This document shows positions 1-64,000 of a DNA stretch of 64,000 nucleotides, piece by piece. This DNA comes from an uncultured archaeon. GTDB taxonomy: Archaea; Aenigmatarchaeota; Aenigmatarchaeia; CG10238-14. Below the pieces are notes generated by a model. The model was not told where the DNA came from, did not search any database, and saw nothing but the letters and a program-made list of their open reading frames with translations. The DNA lies in the NCBI GenBank assembly GCA_964373575.1, contig CAYJVB010000001.1:8262-72261 (forward strand). The letters run 5' to 3'. Both the position numbers and the translations under genes were made by a program. Each line of letters starts with the position of its first letter. Within the stretch, counting starts at the first letter, position 1.

Positions 1-101
1 ACGAAGGCCAGCAATATTCTGAATATAACAGTTAATGTTGAAACAGGTTCAACCAATGCACCACCAATAATAAAGGAATATAAGTTACTTTTAAAGTTAT
101 C

Positions 102-527
102 TTAACGAATATCAACTTTTATTGTTTTCTCTAGATGTGTACAAACAGCATCTATAGATAATCTCGTATCGAACCCCCCTCTAGCATCAAATTCAGGGCT
201 CAAATAAACAAATAAATCAGATGTTTCATTAGTGTTGATTTCCAAAACACGTGGTCTTACAACAACCCAACTAGGCCCCTCTAAAGAAACAAAAAACTCG
301 TTATCAAATCCTGTATTAGTCAATTTACCCTTGATTAGCCTACCTTTACCTGTCTCTAAAGTTACATCTGTAGATTGCAGTTGTAGATTTGCAGAAAAAT
401 TTTTACAAAACATCTTTGAGTCTAAAACATCGAAAAACTGAAACAAAATGAAGGAAAACACAAAGATTAAAGAAATCATTGTTAATAAGAAAGCCACTAC
501 ACTTTTCAATTCAATCATTAGAATCAC
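102..527 (-). CDS. Membrane-anchored protein with one CARDB-like beta domain. It is a paralog of the C-terminal repeat of the 686..2188 protein, and its GTG start overlaps the stop of the upstream micro-ORF.
   Basis: N-terminal TM helix. The motif FVYLSPEFDARGGFDTRL matches FAYYSPEFGAKGKFDTRL in the neighbouring 500-aa protein. It is the last gene of a tightly coupled three-gene minus-strand unit. Confidence 0.45.
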   Translation of the reverse strand: MILMIELKSVVAFLLTMISLIFVFSFILFQFFDVLDSKMFCKNFSANLQLQSTDVTLETGKGRLIKGKLTNTGFDNEFFVSLEGPSWVVVRPRVLEINTNETSDLFVYLSPEFDARGGFDTRLSIDAVCTHLEKTIKVDIR

Positions 528-685
528 TTGAAAAGCAAAACTAATGCATAAACTAAGTCAACAATACCAACAATAACGCCGCTAAATACAATTAGATAAC
601 CAAGTCTCGATGTTACTTTGGACTCTAACACTATCGCGAGAAAAAGAAGGAAATTTGAAATCAGCAGCAGTTCAACCAAAACCAT
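524..685 (-). CDS. Small hydrophobic protein of 53 aa (MVLVELLLISNFLLFLAIVLESKVTSRLGYLIVFSGVIVGIVDLVYALVLLFK). It is translationally coupled between the two CARDB-like genes and is not in the ORF track (<60 aa).
   Basis: Its ATG at 685..683 directly abuts the TAG of 686..2188. Its TGA overlaps the GTG start of 102..527 (GTGA). The product is two predicted TM helices. Confidence 0.35.
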   Translation of the reverse strand: MVLVELLLISNFLLFLAIVLESKVTSRLGYLIVFSGVIVGIVDLVYALVLLFK

Positions 686-2188
686 CTAATCACCCCTCAT
701 TACGAAAAAATAAAGCACTACAAAAACACCAATTGCAATTAAAGCCCCGACTAGTATTGAAAGTAGAAATCTGTTTTCTTTAACCCTTTCAAGCAAAGAT
801 CCTCCAGCTTGAACTTCAGTAGTAGTTTCATTTACAGAAACTATTGTATCTGTGACCGGCGAAATATCGATGCTTTCATTCAATGTTGTGCTTGTGGAAG
901 TTGTAGATGTCTCTTCTTTATCAACAACATTAACACTAACCATTTCTTCATCTTGACTTCTTTCAGATTTAGCTGCCAATCTTGTATCAAACTTACCTTT
1001 GGCCCCAAATTCAGGACTATAATAAGCAAAAAGTATCCCACTTTCATTTCCTTCAAGAGTTAGATTTTGTGGTCTTATCGACACCCACGGAACATCAATT
1101 GTTAATTCATAATTATCAGGTAAACTACCTTTGTTCAAAACCTTTGCCGTCAACAATTTTCCCTTCCCAGAAACAATTGTTATCTCATTCGATTCAACTT
1201 GTACATCAACATCATAGCAACTTTGCGCAACAAAATCTATTGAATCTTCCTTGGTTGCAACCGATGAACTCACAGTAAATGTTATATTATATATTCTTGC
1301 GTTTGTCGTCAAGAAAGTAGAATTTATCGTTGCAGATTCCTCTGGCGATAAGGTTGTTTTTTGTGTTACATTAAATGCAGGGATATTTACCTCAAATGTA
1401 TCTGTTTTACTTCCGGTATTTTTAACAACTATAGAAAATGGTTTCTCTTCCACAGCACATGTAATGATTTCTTTATCAAAAGTAACATCAAAGTCATGGC
1501 ATTTATTTCTTTTTATAACAGAAGCAGCAGAATCTTTAGCATAACTGTTTCTCGATTTAGCTACTACCTCCAATGAACTTATAGAATGTTCAGACTGGCA
1601 CATATTTGCAATGGTCAAATTAATGGTTCTAGATTCGCCTGTTTTTAATGCTAAACCCGTTGTTGTCATAGAAACAAAAGATATTGAAGTTCCACCTAAA
1701 GTCAAATCAATATCTTCATCAAACAATCCTTTATTACTAATAGTTACAGGTATCGTTCCTTCTTCACACAAACAGAATGAAATATCATTCTGCAGAGCAA
1801 CGTCAATTATGTGGTCAGGTACAACTGATAGAGTGAATGGAACTGTGCTTTTGGACTGGCCTTTAATTGTAACATTACCTTGATATGTTTTTTCTGGTGA
1901 GAAACAGTCAGCTGTGACGAAGAGATAAATTGTTTTTGTTTGTTCACTCTTCAACTGAACTACATCATCAGTAAGTGTGTACCAATCAGTTGGAATACCA
2001 TCAATAAAAACAGCAAATGTATCATCCTTTCCAGTATTATTAATTAGGATATCATAAGTTGCGATTCCACAAGGTGCAGCCCCAAAACTTTTAGGTACAA
2101 CATCAACATCAACGCTGAATTGTGCAAATGCGATGCCACCAAAAGTGAAGATAAAGACCATGAAAGATATTAAAATCTTATTTTTCAT
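686..2188 (-). CDS. Secreted cell-surface protein with repeated CARDB-like (COG1361-type) beta domains and a C-terminal TM anchor
   Basis: Sec-type signal peptide (MKNKILISFMVFIFTFGGIAFA). Repeated NNTG/KNTG...TF.V motifs (ILINNTGKDDTFAVFIDG, VVKNTGSKTDTFEVNIP, KVLNKGSLPDNYELTIDVPW). Thr-rich stretch, then a hydrophobic C-terminus LLSILVGALIAIGVFVVLYFFV. Confidence 0.55.
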   Translation of the reverse strand: MKNKILISFMVFIFTFGGIAFAQFSVDVDVVPKSFGAAPCGIATYDILINNTGKDDTFAVFIDGIPTDWYTLTDDVVQLKSEQTKTIYLFVTADCFSPEKTYQGNVTIKGQSKSTVPFTLSVVPDHIIDVALQNDISFCLCEEGTIPVTISNKGLFDEDIDLTLGGTSISFVSMTTTGLALKTGESRTINLTIANMCQSEHSISSLEVVAKSRNSYAKDSAASVIKRNKCHDFDVTFDKEIITCAVEEKPFSIVVKNTGSKTDTFEVNIPAFNVTQKTTLSPEESATINSTFLTTNARIYNITFTVSSSVATKEDSIDFVAQSCYDVDVQVESNEITIVSGKGKLLTAKVLNKGSLPDNYELTIDVPWVSIRPQNLTLEGNESGILFAYYSPEFGAKGKFDTRLAAKSERSQDEEMVSVNVVDKEETSTTSTSTTLNESIDISPVTDTIVSVNETTTEVQAGGSLLERVKENRFLLSILVGALIAIGVFVVLYFFVMRGD

Positions 2189-2303
2189 GATATCTAGATA
2201 TAAACTTGAGTTAAAAGATATATGTGTGTTGAGGAAAAGTTTTAATAATGTTCGCTATACTAAAAGAGGAAAAATTACAATATAAGTTAGAAAAACTAGA
2301 TAA

Positions 2304-2410
2304 GCCTCGATAGCTCAGTTCGGTAGAGCATCTGACTTGTATCTGATCTGACGATAAAAGGATGAGTGAAAGATATCAGAGGGTCGAGGGTTCGATTCCC
2401 TCTCGAGGCT
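2304..2410 (+). tRNA. tRNA-Thr(UGU) with a ~33-nt anticodon-loop intron at the canonical 37/38 position (about 2342..2374)
   Basis: Acceptor GCCTCGA/TCGAGGC. D-arm GCTC-AGTTCGGTA-GAGC. Anticodon stem TCTGA/TCAGA, loop CTTGTA with anticodon TGT. Variable loop GGGTC. T-arm GAGGG-TTCGATT-CCCTC. No encoded CCA. Confidence 0.8.
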
Positions 2411-2579
2411 TTAACATATCAACCTTCGTTGCATATTCGTGTAAGGAGACAAAAACCGTACCTTTTCCATAATAAGTATTTTGTTAAATGTTTTGGATTA
2501 TTAAATCCTATTAATTTCATCTCAATCAATTATAAAGTTCTAAAATTGCTTTATATAAATCAGAAATTTAGCGCCAGCC

Positions 2580-3659
2580 TTAATCAAAAAGTAAATCCAT
2601 GTCCAAATTTTTCATCATAGAAGAAAATGGTTTAGCTAAACTAATACCAAAACTAAGCATCCAGTCAGGAACAAAATGCAAAACTCTATGAAGTATTAAA
2701 CTCCTCTTAATTCCAGGACCCAATTTCTCTTTCCACTTTTTATCATAATGCTCCTTCAAAAATCCATAGTCAAACTTATTTTTCTCAAGAGCCCTATAAC
2801 ATGCACCTGCTGCGAATTTCGCACCTATCAAACCATAAACTATTCCCCCACCAGAATATGCTTTAACCTGGCTTGCCGCATCTCCAACAAGCAAAATATT
2901 ATCAGCAGTAGAATCTTCAATCAACCCATATCTAATGACTCCACCTAACACATCCTTTTTATTAGATACATGGCTAAATCTTCTGGCAGCAAAATTTCTG
3001 AAATATTTTACAGCATCCTTCTTTGCAGCCAAACCAACTCTTGCCCAATTCTTATGTTCAGGAACTATCCATGCAAAAAAATCCGGCGTTATTTTTGATC
3101 CAAACCACAATTCGACTACATTTTCACTAAAATCACCTTTGATAGTTTCCTGATAACCGATGACATACTCTTCCGGTAGTTTTATCCCAGCTTTTTTTGC
3201 AACATCAGAATTCGGTCCATCCGCTCCCACCAAAAGTTTCGTTTCATAATTTTCTTTATTAGTCTGTACTTCTAAATGACCATCAACTCTTTTGAACCCT
3301 TCAAATCTAGTTGAAGTCATAATTTTTGCACCAGCTCTTTTAGCCCTCCTTGCAATTTCATCATCTAATCTATGTCTATCAAAAACACGAACCATGTATC
3401 TCGCTTCAAGTTCAAGATAATTTCCAGATTGCGCATAAAATCTTGCTTTGTTAACTTCATTCATAATAATTTTTTCTGGTGCTCCACTTAAAGGTAAAAT
3501 TCTAGGACTATCAATACCAGTGCATTGAACAGGATTTCCTATAGTTGGGTGTTCCTCTAAAACTAACACATCCTTTCCAGTTAAAGCCAGCAACTCAGCA
3601 GTTTTTGACCCGGATGGTCCAGCACCAACTATAATTGCATCATACATATTATTTACCAA
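2580..3659 (-). CDS. Geranylgeranyl reductase family FAD-dependent oxidoreductase (digeranylgeranylglycerophospholipid reductase-like)
   Basis: N-terminal FAD Rossmann motif MYDAIIVGAGPSGSKTAELLA and the overall GGR-family pattern. This is an archaeal membrane-lipid saturation enzyme. Confidence 0.8.
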   Translation of the reverse strand: MVNNMYDAIIVGAGPSGSKTAELLALTGKDVLVLEEHPTIGNPVQCTGIDSPRILPLSGAPEKIIMNEVNKARFYAQSGNYLELEARYMVRVFDRHRLDDEIARRAKRAGAKIMTSTRFEGFKRVDGHLEVQTNKENYETKLLVGADGPNSDVAKKAGIKLPEEYVIGYQETIKGDFSENVVELWFGSKITPDFFAWIVPEHKNWARVGLAAKKDAVKYFRNFAARRFSHVSNKKDVLGGVIRYGLIEDSTADNILLVGDAASQVKAYSGGGIVYGLIGAKFAAGACYRALEKNKFDYGFLKEHYDKKWKEKLGPGIKRSLILHRVLHFVPDWMLSFGISLAKPFSSMMKNLDMDLLFD

Positions 3660-4284
3660 AATTTCTCTTCACATTTGAGAACCATTTAATTGCTTTCATA
3701 AATTCTTTTTTAGAAAAGTCCGGCAACAAAATTTTGGTCACATAAATTTCTGAATACGCCCCCTGCCATAACATAAAATTAGATAATCTACTTTGTCCCC
3801 CTGTCCTTATGAAAAGATCTACAGGCGTTTGTACCAAAAGGTTATTTTCAATATCCTTTTCAGTTACCTCTATCTTACCAACTTCCATCATTTTTTTTGC
3901 AACCTTCTTGAAAGCCTCAAGCAATTCAAATTTACCTCCATAATTAACCATAATATTTAAGATTCTTTTTTGGTGCTTTGCAGTGCTTCTCATTATCTTG
4001 CCCATTAATCTAAAGAGTTTTCGAGGCAATTTCTCAATATCACCAATGAACCTAACTTTAATCTGATATTTTTCTAATAATGATTTAGTTTCATTCTTTT
4101 CCCATTTGCTGAGAAATTCATAATAAAGTTTGTATAATTCCACTACTTCCCTCTTCGGTCTTTTAGATATATTCTCAGTTGAGCCTATCCATACGGAAAT
4201 TTGTGGAATTTTAAGATCAAGACATAACTTTACAAAATTATCCACAGCTTCTGCTCCCTTTCTATGGCCTTTCCACGAAGCCAA
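3649..4284 (-). CDS. uppS: UPP-synthase-family cis-isoprenyl transferase. The TTG-started ORF lacks the catalytic N-terminal motif, which lies upstream behind an in-frame TAA (see findings).
   Basis: RRWAEQRGL...GHRKGAEAV matches the UPPS region DGNRRWA..RGL..GH.AG, and C-terminal features are conserved. It overlaps the downstream GGR gene by 11 nt. Confidence 0.65.
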   Translation of the reverse strand: MASWKGHRKGAEAVDNFVKLCLDLKIPQISVWIGSTENISKRPKREVVELYKLYYEFLSKWEKNETKSLLEKYQIKVRFIGDIEKLPRKLFRLMGKIMRSTAKHQKRILNIMVNYGGKFELLEAFKKVAKKMMEVGKIEVTEKDIENNLLVQTPVDLFIRTGGQSRLSNFMLWQGAYSEIYVTKILLPDFSKKEFMKAIKWFSNVKRNFGK

Positions 4285-4372
4285 ACCTCTTTGTTCAGCC
4301 CATCTCCTATATACGGGATCTTAGAAGATCTTTCCATCAGGAATTAAGGCAATATGATTCGGAATAACTAAA

Positions 4373-5278
4373 TTATCTAATGTCAAATTTATACCACCCC
4401 ACTTTAATCCTTTTTGCTATTTTAGATTTTACAAATAAATTTAAATACCCCAACAATGTGTTTCTATGAAATACAATTTGATATTTTTGTTCTATGTTAT
4501 CTTTTATGCTTTTAAAATTTATTTTATCTGGATAAGAGTTTCGCAGTTGATTATAAATTTCCTTTAAGAATGGTAATTTTGAGTGTGTTTGTTCGGGAAA
4601 CAATTTCATTAACCTATCTATATCTAATTTTTCACCTTTTTTAATGACTTTCAGTTTTCTCTTCTTTGGTCCATCCAAAATATTCATGAAAAAGTCAGCA
4701 GATCTACTACTAAAGCCGTATTTCCATCCAGTAGACCATTTTGTGATTTGGTATCTAAATTTTCTAATATGAATCTCCTCTTTTTTAAGAATTGAGATAA
4801 TCTGGTCGTACAATTTTCTGCTTTTGGTTGAAAATTCTATTGTTCCATCTATTTTAACAGTACCATCGAATATCAACAATCCTGAAATAAAAGCTAATTT
4901 ATGTTCTCTAGTATTATTAAGAATCTGACTTGGTACGGAAACTGTAGTTGATTTTTTGCCATAAGGAAATTCTAAACTATGAAAATATTGGACTAAGATT
5001 TTATTTCCAATGCGATAACGATGCCATTTTCTATGTGACTCAATTGAACCTTTCTTTTTTATTATAGATTTTATCCATTCTGATGCAAGAAAAATGTTTT
5101 CTTTCCATCCATCTGCAATCTCAAAATAGTATGACGAAGCTGGATAGCCGTTCCAAATTTTATTTTGTTTGTATATAGTTCCATCAGCTGCCAAAGCACC
5201 GCACAGTTTACTTATTGTTATACCATTCTTATTATTAGGGATAAAATTATTCTTGAATTCTATAGTATTATTGTACAC
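4373..5278 (-). CDS. Free-standing double-motif LAGLIDADG homing-endonuclease-like protein
   Basis: Two LAGLIDADG-type motifs about 95 aa apart (LCGALAADGTI and FISGLLIFDGTV). The product is basic and Lys-rich. It is not embedded in a host ORF or in an rRNA/tRNA intron. Confidence 0.55.
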   Translation of the reverse strand: MYNNTIEFKNNFIPNNKNGITISKLCGALAADGTIYKQNKIWNGYPASSYYFEIADGWKENIFLASEWIKSIIKKKGSIESHRKWHRYRIGNKILVQYFHSLEFPYGKKSTTVSVPSQILNNTREHKLAFISGLLIFDGTVKIDGTIEFSTKSRKLYDQIISILKKEEIHIRKFRYQITKWSTGWKYGFSSRSADFFMNILDGPKKRKLKVIKKGEKLDIDRLMKLFPEQTHSKLPFLKEIYNQLRNSYPDKINFKSIKDNIEQKYQIVFHRNTLLGYLNLFVKSKIAKRIKVGWYKFDIR

Positions 5279-5314
5279 ACGTACAATTATAATAAATTAA
5301 ATATTTATATTTTT

Positions 5315-5330
5315 CTGTACAATTGTACAG
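5315..5330. promoter_or_regulatory. Perfect 16-bp palindrome CTGTACAATTGTACAG 2 bp upstream of the ATG of the wHTH regulator gene. A second TTGTAC-N4-GTACAA site lies at ~5272..5287 and an AT-rich TATA-like box at ~5298..5310.
   Basis: Read directly from the sequence. The GTACA half-sites are repeated twice upstream of a winged-helix regulator, which is a typical autoregulatory operator arrangement. Confidence 0.4.
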
Positions 5331-5332
5331 TA

Positions 5333-5545
5333 ATGGTAAGAGTAATTGATAAAAGTAAAATCCAGACTATTATAAACTGCCTCAAAAAACACCCAGAAGG
5401 TACTTATATTTCTGAAATAGCTAGAGAAACCAAATTTGCTAAAAGCACAGTTAGTTACATATTGAACAAATATTTAATAGACGAAATAGACGAAATAAAA
5501 TCTGGAAAAGGTGGATTGTTTAAGATTTTTAAATTGAAGAAATAG
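5333..5545 (+). CDS. Small winged-helix transcription regulator. It is the ORF-track ORF 5165..5545 trimmed to the ATG that follows the palindromic operator.
   Basis: MVRVIDKSKIQTIINCLKKHPEGTYISEIARETKFAKSTVSYILNKYL is an HTH of the ArsR/TrmB-like type. The upstream ORF extension overlaps the promoter and the LAGLIDADG gene. Confidence 0.5.
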   Translation: MVRVIDKSKIQTIINCLKKHPEGTYISEIARETKFAKSTVSYILNKYLIDEIDEIKSGKGGLFKIFKLKK

Positions 5546-5561
5546 GTATAACGTATAGTAT

Positions 5562-5695
5562 GGGGCTGTCGTATAACCCGGCTATTATATCTCTCAGTGA
5601 GTAGAAACCGGGCTCCAGAATTTGTTCATGGAGCATTGAAACAAAGATGAAATGAAGAAACCCGCGAGATCTGGGTTCGAATCCCAGCGGCCCCA
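5562..5695 (+). tRNA. tRNA-Trp(CCA) candidate with a ~41-nt canonical intron (about 5619..5659) and an unusually long region (about 20 extra nt) between the D-arm and the anticodon stem
   Basis: Acceptor GGGGCTG/CGGCCCC with discriminator A. T-arm CTGGG-TTCGAAT-CCCAG. Anticodon stem CCGGG/CCCGC, loop CUCCAG with anticodon CCA. The intron contains TGGAGC, complementary to exon GCTCCA, which gives the anticodon-intron helix of a BHB motif. Confidence 0.6.
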
Positions 5696-5792
5696 ATTTA
5701 ATGGATTTATTTAGTTCAAAAGTAATTAAGTACATATTACCCTAAAAATTGATTTAAACAAAGATTTAGAAAAAAGATTCCGACAACTCGCT

Positions 5793-6008
5793 ATGGAAAA
5801 ATTTGGTTACTCTAAAGGTTCTATAAAGAAAGCCACACACAATGCAATAGAGTTATGGACGAAAGAAAACTTAAAATGTGATAAAGAGAAGGAAGTAGAA
5901 GGAAAAAAATTTGTTCTCGAATTCTTATCCATACCGAAAAAAAAGTTTAAAACAAGAATAGATATCAAAAAAATTATCGAGGAAGAATATGAAGTACATT
6001 TATTCTGA
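5793..6008 (+). CDS. Hypothetical small charged protein (71 aa)
   Basis: This ORF stands alone in an intergenic gap downstream of the tRNA. It has no recognisable motif. Confidence 0.3.
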   Translation: MEKFGYSKGSIKKATHNAIELWTKENLKCDKEKEVEGKKFVLEFLSIPKKKFKTRIDIKKIIEEEYEVHLF

Positions 6009-6264
6009 TATTTTCATTTTACCAATTATTTATGACAATGAAACAGATAAAAGAGCAAAAAACGCAAATTTGCTGATAAAGATAGCTGAAGGCAACGTGA
6101 ACTACTTCCATCTTGCGAAAGGAGACTTCCCGCCAACGAAGTTAAAGAAATAGTTAGCGACGACTCAGATTTTGATGGAATAAAAGAAATACAAAGAATT
6201 CCCATATAAACAAATTATTCTACCAACACGTTTTCTAACAAAAATAAAAGAAAAAGGAGAGAGC

Positions 6265-6567
6265 TTATTTCGCCAAAGTTATGCTCATTGTGGAAACGTT
6301 GATTTTGTTTCCCCCTTCAACTTCTCTCTCTTCAGTTCCTATCTCAATGTTTCTAACCTTAACATCTGATAGGAATTTGTGTTTCACAATCTCTGTCACG
6401 TCCACAGCTCTTGATATACTTCTACCTCTAGCTTTGATATATACCTCATTGACGCCACTTGTAAATTGCGTCATTACAGCTAGAACATATGCCATCGCAG
6501 GTTTCTTACCAATAAAGACAACATTATCACCTGCTTTTACTCCTTGTTCCACTTTCTTCTCTACCAT
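6265..6567 (-). CDS. albA: Alba, archaeal DNA/RNA-binding chromatin protein
   Basis: [20 protein letters not shown]...[20 protein letters not shown] matches the Alba signature (IGKKP, KARGRAIS.AVD). Confidence 0.85.
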
Positions 6568-6647
6568 TGTTTCACCTCTCTAGTTTAAAGAGCATTACTG
6601 TTGTTGTATCACTATATTTAGAAGCGAAAAAGCATTTAAACTTTGTG

Positions 6648-8717
6648 TTAACAACTCATTCCTTCTTGTCTTAAACTAAACGCGTCAAACCACCAATTAT
6701 TTCTATATGGAAATGGTGAGACAACTTCTATGCAAATTTTGTTGGTAGACGATTTTGCTGTTATAGTCCTACTAATTTCATTATATTGACCATATTTAAT
6801 TTGATTTCCGTCCATCGACCCACTGTCATAACCATCATTTGTAAATATACGGATACGACCAGACGCTGGATCAGTAGCATATATTTTGTTTTCATTTTGA
6901 ACATCGTATAGGTCTGGATATACGTTAATTGTAAAATCGTATTGTCCAGGAGTCAACCCAGAAACATCTTGACACATCGTAAACTGGGTTGGGCCCCATT
7001 TGAAAATTTTCAAATTTCTATCATTATCAACATAAAACTGATCATCAACAGTCCCTTTTGCAAGCGTATTTGCTTCTGGGGGTAGATATTCTATAGTATC
7101 AAGATTATTTCCTGTTCCAGGATCTATTGTTTCAATATTTTCATTGTCACTACAAGAAGGTGTCTGACCACATGTTAAAGTCCAATCACCCGGCATATTA
7201 ATACTCGTGCCTGTTTGTGCATATGAACCACCGAAACTAGGGTTAGTCAACATGTTAGGACATTTTGGAATAGTAGTTGAAGTCGTTGTTGTAGTTGGTT
7301 TTGGTATAGGCACACCTAATTCCTTAACGCACCATCTACTTCCAGTATTTGGCGTAGGCATGGGAACACCAGATTGATCTTTACAATTACAATCAGTGCA
7401 TTCCCAAAGTATCGGCACATCTTCGCACTCCCTAATACCAGTAATAGGATCAATATTACATACTGTTTTCCATTTTATTGGTGTCCAAACACAATCATTT
7501 ATGTCCATTATAGCAGAATTTTCAGGGCAATTTTTCTTTTTAACATCTATTGTGGCATATACGGAAAATTCTAATTCATCATGATCTTTTGTAGAAAGTA
7601 AATGTTTTTTATCTATACAAGTGAATGTTGCCTCCATTGCACCTCTAGTTTCTTTCCAAAATTTACAAACTTTACCATTACAAAAATCTTCATTTGTCCT
7701 TTGACCTTTCGGTGGCGTCCAACTAAAAGCCTCTTGTAATTTTTCTTCAGAAACACTCCCAATGACTGATTTTCTGTTCCCGTTTGAATCCAATTTAATG
7801 CCTCCACCACACAATGGCCCTGTTGTTCCAAGTTCGCATCTATTACAAAACGGTGGATTTTCCCATGTTTGCACTTCATCACTTCCGGCACACTCTTCTG
7901 TTTCAGTATAATTACAAGCAAATCCGCCACTACAAGTTATCCTTGAACTCGTTGGAAATCCCCCATCATCAAAACCCCTTTGTAAATCCTTCACAGCTAC
8001 TTGTGTGGCATGTTCAACACATGTTTGGAAAGTCGGACAGTGATCAATGCTGGGACAATCACAAATTTTCTCTAGGCAAGTCGCCACTTCATGTTTCAAA
8101 ACATTTCTATTCGCCCATTCACTATATTGCCTGTACATGAGCCAATATCTCACCGGACTTACTTCCTCATAAACATCATTATCAGATTTTGCATTTCCAT
8201 CTTCCCCGATTACTTCAATATTGCTCCCATAAGAGCCAATATTATAGCTAATATCATTTAATCCACTATCAACGCTGCTCTGACTAACATCATAATCAAC
8301 GCAAGCATATTTGGAAACACCATACCTCAGTATATCTCTTTGATTTGCCACATTCAGATTGACAATGTATCTATTAAGATAATCAATTGTATCTTTTGAA
8401 AGATGATATCTTACTTGATCAACAGGTGGAATTTTCGGATCAGTACAGATCCAATTTCTCTCTTGTGGTATACCCAATACCCCACCAAGCTTTCCAGTAT
8501 CTCTCAATGCATTATGACTTGAGAATATCAATGCCACCCTGGAGAAACCCTTCATATAATCAGTCTCCTTGTAAACAAGCTGTTGCTTGATTTGTTCGGT
8601 TAGTCTCTTGCCTGTAGAAAGATTAGTGAATGACGATGAAGCCCAAATAATAAGAAACATTGTAATCAAACTAACTATTACCATAAGACTTGTTTGTGCC
8701 TTGATTTTCATCACCAT
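6648..8717 (-). CDS. Large secreted or membrane-anchored Cys-rich protein (689 aa) of unknown function. It is the first gene of the surface island.
   Basis: N-terminal TM/signal-anchor (MVMKIKAQTSLMVIVSLITMFLIIWASSSF). More than 40 Cys. A poly-Thr linker (TTTTTSTT). No catalytic motif recognised. Confidence 0.5.
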   Translation of the reverse strand: MVMKIKAQTSLMVIVSLITMFLIIWASSSFTNLSTGKRLTEQIKQQLVYKETDYMKGFSRVALIFSSHNALRDTGKLGGVLGIPQERNWICTDPKIPPVDQVRYHLSKDTIDYLNRYIVNLNVANQRDILRYGVSKYACVDYDVSQSSVDSGLNDISYNIGSYGSNIEVIGEDGNAKSDNDVYEEVSPVRYWLMYRQYSEWANRNVLKHEVATCLEKICDCPSIDHCPTFQTCVEHATQVAVKDLQRGFDDGGFPTSSRITCSGGFACNYTETEECAGSDEVQTWENPPFCNRCELGTTGPLCGGGIKLDSNGNRKSVIGSVSEEKLQEAFSWTPPKGQRTNEDFCNGKVCKFWKETRGAMEATFTCIDKKHLLSTKDHDELEFSVYATIDVKKKNCPENSAIMDINDCVWTPIKWKTVCNIDPITGIRECEDVPILWECTDCNCKDQSGVPMPTPNTGSRWCVKELGVPIPKPTTTTTSTTIPKCPNMLTNPSFGGSYAQTGTSINMPGDWTLTCGQTPSCSDNENIETIDPGTGNNLDTIEYLPPEANTLAKGTVDDQFYVDNDRNLKIFKWGPTQFTMCQDVSGLTPGQYDFTINVYPDLYDVQNENKIYATDPASGRIRIFTNDGYDSGSMDGNQIKYGQYNEISRTITAKSSTNKICIEVVSPFPYRNNWWFDAFSLRQEGMSC

Positions 8718-9181
8718 GTATACAATTTTCCTAGAGTGAATTGACCGTCATCACTTGGAATAGGTATTATTATAGTGCTGGCCCTAACCCTTCCATTTAT
8801 TGGAATATCTTGACCCCATTCAAACCCCACGGATTGTACAGTGACATGCCATTTACCAACACCAAAGTTTGTGTCAAAATATTCATAAGTTAATTTTGAT
8901 ACATTCACTCCAAAATCCCCAAATCCATAATTGACAGTTCTTTCTTTCAATAAAACAGCATCACCCAGCATTTGCATAGTGTTTCTTCTTGCTGGCGGAA
9001 CCTTTTTGTAATAATAATCAATCAATGCCGTGTTCGCTCGATCATTCTGGTAAGTGTCAACGAAAAGTTCCTCAATATCCTTTTTGTTTGACGATATGAA
9101 ATACATCGAAATAGCTAGAATTATGACTGAAGTTGCAACCAACAAAAATATTTCCAGAATCTCTTTTGTCTGACCTTTCAT
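8711..9181 (-). CDS. Pilin-like protein with a class III-type N-terminus
   Basis: MKG|QTKEILEIFLLVATSVIILAI has a basic residue, Gly, then a hydrophobic helix, like archaeal prepilin signal peptides. A ~120-aa globular domain follows. Confidence 0.45.
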   Translation of the reverse strand: MKGQTKEILEIFLLVATSVIILAISMYFISSNKKDIEELFVDTYQNDRANTALIDYYYKKVPPARRNTMQMLGDAVLLKERTVNYGFGDFGVNVSKLTYEYFDTNFGVGKWHVTVQSVGFEWGQDIPINGRVRASTIIIPIPSDDGQFTLGKLYTW

Positions 9182-9185
9182 AAAA

Positions 9186-11180
9186 TCACTGTGTAACTAA
9201 AATCTTTTCCCCAGCATTTCTGATATTAAAAATATAACTTCCAGCAGCTTTAACATCTTCAAACTGAATGTCTTTCGTGCAAGAGAGTTTTCTGCAAGAC
9301 GTTGTACCATCATTATAAAACATACATAATTTTTTGTCATCAACATTAGGGCTTTTTGTTACTTTAATCGTTACAGCATCGCAGACTGGCTTGGAGGGGT
9401 TCAGATTAGTCTGTTCAGAATCGATCTTAACATCTCTATCTTGTGATATTGTGTAAGATGTTGTTGCTTCGCATTTTATGGATGCAGGAATACCTATGCA
9501 TGAAGCCCCATCCTTTTCTCCACTAAATTTAATATCATAAGTTCCCGGTTTCTGCGGAGATCCTTCCCACTCCCATACCGAAAAATCAGGACTTCCTGAA
9601 ACAACATTAGGATTAGGGTCGACTATTGTTGTTCCTCCATATGTGTTCAGCAAAACACAAGTATAACCGAAAGATGATTCAACCCTAAACCTTACTCTAT
9701 TATTTCCTATGGAATAAACAGGATAGTGCAGGTTGATTTGATATTGTGAATCAGTTTCAGTCTCACAACTTTCATCTATTTTTCCACTTAATTCTTCTAG
9801 TTCCCCATCAGTCATTTTTATTTGCATTATAGCCGGAAAATATCTCGATTCATCTATTTTTATTGCAACAGGATATCTTGCTGTAACCTGATTTCTCAAA
9901 GCATTATCTTTCGACGCCTCTTCTTGGCCAAACGACCACACCTCTTTTTTAGCATCAGGGTTCTGGAAAAACAAAGATTCTAGCGCTATTGGAGATAGAA
10001 TTGTTCCATGCGTATTTAGGAGCAATAAATCAAACTTCTTTATATCCTCCAAATTTGTTTGCCCGATAAAAAGCCAATCCGAATCAACTTTTATACCAAT
10101 CGGTTGAACATTAACAACAGTCGGGTTTCCATACCCGCCATTATTATGTTTAACAGCAGGACATCCATCATTAGCGCATTTCTCCATCATCATAGCCCAC
10201 AAACAATCAGCATCATAAGGATCAATTATATCCATTATATATCCAATTCTCACAGTATCAGTCTTTCTTTTTTCCGCAGTATATTTTATTACATTCAGTC
10301 CAAACGTAATATCTTCAAAATCAGTATAAGTAAGCCCTCTGCTAGGGCATGCTGTTGGATTACTGCACCAATTATTTGCCTTTTCTATCCACTGTTCTAT
10401 GCTCTCAGTTTTGTAAAATCTGAAACACTGCTGCGGTGTACATCCCCTTCCGGCAGTGGGATCATTTATACCACAAGAAATATCCTGACCTGTAGCGATG
10501 AATGCACCCTTGCCCACAATATGACTATCTTCTGTGTATGCAGCTGTTGTCCTTCCGCTTGTTGTATCAATTAAAATATCTCTCCACGATCCACCAATAG
10601 GTACAACAGAAGCGGATTCACTATGACAATCACCTAAATTGTTTAACGTGTCAATGCCATTTGTAAATGTTTCATCAACCGATTCTTCATTAACATTTGT
10701 CAAATAAGGCGTAGTGTTTTCATAAACAAAAGGTATAAAGAATTCTGGATCAACATCTATCCCTCTATCCCCATCACTCCAAAGCACACCTCCGCTAAAA
10801 ACATAATTCTTTAACTTGTCAAGTTCCTGAGATGTTTCGATATCAACTTTGTATCCAAAACTATAATCTCTAGCACAGCTTGGCTCTATATTAGAATATT
10901 TACTTTTGAATTCATCTAATTTTTTCTTGTCCAAAATCCTATGCGTTGCAAGTTCACCCTCACTTCCTGAGACTCTACCAATTTCATCATAAGCCAAACA
11001 ACTTTTAGAACCAGATAAAACTTCTAAAGTGTTTATCGCCTTGTTGTTTAGCCTTTGTTCTGCAGACTCTTCAGCTGTAATGACATTCAGTGAAAAAAGC
11101 CTGTTGACAGAAATTCCAATTATTAATAGCGTCAATATAAGAAAAACCCCTTTGATTAGAAATTGGGAGATACCTTTCAT
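9186..11180 (-). CDS. Large secreted protein (664 aa) with a class III/pilin-like N-terminus; function unknown
   Basis: MKG|ISQFLIKGVFLILTLLIIGISV at the N-terminus. Cys-rich. Sits within the contiguous minus-strand array. Confidence 0.45.
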   Translation of the reverse strand: MKGISQFLIKGVFLILTLLIIGISVNRLFSLNVITAEESAEQRLNNKAINTLEVLSGSKSCLAYDEIGRVSGSEGELATHRILDKKKLDEFKSKYSNIEPSCARDYSFGYKVDIETSQELDKLKNYVFSGGVLWSDGDRGIDVDPEFFIPFVYENTTPYLTNVNEESVDETFTNGIDTLNNLGDCHSESASVVPIGGSWRDILIDTTSGRTTAAYTEDSHIVGKGAFIATGQDISCGINDPTAGRGCTPQQCFRFYKTESIEQWIEKANNWCSNPTACPSRGLTYTDFEDITFGLNVIKYTAEKRKTDTVRIGYIMDIIDPYDADCLWAMMMEKCANDGCPAVKHNNGGYGNPTVVNVQPIGIKVDSDWLFIGQTNLEDIKKFDLLLLNTHGTILSPIALESLFFQNPDAKKEVWSFGQEEASKDNALRNQVTARYPVAIKIDESRYFPAIMQIKMTDGELEELSGKIDESCETETDSQYQINLHYPVYSIGNNRVRFRVESSFGYTCVLLNTYGGTTIVDPNPNVVSGSPDFSVWEWEGSPQKPGTYDIKFSGEKDGASCIGIPASIKCEATTSYTISQDRDVKIDSEQTNLNPSKPVCDAVTIKVTKSPNVDDKKLCMFYNDGTTSCRKLSCTKDIQFEDVKAAGSYIFNIRNAGEKILVTQ

Positions 11181-11294
11181 TTTATCTGAATGATTATTAA
11201 TTTCATGATTTAATTATTTTGTTGATTATCGTCTGTACGGTAACACAATTGCTGTTGCGTTTTTTAGGACAAAAATACTGTGACACTACAATTA

Positions 11295-13784
11295 TCAGGG
11301 TAAAGGATAGTCAGTGGCAATACTAACAACAGAAGCTAATTCAGTGGAATCTACATGATCCTTTGAAGAAAATCTATTCATTATTGATAATATTCCATTA
11401 AGGTTCCTGTCCAACTCCACAGATGAGTGATCTTGAAATTCTATTTCTATACCTGCAATACCAACTGAATCAAGATAATCAATTGCATCTCCCGTTACTG
11501 GATAACCTGCAGAATAAGAAGGTCGATTACCACAATATCCAGCAAATATCATGCCATTTGGAGCAACACTACTATGATAAAAAATTACACCTTTGACATT
11601 ATTTGAAATAAGGAAATCACGCACAGCCCGCGTTTCAGGTTCTGAAAATGGGTTGCTCCCACCACTAACTATATTGTCTTGCCAATAGGCTGTCTCATCC
11701 CAATTACAGTCCCAGTTTCTATTTAAATCAACATTGTTAGCATTAAGTCTTCTAGATAGGTATTCGTTAAGTGTTAGTCCTGGGGCCCAAATACCCGAAG
11801 AATAACCATCTGGATTCATATTTGGAATTATGAAAAGAGTTATATCATCTGGTATTTGTTGAGGATTTGATTCAAAATACGATACCACATTTGATGCTAT
11901 TTCAATGCCATTGTGTTCATAGCCACCATGAATTCCGCCAACAACAAGTAGTTTAGTATTCCCATGACCAAATTTAAAAACTTCTATTTCCCTTCCTTCT
12001 ACAGATTTTCCTATTATGAATTTATTTGAAAACTCTTCAGAACATAAAAATTCAGGTTTGACATTTTCTCCATTTACTTTCAATTCAATGTGAACATGCG
12101 TTCCTTCACCTAAATTAAACAATGTACCCACCTGTGTTCCTGAAGGGACATTTTTCACGTTACCTTCACCCCGATTTAAATGACTAAGCCAAATTTCATA
12201 ATTATTACCTTCGTCATCAAAGCCTTTGTAAATTCTCAAATAACCCCACATTGGATTTAAATCATTAGGAACACCAAGTTCTGCTCCAGTCCACGACCAT
12301 GTAATAGTTTTGCCATTAATAGAAGGGAGAAAAACAGGTGCACCTGGCCCCGTACTTGATACATCTATTGCATACCCATATGTTTGACTAAGTTTCCATC
12401 CAGCTCTTTTTTTATGGCATACATTAATAGTCCCATCAGGATCTATAGAATCTAATGGACCGGTAGCACCACCAATATTATACGAACATCTACCTGCAGC
12501 GCTAGCAGATCCAGACCAGTAAACATTACTTCCATGACCTCCTTTACATTTAGGGTAATTACTGTTATACGATCCACATGTGATAGTAGGCGATTTAACG
12601 AGACATGTTCCTTGAAGACTGGAAGTTGTTGTCGTTGTACAACGTGTTTCTTTTTGACATTGAGGCCAAACAGGATAATACTGTCCAGCCTTGATATTGA
12701 CATAAGTCATAACTACAGCAGCTTCGCACTGGTAACAATCATATCCCTGGCTTTCACAGTATGGATCACCTGTAATACAGACATCATATTTTCTAGCACC
12801 TATGGTGAGAGAATCTAAATTACCATATACGTCCCAATTCGTGCTACCTGTATCTTTGACAGCTTCAAATATTAGTGCAGCTCCTCCATTGTATGCAGCC
12901 AATGCAGATTTAATGTAGTTGTCAGTTCCGTGTTGCTTAAAATTATAGCCAAAAGACGCGTAAGTGTCTAACGAACTAAATTTATTTTTTAAAACTCTTA
13001 TACCACAACGGAAATTTTTGACTGCAACAGCGCTAATTTCCTCGTAAGTCCCAATATCATTACACGATGATTCCGCCGTACTTCTTGTAACCTGCATAAG
13101 GCCGCCTCTTTGCAAAATATAATCGGCTTCATTCCACCCGGTTTCCGTTCCGATAACAGATGCTACTAGATATACCGCATTTTCTACACTACCCGTGTAC
13201 TGTTGCAAGTTTTCCACAATCACAGCTTCTTTTATCTGATTGTAATATTTGTTGAATCCGTCAATGCATTTTTGATTTCCAACATGGGAAAGGCATATAT
13301 TAGCAGGACAAGAAACTAATTTTTCTTCACAAACCTGAGGAAGTGTTGTGGTTGTAGATGTCGTTGTCGTAGTTAATTTAACACCACCACATCCAATATT
13401 ATTTTCTGGCTTAATGTCAAGTTTTTGTTCTTCTTTTCTGACAATTATTTTATCAGAATCTTCAAAGCACACATCACTTATCTTATTACCTTCTATGAAA
13501 AATGATACCGACTTTCCAGTAGTCTTGTCTTGTACCGAAACTATATTGTCCGAAACACGGAATACATATTTTTTTACCAAAGGACCATAACTTAATGAAA
13601 CATCATTGGTTGAAGCAACAACCCTATAAATTGTGGTTTCTATGTCAGAAGAAAATTCTGCTAAAGGCTGATCTTGGGACGATTGACTCTCCTTGAAAAA
13701 AATTGGTCTCAACAAAAATAATGCTATTCCCACTGCTATCAGTATTCCAACAGTCAAAATAACTTCTGATACATCTCCTTTCAT
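11295..13784 (-). CDS. Pilin-like N-terminus fused to a three-domain murein hydrolase: lytic transglycosylase (SLT), M23 peptidase and M14 zinc carboxypeptidase
   Basis: N-terminus MKG|DVSEVILTVGILIAVGIALFLL. SLT motif ETGWNE...GGLMQV at ~aa 195-330. Poly-Thr linkers. M23 motif GEGTHVHIEL at ~aa 560. M14 motifs HGGYEHNG, IIPNMNPDGY and DLNRNWDCNWDE at ~aa 600-829. Confidence 0.65.
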   Translation of the reverse strand: MKGDVSEVILTVGILIAVGIALFLLRPIFFKESQSSQDQPLAEFSSDIETTIYRVVASTNDVSLSYGPLVKKYVFRVSDNIVSVQDKTTGKSVSFFIEGNKISDVCFEDSDKIIVRKEEQKLDIKPENNIGCGGVKLTTTTTSTTTTLPQVCEEKLVSCPANICLSHVGNQKCIDGFNKYYNQIKEAVIVENLQQYTGSVENAVYLVASVIGTETGWNEADYILQRGGLMQVTRSTAESSCNDIGTYEEISAVAVKNFRCGIRVLKNKFSSLDTYASFGYNFKQHGTDNYIKSALAAYNGGAALIFEAVKDTGSTNWDVYGNLDSLTIGARKYDVCITGDPYCESQGYDCYQCEAAVVMTYVNIKAGQYYPVWPQCQKETRCTTTTTSSLQGTCLVKSPTITCGSYNSNYPKCKGGHGSNVYWSGSASAAGRCSYNIGGATGPLDSIDPDGTINVCHKKRAGWKLSQTYGYAIDVSSTGPGAPVFLPSINGKTITWSWTGAELGVPNDLNPMWGYLRIYKGFDDEGNNYEIWLSHLNRGEGNVKNVPSGTQVGTLFNLGEGTHVHIELKVNGENVKPEFLCSEEFSNKFIIGKSVEGREIEVFKFGHGNTKLLVVGGIHGGYEHNGIEIASNVVSYFESNPQQIPDDITLFIIPNMNPDGYSSGIWAPGLTLNEYLSRRLNANNVDLNRNWDCNWDETAYWQDNIVSGGSNPFSEPETRAVRDFLISNNVKGVIFYHSSVAPNGMIFAGYCGNRPSYSAGYPVTGDAIDYLDSVGIAGIEIEFQDHSSVELDRNLNGILSIMNRFSSKDHVDSTELASVVSIATDYPLP

Positions 13785-13787
13785 CTT

Positions 13788-15269
13788 TTAACACGCCAAT
13801 CCATTCATATATGAAACTAGAGGACCATTATTTCCTGCATCTCCAGTTAAATCCGGATAAATTTCAAATGAACCCCAACCAAACTGCCCATAATGAAATA
13901 TAGCTGCGCCAACAACATAGCTATCTTCCTTCAACTTGGAATCATACCATTTAAGGTCCTCAAGATATGAGCTCGCGTCAGTATGAGCCCTCCAACCACA
14001 ATTATCTTCACAACCTCCAGAATCAATTCCAGTTTCAGTTATTACCAAAGGAATTTCTAAATTATTTGGTTGCAAATATTGTCTGTAAACTTTTCTATAT
14101 CTCAGTGTAAGCCATCCAGTGTCTCCATCCAAATTACATTGCATTGAAGGTGAACAATATTCATGTAAGCTAAGATATCCACCATTTTGTTTTGCAGCCT
14201 CTAATGCAGGCTTAAATTCAGACCATAAAGCCAAATCAGGGTTACCAGCTGAGAACGACCCAATACACGCCTTTCTACTTATACTGTTCAGCAATTTTAT
14301 TCTTTCAACCTCAAAAGAACTCATCCACTGCATTTCTTGAGCTGTATGACCTGGAACAGGTTCATTATATCCTTCCCAACAATCTACACTATTAGTAGAC
14401 TCAATAGTACCTCTATTTCTATTAAACCAATCTCTAGCCCTTTGTGCAGCATCTCCATCAGTTGGCTGTTGTCCAGCGGATTCAACAATTCTTCCAACAA
14501 TAAATGTGCATGGTGACGTCTGTTTTATTTCCTCAGCCTTCCCATAATCGCTATTAAGTTTAACAACAGATGGTTTTGTTGAATCAACAAATTCCATCAC
14601 ACCAGATTTTTGAAATTGTGTCTGAATTCCAAGCTTACTGCGACACGCTAAATTCAAATCACAAGTTCTTGGAGGCATTGTCGTTGTACTTCCAGGCAAT
14701 GTAGTCGTCGTTTCCTCATCCCCACCATAATTGTCAGTAGGTACATGAATAGGTGGTGGCGGGGGTTTAGACAATTCCAAGTTTACAGCATTACTAGTTC
14801 TCTTGAAAGTAACCTCATACTCCTTCACCAACGGCCTTCCAAGTATCTTGTTCACCGCAATCTGAAAATCATTATAATCCTCTAGTGTTCCCATATGCGG
14901 CAACCTAGTCCTGCATCTCAGCTTACTGCATCTATTAAACTGCTCCGACTTAAACTGGAAGCATAGATAATCTCCCTCACTTAACTTATCACTCTTAATG
15001 AGATCGCTAACAGTCGGCAATACATCATCAGGTTTGTCAGTTGTATAAAACACACGTACTTGACTTGGTATCAATAAATCAAAGGTCAAAAAATTTCCCG
15101 GCTCTTGAGAGCATACAGAATCTAAATCTTCGTTTATATTGGAAAATTGCTCAAGAAAAGTTTGTTTTTGAGATTCAATGACAAACGATGCTATTAACTG
15201 ATAACCTATTGAAAAAACCATTAATCCTAATACAATCCCACCAACAGCTAGTAAAATAGTGTCAGCCAT
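13788..15269 (-). CDS. Membrane-anchored, pilin-like N-domain fused through a Thr/Pro linker to a clan GH-A (GH5-like) glycoside hydrolase
   Basis: N-terminus MADTILLAVGGIVLGLMVFSIGY. Linker TTTTLPGSTTTMPP. The catalytic-type motifs WEGYNEP (acid/base NEP) and LVITETGIDS (nucleophile TE.G) are typical of GH5/clan A. Confidence 0.5.
   Translation of the reverse strand: MADTILLAVGGIVLGLMVFSIGYQLIASFVIESQKQTFLEQFSNINEDLDSVCSQEPGNFLTFDLLIPSQVRVFYTTDKPDDVLPTVSDLIKSDKLSEGDYLCFQFKSEQFNRCSKLRCRTRLPHMGTLEDYNDFQIAVNKILGRPLVKEYEVTFKRTSNAVNLELSKPPPPPIHVPTDNYGGDEETTTTLPGSTTTMPPRTCDLNLACRSKLGIQTQFQKSGVMEFVDSTKPSVVKLNSDYGKAEEIKQTSPCTFIVGRIVESAGQQPTDGDAAQRARDWFNRNRGTIESTNSVDCWEGYNEPVPGHTAQEMQWMSSFEVERIKLLNSISRKACIGSFSAGNPDLALWSEFKPALEAAKQNGGYLSLHEYCSPSMQCNLDGDTGWLTLRYRKVYRQYLQPNNLEIPLVITETGIDSGGCEDNCGWRAHTDASSYLEDLKWYDSKLKEDSYVVGAAIFHYGQFGWGSFEIYPDLTGDAGNNGPLVSYMNGLAC
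14811..14982. repeat. Copy 1 of a ~171-bp perfect direct repeat. Copy 2 is at 15342..15512.
   Basis: Compared base by base: acctcatactccttcaccaacggcc ... agataatctccctcact is identical in both copies. The flanks diverge. Confidence 0.85.
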
Positions 15270-15293
15270 TATTATAATTTGTTTTCAAGTATT

Positions 15294-15800
15294 TTATTTT
15301 TTAAAATCAATATTTATTCCGTTGACAGTCCTGGTAAACCTCACCTCATACTCCTTCACCAACGGCCTTCCAAGTATCTTGTTCACCGCAATCTGAAAAT
15401 CATTATAATCCTCTAGTGTTCCCATATGCGGCAACCTAGTCCTGCATCTCAGCTTACTGCATCTATTAAACTGCTCCGACTTAAACTGGAAGCATAGATA
15501 ATCTCCCTCACTCAATTTGTTATTATCTATCAGTTCATCGACATTCAGTAATATTTGATCAGGATTATCGGTAGTGTAAAGAACCCTGACTTGGTTCGAT
15601 ATTCTTATATTTGAAAGATGCGAATTCCCTGGTTCATTTTGGCATACACTTTCTATTTCAGCATTTATTGTATTGATCTGGTTGAGAAAATCATGTTTCA
15701 TAGCCTGTAAAATATTGTTAGTTAACAAATTATATCCTATGAGAAAAATCATTAACCCTATTATAATTCCACCCGCAGCAAGAATAATCGTCTCTGGCAT
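15294..15800 (-). CDS. Truncated paralog of the N-terminal (pilin-like) domain of the 13788..15269 protein. A 60-aa stretch is identical at protein level and 171 bp are identical at DNA level.
   Basis: MPETIILAAGGIIIGLMIFLIGY..., then the stretch LSEGDYLCFQFKSEQFNRCSKLRCRTRLPHMGTLEDYNDFQIAVNKILGRPLVKEYEV, identical to the stretch in the upstream gene. Confidence 0.45.
   Translation of the reverse strand: MPETIILAAGGIIIGLMIFLIGYNLLTNNILQAMKHDFLNQINTINAEIESVCQNEPGNSHLSNIRISNQVRVLYTTDNPDQILLNVDELIDNNKLSEGDYLCFQFKSEQFNRCSKLRCRTRLPHMGTLEDYNDFQIAVNKILGRPLVKEYEVRFTRTVNGINIDFKK
15342..15512. repeat. Copy 2 of the ~171-bp perfect direct repeat. Copy 1 is at 14811..14982.
   Basis: See copy 1. Confidence 0.85.
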
Positions 15801-15824
15801 TATTATAATTTCTCTTCACAGCAT

Positions 15825-16433
15825 TTATCGTTTGAACAATTTGTCTTTGTTTTTAAGATAAACGACTACAGCAATAATTATCAAGGCAAATAATATTAAC
15901 AAAATTCCTATAGTCACATTTCTACTGCTACTGGTTTTTGTAGGCAAAGTAGTAGTTGTGCTTCTAACAGTAGTCGTTGTAAGTCTTGTTGTTGTAGTTG
16001 CCTGCAATGTTGTTGTAGTTGCCTGCAATGTTGTTGTAGTTGCCTGCAATGTTGTTGTAGTGATAGAACTAGGCAATGTAGTAGTCGTCACTGATGGTTG
16101 ATTTACATCTATAAAAACCTCATCGGATTGACCCTCATTACAGTCTGCTTTAATCTTAACTGTTCCGAGTGGTGAGCCACAACTGGTCCAATTTATACTT
16201 GCAATTCCCGTCGATGATATCTTTGGTAGGCACGAAGGACTGCTGACAAGCAATTTGTAAACAATTAAATTTCCTTGTGTACAATTTTCTACAACCTTGC
16301 ATTCACAAGTCTTGTCAGTGTCGCATTTCCAGTTTTCATTTCCCGATTTGCAGTATTGAATAGTAATAGCAGCTGACACATTACTAATAATAACCAAAAA
16401 AACCATAGCTGTAATAAGCATTTTTTTCAGCAT
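15825..16433 (-). CDS. Secreted Cys-rich protein with a (TTTTLQA)n repeat linker and a C-terminal TM anchor
   Basis: Sec signal MLKKMLITAMVFLVIISNVSAA. Eight Cys in the first 100 aa. TTTTLQATTTTLQATTTTLQATTTT. C-terminal stretch IGILLILFALIIIAVVVYL followed by basic residues. Confidence 0.5.
   Translation of the reverse strand: MLKKMLITAMVFLVIISNVSAAITIQYCKSGNENWKCDTDKTCECKVVENCTQGNLIVYKLLVSSPSCLPKISSTGIASINWTSCGSPLGTVKIKADCNEGQSDEVFIDVNQPSVTTTTLPSSITTTTLQATTTTLQATTTTLQATTTTRLTTTTVRSTTTTLPTKTSSSRNVTIGILLILFALIIIAVVVYLKNKDKLFKR
15988..16060. repeat. 21-bp tandem repeat (gttgttgtagttgcctgcaat, about 3.5 copies) inside the CDS. It encodes the TTTTLQA repeats (minus strand).
   Basis: Three exact consecutive 21-nt units at 15988..16008, 16009..16029 and 16030..16050, plus a partial fourth unit. 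Confidence 0.8.
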
Positions 16434-19400
16434 GTGAACGCCTCCTGTTTTAATCTATAAATTCTATTCAATGGATTATCAAATCTGTATACAGATATTA
16501 TTGCAGTTAGCTTTGTCCCAGTAGAGCATGTTAGAATATTTGCTAATGGAATAGATAAAATACCTGTTGATCCCGCATTTAATTTTTGGAATTGTGCATA
16601 ATAAATTATTCCCTCGGGTTCATGAATTAAATTAACATAAACTATTACATCAACACCCACCAAATTTTTAGTTATTTGTAAATTGCACTTTTCTTTACTG
16701 CAAGTAACGTCACTCATATCGAATTGTTGATTTGGTAATGTAGTTGTTGTAGTTGAAGAAGTGGTGGTTGTAGCCTGCAAAGGCACAACATTTGCTGTTA
16801 TAGACAATTCATCTATCACTGCAGTCGCTTGACTAACTTTATCCATGTTAGACCCAATAAACAAATCATTTCCCAGTGATGATGGAACATTTACAGACAG
16901 ATCACTTCCTACAAGAACACCATCAACATAAAGCATTATCTCATTGGATCTCCAAGTCGTCCTGATATTGTGCATCACATTTGCCTTCCACGATGAAACA
17001 TCAGCACTTACAGTATTGATATTGCCAGCACCATCAATTAAATCAAATACAAGTCTGTTGCCAAAGTTTTTGTATATAGATATCCTGTTGCTGTCTTTGC
17101 TTTCTCCAACATCAATGAAATAATGTGAAGAGTCATCATTACCATTCCAATATGGTTTAACCCAAAAATCAACTGTTCCCTTGTTGGGGTCGATATTTTT
17201 TACAGTCGAATAAGTTAATACATTGTTTGTTTTAATTACAACCCCATCATTTTTTTTGCCCGTATCAAAGCCAGTCGGTGATATTTTGATGTTATCTAAT
17301 AATATTGTTCCCACATCGGTAGCAGACTCGAAATCAATCTTCAACTTGTTTATCTGTCCGTCATTATCTGTCCACTCAGTATCAGTGATATCAAATGATA
17401 GTGTTGCATAATCATTGCTATCAGTTATTGAAAATGACTGTGAGCATGCTTCATCAAACACAGCGCAATCCACTCCATCCGTATAGTATACCTTGATGCT
17501 CTTCGGTCCTCCCTGGTACCCCTTGTATCTCAACGACAAGTGATTTAGCGAAGCATCAAAGCTTACTGATTTGAAAATATAGGGGTCAAATGTTGAAGTC
17601 AATTGCCCTTGATATTCGCCTCCACTTACACTCCCTCTTATCATATTTTCCTGCCAGTCTTCAGTATTGCTTGTAAAGTCGTCTATCAACACCTCTTTTT
17701 GGTTAGGATTTTCACCACCCTGGCACGTCAGAGTATTATCAAAACCGCATAATAATTCAGTTGAAGTTGGTGTAGTAGTAGTAGAAGTAGTGGTTGTTGC
17801 TCCCGGTAAAGTTGTACTGGTCGTTGTTGTTGCACCGGGAACAGTTGTAGATGTTGTAGTAGTTCCACCCGGAGATAAAGTGACTGGAATTATCAACTTT
17901 TTAACGATTTCTGTTATTCCGCTTGGATCAAAGCATATTGAAAGTACTTTTATCTTTCCGTCAGTACCTGTTGGAACAATAGTAACCTCTGTTGGTGGAA
18001 TGTCGACTACAGGTGATTGAATGAGATAATCTAATGGCGTCTTATCTTCATTTGTGATGACCCATAACCCCCCATTACAGTTTTGAACAGTGCACTTAAG
18101 AGGTTGACCTGTTTGAACTGAAGTTTTGTCACATGCAAGAGTATATTTTGGCGGCAAAGTTGTTGATGTAGTAGTACCACCTCCCACACCACCAGATGGT
18201 GTACACGCTCCATTAGAACATGTTTTATCTGCTGAACAAACATTATTACATCCACCGCAATTATTTTTATCTGTTTTTAAATTTACACATGTTCCAGCAC
18301 AATTTGTAGTTCCACTTGGACATGTACCACCTCCCCCGCCGCCAGAACTAACGCCATAACCAACAGTCTCAGATTGGCATTGATCGCTTATGAATTTTGC
18401 CTGATAAGTTTTTTCCGTTGATGAAGCCGTTCCTTTGAAAGTCCATGTCCACTGCCCACCAGTAGGACCGCTTATTTCTGGTTTATCATTGGGATTGGGT
18501 GTTGCACCATCACCAGTGTTAATTTTTACATTGGTGTATCCACTTGAAGCAGTAAAAACAAATTTAATTCCACCACCAGGTGTTACAGTAGAAGGGTCAA
18601 TATTTAATTTTCCACAAGTGCTTGAACCACTACCGGAAGCAGTAGTCCAACAAGGATCATTTATATTCTCACAACTGCACGCGTGATTTCCTTTTTCAGG
18701 AGTTCCTCCAACTGAATAACACCAATAAGCGTATCCATCTATACATTTAGCTCCTATAGAAGTACAACTGCCACCTGTTCCAGTTCCAGGACTTGTTGTC
18801 CAACACGATGGTGGCGACGAAACCTGATTTGAAGTAATATTGCAACTACAAGGATGGTTTCCTTTGTCAAAACCACGGCTATCAGTATAACACCACCAAG
18901 CCCAACCTTGACTGCATACAGGACCTGCAGGAGAACATGAAACACCTTGGGTTGTACCGCCACCAGTTCCAGTTCCTCCACCCCCGCCGGAAGACTTTAT
19001 ACTAAAACTATATGTCGAAGAATCATATGAAGCTTCACCATTCTTGGCAAATACAATCCATTCATATCTATGACCATTGACTAGACCACCAACAGAACAA
19101 GAAATAGTCACAATATCAATATTATCCCCACCACCACCACATTTTACATCGAAGTCTCCGCCTACTGTTGCATCTTGGAATTGTACTTCATGAACGCGTG
19201 AACCACCGATGCAACTGTCAAGTTTATAATCAATTTTAACCTTAAGAGTTACACTAGTAGTTCCAGCTGCCAATTGGGCACCGCTGACAGGTTCAGGAGA
19301 AGTGATTGTTGGTATCCGTGATTCACAAAGTGCGCTGCAACACAAATATGGAGGTGTACATGTGTTTGCGACATTACAAGGGGGAACAGCCAACACAAGA

Positions 19401-19459
19401 CTCAAATTATTTAACATTACAACTAAAATTACAATAAGTATTTTACTACGTGATTTCAT
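16427..19459 (-). CDS. Giant secreted Cys-rich modular protein (1010 aa). It has duplicated Cys-rich WCY modules, poly-Gly/Thr linkers and a C-terminal LamG/concanavalin-like lectin domain.
   Basis: Sec signal MKSRSKILIVILVVMLNNLSLVLA. Repeated modules GWAWWCYTDSRGFDKGNHPCSC and GYAYWCYSVGGTPEKGNHACSC. Linkers TTTSTTVPGATTTTSTTLPGATTTTSTT. LamG-like segment ~aa 720-880 (HYFIDVG...LVFDLIDGAGN...IMLYVDGVLVGS). Confidence 0.55.
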   Translation of the reverse strand: MKSRSKILIVILVVMLNNLSLVLAVPPCNVANTCTPPYLCCSALCESRIPTITSPEPVSGAQLAAGTTSVTLKVKIDYKLDSCIGGSRVHEVQFQDATVGGDFDVKCGGGGDNIDIVTISCSVGGLVNGHRYEWIVFAKNGEASYDSSTYSFSIKSSGGGGGTGTGGGTTQGVSCSPAGPVCSQGWAWWCYTDSRGFDKGNHPCSCNITSNQVSSPPSCWTTSPGTGTGGSCTSIGAKCIDGYAYWCYSVGGTPEKGNHACSCENINDPCWTTASGSGSSTCGKLNIDPSTVTPGGGIKFVFTASSGYTNVKINTGDGATPNPNDKPEISGPTGGQWTWTFKGTASSTEKTYQAKFISDQCQSETVGYGVSSGGGGGGTCPSGTTNCAGTCVNLKTDKNNCGGCNNVCSADKTCSNGACTPSGGVGGGTTTSTTLPPKYTLACDKTSVQTGQPLKCTVQNCNGGLWVITNEDKTPLDYLIQSPVVDIPPTEVTIVPTGTDGKIKVLSICFDPSGITEIVKKLIIPVTLSPGGTTTTSTTVPGATTTTSTTLPGATTTTSTTTTPTSTELLCGFDNTLTCQGGENPNQKEVLIDDFTSNTEDWQENMIRGSVSGGEYQGQLTSTFDPYIFKSVSFDASLNHLSLRYKGYQGGPKSIKVYYTDGVDCAVFDEACSQSFSITDSNDYATLSFDITDTEWTDNDGQINKLKIDFESATDVGTILLDNIKISPTGFDTGKKNDGVVIKTNNVLTYSTVKNIDPNKGTVDFWVKPYWNGNDDSSHYFIDVGESKDSNRISIYKNFGNRLVFDLIDGAGNINTVSADVSSWKANVMHNIRTTWRSNEIMLYVDGVLVGSDLSVNVPSSLGNDLFIGSNMDKVSQATAVIDELSITANVVPLQATTTTSSTTTTTLPNQQFDMSDVTCSKEKCNLQITKNLVGVDVIVYVNLIHEPEGIIYYAQFQKLNAGSTGILSIPLANILTCSTGTKLTAIISVYRFDNPLNRIYRLKQEAFTC

Positions 19460-19620
19460 AATTAAAATATTGAATTCTTTTAATATTAAATTTTGTGAGA
19501 AAGGTTTACTTCTTAAGGAACAACAACGTTCATCGTCTTAGCCGTTCTACTGCACACTAAAGTCGCCAAATAATTTTCATCCACATCATCAATAGTAACA
19601 AAATAAATTATTTTTAGCCA

Positions 19621-20532
19621 TTAACACGAATCCACCGTCAATGCAGCTGTTGCCTTTCCCTGTGGTCCAGTACAAATCAACTGCACAGTCCATGTATCAG
19701 GTGCCTTTGTACAAATTTGATTCAAAGTATTTGTTATAGAAGGCTGAGATCTAACCTTGCCACCAGAAACAGTTGGTGTTGCTCCTACAGTCGGCGTGTA
19801 TTCCCCATTAAGAACAACTATCCCCGAAGCCGAGTTACATCCAGTATTGCAATCTATTGACCACGGTGTTGTAGTTTTATCCAATTTACAATTAGACAGA
19901 GTTAGCGAACCACCAGTAACTATATTCATACATGAAGCCGATGCATATCCAGCCTGCTGCCACCACCAATCTGCCTGCAAATCAGTTGGTGGAGTATATC
20001 CCAAATCAGCCCACATCTTCGGATCTTTGTTGCAGCTTCCGGAATAAATACCAGTATTCTCATTTGTGATTAGCTTAATTGCAGTATCACCCGGCAATCC
20101 TTCATCAAGTTGATAATAATCACACAATACTCTCAAACAATTTTCAGCTGTCAGTCTGTAATTACCGCAGCTGCAGTCTGTTACATGGAAGCAATAAAGC
20201 GCATCTTCGCAATAAGGTAAACTTCTGACAAAATTACCTCTATATTTTTCTCCAGGTCTTTTATCACCAGTAATATCTAGATTGACCTTCTTCAAACAAT
20301 AATCAACAGCATCCCTTCTGTTACAATTACCATCTCTATAGCTGTCACAAACCTGGTTGCACGAAGCCTTTTGCGCTGTTATCTGATACGCATCTTCAAA
20401 TGCCCTTAACTGTTCATTTATCTTGTCAGGCTTTACTATAGCCGTGAACATCCTTATCAAAACAAGAACAACAATTATAAGAACAAACATACCAAATATA
20501 ATTTCCAAAGCCCCAATACCCTTCTTCTTCAT
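19621..20532 (-). CDS. Pilin-like protein: class III N-terminus plus a Cys-rich globular domain
   Basis: MKKKG|IGALEIIFGMFVLIIVVLVLI has a KG cleavage-type site, a Glu early in the mature part and a hydrophobic helix. About 20 Cys follow. Confidence 0.5.
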   Translation of the reverse strand: MKKKGIGALEIIFGMFVLIIVVLVLIRMFTAIVKPDKINEQLRAFEDAYQITAQKASCNQVCDSYRDGNCNRRDAVDYCLKKVNLDITGDKRPGEKYRGNFVRSLPYCEDALYCFHVTDCSCGNYRLTAENCLRVLCDYYQLDEGLPGDTAIKLITNENTGIYSGSCNKDPKMWADLGYTPPTDLQADWWWQQAGYASASCMNIVTGGSLTLSNCKLDKTTTPWSIDCNTGCNSASGIVVLNGEYTPTVGATPTVSGGKVRSQPSITNTLNQICTKAPDTWTVQLICTGPQGKATAALTVDSC

Positions 20533-20610
20533 TCTATCCTGTAACTATTATTATTTTTCCTAAATAAATGTTATTGTTTGTTTGTCCACAGGTTTTCACA
20601 TGTTATCTAG

Positions 20611-20919
20611 TCAAATTCTGTAAAACTTCTTCATAATCTGCTCTATTTGTGAAGATCTTCTTGGATTCAAAGATACCTCCATACCATAGTGAGTTGGTTT
20701 ACTCAAAATAAATCCATCTCTAATAAGATCTCTTGTAATTTCTTGAACTCTTTTCAAACCATGTTTTCCAAGATCACGCTCATTCCATCCCCTTTTCAAA
20801 TTGTCAAATGAAGTGTGGGATTCTCCCCACTTACCTCTTTTAGTTAGCTTCAGAAATATTCTTACCCTTATTTCGTCATCTGAAATCATAGGTACACTTA
20901 TAATACCTTTGAAAGTCAT
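20611..20919 (-). CDS. Hypothetical basic protein (102 aa), divergent from the wHTH regulator gene
   Basis: The ORF shares a ~30-bp AT-rich divergent promoter region (20920..20950) with the 20951..21286 regulator. No motif recognised. Confidence 0.35.
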   Translation of the reverse strand: MTFKGIISVPMISDDEIRVRIFLKLTKRGKWGESHTSFDNLKRGWNERDLGKHGLKRVQEITRDLIRDGFILSKPTHYGMEVSLNPRRSSQIEQIMKKFYRI

Positions 20920-20950
20920 GTTTAAATACCTACAGATATATGTATTATTT

Positions 20951-21286
20951 ATGACAGACGATACACTGCTAATTCAATTTCTTGGAAACAACCCAACCTT
21001 AAGGGTAATCGACTTTTTTTTAGATAATAGAACTGATTATTCAAAAAAAGAAATAATAAATGCTCTTGGAATGTCAAAAACAACTTTCTACAAAGTTTGG
21101 AAACAATTGGAGAAATTTGGTGTAGTAATGCCTACAAGAAGATATGGAAATGCGGTGTTATTCAAAATTAATGAAAACAACCCCATTGTCAGAAAACTGA
21201 TGATTTTTGACTTTACATTAATTAAACAGGCTATTCCTTACGCAAAACAGAAAGTTAACACATCTAGAAGACCATTGAAACTATAA
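20951..21286 (+). CDS. Winged-helix transcription regulator embedded in the pilin island. The ORF-track ORF 20801..21286 is trimmed here to an internal ATG.
   Basis: MTDDTLLIQFLGNNPTLRVIDFFLDNRTDYSKKEIINALGMSKTTFYKVWKQLEKFGVV is an HTH + wing. The ORF-track extension overlaps the opposite gene. Confidence 0.5.
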   Translation: MTDDTLLIQFLGNNPTLRVIDFFLDNRTDYSKKEIINALGMSKTTFYKVWKQLEKFGVVMPTRRYGNAVLFKINENNPIVRKLMIFDFTLIKQAIPYAKQKVNTSRRPLKL

Positions 21287-21391
21287 TAAACAATATTTCT
21301 GTAAAATAACTGTTAACTTGAATTTCCTTTACAGTTAAAGATACACAAGAATATTCAAACTAATTCAATATGATAGTAATTACTAACATAA

Positions 21392-21838
21392 TCAATCCAA
21401 ACAAATCAATATATCATTATTCAAAACACGTTTAGATGCCATCGATATTTTTTTATTTTCTACATAATCAAATCCAATATAAATTGTATTAGTATTTATC
21501 TCAGGAGAAACGCAACTTTCCACTCTAGCTACATCTCTTTCTTTACTTATCGTTCTAACAAAATTCTGTATGTCATTAAATGTAATTCTTTCTTTTGCCT
21601 TACCCTTGAATTCGAAACACTGATTAGTCACAAATCCATACAAAACATTTTTAAAATCTTCATAGCTTATCTCACCGCCATTCAAAAATTCACACAAATA
21701 AGTTGCATTAGCCACAGGAACAAAACTAGACTTATCCTCACCCTGTCTGAAAATTGAAATCATTATCGCACTTGCAATTCCAACAAAAACCAGTAATAAA
21801 AAAAACCCAAAAGCATAATCCAAAGCTAATCCCTTCAT
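21392..21838 (-). CDS. Pilin-like protein with a class III N-terminus
   Basis: MKG|LALDYAFGFFLLLVFVGIASAIMISIF. Confidence 0.45.
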   Translation of the reverse strand: MKGLALDYAFGFFLLLVFVGIASAIMISIFRQGEDKSSFVPVANATYLCEFLNGGEISYEDFKNVLYGFVTNQCFEFKGKAKERITFNDIQNFVRTISKERDVARVESCVSPEINTNTIYIGFDYVENKKISMASKRVLNNDILICLD

Positions 21839-21839
21839 T

Positions 21840-22250
21840 TTAACACGTTATCTTTACTTTTCTGATAAGTGAATCATATTGGAAAAATACAGTCTTCGTA
21901 TTCTTATTGCACTCAATATTGCAGTATTCTTTAACATCATTTTGTAACAAAATTGATGAAGGGTTAACATCCGTTTCTAAACTAACAGCATAGCATAACC
22001 CATTTTCAGGGCATTGGCCTTCTTCACTTTTGCCCCAGCATAAATTACAATATTTTCCAACAATATCTGCTGTTAACGAATTCTCATTTGATGGCTTATC
22101 TATTTTAATTTCGCATTTATTTTCATTGCATGGGGGAAAAATACAAATCCTACTTATATTATCCCTGAAAGTCCACATGATACCTATGAGCACCATAACT
22201 ACAACAAAATACAAAATCATCTTCATCGGATATTCTAAAACCATCGACAT
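21840..22250 (-). CDS. Small membrane-anchored Cys-rich protein (136 aa)
   Basis: N-terminal TM (ILYFVVVMVLIGIMWTF) and 11 Cys. Coupled to neighbours (1-nt spacing). Confidence 0.4.
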   Translation of the reverse strand: MSMVLEYPMKMILYFVVVMVLIGIMWTFRDNISRICIFPPCNENKCEIKIDKPSNENSLTADIVGKYCNLCWGKSEEGQCPENGLCYAVSLETDVNPSSILLQNDVKEYCNIECNKNTKTVFFQYDSLIRKVKITC

Positions 22251-22781
22251 CTAAATTACCTCTATTTTCTTAGCATCAGCATTATATCTTATAGCAATCG
22301 ATTTAGGTCCTGATATTACTCCTGTTTTCCACAATAAAATATTCGAATATCCCTGGTTGTCAAGCAAGGTCTTAACAGAACTTTCCAATACTTCGCCGTT
22401 AACACCTGAAATAATCATTTCATAGCATAACTGGTTTCTTCCGAAATTAGCTGCACCCGTTTTTTGCCAGCATGCAGCTACATGAGTAGCAATTTCGAAA
22501 GATATCTTTTCCGGAATGTTAGTATTCAGTTCTATTGTCTCCAGATTAACAGAAATTTCAGATGAACAATAAACAGGCAATGACGGTCTAAGATGTGAAG
22601 GCAACGGCAGAATAGAAGTCACGCCTTGAAATACAGAACAATAAGCCTTACTCAATGCAGGTTTAATCCTCGTTCCTATCAATGCTATAAGCAGTGATAT
22701 CGCTACGATCGCAAGAATCATGTAAGCAATTGTTGACAATGCAATGCCTTTCATTTTCTCTGTATAATTTATAGCTTTCAT
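22251..22781 (-). CDS. Pilin-like protein. The likely true start is the internal Met at 22754, which gives MKG|IALSTIAYMILAIVAISLLIAL.
   Basis: A class III-type motif follows the second Met. A globular domain follows that. Confidence 0.45.
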   Translation of the reverse strand: MKAINYTEKMKGIALSTIAYMILAIVAISLLIALIGTRIKPALSKAYCSVFQGVTSILPLPSHLRPSLPVYCSSEISVNLETIELNTNIPEKISFEIATHVAACWQKTGAANFGRNQLCYEMIISGVNGEVLESSVKTLLDNQGYSNILLWKTGVISGPKSIAIRYNADAKKIEVI

Positions 22782-22864
22782 AAAATAAACAGATCGGTCG
22801 CTTTGAGAACCGCTGGGAAAAATGCTGAAGTTGTCAGGAAAAGTTGAAATTATTTACACTTACA

Positions 22865-24319
22865 CTAAACGCTCTTCAACAAACTATATTTTTCCTTGAG
22901 CACCATAATCCTAGTTATCTTTTCTTTTATCAACTCTTTTGAAATTTCTCCAGAATTAATCATAGATACAATAGTCGAATATGCCGCATTAGCATTAGAA
23001 GAAGAGCTAAACAACAGTATATCAACATTTGTCGCAGCCCTTTTTACCATTTCTTCAAATGTTATTCCTAAATGTGTATTTTTGCCTGTAAGCGAATCTG
23101 ATATTAACACAGCATTTGGTGATATTTGTCTAGCCCGGTTTGTTAATGTGGGTGAAAAAACAGCTAAATTATTAGGATCAATATTTGTGTAAACTATGTT
23201 ATTCATCATTATCATATCCAAATCATTTGACAATCCAGCATAAGGTTTTATATCACTATTTTCCAAATCCTGCATAGTTCTGCTATCTGTTGCTTTCTGA
23301 AAATCACTATTGTCCATCTGATTCCCATAACCTGGGAAATGTTTTCCTGTAGCTATGACACCCTCATCATGAAGACCTTTAGCAAAAGCCCTGCCTATAG
23401 TCTCAACATTTGCAGGATTTCCGGAAAAAGATCTTTCTTGATTATATATTAATCCAGACAAGGATACATCCAACACAGGCGCAAGATTGGTATTTAGATT
23501 ATGTTGTTTCATTTCTATTGCGATATCCTTCGCATGATTCTCAATATCTAATATACTCATAGTTCCAGATGTATACCTACTTCCAATATCCCTCGCAGAA
23601 ATTCTTCCAGGATTAAAATCTTTAGGCATTCTTCTAACCAATCCACCTTCTCCATCTGTAGCAACAAAAGGCCATATCTGCACATTGTTTATTACAGTAG
23701 GTATAGGAGAGAAACCGGCTTGTATATTAGAAGCAAACAAATAATAATTTTTATATTTCGTTCCATCAGGTGTAGACATTATCATTTGTTCCACCAATTG
23801 CTCAGTAGTCATTCCATTAACCAGATTAACAGCTAATGAAGGGATAGTTGTTGTAGTTGTAGCAACTGGAATTGTAGTAGTCGTTTCTTCAGTTGGTAAA
23901 GTAGTTGTTGTACTTTTTTTTATCACCTCTTCAGAGAATAATAAAACCTTTCTTTCATACCCATCATATCTTACTTTAATTTGGTATTGTTTGTTCGCAT
24001 CAATTTTTTTGAATTTAATATCCACAAAATCTCTTTTCACTTTTTCTAAATCCTGTTCTATGCCCTTGTCAGTCGAAATAGCTTTAATGACAAAACAGTC
24101 ATCTACAATGCTATCGCTACCAGAATTATGCTTACTCCAGCACAAGTTAGAGCATGTTACAAGATTCTGTACTATTAGCTCTGAGGCCGTATTCTGATCC
24201 AGGTAACATATCTTTGGAACCGTCTGCCAACTAATAGTAATCAAAACAATAACTGTGAATATTGGAACAACAATAAGCAATAACCCAACAACATTTTTTT
24301 CAACAGACAACAGCACCAC
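22865..24319 (-). CDS. Membrane-anchored glycoside hydrolase family 3 (NagZ-like beta-N-acetylglucosaminidase) behind a poly-Thr linker
   Basis: N-terminal TM. Linker TTTTLPTEETTTTIPVATTTTTIPS. GH3 N-domain motifs NLAPVLDV, KHFPGYGN...DSR and VLISDSL (compare NagZ: PVLDL, KHFPGHG..DSH, SDDL). Confidence 0.55.
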   Translation of the reverse strand: MVLLSVEKNVVGLLLIVVPIFTVIVLITISWQTVPKICYLDQNTASELIVQNLVTCSNLCWSKHNSGSDSIVDDCFVIKAISTDKGIEQDLEKVKRDFVDIKFKKIDANKQYQIKVRYDGYERKVLLFSEEVIKKSTTTTLPTEETTTTIPVATTTTTIPSLAVNLVNGMTTEQLVEQMIMSTPDGTKYKNYYLFASNIQAGFSPIPTVINNVQIWPFVATDGEGGLVRRMPKDFNPGRISARDIGSRYTSGTMSILDIENHAKDIAIEMKQHNLNTNLAPVLDVSLSGLIYNQERSFSGNPANVETIGRAFAKGLHDEGVIATGKHFPGYGNQMDNSDFQKATDSRTMQDLENSDIKPYAGLSNDLDMIMMNNIVYTNIDPNNLAVFSPTLTNRARQISPNAVLISDSLTGKNTHLGITFEEMVKRAATNVDILLFSSSSNANAAYSTIVSMINSGEISKELIKEKITRIMVLKEKYSLLKSV

Positions 24320-26345
24320 CCGAACCAGTGACTATAGGAATTATCAATTGTTGGAATGCAATCAATGCTATAACACTAACAGCGCCATAAACCATCATCC
24401 CAGTCATGAGACTCTTCGCTATTAAATAATTTCTTGAAGTTTCATCAAACCCATTCTCAATCCCATTAAGCAATATTGAAAAAATAGTAATGATCTCCAC
24501 AGTATAAATTCCAATAATTATTTGCAACACGGTCATAGGCATTACTTGCGTAAAATTCCCAACAAGGTCATTCAGAATGCTTCCAACACTAGCTGTTGCA
24601 CTTTGAACAAATGCTACACTAAAAGATCTTTCAATCTGTTGCAACTGGCACGAAAGTGTCCTCAGCATATTAAGAAAAAATATACCCAAAACTCCTGTCA
24701 TGGCACAAACAAGTGGCACAACAAAGGTACTCTCCAGTCTAGCACTCGCCCTTACATCCTCCAGCAATTCTTTTATCTTAGCTTCAATATTGTTTAAATT
24801 TTCCAGATACGATCCGATTGTCTTAGCAACATTTCCTAATAGAACAGAACTTTTTGATGAGGCATCACCCAAGATCCTCATTATCTCTTCAATAAGAACC
24901 GAGGGAAAAAATCTAATCAATCCATCTTTGCCAAAAATTGCATTCATAAAATCCGTGCCTAGGTTTTTCATTTTGTTATACAGTTGCGAAAAGAAATTGT
25001 AAGTGGGATTCTTCTGTAGCCCTAGTTTTTCATATTCATCCAAGCTCTTCTCAATACCCTTTTCAATAGGATAACCCTCAGAGAGGAAATTGCCTAAAGT
25101 ATACAAACCCAACTGGAAATCATTTTCAATGCCCTTTATCTGATTTCTGATATTAATTCTAGGAGCACTTTTCATGTAGAAATACAAAAAGAAGAATACT
25201 GCAACGCCGAATGTCACAGAAAATGTAGAGACCAAATTTTCCAGACTAAACTCAGCCTCCTTTTTCAGCATATCAAGCTTCACTCCTTCACTGGCCACCG
25301 ATAAGTTAGAATACAGATCAACAAAATGCAGGACACCATAAACCATTATCAGCAACGACACTACAACAGCAGCAGGCGCAATTGGTATCAAAACAGTTTT
25401 TGTAGATAACCTCAACGGATATCTATTTGTCGGAGGTAGTTGTGGATGTTTGGAAATATCCGGAACCATAAATGCAGATGGTCTCTTGAGTATTATCCTG
25501 TTTACAAGAAACAGCAGCAGCAAAGGCAGTACAACTGTATAACCAATTCCTAAATAAAATGGATTAATAGAGTTATGCAGAAACATTGAAATCAAGGGAA
25601 ACATTATTATTCCCATAACAGGCAGCAGTATTCCAAGAAAATACAAAATATTGATAGGCCCGTTAATATCCTCAACATAAGTCTTCATCTTCCTTTCCGT
25701 GCTTGTCAATAGAAAGTTAAGTGATTTCATCAAAATCCTTTCCCTCTCACCCTCGGATGGTTCAACCAGAATATTGTACAAAAGCGTAATCGATCTTACA
25801 AAATCCTCATTCCACACCCTCCACTTGGCCATATAAACTGCTAGCGCATCCTCAATTGTGTTATATCTCCCTATCTGCAGATCCCACATTACCTTTTTTA
25901 TATCCTTTGACAACGGCCCTTTAGAATGAGCTGCAGCAAAATTCATTGCGCCTTCAAAATTCGGATGCAGTTTAAGGTAGATTACCATATAGAGAATGAT
26001 CTTTATTGATTCGTCGCCTGTTTGTATTCTCAGTACTTGAGACATGAATCTCGGATAAGTGAATACCAGATAGCTTGTAATGGCTGGGATAAGAAGAAGA
26101 AACGGCAATGCACGCAAGTTATTTGCTATCAATGCAAAACTAGCGAATGCTATCGAAAGCAACAAGAATGTTAAAATTGTGGCTGATACAACACCTCTTG
26201 TGGAAACATTGAGTGTTGAAAATACAATATCCTCTTTCAACTGTCTACTTGATTTCTTCGGTAGATCGAGACCCAACACCTCACTATATCTACACAGCTT
26301 CTCAAAACCACTCTTAGCTTCCTTCGCTTCCTTCTCTTGAAACAA
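24300..26345 (-). CDS. TadC/FlaJ/GspF-like polytopic membrane platform protein of a type IV pilus-like system (paralog 1)
   Basis: 681 aa. Cytoplasmic helical domains alternate with TM clusters. Region-by-region similarity to the 39151..41196 protein (VMWDLQIGRYNTIEDALAVYMAKWRVWNEDFVRSI versus ILWDVHTRRYSSVEEALQDFGDKWKVQNEEFTRSL). Architecture matches the T2SS-F / archaeal FlaJ family. Confidence 0.6.
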   Translation of the reverse strand: MFQEKEAKEAKSGFEKLCRYSEVLGLDLPKKSSRQLKEDIVFSTLNVSTRGVVSATILTFLLLSIAFASFALIANNLRALPFLLLIPAITSYLVFTYPRFMSQVLRIQTGDESIKIILYMVIYLKLHPNFEGAMNFAAAHSKGPLSKDIKKVMWDLQIGRYNTIEDALAVYMAKWRVWNEDFVRSITLLYNILVEPSEGERERILMKSLNFLLTSTERKMKTYVEDINGPINILYFLGILLPVMGIIMFPLISMFLHNSINPFYLGIGYTVVLPLLLLFLVNRIILKRPSAFMVPDISKHPQLPPTNRYPLRLSTKTVLIPIAPAAVVVSLLIMVYGVLHFVDLYSNLSVASEGVKLDMLKKEAEFSLENLVSTFSVTFGVAVFFFLYFYMKSAPRINIRNQIKGIENDFQLGLYTLGNFLSEGYPIEKGIEKSLDEYEKLGLQKNPTYNFFSQLYNKMKNLGTDFMNAIFGKDGLIRFFPSVLIEEIMRILGDASSKSSVLLGNVAKTIGSYLENLNNIEAKIKELLEDVRASARLESTFVVPLVCAMTGVLGIFFLNMLRTLSCQLQQIERSFSVAFVQSATASVGSILNDLVGNFTQVMPMTVLQIIIGIYTVEIITIFSILLNGIENGFDETSRNYLIAKSLMTGMMVYGAVSVIALIAFQQLIIPIVTGSGGAVVC

Positions 26346-26442
26346 GAAATTTAGATATTCTTCCGAGATAAGAGGCTTTTGCTTCTCTTTGATTTAAACC
26401 ACAAATATTATTCCTTTAAATGAAGAAATATATTTAGATGTT

Positions 26443-27330
26443 ATGTCCAATTATCGTCTGCTTATACTTTTGGCAGTAATAATCTTTCTTTCAGGCTGCA
26501 CTACTCAGAACGGTGGGCAAACTTATAATAATGAAGTTATAAAAGTTGATGTTGAGGCCCCGCAAAAAGTTTTGCCAAATCAAAACATAGACATAACATT
26601 ATCAATATCAAACACTAACGCAAATCCAGTTTCAAATCTAGATGTTGTAATGACAGATACTTATGGCCTAGATATTGCAAGCATAAATTGCGATCGTGGT
26701 ACAAAAATAGACGGTGGTTGTCATTTCGATTCAGTTGCTGGCTTTGAAAATTTAAGAATAAACTATAAAACCGGAGTACCTAGCACATACGTCACAGGCG
26801 CTACAAGCGTTCAAGTAAATCCAGAAATAACAATAACTTATGATTATTCCGGGCAGACAGTATGGACTATACCGATAGTGAAAAAGAATTACGCGGGCAC
26901 TATTAGCACAAAGCCGCCCACGTCAACTGCAGGTCCGATACAGGCTACTATACAACGAGGCTTAGACGAGAGTAGTCAAGAACAAACCGATAGATTAGCG
27001 GAAGACGGCTATCTATTCATTACCATAACATTAAATGACGCATTAGGCAATCCTATAACAATAACCAAAGATAATTTATGGGTAAAACTCATCAATTTAG
27101 ATATAGACAAAAGTACTAGTGAAAATGTCTGTGATTTTCAGGGAACTCCTGTTAAACTAACTCCTTTAAAAGATGTAGTAATTCCATATGACCCAACATT
27201 AGAATGTGGTTTGCGGGCTAAAAGTGTATTGCAAGAAGATCTAGAAAACGCCCAAATTGAGGTTAATTTCAACTATCAATACAAAATAATCAAAAATACA
27301 CCAATGGAAATTCTTGCTAGAAAGAGATGA
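26443..27330 (+). CDS. Putative lipoprotein / surface protein with CARDB-like beta domains
   Basis: Signal peptide with a lipobox-like LSGC (MSNYRLLILLAVIIFLSGCTTQNGG). DITLSISNTNANPVSNLDVVM is a CARDB-like strand pattern. Confidence 0.45.
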   Translation: MSNYRLLILLAVIIFLSGCTTQNGGQTYNNEVIKVDVEAPQKVLPNQNIDITLSISNTNANPVSNLDVVMTDTYGLDIASINCDRGTKIDGGCHFDSVAGFENLRINYKTGVPSTYVTGATSVQVNPEITITYDYSGQTVWTIPIVKKNYAGTISTKPPTSTAGPIQATIQRGLDESSQEQTDRLAEDGYLFITITLNDALGNPITITKDNLWVKLINLDIDKSTSENVCDFQGTPVKLTPLKDVVIPYDPTLECGLRAKSVLQEDLENAQIEVNFNYQYKIIKNTPMEILARKR

Positions 27331-29885
27331 ATATCGTGATAAAAATAATTTTTCAAACACCAACATCAGATCCACCAAAAGATAAACCCGATTCACCAAA
27401 ACCAGAAGAACCAACAAAAGAAGAACCAAAATCAACAAAACCATCAATTGACTGGAGAACTATAATAATTTTTTTATCATCATTAGCAGTAGCAGGTTCA
27501 ACAGTATTTGCAATCTATTATTTCAAACTCATTACCATATTTCTAGATCCCACATTAGTGATGATCGCTTATGGACTGATTTTTCTCACTATTTTTTTTG
27601 GTATAATGGCTTTGTTCAATATTAGTTTCGCAAAGAAAATTTTAATATTGGTAATAGTAGCAGATATTATTTTTGCTTCTTTTTTCATCTTTGTAAGTAC
27701 TGCTTTTGGAAAGGAAGCTGCAGCATCTGCAATATTCTTCTTCAAAAAAGCCACAAAAGACATCGGTAAAAGTTTTTGTTACCTAAAGCCAGAAAACATT
27801 GCTACTGGCGATTATTCTGATTGTCGGGAAGATGAAGTTGAAAAGGAAGGAGAGTATGAAAGCTTAATGGTGGAGTTTGGTACAAAAGAAGGCAATAATT
27901 TAATACCAATATTAAAACCTGAAAAAGGAGAACCCTACACTTTAGATCTAACTTTGTCTAATGTCAATTCTCAGCAAGATATTGTTGTCAAATCCATTAC
28001 CGCATACGCTTCTGTAACACCCTTATCCGCTTTAAATGATCCAGAAAGATTGTCACTCACCAAAACAGAATATCTCGACGAATTTACATTGAAAGCCGGA
28101 AAACAGCAATGGTTAAGAATTAACTTTGATTCAATACCTGAATGTACTAGTTTAATATATTTCCTTACTAGAACAACAACTTTGCAAAAAGGCGGAGGAA
28201 TTTCATACTTCAGAATAATTCCAACACGTCAGGGCTTAGATGAGAAATATTTTGATACTAAATACACTCTACCATCAACAAAAACTGATGCAGGACCCGT
28301 CGATGCTTACGCCTTTGTCTATTCAACACTTCCTAAATTAATAGTAATGGACGAATTACAAGGAAATAGTTTCGATGTAATAATAAAAGTTGCAAACTTA
28401 TTCAAAAAAGGTGTTGCGGGTGTTAAATCTTTAAACTTATCAACGACTTTTGATTATATCACCATCGACAAATGTTCATCGCCAAAAATTCCTGATATAG
28501 AACTCACAAAATGTTCAGAGCAGGAGCAAGAAAACTGCGTTAAGATGAATTTAGAACAGGAAGAAAATTTAGACATCGCTGATACTCTTGAAATCGACTG
28601 CAAGGCAACAATCGATTCTTCAAAATATGATGAGAATGCAGTCACCGGTTGGATTCGTGTATCAACAGAATATGAACATTCAATAGATTCGGAAGATTTC
28701 CCAAGAAAGGCAGTATGTAATAATCCTACAATAATAGGAGGATCCTTTGGTACAGGCGGATGTCCAGAAAACCAGTGCCTGTTGGACAGACCTTCTAAAA
28801 ACAATGTTCAATATCCTTCATGTGGTAATAAAATTATAGTTGAAGGGACAGATCCAACAAAACCAGATTCATGTGACAGCCCGAAAAATATTTACAACTT
28901 CATACACGATAATTCAAAAACAGCATTGGATCCTTATGATGTAGATAATCCACAGCTCAAATCAGAAATAGAAAGTCAACTTACAACAACTAACTTTTTA
29001 GGTTTATCCGTTCGCATTAACAACAAGGTAGTTCCTAAATTAGCAGAAGTTGAAAACATAATTAACTCTAAATATTCGCATAGCGGTACAACATATGAAT
29101 TCCCAAGCGGTACATATACTTTCAAAAATAGCGGTAGCTACAATTTCAGGACAAATGTTAATAACCCAAGCGTTTTGAGTTCTCATTCTTTTGGTACAGC
29201 ATTGGATTTGAATGCAGAAACAAACTGGGGCAATCTTGCTGGTTACTCATGTCAATTTGATATTCCTCCTGAATTAGTTGAGGCGTTCGAATCTATAGGT
29301 TTCAGATGGGGAGGTAGATATTGGCCTCAGTTAGATCCAATGCATTTTGAGTATATACCAAGTTGTATCTCTACGTCGTCAAGTTCTACTGGAGATAATA
29401 CAATTTTAGCAAAATGTCCGAGCCAAGATGAAATAAAACAAAAAATTGCAAGCACAGCAAAATCTATTGGCGTACCAGTAGATATAATGTTAGCAGTATC
29501 TGAAGTTGAATCAGGCTTCTCGCATTGCGATGCATATGGTAATGTAAAAATAGGAAGAGCAGCAGGAGAAGTAGGTTTATTTCAAGTAACACCCGGAACT
29601 GCTGGTTGTTCTAAAGAATATCTTAGAGATCCAAATAACAATATCGAATGTGGTGTTAAAGTTTTCAAAGGAAAACATGATGCTTATTATCCATCAAATA
29701 GCAATGGCGATAAAACAGATCCAAATGATGTAGACTACGATCCTCTTAATTGCGGTTATTACTATCCCGATGAATGGGACAGAGCTATTAGAGGTTATAA
29801 TGGATGGGGCTGTCCTTACGAATCAAATAAAAATTATGTGAATTTAGTTAAAGATCGAGTGCCAAAATACAGCAGTTATAATTAA
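27327..29885 (+). CDS. Membrane-anchored bifunctional murein hydrolase: VanY/M15-type D-Ala-D-Ala (or L-Ala-D-Glu) peptidase domain plus a lytic transglycosylase (SLT) domain
   Basis: Pro/Lys/Glu-rich N-terminus, then about 4 TM helices. M15 motifs SHSFGTALDLNAE and DPMHFEY (~29170..29350). SLT motifs SEVESGFS ... GLFQVTPGTAG (~29440..29700). Confidence 0.6.
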   Translation: MNIVIKIIFQTPTSDPPKDKPDSPKPEEPTKEEPKSTKPSIDWRTIIIFLSSLAVAGSTVFAIYYFKLITIFLDPTLVMIAYGLIFLTIFFGIMALFNISFAKKILILVIVADIIFASFFIFVSTAFGKEAAASAIFFFKKATKDIGKSFCYLKPENIATGDYSDCREDEVEKEGEYESLMVEFGTKEGNNLIPILKPEKGEPYTLDLTLSNVNSQQDIVVKSITAYASVTPLSALNDPERLSLTKTEYLDEFTLKAGKQQWLRINFDSIPECTSLIYFLTRTTTLQKGGGISYFRIIPTRQGLDEKYFDTKYTLPSTKTDAGPVDAYAFVYSTLPKLIVMDELQGNSFDVIIKVANLFKKGVAGVKSLNLSTTFDYITIDKCSSPKIPDIELTKCSEQEQENCVKMNLEQEENLDIADTLEIDCKATIDSSKYDENAVTGWIRVSTEYEHSIDSEDFPRKAVCNNPTIIGGSFGTGGCPENQCLLDRPSKNNVQYPSCGNKIIVEGTDPTKPDSCDSPKNIYNFIHDNSKTALDPYDVDNPQLKSEIESQLTTTNFLGLSVRINNKVVPKLAEVENIINSKYSHSGTTYEFPSGTYTFKNSGSYNFRTNVNNPSVLSSHSFGTALDLNAETNWGNLAGYSCQFDIPPELVEAFESIGFRWGGRYWPQLDPMHFEYIPSCISTSSSSTGDNTILAKCPSQDEIKQKIASTAKSIGVPVDIMLAVSEVESGFSHCDAYGNVKIGRAAGEVGLFQVTPGTAGCSKEYLRDPNNNIECGVKVFKGKHDAYYPSNSNGDKTDPNDVDYDPLNCGYYYPDEWDRAIRGYNGWGCPYESNKNYVNLVKDRVPKYSSYN

Positions 29886-30790
29886 TTAGGAGAAACAATA
29901 GAGCAAATATCATTATTTGACATTATTACAAAATCATTTGAACATTTAACAACGCTAGGTAAATCTTCTGGTTTATATTTAGAGCCGGTAGCAATTTTTT
30001 CAACTAAAAACTTCACTCCTATTACACTTTCTGTTCTAGAATTTGTTTCAGAATCATATAGCCAATATTTTCCTTTTTCACTAATAACAACCTTAACATA
30101 ATCTAACCTATCTGTTAATTCTATTGCTATTCTATCATTTTCCAATTCACCTTTGATTTCATTCAAATCCTCACCAGAATTTATTTTGTTAATTACTTTT
30201 TCTGCAACATTCAAAATTTCAGCAAAATTTGTTTTCAAATGTGTTTTAATCGAAAATTCTTTAGATATCTTAAAAGGACTTTCATCATAAGTTATTGTAA
30301 CCGAACCCAGATCAACTGAAATTTCTTGCAATTCAAATACACCCACCGCATTTTTCTCATTCCAATCTAAAGACCAATATTTCGATCTACTTCTATCACT
30401 AAAAAATTTAATATAGTCGTTGAAGTAATTTTTGAAGTATGATTTTGATAAATCAGCAATATTTTGTTTAATTTCGTCTCTCGGAACGCTTTTCCAATAT
30501 GGCAATCGTTCTACAAGATTAAACTCAATTGAATTAGTTTTAGTTACCGAAATTTGCCCAATGTCTTTTACTGTCTGCAAAGTAGCCAAATCACCCGCCA
30601 TTTGTATCATTTTTCCTGTAGTTTCTAGTCTATTCCCCTCTTGCAGAATTTTTTCTTGAAACGACCTTTTTTCAATAATAATTTTCGTTCCAAAGAAGAA
30701 CAAAGCTCCTACCACAGCAAGTACTAACATAATAGCTATCCCAACTACAAAAAACCCCTTTTTATTGCTCGCCATTTCGTATCTAATCAT
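29882..30790 (-). CDS. Pilin-like protein (class III N-terminus); last gene of the minor-pilin operon
   Basis: MIRYEMASNKKG|FFVVGIAIMLVLAVVGALFFFG. Confidence 0.45.
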   Translation of the reverse strand: MIRYEMASNKKGFFVVGIAIMLVLAVVGALFFFGTKIIIEKRSFQEKILQEGNRLETTGKMIQMAGDLATLQTVKDIGQISVTKTNSIEFNLVERLPYWKSVPRDEIKQNIADLSKSYFKNYFNDYIKFFSDRSRSKYWSLDWNEKNAVGVFELQEISVDLGSVTITYDESPFKISKEFSIKTHLKTNFAEILNVAEKVINKINSGEDLNEIKGELENDRIAIELTDRLDYVKVVISEKGKYWLYDSETNSRTESVIGVKFLVEKIATGSKYKPEDLPSVVKCSNDFVIMSNNDICSIVSPN

Positions 30791-31259
30791 AAGTCGAAAA
30801 TTCCCCCGGAATTACGAAATTTCTACCATCATAAATTTGTGGAAACACAAAAGTTGTTCTAAAGTTATATTTTCCTGTTACAAAATTTCGTTTGCTATTG
30901 CAGGAAACGTCATGACCACCAGAAATAACATGATCTCTGTCATTTTTTATACCTCCAAGCAAAAATTTATAGCAGGTCGAAGAAGCTAATTTATTCATAG
31001 TTTCTTCTAATTCTGTTGAAGTTTGCACCTCATCCTTCACTAAAGCAACAGCCAAATTGTCGTTATTTAAATAATATCTTGAATTTACAATTGCAAGCGG
31101 TATTAAACTGTTCTGACTTAAAGTTATTGTCTGCTCTCTGGCAACTGTTATGGTATATGTAAAAAGGTAAACAAATATGACAAGTGAAATAGCTGCAAAA
31201 ACTAGAAAAATGTTTATTGCTAATAGAGTTGCAATTCCCTTAGAATCCATCCGGAACAT
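30783..31259 (-). CDS. Pilin-like protein (class III N-terminus)
   Basis: MFRMDSKG|IATLLAINIFLVFAAISLVIFVYLF. It overlaps its neighbours by 8 and 20 nt, which indicates operon coupling. Confidence 0.45.
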   Translation of the reverse strand: MFRMDSKGIATLLAINIFLVFAAISLVIFVYLFTYTITVAREQTITLSQNSLIPLAIVNSRYYLNNDNLAVALVKDEVQTSTELEETMNKLASSTCYKFLLGGIKNDRDHVISGGHDVSCNSKRNFVTGKYNFRTTFVFPQIYDGRNFVIPGEFSTYD

Positions 31260-32076
31260 TTAAAATCACTCTCGTACCATCGTTTTCTATTTTAGCAGGG
31301 AAACAGCCTATTGGCCATCTTTCAGTTGATATTTCATCAATTCTTTTGTTAACTTCTTGTATGTTAAAACCACAGCTTATAACTTTACAAAGCTCTGTTC
31401 CATCTGAGGATAAGATGCATATTTTATAGTTATTAGTAGAGGATATTTTTTCAATTTTGATACCATCACTCGTTTGCATCAATTCATAAATGCTTATATC
31501 ATTTGAATATTTATTTTTAGAACATGCAATAGCTAAATTATTAGCGATATTTGAAAGTGGTGTTTTTACCAAATTAATCTTCATTTCAGCAGGATATCTT
31601 TCATTGTTTCCATCTGCAATAACTACGGGTATGCTATAAGTCCTCAAAAACTTTTCACCAGGAATTTGTTTGCATTTTTTACCCTGTTCAAAAAAATTTT
31701 TAATTGAGACAGCAGGAAATCCGATATCAAAAGACTCTTCTGTCTTCAAATTTTTTACTTGGAGTGAATAATCATATTCTATGTAGCTGCAACAATCTAA
31801 CTCTTTTTTTGAATCTCTAATTTCAATCAACTTTTCTTTTGAAATAACCGCTTTCTCTGGCTGGTTATTAGTATCTTTGACAACGAGATCAGAAGATGTT
31901 GCTATAACATTCAATATATTAATCGCCTTTCCGACTTCTTCATAAACCTCCTTTTCATTTTTGAATTTTACAATGTCACCAGTTAGAAAACCAAAAATTA
32001 GAATAACAACGGATAAAGTAACTAAAGCGCCAATTAACTCTCCAAAACCTATTGCTATAGATAATCCTTTATTCAA
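31240..32076 (-). CDS. Pilin-like protein (class III N-terminus)
   Basis: MNKG|LSIAIGFGELIGALVTLSVVILIFGFL. The Glu in GFGELIG resembles the conserved Glu of type IV pilins. Confidence 0.5.
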   Translation of the reverse strand: MNKGLSIAIGFGELIGALVTLSVVILIFGFLTGDIVKFKNEKEVYEEVGKAINILNVIATSSDLVVKDTNNQPEKAVISKEKLIEIRDSKKELDCCSYIEYDYSLQVKNLKTEESFDIGFPAVSIKNFFEQGKKCKQIPGEKFLRTYSIPVVIADGNNERYPAEMKINLVKTPLSNIANNLAIACSKNKYSNDISIYELMQTSDGIKIEKISSTNNYKICILSSDGTELCKVISCGFNIQEVNKRIDEISTERWPIGCFPAKIENDGTRVILNVPDGF

Positions 32077-32527
32077 TAATTTCCACCTTCAATTTGTTAA
32101 TAGAATATTCTTTTCTGATTTTTACATCAAAAAAATTCTCAATTTTATCGGGTGCAGTGAAATCAACTCCAGAGCTCGATGAAGTTTTCTTGAAAAGGTT
32201 TTCCAGTTCTTCTTGATTAAATCCTAATGGCAATGATGTAGCTCCCTGTTCTGCATCTATAAAAACCATTCTTCTACCAAATAACGCCGTATAAAAAAAT
32301 TTTGTTGCTGGTTTTAAATAAATTATTTCAACAGAACCCGGAACACCAGCGGATACAGTAATAAGCTCGCTTAAACCATCACTTACAGCCTCTGAACTTC
32401 CTTTGACAAAAAAGTAAGTGAATACGGCAACACCTTCGAGTATTTTACCGGCCATCATTAAGGTAATAATAAAAATACCGATCGTAATTAAGATAAAATT
32501 TAACGCCTCTTTACCCATTCCAAACAC
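32069..32527 (-). CDS. Possible pilin-like/membrane protein in the pilin operon
   Basis: MFGMGKE|ALNFILITIGIFIITLMMAG hydrophobic N-terminus. Coupled to its neighbours. Confidence 0.35.
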   Translation of the reverse strand: MFGMGKEALNFILITIGIFIITLMMAGKILEGVAVFTYFFVKGSSEAVSDGLSELITVSAGVPGSVEIIYLKPATKFFYTALFGRRMVFIDAEQGATSLPLGFNQEELENLFKKTSSSSGVDFTAPDKIENFFDVKIRKEYSINKLKVEIIE

Positions 32528-33200
32528 ATCCTATTTGTTTTTCACAAGCTTCCTCGCCTTTCACTATAATATTTCCACTTGCATCTACTATATCGTGGAA
32601 TGAGTAGCAGGGTATAACTGTGCCTAAACATTTATCAATATCAGGACATATAGCTCGTCTACATGATGTATCTCTTGTTTTAACTAAACTACATCCTTTT
32701 TGTCCTCCGCATTTATCTAAAGGCGAACTGCTTGATACGCCAAACAATGTACAAATAGCTGCATCACCAGTACATCTCGGTATAAAAACTTCTTTCACTG
32801 TTATTACAACATCATACTCTTTAGCTTTAGAAGCGTCAAGTTTACCACCCTCTTTAGAGAAGTCAAAGATCACAGAATTCATTCCATATGGACACTGTGT
32901 ATTTATCTTTCGAATAAAATCTTCATTCTTCAACCGGTATTCTAAGTTCATGTCACTTCCTTTGAATTCAGCATACGTTACGCAATCCAGCAGCTCAATT
33001 TTAGAAATATCGTCAATATCAGAATCTCCTATTTGACAAGCCCTATCTATAATTCCACTTATTTTGTTTTTAAAAAGATAATTGCACGCATCATTTTTTA
33101 CTTTCTGTCCTATTACACCAGAAATCGCTACAACAACACCTATAATCAAAACAGTTCCTATAATTACCACTATGAACGAATCAACGCTGCCTTTCATCAA
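32511..33200 (-). CDS. Pilin-like protein with a Cys-rich globular domain
   Basis: MMKG|SVDSFIVVIIGTVLIIGVVVAISGVIG. Twelve Cys in the C-terminal domain. Confidence 0.45.
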   Translation of the reverse strand: MMKGSVDSFIVVIIGTVLIIGVVVAISGVIGQKVKNDACNYLFKNKISGIIDRACQIGDSDIDDISKIELLDCVTYAEFKGSDMNLEYRLKNEDFIRKINTQCPYGMNSVIFDFSKEGGKLDASKAKEYDVVITVKEVFIPRCTGDAAICTLFGVSSSSPLDKCGGQKGCSLVKTRDTSCRRAICPDIDKCLGTVIPCYSFHDIVDASGNIIVKGEEACEKQIGCVWNG

Positions 33201-33239
33201 TTAAGAATAGATTTTTGTGGTTATTTATTTTATCTTGAG

Positions 33240-33542
33240 TTAAACATCTTCGCAATCTATAATTGCACCACCTGAAGAACCAGGTTTGCATACTGCCTCG
33301 TTATCACAAAAATCTCCTCTACCACCAAAATTACCACTACATTTTCCATCTGTATCAGAAAAATCTTTTGGAAAATCTCCTGTTTGTAAAGTACACCACT
33401 CAGCTAACAACGCTTTACATCCATTGAAAGCAACAGAATCTCTAAATGGTCCCAATCCAAGATATAATAAACTTACAATAACACCAAGAACTATTAACGC
33501 TAAAATAATCTTAACAATCGTTTCTTGAGCCATTCCTTTCAT
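33240..33542 (-). CDS. Small pilin (100 aa). It is the best candidate for the major pilin or a pseudopilin subunit.
   Basis: MKG|MAQETIVKIILALIVLGVIVSLLYLGLG is a class III signal with Glu at +4 and a hydrophobic helix, followed by a short Cys-containing head. Confidence 0.5.
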   Translation of the reverse strand: MKGMAQETIVKIILALIVLGVIVSLLYLGLGPFRDSVAFNGCKALLAEWCTLQTGDFPKDFSDTDGKCSGNFGGRGDFCDNEAVCKPGSSGGAIIDCEDV

Positions 33543-33604
33543 TGTACCACTAAACTAGATTTGATTTTTTTCTATATTAATCTTTCCTATCACTCAGAAA
33601 TCCG

Positions 33605-33763
33605 TTAAAATATGTTTTCCAAACCCTTCTTAATGGTTTCTATAACTTTTGTGATTAAGTCGGGTGCAGATTTTGACAAAATAAACAGCGTTACAACTAG
33701 TAAAACTAAAAACACTATCCCAACAACTAATAAAACTAGAATTTTTTGGCTTTCTTCTGGCAT
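33605..33763 (-). CDS. Small membrane protein of 52 aa (MPEESQKILVLLVVGIVFLVLLVVTLFILSKSAPDLITKVIETIKKGLENIF). It is the first gene of the pilin operon and is not in the ORF track.
   Basis: Clean ATG...TAA ORF on the minus strand with a single TM helix. The plus-strand ORF 33612..33821 over the same DNA looks less plausible. Confidence 0.3.
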   Translation of the reverse strand: MPEESQKILVLLVVGIVFLVLLVVTLFILSKSAPDLITKVIETIKKGLENIF

Positions 33764-33789
33764 TGTACTAGCCCACCACATCTATCATT

Positions 33790-33905
33790 CTATCTCTAAA
33801 GTATACTTCACTTGGAGTTAAATATCCTAGTGCTTGATTCTTTTGTAATTGTAATATGTCACAAATCCATTCAATGTCTTGAATTTGTTGTCTTCTTCTT
33901 CATAA
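33790..33905 (-). pseudogene. Remnant of an integrase/transposase (rve-type DDE) C-terminus; degraded mobile-element scar
   Basis: The minus-strand frame translates to ELVKKIVIRWYRTYEEEDNKFKTLNGFVTYYNYKRIKH*. This resembles the conserved C-terminal FN..L..FI.YYN..R.H tail of IS3/IS481/retroviral-type integrases, but it is bounded by stops and no full ORF exists. Confidence 0.3.
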
Positions 33906-34142
33906 GTCCTATACCATCTGATGACGATTTTTTTCACTAATTCTTAAATGACTAGCAATCGTATAATTAGTCTACCATCAATTTTCTTTTCATAATCAAT
34001 CTTCTCTATCTTAATTCTCTACCCACAATATCGCCCCCTGTTTAATTGTTATAATAGGAGTGACTTATGTTATAGGACAGCACAAAATTTTCATGAACCC
34101 AATAAACTTAAATAATAATATGAGCCATTCTTTTTGATATAA

Positions 34143-34529
34143 ATGTTTCAAGATCCAAAAACAAGAGAATATATAAAAATTGAACCAAATTTGCTTTATA
34201 GAACTGATGAAGCAGCTGCTTTTTTAAAAGTTGAACCTGGTACAGTCAGGGTTATGATAAGAGATGGAAGATTAGATGCCACATATTTAGGAAGATATCG
34301 TGTTTTAGGTCAAACTTTATTGAATATGACAGAATATGCTCCTCCGATAGATGTTCTATATACTCCAGAAGAAGTCGCCGCATATCTAAGATACAGAACA
34401 CGTACTATACATGCTATGATAAGAAATGGGAGATTGAAAGCAGTTGATATTTCAGGAGGCGGAAAACCTCGTTATAGAGTCTGGAAAAAAGACATTCAAG
34501 CATTATTAACCAATTATTCAGTTAAATAA
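34143..34529 (+). CDS. Protein with two tandem excisionase-family (HTH_17/MerR-like) DNA-binding domains
   Basis: Internal repeat: AAAFLKVEPGTVRVMIRDGRLDATYLGRYRV versus VAAYLRYRTRTIHAMIRNGRLKAVDISGGGKPRYRV. This is the pattern of Xis / helix-turn-helix_17 domains. Confidence 0.5.
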   Translation: MFQDPKTREYIKIEPNLLYRTDEAAAFLKVEPGTVRVMIRDGRLDATYLGRYRVLGQTLLNMTEYAPPIDVLYTPEEVAAYLRYRTRTIHAMIRNGRLKAVDISGGGKPRYRVWKKDIQALLTNYSVK

Positions 34530-34557
34530 TAAAAAGCAAAAGAAACCTCTTATATTT

Positions 34558-35166
34558 TCAATACCGTCTATATTTTTCTTTAAGTTTCGTAAATTTATCA
34601 TCTTTTTTCTTTAGTCTCCAAACATAAATAACAACAGCACTTACAATCCCAACAATTGAAAATATAATGAGAGTTTTCATGTTACCGGGTTTTATAATTG
34701 TTGTGGTAGTCGTTATAGATACACATTCTTTCGGGCAAATAAGTTCAGATTCTCCCCTATCAGATTCACAAATATTATTCTCATTGCAGATGTAACCCGA
34801 AAGCTCAACCTCTTTTATAACCGTATCATTATGCAAAAATCTGATAGTTCTATATTCATCATTCCACGGTATTCTATGATACGCTCGCGAATAATTCACT
34901 TCACCAACTTCAAACTTATAGAAAACGACAGGAATCGTCAACGCCACTAAAGTGTTATTTCCTTCTCCTCTAATAAATAACTGATACTCCTCCGTTCCAG
35001 GTGTATAAAATACTGTTCCATTAGAATATTTTATATCAACTATCTCAATAGAATCATCTATGTATATAACATAATTCAAAATCAAAATCGGTTCTGCATA
35101 TGATATTTGTAACAAAAACAACAAACTAAATAGCAGACTAACAAAAACAATGATAAATTTAGTCAC
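34558..35166 (-). CDS. Secreted protein with a C-terminal TM anchor (202 aa); function unknown
   Basis: Sec signal MTKFIIVFVSLLFSLLFLLQISYA. C-terminal TTTTIIKPGNMKTLIIFSIVGIVSAVVIYVWRLKKKDDK. Confidence 0.45.
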   Translation of the reverse strand: MTKFIIVFVSLLFSLLFLLQISYAEPILILNYVIYIDDSIEIVDIKYSNGTVFYTPGTEEYQLFIRGEGNNTLVALTIPVVFYKFEVGEVNYSRAYHRIPWNDEYRTIRFLHNDTVIKEVELSGYICNENNICESDRGESELICPKECVSITTTTTIIKPGNMKTLIIFSIVGIVSAVVIYVWRLKKKDDKFTKLKEKYRRY

Positions 35167-37642
35167 AATAACCAGCCTCTCTAATTCTTACCAATATAGA
35201 ATTATAACCTTCCGAGCCAAATTTAACCGGATTTCCCACCATAATATAATTACCTTGACTATCTCTATACATATTTCCCCCACCACCCATTATATCTGTA
35301 TCATATGGTGGAGAGTTACCACCTATTTTCTTTCCACATGTTCCAAGATCGCAAGCAGTGTTATCAACACTGCAATCTGTATCACATTTATCATCTGGAC
35401 CTATTCCATTATCTAATGGATATGGGTTCCCACAACTAGAAAAAGGTTGAGATTCTTTCAGAATACCAAAATTCTTAAAACGAACATTTTGTCCTTCCCA
35501 AGTAAATCTATCATATTCATCGCATAACTTAAATTTATGTCCAATTTCATGCGCAGGACAAGTTCTATCAAGACCTTCAGGTAAACCACCGAAGCACATA
35601 GCAAAAGGTAACACCATATCTGCAAACCCATTTACTATAGGATCATCACTAAGTGCAAATACTAAATCATGATCATTTAAACCCATATTTTCAACACACT
35701 GTAAAACTTCTTGTTCGCAAATGTCCCATGTAGAATCATAATCACTTAAATCGGGGCATTGACAATTCTGATCTAAAATCCTTATGTCAATTCCATTTCT
35801 GCATTCTCTGAAAGGAGATTCTTCCAAAAATGTATTCATCCTATCTTGAGCTCTTTTTCTATATGCATTCATGTCGTCATAATTCACAGCAACAACATAA
35901 ATTCTATAACGATTAGCTAATTTTATTATATTTCCAGTATATTCAGCTTTATTAGAGTTACCCGCCTTATCGCCAGCAATTGTTACAAGTTTGTATTCCC
36001 CCACTCGGTTCAATATAAAGGAGCCAGTACAACTTACAAGGAAACTTACTCTATTATGACCTATTGATGCAGCTAAATCCAAACTATCACAATCTAGATC
36101 TTGACTATAATACCGAGCTCCATTTTGTTCTATGTACATTTCTATAGAATCTTTATCAAGGTTCACATCTTCATCATAGATTAGAGCTTTAGCAATAATA
36201 GGCGAGTTTGTGTAACCAAAAGTTGGTATAGTATACGCATCTATGACAGGCAAGTTATCGTCCGGTAATATTGTAACAGAAGTTTCAATATTATTTTCCT
36301 TTGTAGTTTCAAATCCAGACTGACTTCTGCAGGAAATGTAGTATTTTTTCTCTTCCACCATTCCATTGTTTAGGCCAAAACATAGTATATAATCCGAAAA
36401 TGTTGTTGTATTAGGGTATAAATTATCTTGAGTGACGAGATTGAAATTATCATAATTGGGGCAATCCAAAGTCATCTCATCGAAATTTAGATCTCTATCC
36501 GATATCCTACAAATTGAATTTTCTGAAGGAATAACCCGAATCATAGGATTTAATTGTTTTGTGCTGGAAGGACTATCAATAGATGCAAAACATTTAACAT
36601 CGGGTTTATTATCATATGTAATCTCTTCTTCACAAACTGGACAACTTTTTGTTGTCAAGACATTATAAGTACAAGATTTGTCAGAAGCAAAACACCCATA
36701 AAGCCTTCTTTCTGCTGTATAATCATTGGCACAAAACCACCCATTACTAGATGTACATGATTCAGGACACGAAATTATTTCTCTGTCTTTACACCCAGGA
36801 TATTCAGATAGGTCATAATCATAATAAGCTGGATTATCTTGCCAACTTATTTTATCATCGTCATTCAAATCACAATCATATGGAAAACAGTTATCTGCTC
36901 CTGAGTCATAAGTATCGTCAAATATGTTATAATCTAACTTATCCCTTATACCATCCACATTTATATCAGGACAAGCACCTATAGGACAATTTGAGAATTC
37001 TGAAGCCAATTTTCCTAAGTTATCTTCAACCCATTGACGGTCTTCTTCATCTACAATTCCATTATTATCAAAATCACAATCAGTTACCCATGCAGCAGCA
37101 CAATACGACTCCCCTAAACTATATCTAAGATCATCAACATCTTTCTGATCTATTAACCCATCTCTATTTCCGTCAGGACAATCAAATTCCAATTTTGGTT
37201 CAATAGTTAGACTTATAACATTACTCTCAAAATCAAGCTTCTCTTCTCTTACGTTGTATCCTCCAACAAGTCTAAGCTGATAATCACCACTTTCTTTTAT
37301 ACAGTCTGAAATTCTGAATTCTCCCTTTATGGCTCTTTCTCCTTTGACAATCACGAAATCTCCAATTTTATAAATTTTACAAAATTTCCATTCTTCATTA
37401 GAACTTGCCTTTCTATACTGAACTCCAAGCTGATAATCTTTTTCTGCCAAAAAAGCTTCAATTCTGTCAGTGAAATCAAATTCAAAAGTAAAAAAATCTT
37501 TCAGACTACCTTTTGTTCTTAACCCAAGAGTTGGTTCTGCAGCTTGCAGTGTATCTAATAGAATAACTGTTACAAGAATCGTAGCTAACAACACAACACA
37601 AAATTTTGTTTTATTCACGTAATCCTCCTCTAAATGTTTCAA
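35159..37642 (-). CDS. Secreted zinc metalloprotease (HExxH) with multiple Ca2+-binding Dx[DN]xDG (thrombospondin-type-3/dockerin-like) repeats
   Basis: Signal peptide. Repeats DCPDGNRDGLIDQKDVDD, DCDFDNNGIVDEED and CPDINVDGIRDKLD. C-terminal HEIGHKFKLCDEYD zincin motif. Confidence 0.55.
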   Translation of the reverse strand: MKHLEEDYVNKTKFCVVLLATILVTVILLDTLQAAEPTLGLRTKGSLKDFFTFEFDFTDRIEAFLAEKDYQLGVQYRKASSNEEWKFCKIYKIGDFVIVKGERAIKGEFRISDCIKESGDYQLRLVGGYNVREEKLDFESNVISLTIEPKLEFDCPDGNRDGLIDQKDVDDLRYSLGESYCAAAWVTDCDFDNNGIVDEEDRQWVEDNLGKLASEFSNCPIGACPDINVDGIRDKLDYNIFDDTYDSGADNCFPYDCDLNDDDKISWQDNPAYYDYDLSEYPGCKDREIISCPESCTSSNGWFCANDYTAERRLYGCFASDKSCTYNVLTTKSCPVCEEEITYDNKPDVKCFASIDSPSSTKQLNPMIRVIPSENSICRISDRDLNFDEMTLDCPNYDNFNLVTQDNLYPNTTTFSDYILCFGLNNGMVEEKKYYISCRSQSGFETTKENNIETSVTILPDDNLPVIDAYTIPTFGYTNSPIIAKALIYDEDVNLDKDSIEMYIEQNGARYYSQDLDCDSLDLAASIGHNRVSFLVSCTGSFILNRVGEYKLVTIAGDKAGNSNKAEYTGNIIKLANRYRIYVVAVNYDDMNAYRKRAQDRMNTFLEESPFRECRNGIDIRILDQNCQCPDLSDYDSTWDICEQEVLQCVENMGLNDHDLVFALSDDPIVNGFADMVLPFAMCFGGLPEGLDRTCPAHEIGHKFKLCDEYDRFTWEGQNVRFKNFGILKESQPFSSCGNPYPLDNGIGPDDKCDTDCSVDNTACDLGTCGKKIGGNSPPYDTDIMGGGGNMYRDSQGNYIMVGNPVKFGSEGYNSILVRIREAGYCD

Positions 37643-38663
37643 CTAGTTCTGAACCAAGTTTAGTAACTACAAAAGTAAATGGAAATGTGACAAGATCATC
37701 AGTTTTCTTAGGTAATAGAGCAGTTGTTATTTTATATTTGCTATCGCAAAATGTCATCTCCATATCACTATCGCTCGAACAAAATTCTTTTTGTTCCGGA
37801 ACTGGTTTATTTCCACATTTAAAATTGAGTTTAATCAAATAATCTTCTGAATTCGTGCAACCGTCGGGATAGACATCTTTTATTAAAACGCCATCATTCA
37901 GCCCTAAAGGATAAAATTCATTTAATTTTAAATTCATAGTTTTTTCAACATTCTGTTCAATATTTCTATCAGAATAAAAATCAAAAACTATTAATGATTC
38001 ATCAACGTTAGTTACAAAAGTTATAGGAATTGACTCTTCAATGAATTTTTGTTTTATTGCATCATAATAAAATGGGTTTGAATCACCAGATATTAATATA
38101 GTCTCCGACCCTCTTATTTTTACACCTTCTACACCACATTGAGACGGATCACTTCCATACTCATCAGTAACAATATTGTCAGTTACTACTATCGTATTTG
38201 GCTGAAGTAATCCTTTAAACATATTAGATAGAGCCAGATAATCAAGTGCGCCAGCAGTAGACGTTTCAATACATTGATAATTTTCTCCTAAATTGGATTT
38301 TTCAATCCATGAATCCTTATTGTCTAATTGCACGATTATAGGAAACTGAAATCCACAAATCCTATCACTACCAATAAAATTAATTATTTCAGGATTGCAA
38401 TAATTGCTACATCTAAAATCAGAAGCGTCATCTTTTATATTTTTTACTTCATCACTATCACACCCATAATAACATCTGGCCATAACACACTGAGCTGCTA
38501 GTTCTGCAACACTCGTTCCCTGAAAGCATTTAAATGGGTCTTCTTTAACACAGGGATTATTTCCTAAAATTGATAAAAAAGCAACTAAAGCAAGAATTAC
38601 AAAAACAGCAACTAGAAAATACATAACTAACTTGCTTGTACCTATATCAGAATTTCCTTTCAT
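37611..38663 (-). CDS. Membrane-anchored/secreted Cys-rich protein (350 aa)
   Basis: MKGNSDIGTSKLVMYFLVAVFVILALVAFLSILG N-terminal anchor and about 16 Cys. Its ATG overlaps the stop of the upstream micro-ORF (ATGA). Confidence 0.4.
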   Translation of the reverse strand: MKGNSDIGTSKLVMYFLVAVFVILALVAFLSILGNNPCVKEDPFKCFQGTSVAELAAQCVMARCYYGCDSDEVKNIKDDASDFRCSNYCNPEIINFIGSDRICGFQFPIIVQLDNKDSWIEKSNLGENYQCIETSTAGALDYLALSNMFKGLLQPNTIVVTDNIVTDEYGSDPSQCGVEGVKIRGSETILISGDSNPFYYDAIKQKFIEESIPITFVTNVDESLIVFDFYSDRNIEQNVEKTMNLKLNEFYPLGLNDGVLIKDVYPDGCTNSEDYLIKLNFKCGNKPVPEQKEFCSSDSDMEMTFCDSKYKITTALLPKKTDDLVTFPFTFVVTKLGSELVETFRGGLRE

Positions 38664-38788
38664 TTTATCACTTTACTAAACCAGTCAATAATATTATTGA
38701 ATAAACCATATGAACTTCCAATAAAAATTAGTAATATAGTTAAAATAATCAGTGCAATTATCAATCCAACAATAAATTTAGTCTCCAT
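38660..38788 (-). CDS. Micro-ORF of 42 aa, single TM (METKFIVGLIIALIILTILLIFIGSSYGLFNNIIDWFSKVIK); not in the ORF track
   Basis: Clean ORF. Its TGA overlaps the ATG of the 37611..38663 gene. Confidence 0.3.
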   Translation of the reverse strand: METKFIVGLIIALIILTILLIFIGSSYGLFNNIIDWFSKVIK

Positions 38789-38995
38789 TCAACCACATTT
38801 ACAATCCATGAAAACTCCTATTACGCCTAAAGTGCCTTGCATAGATTCGCATAGCTTACAACCAACTTCATCTACAAATTTTTTTCCACCTTCCGTTGCA
38901 TTGTTCAAAAAAATCCATAATAAAACCAATCCAAGCATAGCTACTATTAACGATATTACTATTACCAATGTATGTCCACTTATACCTTTTTTCAT
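38789..38995 (-). CDS. Small pilin-like protein (68 aa) with four Cys
   Basis: MKKG|ISGHTLVIVISLIVAMLGLVLLWIF, then CKLCESMQG...CKCG. The ATG overlaps the TGA of the upstream micro-ORF (TGATGA). Confidence 0.45.
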   Translation of the reverse strand: MKKGISGHTLVIVISLIVAMLGLVLLWIFLNNATEGGKKFVDEVGCKLCESMQGTLGVIGVFMDCKCG

Positions 38996-39150
38996 CACGA
39001 CACCTTCAACAAATTTCTGAAAACATCTCTTAGCGATTGGACAAACGATTCCAATTGTTCTCTAAATATAACTATGATTGAAACTAGAAAAAGAGTTACT
39101 ACTATGAGCATTATCACAGTTGTTATCACCTCTCTGGATACTCCTTTCAT
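38995..39150 (-). CDS. Micro-ORF of 51 aa with a class III-like N-terminus (MKG|VSREVITTVIMLIVVTLFLVSIIVIFREQLESFVQSLRDVFRNLLKVS); not in the ORF track
   Basis: Its ATG directly follows the TAG of the TadC-like gene (TAGATG), so it is translationally coupled. Confidence 0.4.
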   Translation of the reverse strand: MKGVSREVITTVIMLIVVTLFLVSIIVIFREQLESFVQSLRDVFRNLLKVS

Positions 39151-41196
39151 CTAGACACCAATATCTGAAATCAAGCGTCCTAGAACAAAGAATATAATCA
39201 ATACAGTAGCTGTAAATATCAATGCACCTCTCATCAAGCTTGTAGCTATAGAATATTGAATTTCTATATTGTCATCTCCCTTTTCAATTCTAACCGAAAA
39301 AACGCTAAGAGAAATCAGAACTTCTATCATATAAATACCAACAACTATCACAAAAATTTCTAGCGGCATTATGTTTTCAATCGATAAAGGTAAATTTTTG
39401 ACATCTTCTATAGGAAAAGATTTGAATAAATCGCTAATATAAATCAAAATTCTTACTAATATTCCACCTAGTCCAACAACAGCTCCAGCAGCCAATGGCA
39501 CTAGAACTATTGACATAATCTTCATCGATGAGATAACATCCTCCAAAATATCTTTCAAATTCTGGCTTACAGTTTGAATTCCTTTCAAATAATCCGAAAC
39601 AGCTATCAACGTCGTCGCAGCAATACCCATTCCTTTTGTCGTCGACTCAACAGTTATCCTCATCGTATTCTTAATCAAAGCCGACGGGTATTCATTTATC
39701 AACCCAACATCTTTATTGAACACAGCTTCTTTAAGAGTCAGTCCCATTTGCGATATCCTGTACAACAATTTCTCGAAAAACACATGAATCTTCTCATTCT
39801 TCACCTTTTCAGTAACTTTCTTTAATGAGTTCTCCAATGGCTGTCCCGATCTTAAAACAGTTCCAAGAATGAACATAGCATCCCCAAAATCTCTCTCAAC
39901 ACCCTCAATTTCTTCTTTGATTTTTTTATTTTTGTTGCTTGAAAAGAAAGTGTAAAACACAATAGCAATTATTAAACCCCAAAAAATACCTAACGAAGCA
40001 AACAACTTATCGTCAAGAGTTATACCTTCACTGGGATTAAATAAAGTCACCAATCCAAAACTTGATACCAATAAGAAAAACATTGCAGCAATAGGAACTA
40101 ACGGAATCTCTATCTTATTTTTACCAATAAATATAGCAGCATTCCCCGGTTTTGCAGCTTGAGGATGATTATATATATCGGGAACATAAAATCCATACGG
40201 CCTCTTCTCCAACTGATTTTTCATTAACCACAAAACAAGAAACGGCAGTATCAAATCATATAAACCAACAAGCACATATATCTTTGCCGTCTTCCCCAGA
40301 ACCAGCGTGACAATAGGAAACAAAATCAATGTTATAACAGGCAATAAAATCCCTAGCGCATGTATAGTTGTTATTGGCGCCTTCAACTCTCTAGAATATT
40401 CCTTCATCCTCTCCAAATTCGATTCAAGTATGAGTTTTACAGCATTATCAATAGTTTTATCTCTATTAACAGGTTCTAACAAAGAAGTTGTTAACATATC
40501 TAATGATCTAGTAAACTCTTCATTCTGAACCTTCCACTTATCTCCAAAATCTTGCAACGCCTCCTCAACACTAGAATATCTCCTAGTATGAACATCCCAC
40601 AGAATCTTTCTCAAATCCTTCCCTACAGCCCCAGGTAAATTAACAGCAGCGAACGTAACAGCATTTTCTAAATTAGGCGTATTCCTCAAGCCAATTGCAA
40701 TATACAAAACCGCAAGAACAAGTTCAGATGAAGCCCCCACTCTTACCTTTTTAGAATAGCTATTAGGATACGTCAGCAAGTAATATGAAAATGCAAAACC
40801 AACCATTGATTCCAGCAACAAATACGGTAGTATTTTCCCAAACGTTATTCCAGCTGATAAAATAAAAAACAACCCCGCCGATAGAAACATTGCAATTACT
40901 GTAGCTATCAATCCAAAAACAAAAGTTGAATAAACAGTATAAGGTTCTACATTAAGATTAGAAAAATTCAGTTTAGCATACAAATCTTTTTCTTTCTCAT
41001 CACTTATTTTTATCCTAATTAAATTTCCAGAAAATGCACACAATTTCTCATACCAATTTCTTTTCTCAGATTCTGTTTTGATGTATTCTAAAAAATCCTG
41101 TGACAGTCTTTTCCCAACAACATTGACAAAATCATCGTATAACTTGTCTAATTCTCTCTTCATCCTAACCACGTATTTGCCTTCTAAGCCAGTCAT
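39151..41196 (-). CDS. TadC/FlaJ/GspF-like membrane platform protein (paralog 2), immediately downstream of the ATPase
   Basis: 681 aa, the same length and domain order as the 24300..26345 protein. It overlaps the ATPase gene by 32 nt. Confidence 0.6.
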   Translation of the reverse strand: MTGLEGKYVVRMKRELDKLYDDFVNVVGKRLSQDFLEYIKTESEKRNWYEKLCAFSGNLIRIKISDEKEKDLYAKLNFSNLNVEPYTVYSTFVFGLIATVIAMFLSAGLFFILSAGITFGKILPYLLLESMVGFAFSYYLLTYPNSYSKKVRVGASSELVLAVLYIAIGLRNTPNLENAVTFAAVNLPGAVGKDLRKILWDVHTRRYSSVEEALQDFGDKWKVQNEEFTRSLDMLTTSLLEPVNRDKTIDNAVKLILESNLERMKEYSRELKAPITTIHALGILLPVITLILFPIVTLVLGKTAKIYVLVGLYDLILPFLVLWLMKNQLEKRPYGFYVPDIYNHPQAAKPGNAAIFIGKNKIEIPLVPIAAMFFLLVSSFGLVTLFNPSEGITLDDKLFASLGIFWGLIIAIVFYTFFSSNKNKKIKEEIEGVERDFGDAMFILGTVLRSGQPLENSLKKVTEKVKNEKIHVFFEKLLYRISQMGLTLKEAVFNKDVGLINEYPSALIKNTMRITVESTTKGMGIAATTLIAVSDYLKGIQTVSQNLKDILEDVISSMKIMSIVLVPLAAGAVVGLGGILVRILIYISDLFKSFPIEDVKNLPLSIENIMPLEIFVIVVGIYMIEVLISLSVFSVRIEKGDDNIEIQYSIATSLMRGALIFTATVLIIFFVLGRLISDIGV

Positions 41197-44100
41197 CCCA
41201 TCTATTGAAAATTTCTTCTGGATTCAAAACGCCATAATCCCTTTTTACATCATCCGAAATGAGGTGAAACATTTCGTTGCTCAATGAAACCCACTCAGCT
41301 TCTAATATATCCTTTCTATCAAGCCTGTTAGCATAATCCACCATCGTCTGCTTCATCTTTGCCCTCAACTCAATATTATCCCAAACAGCCTCCCAGTTGC
41401 CATGCCAATCTCTAACCCTTTTCGCAATCTCATTAACAACAAGCGATTCTCCATTAAGCAATGTTCCAGTTGGTTTCAACTCATCATCTTTAGCCGAATA
41501 TTCCATCAAAGTAACAAAACCCTTTTCATCCATAGGGTCACTCTTCCAATGTTTCCTCACTTCAGCAACTTCAAGTATTCTTCTATATCTATGCAGGCCA
41601 TCCCCAGATTTTATCATTCCTGAAATAACAATTACGTCAATTGCTTTGAAACTTGTCGCTGTCACACCCAAATCATTTACAACTCTATCAAAAACACCGT
41701 ATGGCGACTCTCCATGTATAGTTCCAGCGACAACATTGGATAACGCACCAATCCTCATCGCCTCAAACAAAGCTCTAGCTTCAGTATTATGCAACAATAT
41801 ACCACCAAACCCACCAACAAAATTTTCACTAGGATTAACTGATAAATCATAAACAAATTCACTCTTTTCTAGCTCTATTTCTTTGATTTCGACTATTTCG
41901 TCAAGGAAGAAATCTCCCCCTGCAAAATTCTTTAGTCTTCCTGACGTTTGACATTCTTTATCATTCACTACTCTCTCCAAATATTTCTTGCTGCATTTTT
42001 CAAAACGGAACAAATGTCTATATTTTCTAGGATATCTAGTAAGATGTTTTTTCAGTTCAATTTTATCGAAATATACCATATTAACCTTTGTGTGTTCCCA
42101 TCCCGCTTCAATCATTACAGGATCATATTTAGTAAAACCAACCTCTTTTAAAAATATTTTGACCATTTTCCTATCTTTAAATTCAACTGTCCATAAAGGT
42201 TTTCTGCTTTTTTTATTTCTTATTTCTTTAATTCTAGCAACTATTCCAAAAACAAGAAGTAGATATAACAGATCCTCAGCAAGCAACTTCGAAGTTGTGT
42301 AATATCTTACTGCATTTCCAGACCTTATAGATTTTGTGAAATTTCCGTCACCGCTATAAAGCCCACGTAAAAATGCCGCTATTTTCTTTCGGTTTAATCC
42401 AAAAATCAGTGGTGGAATTCTTTTATCGCCTGAAGTTCTGCCACATTCCAACTTTGATAAAAATGTTGATAACGGAGATGAGAATAAATGAACTTGAGTT
42501 GATTTACCCCAACCAGTGATCGATCTGAAAGACGGCTTGATATTGAAGGTTTTATTCGAAATATCTACAATTTCTTGAATTATTTCTGGATTAGAATTTG
42601 TTATTACAACACGGCCACCCCTACCTTCAGTCAAATCATAATAACCTTCTGCTACATAATAACCCAAAAATTTACAAAAATCTTCATTAACAGAAATCAC
42701 AGCAGGTATTGGGTTGCCGGTGCCACGGGTTATCATTAATTCTTCAGGTTCATAAAATGTATTTGTAGCCTTCATCAATTGAACAAAATTGTGAACCGGT
42801 ATGTTTGTTTTCTGGGCTCTGAAATAATTATAAATATCACCAGAAGTAACCTTACAGATTTCAGTAGCTTTTTTCCACCCAACTTTTTGAATACTTCTTC
42901 TTACAGCATCTTCAAAATTTTTTAATCTAAATTCCGGTAATATATCAATTAAATTTAGATCATCTATATCATTGAATCCACAAAGCATCTTAGAGGGTAT
43001 AACTACCTGATTACCAGGTTTAAGTTTATCACATTCTATCGCTGCAATTCTAAAATCTTTAGTAGCAGTAAATAAACTATGGTCAGGAGTAACTGTGACC
43101 TTCCTACCAGTTTTTGTTGTTATTTCAATAAGTTTTTTCCTTGGTGGGTGTTTAACAAAGTCTGCTAAGGGCCTTATATTCATTTTCAGATTGAAATCGA
43201 GAGTAGGCACATTGTAATTTTTGATCCCCCTGTTTTCCAAATCTTTTATCTTAACTCTTTTTGTAACATTATTTTCTATCACTAAAACTTCTTGATCCCC
43301 TCTAATAGAACTTCTCACCTCACCAACAATCAAACAAGAATCACCCAATCTCAACGCAGTTCTTAATGCATCATCTGCCGGCAACTCGGATTCAATTCTT
43401 GTAATAACAGATCGCGACTTCATCCTTTCGATATTATATCCTATGTCTCTTAGTTGTGTTATAGGTAATTCAAGCGTGTCCTCTAGGCTAATTACACGAA
43501 ACTTTTTCATCATTTCCAACATAGTCGCTCCTAGCAGTGATGATTTACCACTCGATCTTCCACCTGCAAACAAAATAGTCCTCGAACCGTCAACAAGAAA
43601 ACTCATCAATCCAGCAAACATCGAATTCATATATTTCGTGTTCATAAACAATGGATAAGTCCATGGTCTATCTCTATGCCTTCTCAATGCATATGCCAAT
43701 CCTTCTGGACTTAATGTCCTTGTAATAGCACCAACCCTAGCCCTCCCGCCAGGTACAAACAACTCAGTATCAAGAACAGGATTTGCCTCATCTAACGGTC
43801 TTCCAGAAAGCAGTCTGAACCTCGTAGCCCAACTCTCAGCATCCTCCCTTGTCGGTATTAAATTAGTCTCGCACTCTTCATAATCGTCATGCAATACATA
43901 AACCGGCGTGATCCCTATAGGCGAATTTATGTAAATATCTTGCAACTTGGTATCACTCAGCAACAATTCCAATATCCCAAATCCTGCAGTATATCTAACA
44001 AGTATATTCACCATCTCTTCCAGTTCCTTCGGTGTATATTGATTTTTTGCAGCCATCTGATTAATCATATCCTTTCCAATATTCAGGAAAATTTCCCTCG

Positions 44101-44914
44101 CCCTTTCAGGTTGTGTGAACTCCTTCTCTCCAGGCTTATGTTCAGTCAGCTGTGACCTTGCCGAATTAATAATCGCATACTTGTCATCCGTAAGCTTGAA
44201 CTCAGGTGCAATAAGATGATAAAAATATCTTACCTTATTTGGAACCCTGTAAATCTCAACCTGCAAATTTCCTTGTACATCATATCTCTCAACAAGCCTC
44301 CCACCCTTCGGCGGAAGAAAAGCATACCTCGTCAACATGAAAATAGGTCTTATAAGAGGATTGAATATCTGCCTATAGACATCTCTATTTCCGATAACAT
44401 ATCCATACAAGTTATCCTTGACAAGGCTGATCAGTTTTGTCTTCTCCAACTCTTTGAGTACCGGCTCTAGAACATTCCTCACAAACATCAGATAGTAAGC
44501 CCCATCTTTTGTTGTTTTGACCTTTGAATAATATTGCCTCATCATCCTCCTTATCTTAACATACGCCCCAATGGGATCTCTTTTGACCATCTGTTCCAAA
44601 ACAACCTTGAATTGATTGAGCGGCGCACCTAATATCCTTGCCGCAGCCTGACCTCCAATTTTTGAAAAATCAATTCCTTGTGTAGCGAGTCTATCATAAA
44701 CATCAGCCACTTCTAACAACAGCTTTGTCTGATCATAGTCATATTCATACTCCCTTGTTTCAGCAAGAATAATCCTCTCAACCCTTTTGAGTTGAAGTAT
44801 CTTATCAATAACACTGCCCATTATAATGTCAGAATCTTCTAGATTAGTGCCGTACACACTGTTCATTACATTAACCTTCAGAATACCGTCAATCATTTCA
44901 TGCTCTAATGCCAA
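41165..44914 (-). CDS. Type IV pilus/secretion ATPase (GspE/FlaI/TadA/VirB11 superfamily) containing a large intein
   Basis: Walker A FAGGRSSGKSSLLGAT. Asp/His-box region RLGDSCLIVGEVRS is interrupted and resumes TEARALFEAMRIGALSNVVAGTIHGESP, matching the host motif IIVGEVRG.EA...TGH.G..TTIHA. A long N-terminal domain is typical of archaeal FlaI-like ATPases. Confidence 0.75.
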   Translation of the reverse strand: MALEHEMIDGILKVNVMNSVYGTNLEDSDIIMGSVIDKILQLKRVERIILAETREYEYDYDQTKLLLEVADVYDRLATQGIDFSKIGGQAAARILGAPLNQFKVVLEQMVKRDPIGAYVKIRRMMRQYYSKVKTTKDGAYYLMFVRNVLEPVLKELEKTKLISLVKDNLYGYVIGNRDVYRQIFNPLIRPIFMLTRYAFLPPKGGRLVERYDVQGNLQVEIYRVPNKVRYFYHLIAPEFKLTDDKYAIINSARSQLTEHKPGEKEFTQPERAREIFLNIGKDMINQMAAKNQYTPKELEEMVNILVRYTAGFGILELLLSDTKLQDIYINSPIGITPVYVLHDDYEECETNLIPTREDAESWATRFRLLSGRPLDEANPVLDTELFVPGGRARVGAITRTLSPEGLAYALRRHRDRPWTYPLFMNTKYMNSMFAGLMSFLVDGSRTILFAGGRSSGKSSLLGATMLEMMKKFRVISLEDTLELPITQLRDIGYNIERMKSRSVITRIESELPADDALRTALRLGDSCLIVGEVRSSIRGDQEVLVIENNVTKRVKIKDLENRGIKNYNVPTLDFNLKMNIRPLADFVKHPPRKKLIEITTKTGRKVTVTPDHSLFTATKDFRIAAIECDKLKPGNQVVIPSKMLCGFNDIDDLNLIDILPEFRLKNFEDAVRRSIQKVGWKKATEICKVTSGDIYNYFRAQKTNIPVHNFVQLMKATNTFYEPEELMITRGTGNPIPAVISVNEDFCKFLGYYVAEGYYDLTEGRGGRVVITNSNPEIIQEIVDISNKTFNIKPSFRSITGWGKSTQVHLFSSPLSTFLSKLECGRTSGDKRIPPLIFGLNRKKIAAFLRGLYSGDGNFTKSIRSGNAVRYYTTSKLLAEDLLYLLLVFGIVARIKEIRNKKSRKPLWTVEFKDRKMVKIFLKEVGFTKYDPVMIEAGWEHTKVNMVYFDKIELKKHLTRYPRKYRHLFRFEKCSKKYLERVVNDKECQTSGRLKNFAGGDFFLDEIVEIKEIELEKSEFVYDLSVNPSENFVGGFGGILLHNTEARALFEAMRIGALSNVVAGTIHGESPYGVFDRVVNDLGVTATSFKAIDVIVISGMIKSGDGLHRYRRILEVAEVRKHWKSDPMDEKGFVTLMEYSAKDDELKPTGTLLNGESLVVNEIAKRVRDWHGNWEAVWDNIELRAKMKQTMVDYANRLDRKDILEAEWVSLSNEMFHLISDDVKRDYGVLNPEEIFNRWDDWLRRQIRG
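41786..43309 (-). other. Intein (~508 aa; protein residues ~536-1043) with a LAGLIDADG homing-endonuclease domain, inserted in the Asp-box/His-box region of the ATPase
   Basis: The insert starts with Ser after GEVRS and ends ...GILLHN, followed by extein Thr+1. It has Hint-like blocks and LAGLIDADG motifs (FLGYYVAEGY, LRGLYSGDGNF). Removing it restores the contiguous conserved motif VGEVRS-TEARAL. Confidence 0.6.
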
Positions 44915-44963
44915 TTATATCACAATATGAAAAATAATATCTCTTTAGTAATCAAAATAACTA

Positions 44964-45365
44964 TTGGTTGTTATGGTATTCGACAAAAAACCTGATGAAG
45001 GAGGTTTTCAAACAGAACTTGTGAGAAGAATCAACGACGGCACAAGAAGGATAAGAATGATAGAGCAGAACATAGATGTTCTCAATCTTAAAATAATAGG
45101 GATAGAAGAGAGAGTGATCAGTGACATGGAATCATTGAAAAAAAATTTTGATCAACTTTTTTTAGACATTCAAGAAATAACAAAAACTATGAACGAGCTT
45201 AGAGGAGAAATTCTTAAGATTAACAAAAATTTGGACAAGACAGCAAAAAAAACAGAAGTCAAAGAGTTGGAAGGTCTTCTAGATTTGTACAATCCAGTAA
45301 AATCAACATTTGTTACAAGAGAAGAATTGGAAAGACTACTGGAAGAAAAAATTAGCAAGAGATAA
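44964..45365 (+). CDS. Coiled-coil protein (133 aa), divergent from the ATPase operon
   Basis: Heptad-rich Lys/Glu sequence with no TM. Confidence 0.35.
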   Translation: MVVMVFDKKPDEGGFQTELVRRINDGTRRIRMIEQNIDVLNLKIIGIEERVISDMESLKKNFDQLFLDIQEITKTMNELRGEILKINKNLDKTAKKTEVKELEGLLDLYNPVKSTFVTREELERLLEEKISKR

Positions 45366-45413
45366 TAAATATAAGTTAAGTCAATTCTATTATATTAATT
45401 AAGGTGCCTTCAA

Positions 45414-46106
45414 TTGATAAAATTTCTAGGTCTTGCAAATAAAAAGGAGCCGGAAAGAATGGAATCTTTTGGAAAAGGTTTTGTACCAGCTGATAGAGTA
45501 AAACAACTTACAGGCAAAGGATTTTCAGAACCGGAGATTATAGACATACTTAGAAAAGAGGGATTTTCTTCTGAAGAGATAGATCGCGCATTGACACAAG
45601 CATTAAAGATTGGTGTTACAGGTGAAGAAGGAACAGGGCAATTGCCTACACTAAGAGATCTTCAAGCACAGCCAACAACCACACAAGAAGGCAGTCAGCT
45701 ATTTAATCTACCCACAGGACATCACGAAGAACCCGCTTCACAACAACCTGCATATCAAGATTATTATCAGCAACAGGAAGGTTACAGTGCAGAAGAATTG
45801 GTTGAAGCGATAGTTGAAGAAAGAATGATGGAACTCGATGGCAAACTAGGCGAATTCCGAGAAAAATATTCAAATCTTGAAAGAAAAATTTCAGATATCC
45901 ATCATAGACTTGAAATACTAGGAAAGAGCAGAAGCCAAAGGGATGAGGTCCTTTTAACAAAAATAGATTCAATGAAAGATAGCTTGTCTGAAATAGAGGG
46001 AAAAATGTCTAGCCTTGAAAAAGCATTCAAAGACGTATTGCCAGCATTAATAGAAAGTGTTCGTTCACTAACAGACCTTGTGCAGAGACTAAAAAGAGAA
46101 AGTTAA
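45414..46106 (+). CDS. Hypothetical protein with a small N-terminal alpha-helical domain, a Gln/Thr-rich low-complexity linker and a C-terminal coiled coil
   Basis: GFSEPEIIDILRKEGFSSEEIDRALTQAL is a UBA-like helical motif. The linker is QAQPTTTQEG...QQPAYQDYYQQQEGY. A coiled coil follows. Confidence 0.35.
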   Translation: MIKFLGLANKKEPERMESFGKGFVPADRVKQLTGKGFSEPEIIDILRKEGFSSEEIDRALTQALKIGVTGEEGTGQLPTLRDLQAQPTTTQEGSQLFNLPTGHHEEPASQQPAYQDYYQQQEGYSAEELVEAIVEERMMELDGKLGEFREKYSNLERKISDIHHRLEILGKSRSQRDEVLLTKIDSMKDSLSEIEGKMSSLEKAFKDVLPALIESVRSLTDLVQRLKRES

Positions 46107-46139
46107 AATTATTTATTGATAGACTAACAAATTGGTAAT

Positions 46140-46649
46140 ATGGTTAGTCCGTTTGAAGCAGCAGCTCAAAAAATAGCAGAACTCGGTTTTTTTAATTTCG
46201 TGGTACCATTTCTTATTACAGGTGCAGTCTTCTACGGCTTATTAAAAAAATCTGGTTTCTTTTCTTTTGGTGTAAATGCAACCCTTTCAATATCAGTATC
46301 ATTCTTGATTTGGGGTTTCTTGGTTGCATCACCCGGAGTAGAATTAGGAACGGCGTTTTCTAAATTTTTTACTCAAATATCAGTCATAATATTATTGTTC
46401 CTATTTTCGATTGTCGGCGCGAGTATGTTCTTCCCTGATTTTAATGAAGCTTTGAAAGCGGCCTTCCCCGGCGGGTCATTTATGTGGGTATTTTTCGCAA
46501 TTTTTTTGATAATATTTTTTGTATCTAGCGGTTTAGGTGATATATCAGGTTTACCACTTTTTTTTGGAGGTCCTGGAGGTATAATGATATTAATTTTATT
46601 TCTATTATTCATAGGTGTATTGATAGCAACACTTGTTGCAAGACAATAA
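46140..46649 (+). CDS. Polytopic small membrane protein; member 1 of a tandem triplicated family
   Basis: Shared N-terminal signature ELGFFNFVVPFLITGAVFYGLLKKSGFF, then 4-5 TM segments. Confidence 0.5.
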   Translation: MVSPFEAAAQKIAELGFFNFVVPFLITGAVFYGLLKKSGFFSFGVNATLSISVSFLIWGFLVASPGVELGTAFSKFFTQISVIILLFLFSIVGASMFFPDFNEALKAAFPGGSFMWVFFAIFLIIFFVSSGLGDISGLPLFFGGPGGIMILILFLLFIGVLIATLVARQ

Positions 46650-46658
46650 GGTGAAAAA

Positions 46659-47234
46659 ATGCCAGAAATATTCAGACCAATAATTTTGCAATTGAGAGAA
46701 ATGGGAGCATTCAACTTCCTATTTCCATTTCTTCTAACGTCAGCAATTATTTATGGTCTTTTAAGGAAATCAAAAATTTTTGGTGCACCCACTGAAAACG
46801 TTGCAATTAATGCTGTAATATCTTTAGTTGCTGCATTCATGGTCTGGGCGTTTCCAGTAATGCAAGGCATTGATATTGAGACACAGTTGGCAGCATTTTT
46901 CGCACAAGGTACATTTATTACACTTAGCATGATTTTTGCAATGATGTTTTTTAGCGTGGTAGTGCCGGAACCTTCCGAAACGCTGAAAAAATATTTTACT
47001 GAAAATAGGGCAGCAACTTTTGTAGTAGTTGCAATAATAGCTGGTATTTTTATTTTTCTGACAAGCGGTCTTTTTAATTTGATAATACCGAAAGAAACTT
47101 TGGCCGGAATACCTTCAGATGTTTTAATGGGTTTAGGCGTGATATTAATAGCGGTAGTACCATTATTTTGGATAGCTAGTGGAGACAGACCAACTAACTC
47201 TGGTGGACAACAAAAACCCCAATCAGGAGGATAA
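46659..47234 (+). CDS. Polytopic small membrane protein; member 2 of the tandem family
   Basis: EMGAFNFLFPFLLTSAIIYGLLRKSKIF. An RBS-like aggtga lies 8 nt upstream. Confidence 0.5.
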   Translation: MPEIFRPIILQLREMGAFNFLFPFLLTSAIIYGLLRKSKIFGAPTENVAINAVISLVAAFMVWAFPVMQGIDIETQLAAFFAQGTFITLSMIFAMMFFSVVVPEPSETLKKYFTENRAATFVVVAIIAGIFIFLTSGLFNLIIPKETLAGIPSDVLMGLGVILIAVVPLFWIASGDRPTNSGGQQKPQSGG

Positions 47235-47235
47235 A

Positions 47236-47814
47236 ATGCCAACAACAGCACTTTCATCGGCCCTTGATGTTTTGAAACAGTTTGGAGTTTTCGAAGTATA
47301 TCTTCCATTTCTTTTGACATTCGCCTTGTTTTATGGTTTGTTAAAGAAAATGAATCTCTTCGGTGAGGGTTCAAATAAAATCACAACTGTTGTTGCCGGC
47401 GTAGTTGCAGCATATGTAATGATATTTTCACCAGCCGCAATACCCATTAGTCAATTCTTCGCAACATTCTTTACTCAGGCATCTGTCTTATTAGTTGTGT
47501 TATTGGTAGGTGTAATGGTAGTCGGCCTATTATGGTCATCACCTCATTTAGGATTGAAAGTACCCGATTTAACGAAATTAAGTCCATGGATTATACTAAT
47601 GGCATTTTTGATTGTTTTCGGAATGTTCTTTTCAAGCGGTGGCGTTCAATTGTTTTCAAGAGTTATACCATCCGGTGTCAATATAAGTGGAGAAGATGTA
47701 GCATTAATTTTACTTGTTTTGATGACTATAGGTGTGATATTCTTCTTGGTTAGTGGAGATAAAGAAGAAAGATCTGGAGAAAGAGGTCACGGTTGGAGAC
47801 TTGCTCCATATTAA
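47236..47814 (+). CDS. Polytopic small membrane protein; member 3 of the tandem family. The ORF-track ORF 47179..47814 is trimmed here to the ATG after a ggagg RBS.
   Basis: MPTTALSSALDVLKQFGVFEVYLPFLLTFALFYGLLKKMNLF. Confidence 0.5.
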   Translation: MPTTALSSALDVLKQFGVFEVYLPFLLTFALFYGLLKKMNLFGEGSNKITTVVAGVVAAYVMIFSPAAIPISQFFATFFTQASVLLVVLLVGVMVVGLLWSSPHLGLKVPDLTKLSPWIILMAFLIVFGMFFSSGGVQLFSRVIPSGVNISGEDVALILLVLMTIGVIFFLVSGDKEERSGERGHGWRLAPY

Positions 47815-47857
47815 CTCAATATATGTAATCAAAGACTAAATAATTCATTTCTGGAAA

Positions 47858-48253
47858 TTACCACAAATTATATTGTTGTTTTGCTTGTTCTGAAGCAGCT
47901 ATTAGTGATGTTATACCTTGTACACCTTGGCTTAATTGGTAATGAGTATGTGTTAATTGTATCATATCAGCATCATATAATGCTTTAAAGCCTTCTATTA
48001 ACTGACCGGCTGTTTGAGCCATAGTTTGAGCATATAGTTGAAGAGCAGGATCTTGTGCACTGTTTTCAATAAACTGTTTATAAGCTACGAGTGCACCTAG
48101 TATTTCCCCCCATTTTTGGGCCCTGTCTTTGTCGGCAACTGCTTTCTGTAGCGGTTCGGTAAATTGTTGATAATCTCTATAAAATTTTGCAATTTTTCCT
48201 ACTTCTGGCTGTAAGGGTTCGTATAAGGCATTTACGAAATCTTGTGGTGCCAT
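47858..48253 (-). CDS. Hypothetical soluble alpha-helical protein (131 aa); locally higher GC than its surroundings
   Basis: Clean ORF rich in Gln/Ala. No motif recognised. Confidence 0.4.
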   Translation of the reverse strand: MAPQDFVNALYEPLQPEVGKIAKFYRDYQQFTEPLQKAVADKDRAQKWGEILGALVAYKQFIENSAQDPALQLYAQTMAQTAGQLIEGFKALYDADMIQLTHTHYQLSQGVQGITSLIAASEQAKQQYNLW

Positions 48254-48299
48254 AATTTATCACTACTCTATAGTAGTATTATATACTATTTAAGCATTT

Positions 48300-48539
48300 C
48301 TATTCCAGACTAGATACTTTGATTAATCCCATTTCCTTCCCGATTTCGACCCACGCCCAAGACCAAATAATCGATTCAAAAGCAAGGACATAATCTCCTT
48401 CTTTCAACCAGTGTTCACAATCATCAACATAAGCCTGGATATTTCTAATAAAATCAGGTTTACCCTTGATATTTTTCATCTCTTCTTTAACCTTTTCAAG
48501 CCACTTCTCAATCTCTTCTCTAGGAACCCTATCTCTCAT
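48300..48539 (-). CDS. Small conserved hypothetical protein (79 aa), co-oriented and overlapping with dph5
   Basis: 4-codon overlap with the downstream diphthine synthase gene. Contains acidic and Trp-rich helices. Confidence 0.4.
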   Translation of the reverse strand: MRDRVPREEIEKWLEKVKEEMKNIKGKPDFIRNIQAYVDDCEHWLKEGDYVLAFESIIWSWAWVEIGKEMGLIKVSSLE

Positions 48540-49302
48540 CTCTGAACATCTCCAAATACTCCCTTTCCGTAAAATGCAAAGATCCAGGCACTATAATCAA
48601 CATTGGCGGTTCTCCAAAATCTCTATCTAACATATCATTTACCTTTCCATAAACTATCAACGGTTTCTCACTATTAGCCCTGGCAAAAACAATAACATCA
48701 GTATATTCAGTGAAAACCTCCCCTCCCCTCCCCTTTTCCATCTCTAAAAATATCTTCATCCCCTCATTAGCAGTCATTATCTTCTTCTTTTCAACATCCA
48801 TATCCAACAGCATCAGTGTATGCAATCCCCTCTCTTTATTATCTCTCAATCTATCATAAGCCGAAAACGGCATTTTACCACCAACCTTCTCAAGATAAGG
48901 AATAGTTATCGTAGTTCCAAACTTGTACATATGCAGCCCGCACTCACTTACAGCTGAATATATAGAAGATGCGTGTACAATCTTCGTCTCAACACCTTCC
49001 TGCATAGCCTCATGCTTCAAAGCTATATGTGTTGTCGCAACAAAAGGATCGCCACCAACAAGCAACCCAACCCTCTTTGTCTTCGCCGGTTCAAGAATAA
49101 TATCTGTTTGCTCTTCCACTTGCTCTCTAGACAATTCAATAATTTTTTTTCCAATGAGCTTTCCCAATTTTTCTCTATCCGTGTTCATCTTCTGTGTATA
49201 AAATTCCACAAACAACACATCACATTTCTTAGCTACCTCTAACCCCTTCAAACTAATATCCTTCTCATCATAAAGCCCAATGCCAATAAAATACAGAACC
49301 AC
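48529..49302 (-). CDS. dph5: Diphthine synthase (EF-2 diphthamide biosynthesis methyltransferase)
   Basis: MVLYFIGIGLYDEKDISLKGLEVAKKCDVLFVEFYT is a tetrapyrrole-methylase-fold N-terminus typical of Dph5. Confidence 0.85.
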   Translation of the reverse strand: MVLYFIGIGLYDEKDISLKGLEVAKKCDVLFVEFYTQKMNTDREKLGKLIGKKIIELSREQVEEQTDIILEPAKTKRVGLLVGGDPFVATTHIALKHEAMQEGVETKIVHASSIYSAVSECGLHMYKFGTTITIPYLEKVGGKMPFSAYDRLRDNKERGLHTLMLLDMDVEKKKIMTANEGMKIFLEMEKGRGGEVFTEYTDVIVFARANSEKPLIVYGKVNDMLDRDFGEPPMLIIVPGSLHFTEREYLEMFRDER

Positions 49303-49983
49303 TTATATCCCACTATACAATCTCAATGCTAAAAAATCTGGAAGGCCAAATTTAATAATCTTTTGCGCAGCTTTCTCTATATCATAATCCACCCTAATTA
49401 TCTTTGCAAAAAGTCTTTCAACATCTATAATAGCAAAACTCGCCTTAGGATTAGAATCTCTCGGTTGTCCCACAGAACCCGGATTCAATATTAACTTGTT
49501 TCCAATTCTTTTCACGAAAGGAACATGTGTATGTCCCATTACTATTACATCAAAATATATATCCTTAACAAAATCACTATTGACATAAGTAGGATGTACA
49601 TATTCCCAAATAGGATTCCTCGGTGACCCATGAACCATCAATATTCTGTGATCTTTAACCACTACCTCATTTCTCTCTGGAAATTTTAAAATGAATTTTA
49701 CATCATTTTCTTCTAGATCATCGATAGTCAACAATATTGATTTAGCTGCATTAATATTGAACCATGTAACATTGTGGGTAACAACAGCCAAATCATGATT
49801 CCCCATAACAGAAGGTATATGAAATTCTCTAATTAACTTCAAACATTTGGATGGTGAAGCCCCATAGCCAACAACATCGCCGCAACAATATATCTTATCA
49901 ATTTGCTGTTTCTCTATCTCCTGCAGCACAGCTTCAAAAGCCTCCAAATTACTATGAACATCTGAAATTATAGCAAGTTTCAT
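49303..49983 (-). CDS. Calcineurin-like metallophosphoesterase (YfcE/MJ0936-like)
   Basis: ISDVHSN, GDVVGYG, GNHD and MGHTH phosphoesterase motifs. Confidence 0.75.
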   Translation of the reverse strand: MKLAIISDVHSNLEAFEAVLQEIEKQQIDKIYCCGDVVGYGASPSKCLKLIREFHIPSVMGNHDLAVVTHNVTWFNINAAKSILLTIDDLEENDVKFILKFPERNEVVVKDHRILMVHGSPRNPIWEYVHPTYVNSDFVKDIYFDVIVMGHTHVPFVKRIGNKLILNPGSVGQPRDSNPKASFAIIDVERLFAKIIRVDYDIEKAAQKIIKFGLPDFLALRLYSGI

Positions 49984-50008
49984 AATATATATTTCATAAA
50001 TTAAAGTT

Positions 50009-50833
50009 ATGGGTTTTTCTATTCCAAAAAGTTACGAGATAATCGGGTCAAAAGAATCTGCGATAGCTATAGTGGAAATACCAAACAACTTGAGAAAGAA
50101 AGAAAAACTGATAGCGAAAGAGATTATGAAAAGGCACAAAAATGTTAAAACAGTATTGAAAAAATTGTCTGAAAGAAAAGGAAAATACAGAACAAGAGAA
50201 TTTAAAATACTTCTAGGTTCAAAAAATACAGAAGTTCTGCACAAAGAATTTGGGTGCATGTTTAAATTGGATCCAACAAAAGTTTATTTTTCATCGAGGG
50301 AGAGCACAGAGAGATTTAGAATTGCCAATTTAGTTAAACCAAAAGAAACAGTAATGGTGATGTTCGCAGGAATAGGCGCCTTTCCAATTGTTATAGCAAA
50401 ACACAAACCCATGATAAAGCAAATAATTGCTATCGAAATTAGTCCCATAGCAGTAGCCTACATGAATGATAATTTAAGACTAAACAAACAGCAAGAAAAA
50501 ATTCTATCAATTCTCGGTAATGTAAAATTCAAAGCAAAAGGCTGGTTTGGAAAATGTGACAGAATTGTTATGCCTCTACCACATGATTCATGGAAATACT
50601 TTGATACAGCGTTGAAATGCATCAAAAATAAAGGTGATATTCATCTCTATACTATTGCAAGCGAAAAAGATATAGAAGTGGTGACAAAAAAGCATATGAA
50701 TAAATATGATAACATAATTTCCAAATATTCGATAAAAAAAGTTCTTCCTTATGCACCACGCATTAACAAATATTGTGTTGATATCAAAATTAAACTAAAG
50801 AGAAAAGTCCAGCGCCCGCATAAGCGACGATGA
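50009..50833 (+). CDS. Trm5/Tyw2-family class I SAM-dependent tRNA methyltransferase
   Basis: ETVMVMFAGIGAFPIVIAK matches the SAM-binding motif of Trm5/TYW2 (D.FAG.G.F.I). Overall length ~270 aa. Confidence 0.6.
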   Translation: MGFSIPKSYEIIGSKESAIAIVEIPNNLRKKEKLIAKEIMKRHKNVKTVLKKLSERKGKYRTREFKILLGSKNTEVLHKEFGCMFKLDPTKVYFSSRESTERFRIANLVKPKETVMVMFAGIGAFPIVIAKHKPMIKQIIAIEISPIAVAYMNDNLRLNKQQEKILSILGNVKFKAKGWFGKCDRIVMPLPHDSWKYFDTALKCIKNKGDIHLYTIASEKDIEVVTKKHMNKYDNIISKYSIKKVLPYAPRINKYCVDIKIKLKRKVQRPHKRR

Positions 50834-51281
50834 TATGTCTAATGAATTTTCCACTTACTAAAGCAACGATATATTTTTTGAAGTCATATCTGATAATACC
50901 ACAAAAAATCGATACAACGTCCAACGGAAGTGGTAGCAGTGATGCAATAAACACCAATATGAAAGCACCATGTTTCTCAAAGCTCTTTCTTGTGCTATCT
51001 ATTTGTTTCTGATATTTCTTTTCTAAAATCTCTTTTCCACCCAACCCAAGAACATATGCTAGAGAATCACCTATTACAGATCCTACAGTACCAAAAATCG
51101 CAACCCCAAAAGGATTCAATATTCCACCAGCAGCAAATATCAAAGCTTGTGAAGGGAACGGAAAGAAAAACAAACTCGCACTTGAAATTAGCGAAAAAAC
51201 AAACACACCTAGATATCCCCACTGGTAAATCAAATTATTACTATTTGTCAAAACTGCGGTTATAATATCAGAAACAACCAT
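50790..51281 (-). CDS. DedA/TVP38-family membrane protein
   Basis: GYLGVF..., IFAAGGILNPFGVAIFGTVGSVIGDSLAYVLG and the TM topology typical of the DedA (SNARE-associated) family. Confidence 0.6.
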   Translation of the reverse strand: MVVSDIITAVLTNSNNLIYQWGYLGVFVFSLISSASLFFFPFPSQALIFAAGGILNPFGVAIFGTVGSVIGDSLAYVLGLGGKEILEKKYQKQIDSTRKSFEKHGAFILVFIASLLPLPLDVVSIFCGIIRYDFKKYIVALVSGKFIRHIIVAYAGAGLFSLV

Positions 51282-51324
51282 GATTCTCTATTGAATAAAA
51301 AGATTTAAAAAACCGATAATCCTC

Positions 51325-51882
51325 TTAAATTACAATAAATGCAAGAACTGTTAATAGCACTAGAAAACCCCACATCTCAAAATTCCATAGCATTATTTTA
51401 CTTCCATCCAATGGGGGAATGGGCAACAGATTGAATATAGCTAACATAGCATTAATCTGAGCTAACAAGTGAAATATTTCACCACTGAGAATTCCAAATA
51501 ACCAGGCAAAAATAATATTTATACCAACACCAGCCAGCGCAATATGTCCTAAATCTCTAGGAGTTACTTTTATCACTTTTATTCCCCATCTTCCGAACTT
51601 GTAAGGAACTATCTCAACATATCCTGGAGCAAAAAATCTAATAGGCAAAACCAGCGTAACCAGCCCCGCTAATATACCAAACGGCCACATCTTGAATGTT
51701 GCGGTGCAATCAAGTTTTGAGGCCCACATTTTATGACCCATCTCATGAAGGAAAAAAGATAGAAAAATAACAACTAAAGCTAAAAAGAATTTCTCCTGTA
51801 AATTAGGATAGGCAAAAATTAACGCTAAAGCAAGGATTGATATCGTAAAATCTCTTAGTTCTTCAACTGTAAAAAGCTTCAT
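51325..51882 (-). CDS. M50-family (site-2 protease-like) intramembrane zinc metalloprotease
   Basis: HEMGHKMWASK HExxH motif within a TM helix, and a later LDGS-like motif (PPLDGSKI). Confidence 0.6.
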   Translation of the reverse strand: MKLFTVEELRDFTISILALALIFAYPNLQEKFFLALVVIFLSFFLHEMGHKMWASKLDCTATFKMWPFGILAGLVTLVLPIRFFAPGYVEIVPYKFGRWGIKVIKVTPRDLGHIALAGVGINIIFAWLFGILSGEIFHLLAQINAMLAIFNLLPIPPLDGSKIMLWNFEMWGFLVLLTVLAFIVI

Positions 51883-51981
51883 ACAAATGATTTCGTTTTG
51901 TTTTTATTAATTTGTTATTTTGTTGCCGCTATGGGAAAGCATAAATACGATTACGTTATATTATTTGTGTGATAAAAATGG

Positions 51982-52194
51982 GTGAAAGCCTTTGCATCCA
52001 GAAGAATCATCTTAGCTTTGTCTAGTCCTAAAACTCGTTTAGAACTTCTTAGAATAACAAACCTTCCTGATAGAACATTAAGATACAATATCGCAATTCT
52101 GAAAAAGAAGAAATTGGTAAGAGAAACTCTAATTTTCACCGATATGCGAGCCAAGATGTTCGTTTTAACTTCAGGAGGTAGTGAAAATGTATAA
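51982..52194 (+). CDS. Small winged-helix regulator-like protein
   Basis: LALSSPKTRLELLRITNLPDRTLRYNIAILKKKKLV is an HTH-like segment. Confidence 0.4.
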   Translation: MKAFASRRIILALSSPKTRLELLRITNLPDRTLRYNIAILKKKKLVRETLIFTDMRAKMFVLTSGGSENV

Positions 52195-52513
52195 GCAAGA
52201 TTTTGAAATAGGTTTCACAGATGATGCAGACGTATTACTTACAACACTAGCTAGAGCGGCATTATTTGACATCAAATCAGTAACTAAACTGGATTTTCAA
52301 TTGGTTAAACATCAGATAGGAAAAAAACGTACATACCAAATTATCATTGGCGATACTAGAATAGGACGTTATTATCCTGATGCTAAAGGAGGAGAGATTA
52401 TTCTTTACAATCTAGAGGGGGTTAACAGGACTAGTGGGAATTTTGTTTTGCACTTCAAAGTATATGGTGTGAGATTGTTACACTATGGTGGTTGTGGCAT
52501 AATTTCACTATAA
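52181..52513 (+). CDS. Hypothetical protein (110 aa)
   Basis: ORF only. Confidence 0.3.
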   Translation: MKMYKQDFEIGFTDDADVLLTTLARAALFDIKSVTKLDFQLVKHQIGKKRTYQIIIGDTRIGRYYPDAKGGEIILYNLEGVNRTSGNFVLHFKVYGVRLLHYGGCGIISL

Positions 52514-52659
52514 CATGTTGATAACAGGTTGTCTTTTTAAATTTGATTATATATGAAATATCTATAAATGGTGGGTTAAGTGACCGGCGAAGATCTTTGC
52601 AACTACTAGATTGAATTTATCTAGTTCTAATTCTATTAACATGAAAAATATTGTTTTAA

Positions 52660-52775
52660 GCGAGGTTGGCAGAAACTATTTAGCTGGAACGGCGATGCAG
52701 CCGCCTGCAGCACATTTTCTCGAATTAATGAAGTGCAGAGAGCGGCGCAAAGGGGTTCAACTCCCCTACCTCGCT
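52660..52775 (+). tRNA. tRNA-Cys(GCA) with a 30-nt canonical (37/38) intron and an expanded D-region; located immediately upstream of cysS
   Basis: Acceptor GCGAGGT/ACCTCGC with discriminator T. T-arm AGGGG-TTCAACT-CCCCT. Anticodon stem GCCGC/GCGGC (5 bp), loop CUGCAG|A with anticodon GCA. The intron carries GTGC, which pairs with GCAC across the 5-prime splice site. Confidence 0.7.
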
Positions 52776-52795
52776 TTAACATAAAGGTGCGATGA

Positions 52796-54151
52796 ATGAC
52801 ACTAAAATTATTCAACACAATGACAAGAAAAAAAGAAATATTCAAACCAATGAAAGGAAAAAAGATAAACGTGTTTGTTTGCGGCCCAACTGTTTACGAT
52901 TATTCACACATCGGTCATGCAAAAACTTATATTCAATTCGATATTATAGTAAAATATTTACGATATAGAGGTTATAACGTCTTCTATCTTCAAAACATCA
53001 CAGATTTAGACGACAAAATAATACAACGTGCAAAAGAAAAACAAATAATACCTAAAAAACTTGCAGAACAATTTGAAAGGGAATATTATAAAGATATGAA
53101 AGCATTAGGAGTAAATAGTGTAAACAAATACGCACGAGCAACTGATTTTATAAAAACTATAATACAACAAGTAGAAACTTTGACGAGAAAGAGTTTTGCT
53201 TACGAAATAGATGATGGTATCTATTATGACTTATCAAAATTCTCAGAATACGGAAAATTATCTGGAAGAACAAGTTTAGAGGCAGAAGATGCTGTCACTA
53301 GAATAGACGAGAATATTGCTAAGAAAAACAAAGGAGACTTTTGCTTATGGAAAAGATCTAAGCCAAATGAACCGAAATGGCCATCAAATTGGGGGAATGG
53401 AAGACCGGGTTGGCATATTGAAGATACAGCTATAACCGAAAGCTTCTTTGGTCCTCAATATGATATTCACGGCGGAGCAAGGGATTTAATATTTCCACAT
53501 CATGAAGCAGAGATCGCTCAAATGGAAGCAGCTTCAGGCAAAAAACCTTTTGTGAAATATTGGTTACATACAGGATTTCTAACAGTTAACGGTCAAAAAA
53601 TGGCTAAGTCTCTAGGCAACTTCATTACAATAAGAGATGCATTGAAAAAATGGGATGCAAAAACCCTGAGATATCTTTTCATTTCGACTCATTACAAAAG
53701 CACCATTGATTTCTCAGAAAAAAATTTAGACAAAGCTAAAAATAGTTTAGATAGACTGAACGAGTTTGTGAGAAAAACAAAAAAAGGCAAAGACAACTAT
53801 GATCCAAAATTGATAGAAAAAACAAGAGAAAAATTCATCAAAGCAGTGGATAACGATTTCGATACTCTTAATGCACTTGCAATTATATTCGATTTCGTGA
53901 AAGAGGTTAACAAAGTTGGTGGCGGAAAAAAAGCATATAATCTTATGATGGAATTTGACAAGATATTTGGGATACTTTCTAATGTTGGGGAAATTAAATT
54001 GTCAGGAGAAGCTATGAAACTTATTGCAGAAAGAGAAAAAGCCAGAAAAAATAATGATTGGGAAAAAGCAGATAAAATTAGGGAAGAGTTAAAGAAAAAG
54101 GGAATAATTCTGGAAGACACGAGAGCTGGTGTTAAATGGAAATTAGTTTAA
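52796..54151 (+). CDS. cysS: Cysteinyl-tRNA synthetase
   Basis: HIGHAKTY (HIGH) and KMAKSLGN (KMSKS) class I motifs. Cys-binding region CGPTVYDYSHIGH. Confidence 0.9.
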   Translation: MTLKLFNTMTRKKEIFKPMKGKKINVFVCGPTVYDYSHIGHAKTYIQFDIIVKYLRYRGYNVFYLQNITDLDDKIIQRAKEKQIIPKKLAEQFEREYYKDMKALGVNSVNKYARATDFIKTIIQQVETLTRKSFAYEIDDGIYYDLSKFSEYGKLSGRTSLEAEDAVTRIDENIAKKNKGDFCLWKRSKPNEPKWPSNWGNGRPGWHIEDTAITESFFGPQYDIHGGARDLIFPHHEAEIAQMEAASGKKPFVKYWLHTGFLTVNGQKMAKSLGNFITIRDALKKWDAKTLRYLFISTHYKSTIDFSEKNLDKAKNSLDRLNEFVRKTKKGKDNYDPKLIEKTREKFIKAVDNDFDTLNALAIIFDFVKEVNKVGGGKKAYNLMMEFDKIFGILSNVGEIKLSGEAMKLIAEREKARKNNDWEKADKIREELKKKGIILEDTRAGVKWKLV

Positions 54152-54177
54152 TTACCCATTAATTCATAATACATTCT

Positions 54178-54804
54178 ATGGAATCAAAAGAGAAAAAAAA
54201 CAGATTATTTTCTAGAATGAAAGAAGTTTGGATTAAAAATAAAGATGGCACTTTGGAAAAATTTAATAAAGAAAAAATAAAGGAAGCATTGGTAAAAGTA
54301 GGCACTCCTCTAAGATTGGCATCTGAAATCTCATCGAAAGCGCTTTTATGGTCTAAAAAGAAAAAAGAAATCGATGTCAATGAACTAGAAAAAAAAGTAT
54401 TTGAATTGACTGCTCAAAAAAGTATTTCTGCCGCGTACGCTTTCAAAGAATTTACAACGAAAAAAATTATTGGAAAGGTTAGACAACAATTTACTAAAAA
54501 AGAAGTTGCAAGAATGCTAACATCATTGTTCGTCATTATTCAAATCTATGCATTTCGAGGTGAATATTTTGAAATAAGTAAAGGATTACTGATCTTATCA
54601 TTAAGCATAGTCACATCATCAATTGTCCTGTTATTGTATGTTGGAAAAATTGAAATGTGGAAACATTTATTTGTCGGCATTTTAGTATCACTCATACTTT
54701 CAACAACTGCAGCATTGATATTAAATGTGAAATTGGAAGGAATTGTTGTAGCAGCTTCAGCTGCTTTACCCGTATCAACTATGGTTAATGTATTAAAATC
54801 ATAA
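54178..54804 (+). CDS. Membrane protein with an N-terminal ATP-cone-like domain
   Basis: VWIKNKDGTLEKFNKEKIKEALVKVG resembles an ATP-cone. Three to four TM helices are at the C-terminus. Confidence 0.4.
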   Translation: MESKEKKNRLFSRMKEVWIKNKDGTLEKFNKEKIKEALVKVGTPLRLASEISSKALLWSKKKKEIDVNELEKKVFELTAQKSISAAYAFKEFTTKKIIGKVRQQFTKKEVARMLTSLFVIIQIYAFRGEYFEISKGLLILSLSIVTSSIVLLLYVGKIEMWKHLFVGILVSLILSTTAALILNVKLEGIVVAASAALPVSTMVNVLKS

Positions 54805-54806
54805 AT

Positions 54807-55081
54807 GCAAGGAGCACATCCTTGGTGGATATGACTCTACGATTAAGTTTATCCGAGATCTTTCCTCCACCTTCTGAACTCGTGAGCACTGAAGCATATA
54901 CCTTATGGCTGCTCGGTTCCCCGACTGACCAGTTTCGATATACATACAGTCCCAGGAGGGAAGGCTTCTCAGTCCAGATTCCGGGCTTAATCATGAAACC
55001 ATACCGCCCTTGAACTTCAACCCCCGCTGTAGCTCACTTCGGGTTACAGGGAAGAGCTAACTCCCCGGTCTAGCTCCTTGC
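54807..55081 (+). ncRNA. GC-rich structured ncRNA (~275 nt) with base-paired termini; candidate SRP (7S) RNA, or alternatively RNase P RNA
   Basis: A ~50%-GC island in a ~30%-GC genome. The 5-prime GCAAGGAGC pairs perfectly with the 3-prime GCTCCTTGC, like helix 1 of archaeal SRP RNA or P1 of RNase P. There are internal helices (GGUGGA/UCCACC) and CCGGGCUUA- and GGAAGG-containing internal loops. No ORF is plausible across it. Confidence 0.4.
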
Positions 55082-55217
55082 AATTAAGTTAATAGGATCG
55101 AGATATTTTAAATTACCTTTCGTAACCAATAGTTCATATAAAAAATATATTATGGAGTATATAAAAACTTAAATACTATATGTTACTATTAAGTAGTAAT
55201 AATCAAGGTGAAAATAT

Positions 55218-55625
55218 ATGGTACTAGATACAAACCAAGAAATCACTGTATTCTATATACTTAATCCCTTTTTAGGTGAAGATAATTACTTTCGATATTT
55301 GCTTGAATTCACTGGCGGGTCGGATTTTCCTAACGACCAATTAAGAAATGACTTTGAGATGATCACAAGATCTATAGGTCAAATTCCCGGTAGTACTGAT
55401 TATTATGCTAGTATATACCAAAGAGATGCGGAAGGCGGATTAATAGACTTTGCTAGGGAAAGAGGATATGTCGTTGTACAATTTGATGAAGGAAGAAAAC
55501 AATTATCTGATGCTAAACACCCCCTTAGAATTGCCGGTATTACAACCCCATACCATAAAACAGCTTCTGAGTTATCTAGTCTTTTGGAAGAAAGAGGGTA
55601 TGCTGTAAAAAAGGGATATCAATAA
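55218..55625 (+). CDS. Hypothetical protein (135 aa)
   Basis: ORF with a plausible AT-rich promoter; no motif. Confidence 0.35.
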   Translation: MVLDTNQEITVFYILNPFLGEDNYFRYLLEFTGGSDFPNDQLRNDFEMITRSIGQIPGSTDYYASIYQRDAEGGLIDFARERGYVVVQFDEGRKQLSDAKHPLRIAGITTPYHKTASELSSLLEERGYAVKKGYQ

Positions 55626-55676
55626 TTTAACTTTCCTTTCCGAACTTAACAAGAGAAATTTCTTCGATAAAATGAA

Positions 55677-56852
55677 CTATCCTAATACTTTCTCTATTCT
55701 AGCCATCGCTTCCTCAATTTTATGATAAACAGTAGCATAACTTATCCTAACAAACCCTTCTCCATACTTCCCAAACTCAGTTCCCGGCACAACCAACACC
55801 TTAGCCTTCTTCAGCAAAAATTCGGAAAATTTGACAGATTTCATTCTAAACGATCTAATATTTGGGAAAACATAAAACGCTCCTTTAGGCTCTAATGTCT
55901 TAAATCCAGAAATTTCATTTAATCTTCTCATCACCAACTTTCTCCTTCTATCATATTCACCAACCATCTTCTTTACTGATTTCTGCGGACCTTTCAATGC
56001 GGCAACAGCAGCTAATTGCGAAATTGTCGGTGTAGATAGTGTAGTCCCCAATTTTAATCTCGTCATCGCTTTAATCAATTCAGGATGCCCTGTGGCATAT
56101 CCAACCCTGAACCCCGGCATCGCATAAGTCTTAGAAAACGTGAAAATACTTATGACATATTCCTCCATACCATTCAAACTACCAATACTCACATGTTTAG
56201 CATTATCATAAACAAAATCCTCGTATGCCTCATCAGAAATTACAACTAGTTTACTATCAACCGCAAAATCTGCAATCTCTTCCAATCTCTTCTTACCAAA
56301 AACTGTTCCAGTCGGGTTCGACGGCGAGTTCAATATAACAGCTCTAGTTTTCTTGGGATGTATAACCTCTTTCATTCTATCAATGTTATATTCAAAATGC
56401 TCATCTTGCCTCAACTGGAGAGATAACGGAACACCATTCAGGCTTTCAACTATTGGAATATACGCCAAATATCCGGGATTAGGAACAATGACAGATTCTC
56501 CAGGATCAACTAATGACATTAACGATAGCAAAATAGCCTCCTTTCCACCGACAGTTATTACAATATCTTCCGGTCTAGTATCTATCTTATTTTTCCTTTT
56601 CAATTTCCTTGCTATAACTTCTTTAACTTCTGCCATTCCGCCAATAGCAGTATAATGTGTAAAACCCTTATCTAGCATTCTTTTAGCATAATCTCTTACA
56701 TTTTTTGGTGCAACAAAATCCGGTTCACCGGGTCCAAGAGAAATAACACCTTTCTCCTCCTCAGCAATCTTCATTATCTCTACAAATTGCGTCTCCGGCA
56801 ATTCCATCTCTCTTTCAGAAATAATTCTTCTGATAGCAAAATGTTTTTTCAT
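55677..56852 (-). CDS. Class I/II pyridoxal-phosphate aminotransferase (aspartate aminotransferase-like)
   Basis: Fold-type I AAT pattern: ...SFSKTYAMPGFRVGY (PLP-Lys region), LNSPSNPTG, GEPDF. Confidence 0.8.
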   Translation of the reverse strand: MKKHFAIRRIISEREMELPETQFVEIMKIAEEEKGVISLGPGEPDFVAPKNVRDYAKRMLDKGFTHYTAIGGMAEVKEVIARKLKRKNKIDTRPEDIVITVGGKEAILLSLMSLVDPGESVIVPNPGYLAYIPIVESLNGVPLSLQLRQDEHFEYNIDRMKEVIHPKKTRAVILNSPSNPTGTVFGKKRLEEIADFAVDSKLVVISDEAYEDFVYDNAKHVSIGSLNGMEEYVISIFTFSKTYAMPGFRVGYATGHPELIKAMTRLKLGTTLSTPTISQLAAVAALKGPQKSVKKMVGEYDRRRKLVMRRLNEISGFKTLEPKGAFYVFPNIRSFRMKSVKFSEFLLKKAKVLVVPGTEFGKYGEGFVRISYATVYHKIEEAMARIEKVLG

Positions 56853-56890
56853 AATATGAACATTTTAATTCGCGAAAATAAATTATTACC

Positions 56891-58264
56891 ATGAACGTTT
56901 CAAAGTCCTTTTTCAATCCCAAATCAGTTGCTGTTATAGGTGCATCCAGAGAACCAGAAAAATTAGGCTACATAGTTTTTTCAAATTTCATAAAAAGCGG
57001 ATACAAAGGAAAGGTATACCCAGTTAATCTAAATGCAGAAATGATTCTTGGTAAAAAATCGTACAAATCAGTTCTTAACATTCCGAATGAGGTTGACCTC
57101 GCCATAATTATTATTCCTGCTAAAATTGTCTCAACAATTCTTAATGAGTGCATAGAGAAGAAAATCAAATCAGCTATTGTGATTTCGGCTGGTTTCGCGG
57201 AAACAGGGAGTCAAGGAAAAAAATTGGAGGACGATCTGAAAAAAATAATTTCTGGAAAAATTACAAGAATCATAGGTCCAAACTGTTTGGGCATATACGA
57301 CGCATATTCTAAGGTAGATACATTGTTTCTGTCTAAAGAAAGGTGTGGTAGGCCAGAAAAAGGCAACATTTCCTTCATATCTCAATCCGGGGCTGTTGGT
57401 TCTACAATTCTCGATTGGCTGGCAGAAGAAAATATCGGAATCAGCAAATTCATCTCCTACGGGAATGCACTTGATGTAGATGAAAGCGATCTTATCGAAT
57501 TCCTAGGCAACGATAAATCCACTGATGTTATTCTAGTCTATCTAGAAGGTATAGAATCATCTGGTGAGAAATTCATTGAAATAACAAAAAAAGTTTCAAA
57601 AAAAAAGCCAATCATCGTCTTGAAATCAGGTAAAACAAAAAAAGGTATGCAAGCAGTTTCTTCACATACAGGTTCCTTAGCAGGGTCAGGCCAAATTTAT
57701 TCTGCCGCCTTCAAACAAGCCCATATTATCGAAGCCGACAACTGGGAAGAGCTTCTTGATTTTGGTTTAGCGTTTGCAACCCAAGAATTGCCTAAAGGAA
57801 ATAGAATAGCCATTATTACAGACGGCGGGGGTTTTGGTGTATTAGCAACAGACGAAGCAGAAAGACAGCAACTATTTCTACCAGAACCATCATCAGGATT
57901 AAAACAAAAAATGTCAAAACTAATGCCACCTTACGTTAGTCTTCACAACCCTATTGATTTAACTGGCGATGCAGATGCAAAACGGTACAAGCTAGCCATA
58001 GAAGAATGCATGAAAAGCAAGGAGTTCGATGGTGTAATTGCTATAACATTGTTTCAAGTTCCAACACTGGGAAAAGAAATTGTTGATTATTTGTCTGCAA
58101 TAAAAAGAAAATATAAAAAGCCATTATTGGCTTGCGCAGCGGGAGGAAAATTTTCTAATGAATTAAGCAACAAATTAATAGAAAAAGGAATTCCAGTTTA
58201 TACGACACCTGAAAGAGCAGTTAAGGCAATGAAAGCTTTAGTCAACTTTGGCATTTCTCACTAA
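56891..58264 (+). CDS. ADP-forming acetyl/acyl-CoA synthetase alpha subunit (CoA-binding + succinyl-CoA-synthetase-like flavodoxin domain)
   Basis: N-terminal CoA-binding motif KSVAVIGASREPEKLGY. Catalytic-His region SHTGSLAG. About 457 aa, as in archaeal ACD alpha. Confidence 0.7.
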   Translation: MNVSKSFFNPKSVAVIGASREPEKLGYIVFSNFIKSGYKGKVYPVNLNAEMILGKKSYKSVLNIPNEVDLAIIIIPAKIVSTILNECIEKKIKSAIVISAGFAETGSQGKKLEDDLKKIISGKITRIIGPNCLGIYDAYSKVDTLFLSKERCGRPEKGNISFISQSGAVGSTILDWLAEENIGISKFISYGNALDVDESDLIEFLGNDKSTDVILVYLEGIESSGEKFIEITKKVSKKKPIIVLKSGKTKKGMQAVSSHTGSLAGSGQIYSAAFKQAHIIEADNWEELLDFGLAFATQELPKGNRIAIITDGGGFGVLATDEAERQQLFLPEPSSGLKQKMSKLMPPYVSLHNPIDLTGDADAKRYKLAIEECMKSKEFDGVIAITLFQVPTLGKEIVDYLSAIKRKYKKPLLACAAGGKFSNELSNKLIEKGIPVYTTPERAVKAMKALVNFGISH

Positions 58265-58886
58265 CACGATTTACATTACTCGCATTGGTTGGGATGAACT
58301 GTTGACCACAATAGAAATTATCATCAACTCTACCGCAACACAGTATTTTCGAATTAGAAAATGTATAATAATCACAATCTTTATCCTTAGCATAACTACA
58401 CTCTAGACTCCTATAACTGTTTTCTAGTCCTGTATGTTTGTTTTGTAAGTCATTAAATGCGCCTTGTATAGCAGCACTGGTGTTGATTAATTGTGTAAAC
58501 TCTGCATTGCAGCTAGTTAACTTTTCTTCAGTAACTTTCAGGTCAGCTTCAGTTCTATTTAACATCTCTTTTCTATTTCCCAAATCTGTATTACACACAG
58601 CCAAGCTGGTTTCATAATCTCCAACTTCTTCTTTCAACGCATTAATCTGACCTTCTTGAACAACAAGTTGCGATTGCGTTTCAGCTATCTTTGCTGTATA
58701 AGATGCATATCCAGTATAAGACAAACCGCCTATAGCTAAAACAGCCAAAATGACTACGACAAATGGGAACTTGTTATCCCTAAAACTGTAGGAAAAAATA
58801 TTTTTTATGGGTCTCTGGACTCTATCTTTCAATCTTTCAAAGAATTCTCTTGCCTTGGTCTTCTTCTCTTCATAAGGTTCGTACAT
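58242..58886 (-). CDS. Membrane-anchored coiled-coil protein (214 aa)
   Basis: TM FPFVVVILAVLAIGGLSYTGYASY, followed by a coiled coil and a Cys-rich C-terminus. Confidence 0.4.
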   Translation of the reverse strand: MYEPYEEKKTKAREFFERLKDRVQRPIKNIFSYSFRDNKFPFVVVILAVLAIGGLSYTGYASYTAKIAETQSQLVVQEGQINALKEEVGDYETSLAVCNTDLGNRKEMLNRTEADLKVTEEKLTSCNAEFTQLINTSAAIQGAFNDLQNKHTGLENSYRSLECSYAKDKDCDYYTFSNSKILCCGRVDDNFYCGQQFIPTNASNVNRVSEKCQS

Positions 58887-58923
58887 TATTATCTGAAATA
58901 CTTTTGACTTTCAAACTATATAT

Positions 58924-59205
58924 TTATTTTTTAAAAGCCGTTTCGAACTCTTTTCTCAATTCCTTCAATTCTACTTGAACCCTATTTGCACTATCCCTCA
59001 AAGCCTTTTGTGGTTGTGCCCTGCCCTTCATCTTTACAAAAACTTTGGGTTCTGCCATGTACGGATGTTCTTTTACGCTAGCAGATTCTTCAACATTTTC
59101 ATCATTCCACAGCTCATCCCTGATCAAATTTGCAAATCCAATAGTATCCCCTTTCAGCTCAACAAGAATAGTGTTCCCATCACTTTTGACCTCCCTTACT
59201 TCCAT
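58924..59205 (-). CDS. rpoL: DNA-directed RNA polymerase subunit L (Rpo11)
   Basis: MEVREVKSDGNTILVELKGDTIGFANLIRDEL...HPYMAEPKVFVK is the RpoL/Rpb11 fold signature. Confidence 0.75.
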   Translation of the reverse strand: MEVREVKSDGNTILVELKGDTIGFANLIRDELWNDENVEESASVKEHPYMAEPKVFVKMKGRAQPQKALRDSANRVQVELKELRKEFETAFKK

Positions 59206-59870
59206 TATTTCACCTCAATTACAAAAAGATCAACATCAAACTCCACTTTAGGTTTTCTGTGGAACCTAAACATATGTGGTATCCTAAATTTATAAGTGAT
59301 AATACTTTTAACCTTTCCGTTTCTTGCTTCTACAAAGTCCCTGATAAAATTTCTAGACTTTTCATAGCTCCGATGCAGGGTATATATATTCTTAGCCACT
59401 TCCAGAGCCTTCTTTAAAAAAGGCCTATCAGCATGCTTGTTTTGAATGCCAAAAGGAGGATTTTGTATCACAGTATCAACATTCTCATCCCATTCATTAA
59501 TGTCAGAATTGACAAAATCGATTTTTATTTGTTCTTGGGTCATTTTTCTGATAATTTCAACATTTTCTCTAGCAGTTTTCAAGGCATTTTCATCTACGTC
59601 TAGTGCAACAACCTTTTTTGCCCCCAATAAAGAAGCTCCTATCGCTAACCTTCCACTCCCACATCCAAAGTCAGCAACAACCCTGTTTTTTATATGTTCA
59701 GAAATATACGCAAGATTCAAAATCTCAGCAGCCAAATCTCCGGTTATAGTATACTGCTCTAGACTAGGCTTCGGGTTAAATTGTTCCTTTAATCCAGATA
59801 ATATAATTTCCAATTCCTTCTTCATCCCCATTCTATCAGAAATAATAATCAAATAAAGGTTATAAACCAA
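59205..59870 (-). CDS. SAM-dependent N6-adenine-type (NPPF motif) RNA methyltransferase, METTL5/HemK-like
   Basis: VADFGCGSGRLAIGA (motif I) and VIQNPPFG (motif IV). Confidence 0.7.
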   Translation of the reverse strand: MVYNLYLIIISDRMGMKKELEIILSGLKEQFNPKPSLEQYTITGDLAAEILNLAYISEHIKNRVVADFGCGSGRLAIGASLLGAKKVVALDVDENALKTARENVEIIRKMTQEQIKIDFVNSDINEWDENVDTVIQNPPFGIQNKHADRPFLKKALEVAKNIYTLHRSYEKSRNFIRDFVEARNGKVKSIITYKFRIPHMFRFHRKPKVEFDVDLFVIEVK

Positions 59871-59872
59871 AC

Positions 59873-60640
59873 TCAGAGAACTCTCCTAAGAAGCTCTAAA
59901 ATTTTATCAAGAATTAATGTAATCCATGCAGTTGGCTTAGTTTTGAGCAAGTGTGAATAATCACCTTCTTTTATTCCCAAGTTCTTACCTACAGCCGAAT
60001 CTGTTTTTTCAAGAACTTCAATAACATCTTCATAGCTGTATGATATCTCAGCATAGTATGAATTGGAACATTTTCTAGTCACATTTCTTTCATTTGAACA
60101 AGGGAAATAAAACTTGCATGGTTGTGTTATTGTCCAAAATTTTTCACCCTTCTCTAGTTTGTTATCCACTTTGCTCTCAAAAGGTAAATGGCACTTGAAA
60201 TAATCCTCTCCCATTGTCTGATGAACAGGAACATAGCTATCAGTAAAATAATGGGCTGCAACACCAACATAAAACGAGAAATTACTAATAGTAGCATTAT
60301 TCAATGCCTCCTCGAAATTTTCCATTGCAGGACAATCAAAATAATTATCTTCCATGCACTCCTGAAAATCAGTAAAATATGGTAATTCACCAGCATTTGT
60401 TCTGTTTACATCGATTACTTTACACTGCTTAGCAACATAGCAATAATGATTTCTCGAATCTTTATACTCTTTGTCAGGAGCAAGACACCCTCTCAGAAAT
60501 TCATCTCTATCTAATCTTTTATTTAGTTCTATATTAGAATTGTAAATGTGTTCACAAAAAAAAGAATGTGTTTCCCATCCCCAGCTATAGACAGCAGGGA
60601 TAGTTAGCAAGAATGCAGCCAAAATTGATAATAATTTCAT
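59873..60640 (-). CDS. Secreted zinc-dependent phospholipase C / S1-P1 nuclease-family protein
   Basis: Signal peptide, then a mature N-terminus WGWETH. The Trp1/His6 zinc-ligand signature is typical of the PLC/P1 nuclease fold. His/Asp-rich. Confidence 0.45.
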   Translation of the reverse strand: MKLLSILAAFLLTIPAVYSWGWETHSFFCEHIYNSNIELNKRLDRDEFLRGCLAPDKEYKDSRNHYCYVAKQCKVIDVNRTNAGELPYFTDFQECMEDNYFDCPAMENFEEALNNATISNFSFYVGVAAHYFTDSYVPVHQTMGEDYFKCHLPFESKVDNKLEKGEKFWTITQPCKFYFPCSNERNVTRKCSNSYYAEISYSYEDVIEVLEKTDSAVGKNLGIKEGDYSHLLKTKPTAWITLILDKILELLRRVL

Positions 60641-60654
60641 GTAAAGAAATTATT

Positions 60655-61533
60655 TTACTCTAATAAATCCTCATCGTCCATTCTAGGGCAAACAAGATTT
60701 AGTATAACATCAAACTTCATTCCAATAGTTTTGCTTTTAGCAATTGTATCGAAAGCGAGTATATGTACCTCTTTTCCTTCTGATTCCAATTTCTCCTTTA
60801 CCCTCATAGCCTCTTCAATCCTATTCTGTCCTTGCTTCCATGAAACTGTTATACCAACAACTTTAGCTTCCTTTAATTTGTAATCATGCCAAGCCTTCTT
60901 CTGAAGATACTTTTTCTTTTCCGGTTCCAAGCTGATAATATCATTTCTTTCAACATCTAATGAAAAAACTGGTTTTTCAGTAATTAATGCTAAACCCAAA
61001 GGATGAAACTTTCCACCGCCAACATACAAGAAGCAATCAACTTTGTCTTCTATCGCTTTCCCTGCATAAACCCTGCAACCAAGAACCTGACCTTCATGTT
61101 TTTGTGACTTGTAAACATAAGCCTTCTTCCCATATTTTTCTAGATATTCTTTCACCATTTTGAGCGCAGGAACATATTGAATACTGCAAAACAATCCAAT
61201 ATTCTTGAAATCTTTCAGTTTGTCAAAATTCTTTTTCAAAGCTGGTATAGGATCAACGTCTAGAAAATAATCCCAATAAACAACAGGTAATTCCGATTTA
61301 ACACCAAAATCTGAGTGTGCTATGTGTAAAACAGCCTGACAATCAAGTCTCTTAGCCTCGAAATCCCTGATGTCACATGCCCCAAAAACAGGTTCACAGC
61401 ATAATACTGTTTCAAATCCCTCTTTCTTCAATTGTTTATCTATATTTTGTATCTTTGTCTTTAAACCTTCCGGATACTGCACAAAGACCCTTTTTGCTTT
61501 CAATTTTTTCAGTTCTCGAATCGCTTCTTCCAT
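60655..61533 (-). CDS. dph2: Diphthamide synthesis protein Dph2 (2-(3-amino-3-carboxypropyl)histidine synthase)
   Basis: KRVFVQYPEGLK...LCCEPVFGACD...three-Cys radical-SAM-like Dph2 pattern. Confidence 0.8.
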   Translation of the reverse strand: MEEAIRELKKLKAKRVFVQYPEGLKTKIQNIDKQLKKEGFETVLCCEPVFGACDIRDFEAKRLDCQAVLHIAHSDFGVKSELPVVYWDYFLDVDPIPALKKNFDKLKDFKNIGLFCSIQYVPALKMVKEYLEKYGKKAYVYKSQKHEGQVLGCRVYAGKAIEDKVDCFLYVGGGKFHPLGLALITEKPVFSLDVERNDIISLEPEKKKYLQKKAWHDYKLKEAKVVGITVSWKQGQNRIEEAMRVKEKLESEGKEVHILAFDTIAKSKTIGMKFDVILNLVCPRMDDEDLLE

Positions 61534-61572
61534 AATTCTAGCCTTTTATTTCATTAAACGCATAAGATTTAT

Positions 61573-62751
61573 ATGTTTTCAGACATTCGAAAAATGTACA
61601 TCTTTACATTTTTAAGAAATTTTTTCCTCATAGGAGCTGTCACAGTACCATTTTTTATGGAGTGGGGAAAGTTAAGTTACACTCAATTATTTTTTCTCCA
61701 ATCATGGTTTTCCTTCTGGCTTTTTGTTTTAGAAATACCTACAGGCACAATTGCAGATAGATTCGGCAGAAAAGTTTCAATTGCTTTAGGGGCTCTTAGT
61801 ATTGCTATTTGTTTCTTAATATATTCAACCACCCCAAATTTTATAATTTTCTTGATCGCAGAATTCATTGCTGCTTTAGGTGGCGCATTAATTTCAGGTG
61901 CAGACAAAGCTCTAATTTATGATAAATTGAGACGACTGAAGAGATCTAAAGATGCCAAACACATTTTTTCAAATTATTCAATTGCAAGTACTTTAGGAAT
62001 TATCGTTGCACTACCAATCGGTTCGCTTATTGCAAGCATGATGATACTGCCGTATCCAAACAATTTTTCTTTAGTGATGGCAATATCAGCAGTTCCTCTT
62101 TTTATTGCATTCTTAATTGCTCTAACAATAAAGGAACCAAAAACTAGAACACCACCTGAAAATTATTTTATGATTGCTAAAAAGGGATTGCAGTACTTCA
62201 TTGCTCATAAAACACTAAGAGTTTTAGCACTAGATTTAACTCTAACATCAGCAGTAACATTTTTCATTTTTTGGTTATATCAGCCATTGTTGAGAAACGC
62301 TGGTATTGACATAAAATATTTCGGATTTGTTGGTTCGGCATTTAATATTTTTGAAATAATCCTCTTAAGAAATTTGAGATTTTTTGAAAAAACCTTCAGT
62401 AATAAAAGAATCATTTTTTTCACTGCATTAATTCCTTCAGTAATGTATATTATTTTAGGAATTTCTACAAATATCATGTTAATAACACTTGCTTTCTTTC
62501 TAATAGTCGGACTGCGAGAATTGAGAAGACCTATTTTCGAACATTATATAAATAAAATAACACCAAGCAAACAAAGAGCGACAATATTATCATCCGTTTC
62601 CATGCTTGAACGATTCATAATAGCAGTAATGTATCCATTCTTAGGCCTCTTGTTGGACTGGTCATTTAACAAAGCAATAATAATTCTTGGTGTAGTTTCA
62701 CTTTTTCTTGTTTTTACATCCAAAGTAACGGAAGATATGTTAATAGACTAA
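61573..62751 (+). CDS. MFS transporter
   Basis: Twelve TM helices with the GTIADRFGRK motif in the loop 2-3 region. Confidence 0.7.
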   Translation: MFSDIRKMYIFTFLRNFFLIGAVTVPFFMEWGKLSYTQLFFLQSWFSFWLFVLEIPTGTIADRFGRKVSIALGALSIAICFLIYSTTPNFIIFLIAEFIAALGGALISGADKALIYDKLRRLKRSKDAKHIFSNYSIASTLGIIVALPIGSLIASMMILPYPNNFSLVMAISAVPLFIAFLIALTIKEPKTRTPPENYFMIAKKGLQYFIAHKTLRVLALDLTLTSAVTFFIFWLYQPLLRNAGIDIKYFGFVGSAFNIFEIILLRNLRFFEKTFSNKRIIFFTALIPSVMYIILGISTNIMLITLAFFLIVGLRELRRPIFEHYINKITPSKQRATILSSVSMLERFIIAVMYPFLGLLLDWSFNKAIIILGVVSLFLVFTSKVTEDMLID

Positions 62752-63032
62752 TGTTTAAACCTTTTCTCAGCCAAAATAAACTTATGCTCACAGTATCAAC
62801 AAAAACACGTCAAAAAGGCTATTGGATTTTCAAAGAGGGCAAAGCAAAACTTGATATCGACACACCTAAAAGAAAATACTACAAGGTTGAAGGAGAAAGT
62901 AGCGAATATTCTGTAATTTATGATAAATCCAAAAATCAGTGGAAATGCGACTGTCAATTCTTTTCCCTCAAAATCCAGGATTGTTCTCATACAATTGCAT
63001 GCCGCTTGCTTGAAGGTGAAAAGATTGAATAA
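62751..63032 (+). CDS. SWIM zinc-finger protein
   Basis: CDCQFFSLKIQDCSHTIACRLL is a CxC...CxH SWIM motif. Confidence 0.5.
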   Translation: MFKPFLSQNKLMLTVSTKTRQKGYWIFKEGKAKLDIDTPKRKYYKVEGESSEYSVIYDKSKNQWKCDCQFFSLKIQDCSHTIACRLLEGEKIE

Positions 63033-63192
63033 AAAAAGCTTCTACTGTCCCCATTGTAAAAAATTTGTCAATGATTATATAATCGAACCCCAAGTTACAG
63101 CAAGAGCAATATCCCTCACCTTCGCCTCAGGACCAGTAGTAGCAGTATGCAAGAAATGCAAATCCGTATTACTACAACTCACAGAGGATTAA
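63016..63192 (+). CDS. Possible small zinc-ribbon protein (GTG start overlapping the SWIM stop). This is the ORF-track ORF 62920..63192, trimmed.
   Basis: CPHCKKF...CKKCKS gives two CxxC pairs. Confidence 0.3.
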   Translation: MKRLNKKSFYCPHCKKFVNDYIIEPQVTARAISLTFASGPVVAVCKKCKSVLLQLTED

Positions 63193-63193
63193 T

Positions 63194-64000
63194 ATGCCAG
63201 TCAATGCTCCAGTAGAATATTACAAAGCAGAAGATGCATACAAATCAGCCAAAACTAGGGAAGAAAAAATAAAATGTTTGGAGGATATGATACGTTTATT
63301 ACCTAAACACAAATCAAGCGAAAACGTTCTTGCTCAATTAAGGAGAAGATTATCCAAGATAAAACAGCAAAAGGAAATATCAGCAGGGAAAAAACAATCA
63401 TTTTCTATAAAAAAAGAAGGTGTAGGTCAAGTTTGTCTAATAGGTTTACCCAATTCAGGAAAAAGTACCTTATTCAAACAATTAACTAGTGTAGATGTAG
63501 AAATAGCAGATTTCCCTTACACTACAGTAAAACCTGAAGTTGGGATGATGAAATATGAAGATGTTTGGGTTCAAATAATAGAGATACCATCCACATTTTA
63601 TCCTCAATGGATGGGCATTGCTCACTCAACAGATTTAGTTATAAGAGTAATTGATGGAGATGGGGATCTTAACAGGCAGAGAAAAGATTTGAATGACATT
63701 ATGAACAAGTTTCACGTAAAAACAAAAACAATCAAAGTCACTTCTAAAAGGCCAATAAATCTTAGCAAACTGAAATTAGAAATTTGGAACAATTTAAATG
63801 CTATCAGAGTATATACTAAAGTTCAGGGAAAACCTCCGGAAAAGAAACCGATAGTAATGAAAAAGGAAGCTACAGTGAAAGATGTAGTGAAAGAAGTGCA
63901 TAAAGAATTTCTTAAAACTTTCAGATTTGCAAGAATTTGGGGCAAGTCTGTTAAATTTGATGGGGCAAATGTTGGGTTAGCACACAAATTGGAAGATAGA
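63194..64000 (+). CDS. Drg/Obg-family GTPase with a C-terminal TGS domain (partial; runs off the window end)
   Basis: G1 GLPNSGKSTL. G2 region YPFTT-like FPYTTVKPEVG. C-terminal TGS-like IRVYTKVQGKPPEK...IWGKSVKF. Confidence 0.75.
   Translation, partial: MPVNAPVEYYKAEDAYKSAKTREEKIKCLEDMIRLLPKHKSSENVLAQLRRRLSKIKQQKEISAGKKQSFSIKKEGVGQVCLIGLPNSGKSTLFKQLTSVDVEIADFPYTTVKPEVGMMKYEDVWVQIIEIPSTFYPQWMGIAHSTDLVIRVIDGDGDLNRQRKDLNDIMNKFHVKTKTIKVTSKRPINLSKLKLEIWNNLNAIRVYTKVQGKPPEKKPIVMKKEATVKDVVKEVHKEFLKTFRFARIWGKSVKFDGANVGLAHKLEDR

Follow-up and report, generated by a model that had tools for sequence, protein, structure and literature searches.

Likely recurrent gene conversion between tandem pilin-like paralogs, one fused to a glycosidase-like domain, in an uncultivated DPANN archaeon

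Introduction

Pilin antigenic variation at the Neisseria pilE/pilS loci draws on silent cassettes and exchanges a hypervariable segment, and the assembly of type IV pilins is mediated by their N-terminal helix. In archaea, the adjacent genes mtrA-1 and mtrA-2 undergo domain-restricted gene conversion (2015, PMC4632066). The Sulfolobus bindosome consists of functional proteins with class III (pilin-type) signal peptides (PMC3047682). Here we describe a locus that resembles each of these systems in part. It lies in what we call the window, the whole 64-kb stretch of DNA from an Aenigmarchaeota-like (DPANN) archaeon that was analysed, and comprises two adjoining minus-strand genes, one encoding a 168-aa stand-alone protein (the short gene) and the other a 493-aa protein with a glycosidase-like domain (the long gene), each of which contains one copy of a perfect direct repeat. 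We conclude that this repeat is very probably explained by recurrent ectopic gene conversion (concerted evolution) between old tandem paralogs.

Results

Position-by-position comparison of the two genes revealed a direct repeat at an offset of 531 nt (Table 1). Identity in 30-nt windows at this offset is 1.00 in the run, 0.43-0.73 within the first 60 nt on either side and, on the side of lower coordinates, 0.27 once homology ends. An initial annotation had reported a 171-bp perfect repeat; the perfect identity is real, but the repeat is 170 nt long and the ranges given were one base too long at three of the four ends. The same annotation had described the N-terminal parts as only moderately similar; over codons 1-96, 170 of 288 nt (59%) are identical, and at this background identity the probability of 170 matches in a row is ~1e-39. 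At third codon positions the two genes are identical at 56 of 57 sites in codons 97-153 versus 36 of 96 in codons 1-96. Within the 170-nt tract there are no differences between them and a single synonymous difference is found in codon 153, at the tract edge, while pS outside the tract is 0.73-0.81, near saturation. Of the four invariant cysteines of the N-terminal module, three lie within the tract, which also encodes a VNKILGRPLVKEY motif. Across the 64-kb window it is the only long repeat pair, the module occurs only in these two genes, and no inverted repeats of at least 40 nt were found.

Table 1. Features of the paralog locus and of the type-IV-filament-like genes in the window.
Feature	Position	Strand	Basis or remarks
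Conversion tract (probable), long-gene copy	14812..14981	-	Codons 97-153; 170/170 vs 15343-15512
Conversion tract (probable), short-gene copy	15343..15512	-	Codons 97-153; gene stop 15 codons later
Long gene, 493 aa: L-type module, Pro/Thr-rich linker, clan GH-A-like domain	13788..15269	-	ORF
Catalytic (beta/alpha)8-barrel domain, predicted, residues ~200-493	13791..14672	-	AF2, Foldseek, conserved columns
Long gene codons 1-96, L-type, orthologous to the RIFCS long gene	14982..15269	-	59% nt vs short gene
Conserved A/T motif AAATTATAATA abutting long-gene ATG	15270..15280	-	Sequence
Short gene, 168 aa: S-type stand-alone N-terminal module	15294..15800	-	ORF; 168-aa orthologues in L002, L006-L008
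Short gene codons 1-96, S-type, orthologous to short genes of L002 and R-like assemblies	15513..15800	-	
AAATTATAATA motif abutting short-gene ATG	15801..15811	-	Sequence
T2SSF-like (platform) gene	24300-26345		
T2SSF-like (platform) gene	39151-41196		
T2SSE (type-IV-filament) ATPase	41165-44914		

The short/long pair was also found in two related genomes, L002 and RIFCS (L003 + L001), in both of which synteny is kept, with a LamG protein, a Thr-rich protein, the short gene, the long gene and an SLT/M14 hydrolase. The Alba gene differs in position; homology was sought in its flanks and none was found, the coding region alone matching (73%). Using segment identity matrices for the three lineages (window, L002 and RIFCS), we found that the genes are mosaics. 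Codons 97-153 cluster by genome in all three (97-100% identity within a genome), the short and long genes agreeing at 170/171 nt in the window, 171/171 in L002 and 166/171 in RIFCS, and identity between the window and either relative being 80-84%. Codons 24-69 cluster by gene type, with aa identities of 65-96% among short genes and 33-39% across types. For this segment the window short gene is 65-70% identical to its counterparts in L002 and RIFCS and 33-37% to L-type genes, and the window long gene is 63% identical to the RIFCS long gene and 33% to the short gene beside it. The tails (codons 154-166) likewise cluster by gene type. In both segments the one exception to this grouping is L002, where the whole module has been converted.

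Comparing related genomes for alternative junctions had been suggested as a check, and the tract borders do differ. The window tract measures 170 nt, RIFCS has two stretches of 112 nt (-42 to +69, 109/112 identical) and 257 nt (+208 to +464, 252/257 identical), and the L002 tract is a perfect 522 nt from -43 to codon 160, which has left the L002 long gene with a module of S-type. Over evolutionary time, replacement of a whole N-module did happen in this one relative. Between the window and its relatives, the tract codons have a saturated pS of 0.77-0.80 and a pN of 0.05-0.06, with 33-34 of 57 third positions identical in codons 97-153, and this is the most constrained segment of the module (pN 0.05 versus 0.16-0.37 elsewhere). 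Conversion is not universal in the module family, as a 40%-identical stand-alone member found beside other small genes (L012 and L013) has no intra-locus conversion tract.

Since both genes lie on the minus strand, the short gene is upstream of the long gene in gene orientation, and not downstream as first annotated; the two reading frames themselves were correctly delimited. The intergenic spacer totals 24 nt, and the core ATTATAATAATG of the motif found at both start codons (Table 1) also abuts the paralog start codons in L002 and L003. The short protein is predicted to consist of a hydrophobic N-terminal helix and a four-cysteine domain. Judged by its sequence, the short gene is a conserved gene under purifying selection and no truncated remnant. 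The label of truncated paralog given to it earlier conflicts with the short genes of the relatives, which are of equal length and carry a type-specific tail, with the substitution pattern of codons 1-96 between the window and L002 (pN 0.22, pS 0.90), and with the wider family, in which stand-alone proteins of similar size (~168 aa) make up roughly half of the 95 full-length members, the module being fused to hydrolases in the other half.

The C-terminal domain of the long protein is predicted to adopt the (beta/alpha)8-barrel fold of clan GH-A. The AF2 model has pLDDT values mostly above 90 for residues ~210-490, and the top Foldseek matches in the PDB were GH53, GH5, GH157, GH39 and GH158 structures (probability 1.00, E 3e-6 to 1e-4), the first four matching about equally at 10-14% identity. 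The long protein has 535 homologues at E<=0.001, and their matches, the self-match and P0002 excepted, span ~43-65% of the query, corresponding to the C-terminal domain. Alignment columns N302-E303-P304 and T411-E412, whose glutamates are candidates for the acid/base residue in N-E-P and the nucleophile expected in clan GH-A, are at least 90% conserved across 116 homologues. Pfam PF00150 (Cellulase) did not match the long protein, and a phmmer search of PDB sequences with it returned chance matches only. The earlier description as GH5-like therefore holds at the level of the clan GH-A fold and not at that of the GH5 family, as PF00150 does not match and GH53, GH157 and GH39 are about equally near.

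These data support the hypothesis that conversion has recurred between old tandem paralogs. As the flanking segments keep their orthology by gene copy, the duplication predates the species split, and it would be older than the divergence of three or more lineages of Aenigmarchaeota, the paralogs being a stand-alone pilin-like N-terminal module and the same module fused to a putative glycoside hydrolase. The mosaic pattern recurs in each lineage and extends to synonymous sites; because these are homogenised, protein-level selection does not explain the pattern, and because pS is saturated between species with no differences within the window tract, nucleotide-level constraint cannot explain the identity. 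In keeping with conversion, independent assemblies are interrupted at the repeat: the ends of the two RIFCS contigs share an overlap of exactly 43 nt where the tract starts, and a JGI contig of 1034 nt, the sole contig from a metagenome scan, begins at the tract start of the short gene and extends towards the long gene. The initial reading of a recent recombination between two surface-locus paralogs is thus borne out by the perfect tract, the ~59% identity of its flanks and the presence of the pair in two further genomes.

The pathway of recombination, the way in which sequence is transferred and any role of selection are what we infer from this pattern. Non-reciprocal homologous recombination between copies 0.5-1 kb apart would repeatedly paste stretches of one copy over the other, donor and recipient being indistinguishable within the tract. 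The latest event in the window would have covered codons 97-153 (170 nt), too recently for any substitution to have followed. Strong amino acid constraint on these codons may keep nucleotide identity high enough to seed recombination, and homogenising them would be harmless or beneficial. As a side effect, the direct repeats could allow the entire N-module to be replaced, or the two genes to be fused through a deletion.

Two other kinds of element were considered and rejected. An embedded RNA or DNA element under nucleotide-level constraint does not fit synonymous sites that vary freely between species, and a diversity-generating retroelement or invertible element does not fit a perfect repeat that has neither A-specific mismatches nor inverted repeats of at least 40 nt. 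No reverse transcriptase or recombinase was found among the ORFs scanned.

The family to which the module belongs numbers 175 cluster representatives at E<=0.001; by its sequences it is pilin-like, and it has four invariant cysteines and is unannotated (no Pfam model). Searches of Pfam and NCBIfam gave no match for the short or the long protein at E<=0.01, a module profile returned only chance matches among PDB sequences, and neither the family nor conversion at such loci was described in the literature that our searches covered. The hydrolases fused to the module include glycosidases, peptidases and cell-wall lytic enzymes. A class-III-like leader is present in 78 of the 123 N-terminally complete members; the basic [KR][GA(S)] leader is absent from both window proteins, which start with MADTILL and MPETIIL. 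AF2 modelled a helix over residues 2-53 followed by strands, with a pLDDT of ~48 for the short protein (4-sequence alignment) and below 50 for residues 95-133 of the long protein. No prepilin peptidase was identified among the ORFs scanned.

It is possible, though on balance doubtful, that selection maintains the identity, both proteins needing an identical sub-domain for pilus-like co-assembly or for binding a common docking partner, with restoring conversions being favoured. Homogenisation of codons 97-153 in three of three lineages, in what is also the most constrained part of the module, would accord with such a requirement, as would the type-IV-filament ATPase and two platform proteins encoded at the locus, the frequent class-III-like leaders, and a second, unrelated pilin-like short/long pair (L014) that shares a 326-nt perfect tract. 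However, AF2 models the module with low confidence, the helix region, which is the assembly part in type IV pilins, has diverged in the window, and neutral conversion wherever identity is highest predicts the identical pattern.

Programmed variation, in which the short gene serves as donor cassette for the N-terminal domain of the enzyme as in Neisseria pilE/pilS, is in our view very unlikely. Direct repeats at 531 nt are a substrate for recombination, the L002 long gene has had its full N-module swapped for the short-gene type, and at another locus (L010 and L011) an N-module that is 98% identical between strains is followed by a different C-terminal cargo, all of which would be compatible with switching. 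The window, however, holds only two copies in 64 kb, the supposed donor is an intact gene under purifying selection, and the scanned ORFs and repeats offer neither a recombinase or reverse transcriptase nor inverted repeats of the size sought. The cassette switching or antigenic variation that had been proposed for this locus is likewise at variance with two copies that both have an ATG and the upstream motif, and with the exchange of the module's most conserved stretch in place of a variable one.

An assembly artefact, whereby a duplicated contig end, a strain chimera or the collapse of near-identical copies produced the second copy or its perfect identity, is similarly improbable. The window is a metagenome-derived contig, P0001 lying on an NCBI contig of 88 kb, and repeats of this size do disturb the assemblies of relatives: the RIFCS contigs break at the tract, and the short gene of L003 has an internal 'deletion' that is absent from three other assemblies. 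Yet the flanks of the two tract copies are only 55-70% identical and code for two distinct intact ORFs, and the pair with type-specific tails is present in two other genomes and four further independent contigs. The ~59% flanks and the same pair in two other genomes mean that the tract is no duplicated contig end, the artefact named in the initial annotation. The RIFCS copies were resolved despite only 5 differences in 257 nt, which argues that near-identity is real. Doubt is limited to the precise value of 100%, since a repeat node that has collapsed in a de Bruijn assembly is written out twice; collapse may mask a few true differences, and the perfect identity of the window and of L002 (coverage ~6.8x by contig name) is perhaps slightly overstated.

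A simple recent partial duplication, which would make the short ORF a newly arisen, shortened copy of the 5' end of the glycosidase gene and the tract the stretch that has yet to diverge, accounts for two adjacent, co-oriented genes that are co-linear over their first ~165 codons but is scarcely credible, given near-saturated synonymous sites outside the tract, orthologues of the short gene in other genomes, a mosaic where a young duplicate would be evenly similar, and the type-specific orthology of codons 24-69 and the tails.

Discussion

Domain-restricted conversion between tandem paralogs is a textbook mechanism, and the tract itself is therefore no discovery. What the locus provides is a clean, cross-validated case, from an uncultivated DPANN archaeon, of conversion that recurs and differs in tract geometry in each of three lineages. 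It also carries a practical warning, as such tracts break or distort metagenome-assembled genomes here (a contig break and a spurious deletion in one and the same relative, and possible repeat collapse), and it brings to notice a family of unannotated N-terminal modules that is attached to many extracellular hydrolases and located beside type-IV-filament machinery. Such organisms are believed to live in attachment to other cells. Should the module be a handle for display or assembly, it would be relevant to the way in which DPANN cells attack their partners or feed on them. We tentatively raise the idea, itself rather unlikely as a whole, that the DPANN pilin-like module is an interchangeable carrier of hydrolases on or through a type-IV-filament-like apparatus, that conversion keeps stand-alone and cargo-bearing subunits compatible, and that the same homology drives swaps of N-modules and cargo.

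Each of the known systems is matched only in part. Like clan GH-A families (GH5, GH53, GH39, GH157), the long protein is predicted to form a (beta/alpha)8 barrel, in which NEP and TE motifs are conserved among its homologues; unlike them, it matches no Pfam or NCBIfam family and its identity to solved structures is as low as given above. As in Neisseria pilE/pilS, non-reciprocal recombination would act on pilin-like gene copies at a surface-structure locus; here, however, there are no silent cassettes, there is one partner, and the segment exchanged is conserved. The locus shares with the Sulfolobus bindosome a presumed pilin-type N-terminus on a putative functional extracellular domain and an encoded type-IV-filament-like system, but differs in that its cargo consists of putative hydrolases instead of sugar-binding proteins and that both proteins are without the basic [KR][GA] leader (PMC3047682).

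With the long-lasting, recurrent concerted evolution of prokaryotic genes, as summarised in the abstract of Wang & Chen 2018 (PMC6053082), the locus has in common the diagnostic pattern of a closer likeness between paralogs of one genome than between orthologues of different genomes; the pattern in the window is confined to part of a domain, unlike those cases, and this unannotated gene family is not among the genes named in that abstract. The parallel with mtrA-1/mtrA-2 extends further. In both, archaeal paralogs of one operon or locus differ in domain architecture and only the common domain is homogenised, and conversion has recurred in several lineages, each time independently, with separate evolution of the parts that the paralogs do not share (PMC4632066). 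The window proteins differ from that core metabolic complex in being cell-surface or secreted, their tracts are shorter with variable borders within the shared domain, and the pair persists across three related genomes only, not over deep time (PMC4632066).

A perfect repeat joins two adjacent paralogs

Both open reading frames of the initial annotation, the long gene encoding a glycosidase-like protein and the short gene, were recovered as described and lie on the minus strand (see table), with the short gene located upstream, not downstream, in gene orientation across a 24-nt gap. Base-by-base comparison at an offset of 531 confirmed the perfect repeat reported between them, with one-base corrections to its coordinates and a length of 170 nt in place of 171 bp: 14812-14981 and 15343-15512 match in a single unbroken run of 170 identities. 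The 64-kb window has no other long repeat, and no inverted repeats of at least 40 nt were found there. On both sides of the tract, identity falls to 0.43-0.73 within 60 nt (30-nt windows), and codons 1-96 of the two genes are 59% identical (170/288); given this background, 170 matches in a row have P ~1e-39. Third-codon-position identity is 56/57 in codons 97-153 versus 36/96 upstream.

The same 14-nt string, CATTATTATAATTT on the plus strand and AAATTATAATAATG in gene orientation, is present at 15267-15280 and 15798-15811 and takes in the start codon of each gene. Its core, ATTATAATAATG, lies directly at the start codons in both related genomes described below as well. If the transcript were leaderless, the string would lie too near the ATG for a canonical archaeal TATA box.

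Coordinates of genes discussed in the text
Feature	Location	Coordinates	Strand	Remarks
Long gene	window	13788-15269	minus	493 aa
Short gene	window	15294-15800	minus	168 aa
SLT+M23+M14 hydrolase	window	11295-13784	minus	829 aa, class-III-like N-terminus
M15+SLT hydrolase	window	27327-29885	plus	852 aa
GH3 enzyme behind Thr-rich linker	window	22865-24319	minus	
T2SSE ATPase	window	41165-44914	minus	split by intein with LAGLIDADG homing-endonuclease domain
LAGLIDADG-like ORF	window	4373-5278		free-standing
Fused gene	L014	1768-2874		368 aa
Stand-alone gene	L014	4490-4960		156 aa

The gene pair carries different tracts in related genomes

The short/long pair is found in conserved synteny in two further genomes, L002 (CAYJTF010000005.1) and a RIFCS genome. 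L002 encodes a 168-aa short gene, an Alba gene and a 544-aa long gene in that order, and its paralogs share a 522-nt perfect repeat running from 43 nt before the ATG to codon 160. The RIFCS pair is divided between the ends of two contigs, L003 and L001; their overlap is exactly 43 nt and lies at the tract start, so this assembly broke at the repeat. A 1034-nt JGI contig (L005) starts at the tract start of the short gene and passes through Alba toward the long gene. A gap of 128 nt, internal and out of frame, interrupts the deposited RIFCS short gene (L003 10001-10379). In three independent assemblies (L006-L008) the short gene is intact at 168 aa, has no gap and is identical to both halves of the L003 copy; we therefore regard the gap as an assembly artefact or a rare variant, a mis-assembly caused by the repeat being probable. 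When the intact short copy is used, two shared tracts are seen in the RIFCS paralogs, -42..+69 (109/112 identical) and +208..+464 (252/257 identical, 155 perfect bases among them).

The gene for the chromatin protein Alba lies between the two paralogs in both relatives (L002 10587-10928; L003 10459-10800) and 7 kb from the pair in the window (6265-6567, minus strand). At this gene, homology between the window and its relatives is confined to the coding region (73%), and no flank homology was found around it. In the relatives, loss of DNA between the direct repeats would take Alba along, and longer repeats may persist there for this reason.

Segment-wise clustering points to recurrent gene conversion

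The six N-module sequences of these three genomes were aligned and compared segment by segment. Codons 24-69 cluster by gene type: protein identity is 65-96% among the three short genes and 63% between the window and RIFCS long genes, versus 33-39% across types, the exception being the L002 long gene, which is 100% of the type typical for short genes. The tails (codons 154-166) also cluster by gene type. Codons 97-153 cluster by genome: the paralogs are 99-100% identical in L002 and the window and 97% identical in RIFCS, versus 80-84% when the window is compared with the other two genomes. In this segment 77-80% of synonymous sites differ between the window and its relatives, which is saturation, along with 5-6% of non-synonymous sites (Nei-Gojobori counts). 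Since the window pair nonetheless has 0 differences in the 170-nt tract and a lone synonymous difference in codon 153, at the tract edge, selection on the protein cannot explain the identity. Nor can selection at the nucleotide level be the cause, since synonymous sites diverge freely between species.

The duplication predates the three lineages, and the tracts are younger, independent of one another and of three different geometries, a pattern that marks repeated ectopic gene conversion. Very probably the tandem paralogs have undergone homologous, non-reciprocal recombination, and the recent recombination that had been proposed for this pair is borne out by a tract free of differences and by the clustering of codons 97-153 by genome. 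As codons 97-153 are under the strongest amino-acid constraint (pN 0.05 versus 0.16-0.37 in codons 24-96), their similarity would be kept high enough to seed heteroduplex formation. Overwriting them would leave the protein unaltered, which would be a neutral account of why this segment is always included. In a selective version, which we consider rather unlikely, co-assembly or docking on the same partner would require a sub-domain that is identical in the stand-alone and the cargo-bearing protein.

Three further explanations have little support. Neither the diverged flanks nor the independent assemblies fit an assembly artefact, although the exact 100% in the window and L002 carries a residual caveat, since graph-based assemblers can collapse near-identical copies. 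A simple recent duplication does not fit the mosaic pattern or the type-specific orthology. A programmed form of the cassette switching suggested initially is contradicted as well: there are two copies only, each an intact gene, it is the conserved part that is exchanged, and the ORFs scanned included no dedicated recombinase.

The shared module fronts diverse hydrolases

The N-terminal module spans ~160 aa and is matched by no Pfam or NCBIfam model. A module profile run against the six-frame translation of the window found only the copies in the short and long genes. An exhaustive profile search yielded 175 cluster representatives (E<=0.001), with the module nearly always at the extreme N-terminus. 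Among 95 full-length hits, 43 stand alone (<=200 aa) and 45 belong to larger fusion proteins. The C-terminal parts of these fusions include M28, C25 and C1 peptidases, GH5 cellulase, pectate lyase, M15 and transglutaminase-like domains. The apparent role of the family in carrying hydrolases should be taken as a lead, not as a result; as far as our searches reach, the literature describes neither the family nor this role. Four cysteines are invariant (C53, C103, C114 and C119), and three of them fall within the tract.

The description of the N-termini as pilin-like is plausible for the family, as 78 of 123 N-terminally complete members start with a short basic leader that ends in [KR][GAS] and precedes a hydrophobic segment, the archaeal class III pattern. 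It is not established for the two window proteins, which are among the 31 members without such a leader; the AF2 model of the module, a long N-terminal helix followed by strands, is of low confidence. The short gene is also no truncated paralog: its length and type-specific tail recur in the other genomes, and it is under purifying selection (pN 0.22, pS 0.90; codons 1-96, window versus L002).

At E<=0.001, 535 homologues of the long protein were found, the few named ones from Chloroflexota-like bacteria and archaea; among the matches listed, the self-match and homologue P0002 aside, query coverage is ~43-65% and corresponds to the C-terminal domain. This domain is modelled by AF2 with pLDDT mostly >90, and N302-E303-P304 and T411-E412 are conserved at >=90%. 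Since Foldseek matched it to clan GH-A barrels (GH53, GH5, GH157, GH39 and GH158) at 10-14% identity and no Pfam family matches, the label GH5-like holds for fold and clan, not for family membership. Both relatives' long proteins have a LysM domain between module and barrel, at the position of a Pro/Thr linker in the window protein.

The pair lies in a type-IV-filament-like locus

The window contains an archaeal SRP RNA and has a G+C content of 30-41%, and, by its annotation, the protein most closely related to the long one comes from the Candidatus Aenigmarchaeota MAG RIFCSPHIGHO2_02_FULL_35_12. The genes around the pair form a type-IV-filament-like locus, with two T2SSF-like platform proteins, one T2SSE ATPase and many small proteins with class-III-like N-termini. 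The presence of several bacterial-type cell-wall hydrolase domains in an archaeal locus is suggestive of an apparatus directed against peptidoglycan-like substrates.

A membrane-anchored protein of 202 aa (15825-16433, minus strand) has TTTLQAT repeats in its Thr-rich stalk, encoded by three to four 21-nt units in tandem at 15970-16053. Since its 185-aa orthologues in L002 and L003 are without the expansion, this stretch is possibly a length-variable linker. Rfam identified a 107-nt tRNA at 2304-2410 on the plus strand (61 bits; no ARAGORN call), probably an intron-containing archaeal tRNA.

Probable homogenisation and shuffling around N-modules at other loci

Two module-family representatives, P0171 and P0174, have 206 identical N-terminal residues and unrelated C-termini. 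Their contigs, from two different samples (L010 1962-3518 and L011 351-1919), are 97-98% identical in the upstream flank, the N-module and part of the downstream gene. The near-identical stretch covers about the first 300 codons, comprising the N-module and a Cys-rich spacer; the unrelated sequence in between consists of the C-terminal cargo, Peptidase_C1 in one of them, and part of the next gene. Between these strains, then, the cargo behind a constant module has been swapped at a single locus.

L014, a 412-kb contig from another organism, has the same short/long arrangement in an unrelated pilin-like family. A distance of 2.7 kb separates its two genes, which have in common a perfect run of 326 nt close to the start codon, followed by 78% identity. 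A 58-nt promoter-plus-start segment is also repeated on this contig, at 4444 and 4955 (95%). No conversion tract was seen in the L012 and L013 loci, which carry a 40%-identical stand-alone member. Since L010/L011 and L014 show such events and L012/L013 no tract, homogenisation and shuffling of pilin-like N-modules look common at such loci but not universal.

The closest described case to the window pair is that of mtrA-1 and mtrA-2, adjacent genes of methanogens that undergo domain-restricted, recurrent conversion (PMC4632066), and the window case belongs to the kind already known from these genes.

Follow-up and report, generated by a model that had tools for sequence, protein, structure and literature searches.

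A type-IV-filament gene supercluster of a tiny symbiotic archaeon of the Aenigmatarchaeota (DPANN) is a single conserved chromosomal unit that holds two platform proteins, A and B, and both are conserved and intact. The cluster occupies ~41 kb (about 6.6-47.8 kb) of the 64-kb stretch of DNA that was analyzed (hereafter the window), where it is flanked by housekeeping genes and has a uniform GC content (Table 1). A and B are full-length, two-domain PilC/TadC/FlaJ-type platforms encoded in separate operons 12.8 kb apart, and the only secretion ATPase gene in the window adjoins B. We give about an even chance to the reading that these are two ancient, functional platforms that alternate on one shared ATPase, each loading its own class-III-signal proteins. 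A shared motor had been suggested in the first-pass annotation of the sequence, and it fits everything found here, short of proof.

Table 1 Features of the type-IV-filament supercluster and its insertion (coordinates are positions in the window).
Feature	Position	Strand	Basis or remarks
A-side array of large class-III-signal proteins	6648..22781	-	'MKG' N-termini
A-side array members	22251..22781, 21840..22250, 21392..21838, 19621..20532	-	
A-side array, LamG/Stig1 protein	16427..19459	-	
A-side array, SLT+M23+M14 protein	11295..13784	-	'MKG' N-terminus
A-side array members, continued	9186..11180, 8711..9181, 6648..8717	-	
~130-aa module (single N-terminal TM helix) joined to a GH3 beta-N-acetylhexosaminidase domain, after A	22865..24319	-	Glyco_hydro_3
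Platform paralog A	24300..26345	-	681 aa, TTG start; own operon, no adjoining ATPase
Operon divergent from A: p295 and 852-aa hydrolase	26443..29885	+	Pfam, N-termini
B-side class-III-signal (pilin-like) gene array	29882..39150	-	'MKG' and hydrophobic-helix N-termini
B-side array, short pilin candidates	38995..39150 (51 aa), 38789..38998 (69 aa)	-	
B-side array members	37611..38663, 33605..33781, 33240..33542, 32511..33200	-	
B-side array members, continued	32069..32527, 31240..32076, 30783..31259, 29882..30790	-	
Lineage-specific insertion within B-side array	33783..37642	both	Comparison with L005, L026
rve-type transposase C-terminal relic, frameshifted, ~50 aa	about 33783..33937	-	rve_2/rve_3 E about 2e-3, below threshold
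Excisionase-family double HTH gene	34143..34529	+	TIGR01764/HTH_17
202-aa gene (p202) in insertion	34558..35166	-	
827-aa gene (p827) in insertion	35159..37642	-	
Platform paralog B	39151..41196	-	681 aa, ATG start; 32-nt overlap with ATPase gene
FlaI/TadA/VirB11-type (T2SSE) secretion ATPase, sole one in window	41165..44914	-	Pfam T2SSE
Intein with LAGLIDADG homing endonuclease	41786..43309	-	Residues S536..N1043, +1 residue T1044
Five small genes pointing away from ATPase; possible accessory parts	44964..47814	+	Conserved neighbourhood

The two collinear ORFs align over 678 columns with 29% identity and 51% positives (BLASTP, E 8e-98), which bears out the paralogous pair proposed earlier, at an identity slightly under the rough by-eye estimate of 30-35%. 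The identical length that had been pointed out is real, but it is coincidental, as ~35 additional N-terminal residues in B are offset in A by two insertions, of ~17 and ~14 aa, and by a C-terminal tail that is longer than that of B and has a conserved Cys at its end. The label "TadC/FlaJ-like" is correct at the superfamily level: both proteins are polytopic and helical by hydropathy and AF2, and both have the hallmark of the T2SSF/PilC/TadC/FlaJ superfamily, namely two tandem repeats in each of which TM helices come after a cytoplasmic helical bundle. The N- and C-terminal halves align with each other in hhalign (E 4.3e-4 over 158 columns), indicating that A and B are each a complete platform and not half of one. 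AF2 models were confident for both proteins and share one topology (for A, pLDDT 80.8 and pTM 0.78, with the same helix order as B), and the fold of the cytoplasmic domains agrees with solved PilC/GspF domains. B matched T2SSF (PF00482) through its C-domain (444-570) with 26.5 bits, which clears the gathering cutoff of 25.2; A matched through its N-domain (119-250) with 21 bits, short of the cutoff. Of 35 platform family members, 19 matched the model at E<=0.01 (best 1.5e-9). A profile of the family matched GspF/EpsF in the PDB (E 0.0044); a phmmer search of the PDB with B gave no specific match, and no NCBIfam model matched A or B.

The sub-threshold Pfam score of A and its lack of N-terminal ~35 residues that most orthologs possess could be read as signs that one of the two is a pseudogene in decay or survives without function. 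We find this scarcely credible and reject it, since both ORFs run uninterrupted for 681 codons, A is better conserved across the phylum than B (mean within-clade identity 59% vs 45%), all 13 invariant family columns are retained in each protein, and the AF2 model of A is confident. An alignment of 12 A- and B-type sequences contains 72 invariant columns, and the cytoplasmic domains of A and B keep the same invariant residues.

B is translationally coupled both to the ATPase and to the first pilin, while A heads its own operon, divergent from p295 across an intergenic gap of 98 bp. The ATPase ORF encodes 1249 aa, with a 741-aa extein, and matches T2SSE, Intein_splicing and LAGLIDADG_3 in Pfam; Walker A (GGRSSGKSS) and Walker B (LIVGEVRS) motifs are present. 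The intein, for which N- and C-terminal models both match, is positioned directly after the Walker B motif GEVRS; orthologs without an intein, which read GEVRS[KVT]EA, served to place its junction. Among the best 120 orthologs, identity to the ATPase is 58-81%. Its best functional matches in NCBIfam are FlaI and TadA, far under cutoff (FlaI, 91 bits vs a cutoff of 550). Previously, Aenigmarchaeota loci were annotated as FlaG/FlaI/FlaJ (PMC8407114), and the present cluster resembles an archaellum in that the best named match of the ATPase is FlaI and the platforms fall in the FlaJ/TadC superfamily. However, the FlaJ model did not match, and no Pfam or NCBIfam match to archaellin (FlaA/B), FlaH (KaiC-like), FlaF/G or FlaC/D/E/X was obtained among the ORFs scanned in the window; with these partners missing and the FlaI score below cutoff, the cluster does not qualify as an archaellum (FlaJ sensu stricto).

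As had been noted from the sequence, only the second platform gene adjoins an ATPase. Neither a second ATPase nor a third platform was detected in the window by all-vs-all BLASTP of 60 ORFs, and tblastn with the ATPase as query found no second copy in its six frames. Furthermore, A has no ATPase of its own within 10 kb in any of the 13 other A-type loci with readable flanks. A dedicated ATPase could still be encoded elsewhere, unlinked to A, in which case the cluster would belong to two ordinary ATPase-platform pairs. We regard this as unlikely. The window shows 64 kb of the genome, from an 88-kb contig, an A-like relative in the compact locus L037 sits directly beside an ATPase, and Li et al. 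2021 (PMC8407114) report extra type IV pili genes from a subset of thermal Aenigmarchaeota MAGs, all of which leave room for it; however, the ATPase and TadC genes of archaeal type IV pilus (T4P) systems have been characterised as one linked module (PMC4858521), and Aenigmatarchaeota genomes appear small and reduced (the largest contigs encountered were 0.6-0.8 Mb), which, with the negative searches above, argues against a separate motor for A.

Related loci were found by profile search of genome contigs with the 12-sequence alignment. The order ATPase, B, pilin array, p295 and murein hydrolase on the opposite strand, A, second pilin array is present in at least nine other Aenigmatarchaeota genomes (L001/L003, L005, L007, L008, L009, L018, L026, L032 and, stretched to 32 kb, L019/L036) and extends, with the same housekeeping flanks, to distant members of the phylum (B about 50% and A 50-58% identical). 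A and B co-occur in every genome contiguous enough to check, and A orthologs are 50-77% identical phylum-wide. The A and B sequences group into two distinct clades, each supported by 98% bootstrap, and the two are exclusive sisters in 0 of 100 replicates, indicating an ancient split; mean A-to-B identity is 28%, as distant as each is from platforms outside both clades. The first-pass annotation had proposed synteny in related genomes as a means to establish which copy is ancestral. Both copies and their order proved conserved across the phylum and the two clades ancient, but the deep backbone of the neighbor-joining tree is star-like and clade separation is its only supported inference; we therefore assign no ancestral copy and make no claim for duplication over ancient transfer between DPANN lineages.

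The same annotation had also raised the possibility that a module was captured from a mobile element, with an excisionase and a transposase scar between the two halves. Both genes are real and do lie between the paralogs, and on this reading they would mark the junction at which half of the region, with one platform gene, was recently acquired. Their position, however, is inside the B-side pilin array, away from the boundary where the B and A modules meet. Neither these two nor the p827 and p202 genes occur between B and A in the closest relatives (L005 and L026), which nevertheless possess both paralogs; p827 and p202 homologs are located downstream of A in L021. No homolog of the HTH gene was found in any related locus, and a repeat search found no convincing terminal repeats around it and the relic. 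Being inside the B-side array and specific to the source lineage, the two genes are best seen as secondary. In terms of an integrated mobile element, the region offers a ~50-aa rve relic and an HTH gene only, set in even GC and phylum-wide synteny. No relatives were found on viral contigs, and plasmid matches were limited to haloarchaeal PilC-like genes of 25% identity. Recent mobile capture is thus very improbable, and we reject it in view of the phylum-wide synteny, the clade separation and the missing insertion in the closest relatives.

The gene content of the two operons differs. A home-made motif scan (not FlaFind) identified an MKG plus hydrophobic-helix N-terminus in 17 minus-strand ORFs between 6648 and 39150, so that pilin status here means N-terminal motifs only; a scan of ORFs in the window turned up no prepilin peptidase (PibD/EppA-type). 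Very short Flp-like pilin candidates (51-69 aa) are confined to the B operon, both here and in L001, and orthologs of p350, p229, p278 and p302 come after B in other genomes. The class-III-signal proteins of the A operon are all larger, several being fused to enzymatic or adhesin domains. In agreement with the earlier description of A as lying among hydrolase and pilin genes, the gene that overlaps its stop codon by 20 nt carries a GH3 domain (Glyco_hydro_3, E 2.4e-35; NagZ-like match NF003740) and further MKG ORFs are found downstream. The ~130-aa N-terminal module of the GH3 protein comes alone after A in L015, L016 and L019-L024, and the full fusion is present in L025; homologs of p303 and of the hyd829 N-terminus are located downstream of A in L003, L017, L019, L021, L022 and L024. 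Upstream of A and on the opposite strand, p295 (a 295-aa lipoprotein-like protein) is paired with an 852-aa membrane protein bearing M15_4 and SLT murein-hydrolase domains. This pair holds the same position in L001/L003, L007, L008, L009, L026 and L032, with a catalytic domain that varies between loci (e.g., M23 in L001).

A single ATPase, a pair of homologous platform genes and very short pilins of the Flp-like kind are also combined in the Tad (TadA with TadB/TadC) and Methanococcus Epd (EpdL with EpdJ/EpdK) systems, in which both platform genes are required (PMC4371748). By analogy, A and B could be subunits of one hetero-oligomeric platform that works with a single ATPase hexamer, yielding one machine and one fibre, a reading we consider rather improbable but deserving of weight; in a variant of it, each paralog might bring in a pilin class of its own, or assembly and disassembly might be split between them, as addition and removal roles have been proposed for Tad (PMC4371748). 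As EpdJ and EpdK are both essential for one pilus (PMC4371748), such precedents would make the pattern favour one machine over two, and the unbroken co-occurrence of A and B and their shared invariant cytoplasmic residues are in line with this. However, TadB/TadC and EpdJ/K are adjacent genes with one T2SSF domain each that arose by fission of one platform gene (PMC6668835), whereas A and B each hold both domains, are not adjacent and are not mutual closest relatives. The two-domain architecture and the 12.8-kb, different-operon layout rule out a Tad/Epd split-platform identity for A and B, and the full-length two-platform/one-ATPase layout is different from the split halves of one platform. 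The separate operons, which lie 32 kb apart in L019/L036, also argue against a heteromer, as do relatives of each type that stand alone beside an ATPase, on the A-like side (locus L037; sister P0131) and on the B side (compact locus L035). Each type would thus seem able to function on its own and to engage ATPases of this family. Finally, the ATPase-adjacent platform belongs to a different subfamily in L012, L014 and L018 (32-35% identical to B), and L018 is the only one of the three where A is also found; its conservation there (~50% identical) argues against tight co-evolution of A and B.

Sharing of a motor has parallels among archaeal T4P ATPase/TadC (PilB/PilC) modules, which likewise combine a VirB11/FlaI-family ATPase with a neighboring two-domain TadC/PilC-like platform followed by class-III-signal pilins. 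Evidence has been presented that such modules are able to serve different pilin sets (Makarova et al. 2016, PMC4858521), and loci with two tadC-like genes plus ATPase/TadC modules serving several pilin sets are described in the same work. A matches the 'secretion system protein' of the PilB-PilC-like pair on Haloterrigena pHTUR04 with 25% identity (E 3e-24). Compared to these modules, the present platforms are larger (681 aa) and highly diverged, with borderline Pfam and no NCBIfam matches; the second, full-length platform is an orphan that has an operon to itself at a distance of 8-32 kb; and the cluster also carries murein hydrolases.

In the two-platform arrangement that we favour, the single, intein-interrupted FlaI/TadA-type hexameric ATPase beside B most likely powers A and B in alternation, and the class-III-signal proteins of a given operon would be extracted and polymerised by the platform encoded there. 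The output of the B operon is predicted to be a thin adhesive pilus of short Flp-like candidates and minor pilins, to which the exclusive presence of these very short candidates points. The GH3, SLT+M23+M14 and LamG fusions of the A operon suggest instead that enzymes degrading the cell wall would be displayed, either on a second fibre or on a surface assembly resembling the bindosome. The bindosome (Bas) of Sulfolobus uses a PilB/PilC-type pair to assemble functional, non-pilin proteins with class III signal peptides on the cell surface, and from this description we consider it the closest functional analogue for the A operon. The likeness is drawn at the level of function; murein hydrolases, a glycosidase and adhesins would take the place of sugar-binding proteins as cargo, and A is without a dedicated ATPase in the window. 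Extending this reasoning, a time-shared ATPase could drive a thin Flp-like attachment pilus through B and an array or fibre of class-III-anchored murein hydrolases, GH3 N-acetylhexosaminidase and adhesins through A, which together with the divergent hydrolase operon would amount to a contact-dependent machine that breaches bacterial cell walls. We put this forward as a speculative and quite unlikely extension; if it is true, bacteria would have to serve Aenigmatarchaeota as host or prey.

To our knowledge, there is no cultured host system for Aenigmatarchaeota, and the cluster bears on host attachment and host exploitation by DPANN archaea. It takes up about 41 kb of the window, in a lineage with largest contigs of 0.6-0.8 Mb, and it is conserved phylum-wide, which suggests that it is probably central to the lifestyle. 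The layout also offers a natural test of whether one assembly ATPase can serve two complete platforms and whether the platform chooses the substrate, and the pilin-like N-termini on murein hydrolases yield a specific, testable prediction. Separately, ARAGORN reported no tRNA in the window and Rfam one, which contains an intron. On the far side of the ATPase, the five-gene block encodes two coiled-coil proteins and three multi-TM proteins that are paralogous by all-vs-all BLASTP; the same block adjoins the ATPase in L001 and L036, and these genes may encode accessory parts of the pilus system.

The first-pass annotation had described two collinear 681-aa TadC/FlaJ-like platform proteins with one ATPase beside the second, which was borne out here. 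The two paralogs, A and B, align end to end (29% identity, 51% positives, E 8e-98), and the FlaI/TadA-type ATPase gene overlaps B by 32 nt. No second ATPase or third platform was found in the 64-kb window by all-versus-all BLASTP of 60 ORFs and tblastn of the ATPase. The equal length of A and B is a coincidence; the N-terminus of B is longer by ~35 residues, whereas A has insertions of ~17 and ~14 residues and a C-terminal tail, including a conserved Cys, that extends further than that of B. Pfam T2SSF matched B at 26.5 bits (cutoff 25.2; C-domain, 444-570) and A sub-threshold at 21 bits (N-domain, 119-250), and an NCBIfam search matched neither; of 35 family members, 19 matched T2SSF. The family profile matched the GspF/EpsF cytoplasmic domain in the PDB (E 0.0044), and N-half and C-half profiles aligned over 158 columns (E 4.3e-4), indicating that A and B each hold both T2SSF-like repeats. 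AlphaFold2, given a 35-sequence alignment, produced confident models (pLDDT 82.9 for B and 80.8 for A; pTM 0.78 each) with identical helix order, and a haloarchaeal "secretion system protein" encoded beside a type II/IV ATPase matched A (25% identity, E 3e-24). Overall, A and B are complete, highly diverged platforms of the PilC/TadC/FlaJ superfamily, within a large family of 650-750 aa platforms (an exhaustive profile search gave 1516 cluster representatives at E<=1e-3, of which 642 reached E<=1e-30). Both genes are full length, and pseudogenisation of one copy is excluded for all practical purposes.

Features of the two-platform region and of related loci (window positions unless a related locus is named)
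Feature	Position	Strand	Description
Platform A	24300..26345	-	TTG start, 681 codons
Platform B	39151..41196	-	ATG start, 681 codons
T2SSE-family ATPase ORF	41165..44914	-	1249 aa, intein-interrupted, upstream of B
ATPase intein	41786..43309	-	
ATPase intein, L005	about 7696..9246		
ATPase intein, L036	11624..13138		
B unit		-	ATPase, B, 51-aa, 69-aa, 350-aa ORFs, on down to 302-aa ORF
HTH ORF	34143..34529	+	two excisionase-type HTH repeats (HTH_17, TIGR01764; BldC- and MamR-like)
Transposase relic	about 33783..33937	-	two adjacent frames: ...FVTYYNYKRIKH and QALGYLTPSEVY
295-aa lipoprotein-like gene and 852-aa M15_4+SLT hydrolase	26443..29885	+	one operon, divergent from A
Equivalent gene pair, L001	17365..20293		
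A unit		-	A, GH3 fusion, 176-, 136-, 148-, 303-aa, 1010-aa LamG/Stig1, 829-aa SLT+M23+M14, 664-, 156-, 689-aa
GH3 fusion	22865..24319	-	overlaps stop codon of A by 20 nt
829-aa hydrolase	11295..13784	-	SLT+M23+M14 domains, N-terminus MKGDVSEVILTVGILIAVGIALFLL
493-aa paralog	13788..15269	-	A-side array
168-aa paralog	15294..15800	-	A-side array
Five small genes	44964..47814	+	two coiled-coil and three paralogous multi-TM proteins
Archaeal SRP RNA	54808..55080		
LAGLIDADG_3 ORF	4373..5278	-	301 aa
tRNA match	2304..2410	+	107 nt, 61 bits (Rfam)
L001 (GCA_017880035.1, 780-kb contig), B side			ATPase (749 aa, intein-free), B (50% identical), eight pilin-like genes
L001, between and A side			opposite strand 692-aa M23 hydrolase and 279-aa gene; then A (53% identical), seven pilin-like genes
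L013 third-subfamily platform (JAVZYR010000001.1)	10001..11923		
L028 A-type gene	10031..12089		two tblastn segments

In a neighbour-joining tree (Kimura distances, 641 trimmed columns, 100 bootstraps), the A-clade and B-clade each had 98% bootstrap support, A+B never came out as exclusive sisters (0 of 100), and the backbone was star-like. Mean identities were 59% within A, 45% within B, 28% between A and B, and 29% and 28% from A and B, respectively, to other members. The A/B split is clearly older than the radiation of the sampled Aenigmatarchaeota. In the synteny comparison proposed at first pass, A-type and B-type homologs occur together on the same contigs, 12-13 genes apart by NCBI locus tags (QXJ06_00390/_00455, QXZ43_02680/_02740, QW350_01540/_01600), and the ATPase-B-A order is conserved. 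Scanning GTDB species representatives yielded 30 loci, with all taxon-titled records from Aenigmatarchaeota and six titled just "uncultured archaeon"; homologs with a source name came nearly all from Aenigmatarchaeota MAGs. The order of L001, with orthologous pilins on both sides, was mapped by tblastn in L005, L007, L008, L009, L018, L026 and L032, and in L019/L036 it is stretched, with A 32 kb downstream of the ATPase. ATPase orthologs are 58-81% identical, and in all 13 A-type loci with readable flanks A lacks a dedicated ATPase within 10 kb. A second, unlinked ATPase elsewhere in the genome is one of the two main alternatives to a shared motor with alternating platforms, though we consider it fairly unlikely. 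Separately, the A-type gene that is split in one MAG (L028) reflects a frameshift/pseudogene or an assembly error. A third platform subfamily in an Aenigmatarchaeota MAG (L013; 57% identical to the homologous platform P0154, about 30% to A/B) also has no ATPase within 10 kb, and orphan platforms may be common in Aenigmatarchaeota.

The first-pass annotation had offered capture of a module from a mobile element as an origin of the duplication, citing an excisionase and transposase scar between the platforms. The scar itself is real, as the two relic frames match the pattern typical of rve DDE transposase C-termini, with the joined peptide below threshold against rve_2 and rve_3 (E about 2e-3). 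However, HTH gene and relic sit within the B-side pilin array, by the 202-aa and 827-aa genes, and the closest relatives, L005 and L026, lack the ~3.5-kb block despite having both paralogs. L021 carries homologs of the 827-aa and 202-aa genes, there downstream of A. No homolog of the HTH gene was found in related loci, no convincing terminal repeats around the block, and no relatives of A or B on viral contigs. The block arose secondarily, by a lineage-specific insertion or rearrangement, and did not give rise to the duplication; the capture proposal, which was wrong, is effectively excluded. GC across the window stays between 30 and 41%, without a step. Past 47.8 kb lie housekeeping genes (diphthine-synthase-like TP_methylase, TRM5/TYW2, VTT protein, CysRS and others), and the same flank adjoins the ATPase in two other genomes, so the region is chromosomal.

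A home-made scan found the archaeal class-III (prepilin-like) pattern, an 'MKG' leader and then a hydrophobic helix, in 17 minus-strand ORFs within 6648-39150. Genes of the B unit mainly overlap or abut, and its end converges with the 852-aa membrane hydrolase; very short (51-69 aa) pilin candidates are confined to this unit in the window and L001. A is the first gene of a second minus-strand unit, 98 bp from the plus-strand operon. Between the B and A units, the opposite strand always carries a lipoprotein-like gene and a gene for a multi-TM murein hydrolase, whose catalytic domain swaps by genome (M15_4+SLT in the window, M23 in GCA_017880035.1). The GH3 fusion combines a GH3 beta-N-acetylhexosaminidase (NagZ-like) domain with a conserved ~130-aa module that directly follows A in many Aenigmatarchaeota; the fusion itself is seen only in the window and L025. 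The 829-aa protein, with its 'MKG' class-III N-terminus, is a predicted pilin-anchored peptidoglycan hydrolase in an archaeon, and its N-terminal ~120 aa are kept downstream of A in L019, L021, L022 and L024. Among the window ORFs scanned, no archaellin, FlaH, FlaF/G or prepilin peptidase was matched. An archaellum was rejected, as the cluster is without archaellins or FlaH and the FlaI model scored just 91 bits (cutoff 550).

Two complete, conserved platforms occupy separate operons that each contain a conserved class-III-signal gene set of their own, and the single conserved ATPase is linked to B only. The first-pass suggestion that both platforms share one motor is reasonable on this arrangement, from which we infer that one ATPase would serve both A and B. 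The combination of one ATPase and two platform genes is familiar from Tad (TadB/TadC) and Methanococcus Epd, where EpdJ and EpdK are both essential (PMC4371748), and has been noted for many euryarchaeal loci (PMC4858521). Those Tad/Epd genes encode one T2SSF domain each, from fission of one platform (Denise et al. 2019; PMC6668835), whereas A and B are full-length, deeply diverged proteins whose genes do not adjoin, and therefore do not belong to that class. The systems may nevertheless work alike, and a heteromeric A/B platform is a less favored but credible alternative. Alternate working of A and B appears most likely because each subfamily has relatives that stand beside an ATPase with no other platform visible: P0131, which groups with the A clade as its sister in 78% of bootstraps, immediately follows an ATPase in a compact locus, as does a B-side relative from Nanoarchaeota. 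In L012, L014 and L018 the ATPase-adjacent platform comes from another subfamily (32-35% to B); the conservation of A at ~50% identity in L018, alone of these in also holding A, likewise suggests alternate working. B would build a pilus from the short pilins, and A would assemble large class-III proteins, several with enzymatic/adhesin domains, in a bindosome-like manner. We give this combination of shared ATPase, alternating platforms and two products about an even chance. The connection between the A platform and class-III-anchored cell-wall hydrolases is the more striking lead. Earlier work mentions DPANN type-IV-pilus "dark matter" islands in a general way (PMC6393860) and lists Aenigmarchaeota FlaI/FlaJ genes (PMC8407114); within our incomplete literature coverage, no description of a two-platform/one-ATPase supercluster or of pilin-anchored murein hydrolases was found.

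The ATPase intein, placed against intein-free orthologs, spans S536..N1043 immediately past the Walker B motif GEVRS and carries a LAGLIDADG endonuclease. The L036 intein shares this site (50% identical), that of the closest relative L005 is just 26% identical and lies elsewhere (about residue 480), and many orthologs are intein-free, a sequence pattern that points to repeated, independent invasion. The five small genes diverging from the ATPase are syntenic with it in L001 and L036 and may be accessory machine parts. The neighboring 493-aa and 168-aa paralogs, each with an N-terminal hydrophobic helix and 65% identical over their first ~150 residues, look like a recent tandem duplication or truncation. 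The LAGLIDADG_3 ORF is free-standing, outside any recognisable intein/intron host gene, and the tRNA match, missed by ARAGORN, is probably an archaeal tRNA with an intron.

Follow-up and report, generated by a model that had tools for sequence, protein, structure and literature searches.

Insertion sequences of the IS3 family are already known from archaea, where they have been reported in 20 of the 20 phyla surveyed (PMC13343696), and proteins carrying several HTH_17 domains are likewise already known, so that the locus described here holds nothing unexpected in kind. The rve-type DDE transposases of IS3 and IS481 elements carry a family C-terminal signature, YYN-x2-R-x-HQ-x-LGY-x-TP-x-EVY. 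Among DNA-binding proteins with the excisionase-type winged-helix fold, the closest described systems are of three sorts. BldC of Streptomyces (PDB 6AMA and 6AMK) is a single-domain, 68-aa bacterial regulator of MerR/Xis-like type that binds direct repeats as head-to-tail dimers or multimers (PMC5859096). The excisionases of phages and ICEs, such as mycobacteriophage Pukovnik Xis and Tn916 Xis, are also single-domain proteins. Finally, TraN of the Enterococcus plasmid pIP501 (PDB 4P0Y) represses a type IV secretion operon; its folds are Xis/MerR-like, and it is a single chain of ∼120 aa with two winged-helix halves, encoded in the operon under its control (PMC10877727).

Here we examine a pilus locus in which both a transposase remnant and a tandem winged-helix gene are found. 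The window, by which we mean the whole 64-kb stretch of DNA that was analysed, comes from an Aenigmarchaeota (DPANN) archaeon. Its archaeal origin is evident from housekeeping genes, namely those for geranylgeranyl reductase, TYW2/Trm5 methyltransferase, ADP-forming acyl-CoA synthetase, and a TP_methylase-domain protein that looks like diphthine synthase; the closest homologues of its intein-containing pilus ATPase are named Aenigmarchaeota, the two nearest being 81% and 77% identical. DPANN archaea are thought to make contact with their hosts through pili and surface proteins, and lineage-specific additions and regulatory rewiring at a pilus locus may therefore bear on host range.

For the synteny comparison we used five related loci (L001/L002, L003, L007, L008, and L009), the only relatives with long contigs. 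All five share one gene order, consisting of ATPase, TadC, small pilins, a gene of 320–460 aa, a gene for a membrane protein of ∼50–60 aa, a pilin, and five more genes, and in each of them the pilus genes lie contiguously on a single strand and are followed by a cell-wall hydrolase gene in the opposite orientation. The window's ORFs of 350, 58, 100, 229, 152, 278, 158, and 302 aa have homologues in the same order in these relatives by tblastn. Its HTH, 202-aa, and 827-aa ORFs have none in the five, and an HTH_17 gene, an rve gene, and an 800-aa gene are absent from every one of the loci.

The first-pass annotation had placed a mobile-element junction between a pilin operon and an ATPase/TadC-2 operon, and had suggested that at least one half of this surface island arrived on, or was rearranged by, an integrative element. 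The mobile-element junction stands, but the two supposed operons are a single operon in all five related loci. Since the halves form one contiguous, same-strand operon in the relatives, neither half came on a mobile element; both are syntenic there and alike in composition, and neither an integrase, in the ORFs scanned between 22.8 and 47.8 kb, nor the att repeats that an integrative element might have brought were found. Judged by these alignments, it is instead the 3.9-kb block between the halves that is foreign DNA. The picture of an imported island is replaced by one of a conserved Aenigmarchaeota pilus operon split by a 3.9-kb insertion, which adds a protease-like surface cassette together with a DNA-binding protein that is an orphan. 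Our preferred reading, which we hold to be probable, is that the locus is the scar of an old insertion, associated with an IS of the IS3/IS481 type, that split the pilus operon. What the analysis contributes is this revised view of the island, together with the localization of a lineage-specific addition at the pilus locus of a DPANN archaeon; it also documents, as a worked case, an IS3/IS481-type scar in the genome of such an archaeon.

The whole lineage-specific insertion, delimited by synteny and tblastn, extends over ∼33764–37660 (∼3.9 kb, minus strand; boundaries ±20 bp), at a site that in the relatives is a spacer of only 22–45 bp between two conserved genes. Read in the direction of the operon, it contains an 819–827-aa gene, a 202-aa gene, the HTH gene on the opposite strand, ∼200 bp of AT-rich sequence, and a transposase tail that abuts the next ancestral gene, its reading frame ending 4 nt before ATG 33763. 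Upstream of the insertion, the conserved genes end with the ancestral 350-aa gene (37611–38663, minus strand). At this right junction the 350-aa protein runs 17 residues beyond the conserved C-terminus of its relatives, and the last 17 codons and the stop codon of the gene lie within inserted DNA. The first gene downstream is an ancestral gene for a small single-pass membrane protein (33605–33763, minus strand), which opens the pilin sub-operon reaching 29882. Its true start is ATG 33763, giving 52 aa, rather than position 33781 as in the ORF list, and its product is 41% identical to that of a 52-aa gene of L009 (E 1.6e-5). At this left junction the first 24 nt of the gene are identical to L009 at 21 of 24 positions, similarity being lost upstream; small ORFs homologous to the 52-aa gene occupy the equivalent position in L001, L003, L007, and L008.

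Two of the inserted genes form a surface cassette. The first is an 827-aa ORF (35159–37642, minus strand) encoding a secreted Cys/Asp-rich protein with the motif HEIGH (HExxH); its probable real start is GTG 37618, preceded by a GGAGGA ribosome-binding site, which would give 819 aa. This protein has no Pfam match, and there is a weak match to M6 metalloproteases at the HExxH motif. The product of the second gene (34558–35166, minus strand), 202 aa long, carries a signal peptide and, at its C-terminus, a membrane anchor. The two-gene cassette is portable, and it recurs once, between pilin-like ORFs in contig L010 of an uncultured archaeon. There, the counterpart of the 827-aa protein is 45% identical over the C-terminal 267 aa, and the next ORF after this protease-like gene, of 192 aa, is 33% identical to the 202-aa protein. 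L010 was the sole match in a genome scan with the 827-aa protein, a scan among whose results the window's own genome does not appear. The same protein retrieved nothing from viral contigs, and nothing from metagenome contigs with either single-protein or alignment queries; no PHROG matches were obtained for the cassette genes.

To decide between gain and loss of the block we compared TadC sequences. Identity to the window's TadC is 75.7% for L001 and 71.5% for L003, as against ∼50% for L007, L008, and L009, which on these percentages places the window with L001 and L003 and leaves the ∼50% loci as outgroup. With the block missing from all five relatives and the loci so grouped, parsimony favours one gain over two or three precise losses. 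The opposite history would make the 827-aa, 202-aa, and HTH genes ancestral and lost in the relatives, and the transposase-like tail either a later, unrelated hit or a resemblance due to chance. It can draw on the host-like composition of the block and on L010, where the only other known copy of the cassette also sits among pilin-like genes, as a normal accessory of such loci might. Yet it calls for two or three clean losses, the genes being absent on both sides of the window in the TadC pattern, and for just 22–45 bp to have been left at the site in the relatives. Gain is favoured, and ancestral presence opposed, by three further features of the block itself: one junction coincides exactly with the altered C-terminus of the 350-aa protein and the other with the IS tail, and the HTH gene stands on the opposite strand, where it breaks the operon. 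We consider ancestral presence followed by loss quite improbable.

Composition does not set the block apart. GC content is 0.330 in the insert, 0.322 and 0.351 in the two halves, and 0.349 in the window; the 4-mer distance of the insert falls at the 91st percentile of same-size windows, and in codon usage the 827- and 202-aa genes stay inside the host range. We found no compositional anomaly between the two halves, between the halves and the rest of the window, or between insert and host, and the compositional comparison of the halves that the first-pass annotation had proposed showed no difference. Host-like composition of the insert agrees with the event being old or the donor being related, but gives no positive support for insertion.

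At the downstream edge of the insertion lies the decayed 3′ tail of an IS3/IS481-type rve transposase gene (33768–33937, minus strand; ∼45–55 codons), identified by profile and tblastn matches. The minus-strand fragment that the first-pass annotation had translated is present as the ORF 33937–33827 (frame A), with the translation MKKIVIRWYRTYEEEDNKFKTLNGFVTYYNYKRIKH (also written VKKIVIRWYRTYEEEDNKFKTLNGFVTYYNYKRIKH), ending in YYNYKRIKH and a stop codon. We have extended it by a second frame that picks up directly from the first (frame B, 33845–33768, minus strand), with the translation KNQALGYLTPSEVYFRDRMIDVVG and its stop codon at 33768–33770, so that after the frameshift the fragment ending in YYNYKRIKH runs on as QALGYLTPSEVYF. 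A deletion of 1 or 4 nt links the two frames; with the missing nucleotides restored, the peptide reads ...YYNYKR(I)HQALGYLTPSEVYF..., and the joined peptide displays the canonical C-terminal signature of rve-type DDE transposases, YYN..R.HQ.LGY.TP.EVY.

The naive join of the two frames matches Pfam rve_2 (E 1.8e-3) and rve_3 (E 2.3e-3), as well as the NCBIfam models for IS481 (E 3.7e-4, model positions 247–284 of 284) and IS3 (E 2e-3, positions 340–368 of 369). A 4-nt repair lowers the IS481 and IS3 values to 3.8e-6 and 8.4e-6, which are optimistic because the consensus guided the repair. All transposase scores of the tail are below the curated family cut-offs, since only ∼45 codons survive, and the almost equal NCBIfam scores mean that IS3 and IS481 are not distinguishable from the fragment. 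A tblastn search of 7.3 Gb of plasmids with the tail, similar to a check proposed by the first-pass annotation, returned 520 records with a best E of 2e-2, and among the best 25 of these every annotated feature under the match is an IS3-family transposase. Of the annotated matches we inspected two, ISGlo6 and a Treponema IS3 OrfB; both fall at the extreme C-terminus, 15–16 codons before the stop, and the alignment to residues 241–278 of the Treponema OrfB shows 50% identity over 38 aa without gaps. A k-mer homologue search with the joined tail gave no candidates, and a PDB sequence search with the tail gave only spurious PhoB matches (E ∼0.6).

These scores leave room for the view that the peptide, in AT-rich non-coding DNA, resembles transposases by chance and that the spacer around it is a plain divergent promoter region: frame A alone and frame B alone have no family match, the joined scores stay under the gathering thresholds, and the best E among the plasmid matches is only 2e-2. 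Against chance, the two frames meet at one point to give the contiguous signature; the profile matches of the joined tail are limited to rve_2/rve_3 and IS481/IS3 and fall on the last residues of the models; the annotated features under the best 25 plasmid matches are consistently IS3-family transposases; and ISGlo6 OrfB, searched against the whole 64-kb window, matches the tail as its single site (E 0.01). Independently of all these, the site is the edge of a demonstrated insertion. Chance similarity thus strikes us as very improbable, and from the matches to family C-termini we conclude that the tail is a genuine, heavily decayed transposase 3′ end, in agreement with the first-pass assignment of the fragment to the tail of an rve-type integrase or transposase.

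Compared with IS3/IS481 elements, with which it shares the C-terminal signature, the tail represents only ∼15% of a transposase gene, and the element is dead, without DDE core, orfA, programmed frameshift site, TG...CA repeats, or duplicated target site. The DDE catalytic core (Pfam rve, PF00665) gave no match, and tblastn with two full-length OrfB proteins found nothing upstream of the tail, where remains of orfA were not detected either. The putative right end has no TG...CA terminal inverted repeat partner within the window, and the search for a left end stayed at background. We also considered KIVIRWYRTYEEE as the ERFNRTLKEE motif that includes the catalytic E, and rejected it, as the ungapped alignment puts it downstream of that motif.

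As for the insertion as a whole, no terminal inverted or direct repeats flank it within the window, and no duplicated target site or direct repeats were found at its junctions. A second IS end and flanking IS copies were not found within the window, which holds a single IS fragment, at one edge of the insertion only; the window likewise contains no further copies of the spacer or the transposase tail, and no paralogues of the inserted genes. The marks of a composite transposon or genomic island, that is flanking IS copies or repeats and atypical composition, were accordingly not observed. The IS may have landed beside an insertion made by another route instead of causing it. In either case the mobile-element scar is real but fairly ordinary.

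The proposed search for repeats flanking 34.5–44.9 kb brought up only a borderline inverted repeat, 34042–34074 / 45370–45402 (27 of 33 nt), which we rejected as a transposon end and treat as chance. Equal scores were reached by 16 of 300 Markov-shuffled queries (p ∼0.05), its core motif has just two occurrences, which is the chance level, and there is no duplicated target site; its second copy (45370–45402) lies in a 48-bp spacer inside a plus-strand operon.

The remaining inserted gene (34143–34529, plus strand) is intact and encodes a 128-aa protein with tandem HTH_17/excisionase-type domains at approximately residues 15–64 and 69–127. As the first-pass annotation had proposed from the sequence, it carries two Xis-like HTH domains: PF12728 (HTH_17) matches in two stretches (E 6e-20, 71.7 bits against a cut-off of 27), and so does TIGR01764 (E 1.7e-15, 57.1 bits against a cut-off of 28.8). 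The PHROG excisionase families 66, 2907, and 7735 match it with E values from 1.8e-12 to 4.5e-10, and it scores below the NCBIfam cut-offs for BldC (NF033787, 27.8 bits against 77) and MamR (NF040990, 43.9 bits against 100). An internal repeat of 21 nt, 90% identical, connects the two recognition-helix regions of the gene.

By its sequence this protein is an orphan. A k-mer search of 5.8 billion proteins found the protein itself only, exact-sequence look-ups returned no record, and its cluster has one member. With HMMER, the best non-self match among 1.84 billion representative proteins has E 1.2e-8, and there are 55 matches below 1e-3, all of them reflecting the generic domain; some of these matches themselves carry two to four tandem HTH_17 repeats. 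With no close homologue among those 1.84 billion proteins, and with the gene absent from the five syntenic loci, the protein is not the conserved chromosomal regulator whose discovery would have spoken against a mobile-element junction. The locus adds a tandem HTH_17 architecture without close relatives to those already known.

An AlphaFold2 model, built on a 16-sequence alignment, predicts two winged-helix domains (mean pLDDT 89, pTM 0.52) joined by a flexible linker (pLDDT 65), so that the relative geometry of the domains is uncertain. The predicted order of strand, helix-turn-helix, beta wing, and C-terminal helix occurs twice. Searched with Foldseek, the predicted domains each superpose on BldC (TM 0.84–0.89, rmsd 1.2–1.3 Å, 26–33% identity), and also on Pukovnik Xis and RacA. 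The likeness to BldC is structural only, and the protein is not a member of that family; whereas BldC has one domain, here there are two in one chain, and the two fused HTH domains could mimic within that chain the head-to-tail arrangement of BldC.

TraN offers a parallel in layout, as both proteins combine two winged-helix halves in one chain and both genes lie inside an operon of secretion or pilus type. A whole-chain Foldseek match to TraN has a probability of 0.84–0.87, with an rmsd of ∼13 Å, 10–11% identity, and a query model whose pTM is 0.52. The relative domain orientation in the model does not match, TraN belongs to a bacterial plasmid whereas the present gene is on an archaeal chromosome, and no sequence-level relationship between the two came to light. 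By analogy with these proteins, the HTH protein is probably a local DNA-binding regulator.

An active role as excisionase is less likely than one as regulator. The resemblance to phage and ICE excisionases consists in a domain family match above threshold and a shared fold (TM 0.74–0.76); the differences are that the domain is here tandemly duplicated instead of single, that no cognate integrase or att sites were found, and that the HTH gene is intact in a locus whose mobility gene has decayed. The same evidence bears on another reading of the block, which would make it what is left of a larger integrative element, be it a provirus or an integrated plasmid, with the double-HTH protein as its excisionase and with integrase and att sites lost. 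Such an origin would account for the matches to TIGR01764 and to the three PHROG families, for the predicted structural resemblance to mycobacteriophage Pukovnik Xis, and for a lineage-specific HTH gene that adjoins a mobile-element scar. It sits poorly with the rest of the locus: no integrase domain is present in the ORFs that were scanned between 22.8 and 47.8 kb, and no tRNA gene or att-like direct repeats were found; the target is an intra-operon spacer of 22–45 bp, which is typical of transposition and not of site-specific integration; the cargo is a surface cassette of pilus-locus type without PHROG matches; and scans of viral contigs were empty. Moreover, the HTH gene is intact beside a destroyed transposase, which suggests retention for a host function, and TraN, a solved example of a single-chain tandem protein of this fold, is a repressor. 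We regard an integrative element as an unlikely source.

Returning to an IS-associated insertion as the preferred reading, we propose the following history. The analysis demonstrates the insertion, its genes, the homology of the tail to transposases, the domain architecture of the HTH protein, and the lack of all of these in the relatives, whereas the order of events is inferred. The ancestral Aenigmarchaeota type IV pilus operon was one unit comprising ATPase, TadC, small pilins, the ∼330-aa gene, the 52-aa gene, a pilin, and five genes. In the window's lineage, ∼3.9 kb entered the 22–45-bp spacer between the ∼330-aa gene and the 52-aa gene. Later decay would have removed most of the transposase gene by 5′ deletion, frameshift, and loss of the inverted repeats, while the cargo and HTH genes stayed intact. 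The operon would now consist of two transcription units, an upstream one from the ATPase to the 202-aa gene and a downstream pilin unit served by a new promoter and ribosome-binding site in the spacer, in or next to the IS-derived tail.

The spacer in question (33782–34142, 361 bp) lies between the ORF-list start at 33781 and the HTH gene, and consists of the transposase tail and the ∼200 bp of AT-rich sequence. It contains no ORF longer than 42 aa, in keeping with the ∼350 bp of otherwise non-coding sequence that had been noted around the fragment; it has no Rfam match, and its predicted RNA fold is unremarkable (z-score −0.1). We take it to be a putative divergent promoter region. The motif GGTGGG, 8 nt before ATG 33763 and inside the IS-derived tail, is a candidate ribosome-binding site for the pilin unit. 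A scan for sigma-70 promoters and hairpin terminators, whose model is not applicable to archaea, gave background levels. As a side observation, TGTTATA occurs at 34047 and 34068, 21 bp apart, a possible operator without statistical support.

By analogy, the HTH protein would hold two BldC/Xis-like winged helices covalently together, as a built-in dimer of the kind seen in TraN of pIP501, and may act on the divergent spacer to control itself, the pilin unit, or both. One can go further and suppose that the IS tail has been co-opted as promoter and ribosome-binding region, and that the HTH protein, having come in with it, gates both the host-attachment pilus and the newly acquired surface protease cassette in an episymbiotic DPANN archaeon. 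To this extended scenario we assign only a small chance; if true, it would represent a domesticated mobile-element module that rewires a conserved cell-surface machine.

The upstream unit probably ends in the gap of 28 bp between the convergent HTH and 202-aa genes (34530–34557). Read directly, the minus strand of this gap contains oligo-T tracts (TTTCTTTTGCTTTTTAT). Oligo-T termination signals are established in archaea, and the gap is therefore a candidate archaeal terminator of the upstream sub-operon.

The gene at 34143-34529 on the plus strand, which encodes two tandem excisionase-type HTH domains, contains a 21-nt direct repeat (34253-34273 and 34415-34435) whose copies are 90% identical, spaced by 162 nt, and encode MIRDGRL in one domain and MIRNGRL in the other; the repeat fits internal tandem duplication of the HTH domain. 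Beside it in the insertion lies a two-gene cassette on the minus strand, comprising a gene for a large secreted protein (35159-37642) and a gene for a membrane-anchored protein of ∼200 aa (34558-35166). The secreted product is Cys-rich and contains DxDxDG repeats that resemble those of dockerins; its C-terminal HEIGH domain is conserved and zinc-protease-like. We found no Pfam family for the cassette, which is rare: we found it on just one further archaeal contig, from an uncultured archaeon (L010, positions 1735-4385), again amid pilin-like genes.

A conserved gene for a single-pass membrane protein of ∼52 aa (33605-33763, minus strand) is flanked in all relatives by the ∼330-aa gene on one side and the pilin gene on the other, among them L009 (8423-8581), L001 (about 15796) and L003 (about 17344); it is present but uncalled in the annotations of L001 and L003. 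Its ORF in the window carries an artificial six-codon extension (MWWAST) that reaches into the IS-derived tail.

The window encodes two TadC/T2SSF-like membrane platform genes (24300-26345 and 39151-41196, both minus strand) as compared to one recognised pilus ATPase gene; the first adjoins a GH3 glycosidase gene (22865-24319). An intein of ∼500 aa containing a LAGLIDADG homing endonuclease splits this T2SSE/FlaI-like ATPase (41165-44914, minus strand) on the C-terminal side of its GEVRS motif. The ATPase of the nearest relative, L001, is intein-free; in L003 and in several homologues at greater distance an intein is again present, apparently at the same position. Divergent from the ATPase gene are five small plus-strand genes (44964-47814), kept in all relatives, none of which has a Pfam family. 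The first two appear to be coiled-coil-rich, judging from weak family matches, and the other three (169, 191, and 211 aa) are mutual paralogues.

Two large secreted proteins of this archaeon combine peptidoglycan-directed domains: SLT with peptidase M14 (11295-13784, minus strand), and peptidase M15_4 with SLT (27327-29885, plus strand). In relatives, the corresponding place next to the pilus operon is taken by M23 or NlpC/P60 enzymes. This pattern is consistent with bacterial-type cell walls as a target of attack or attachment.
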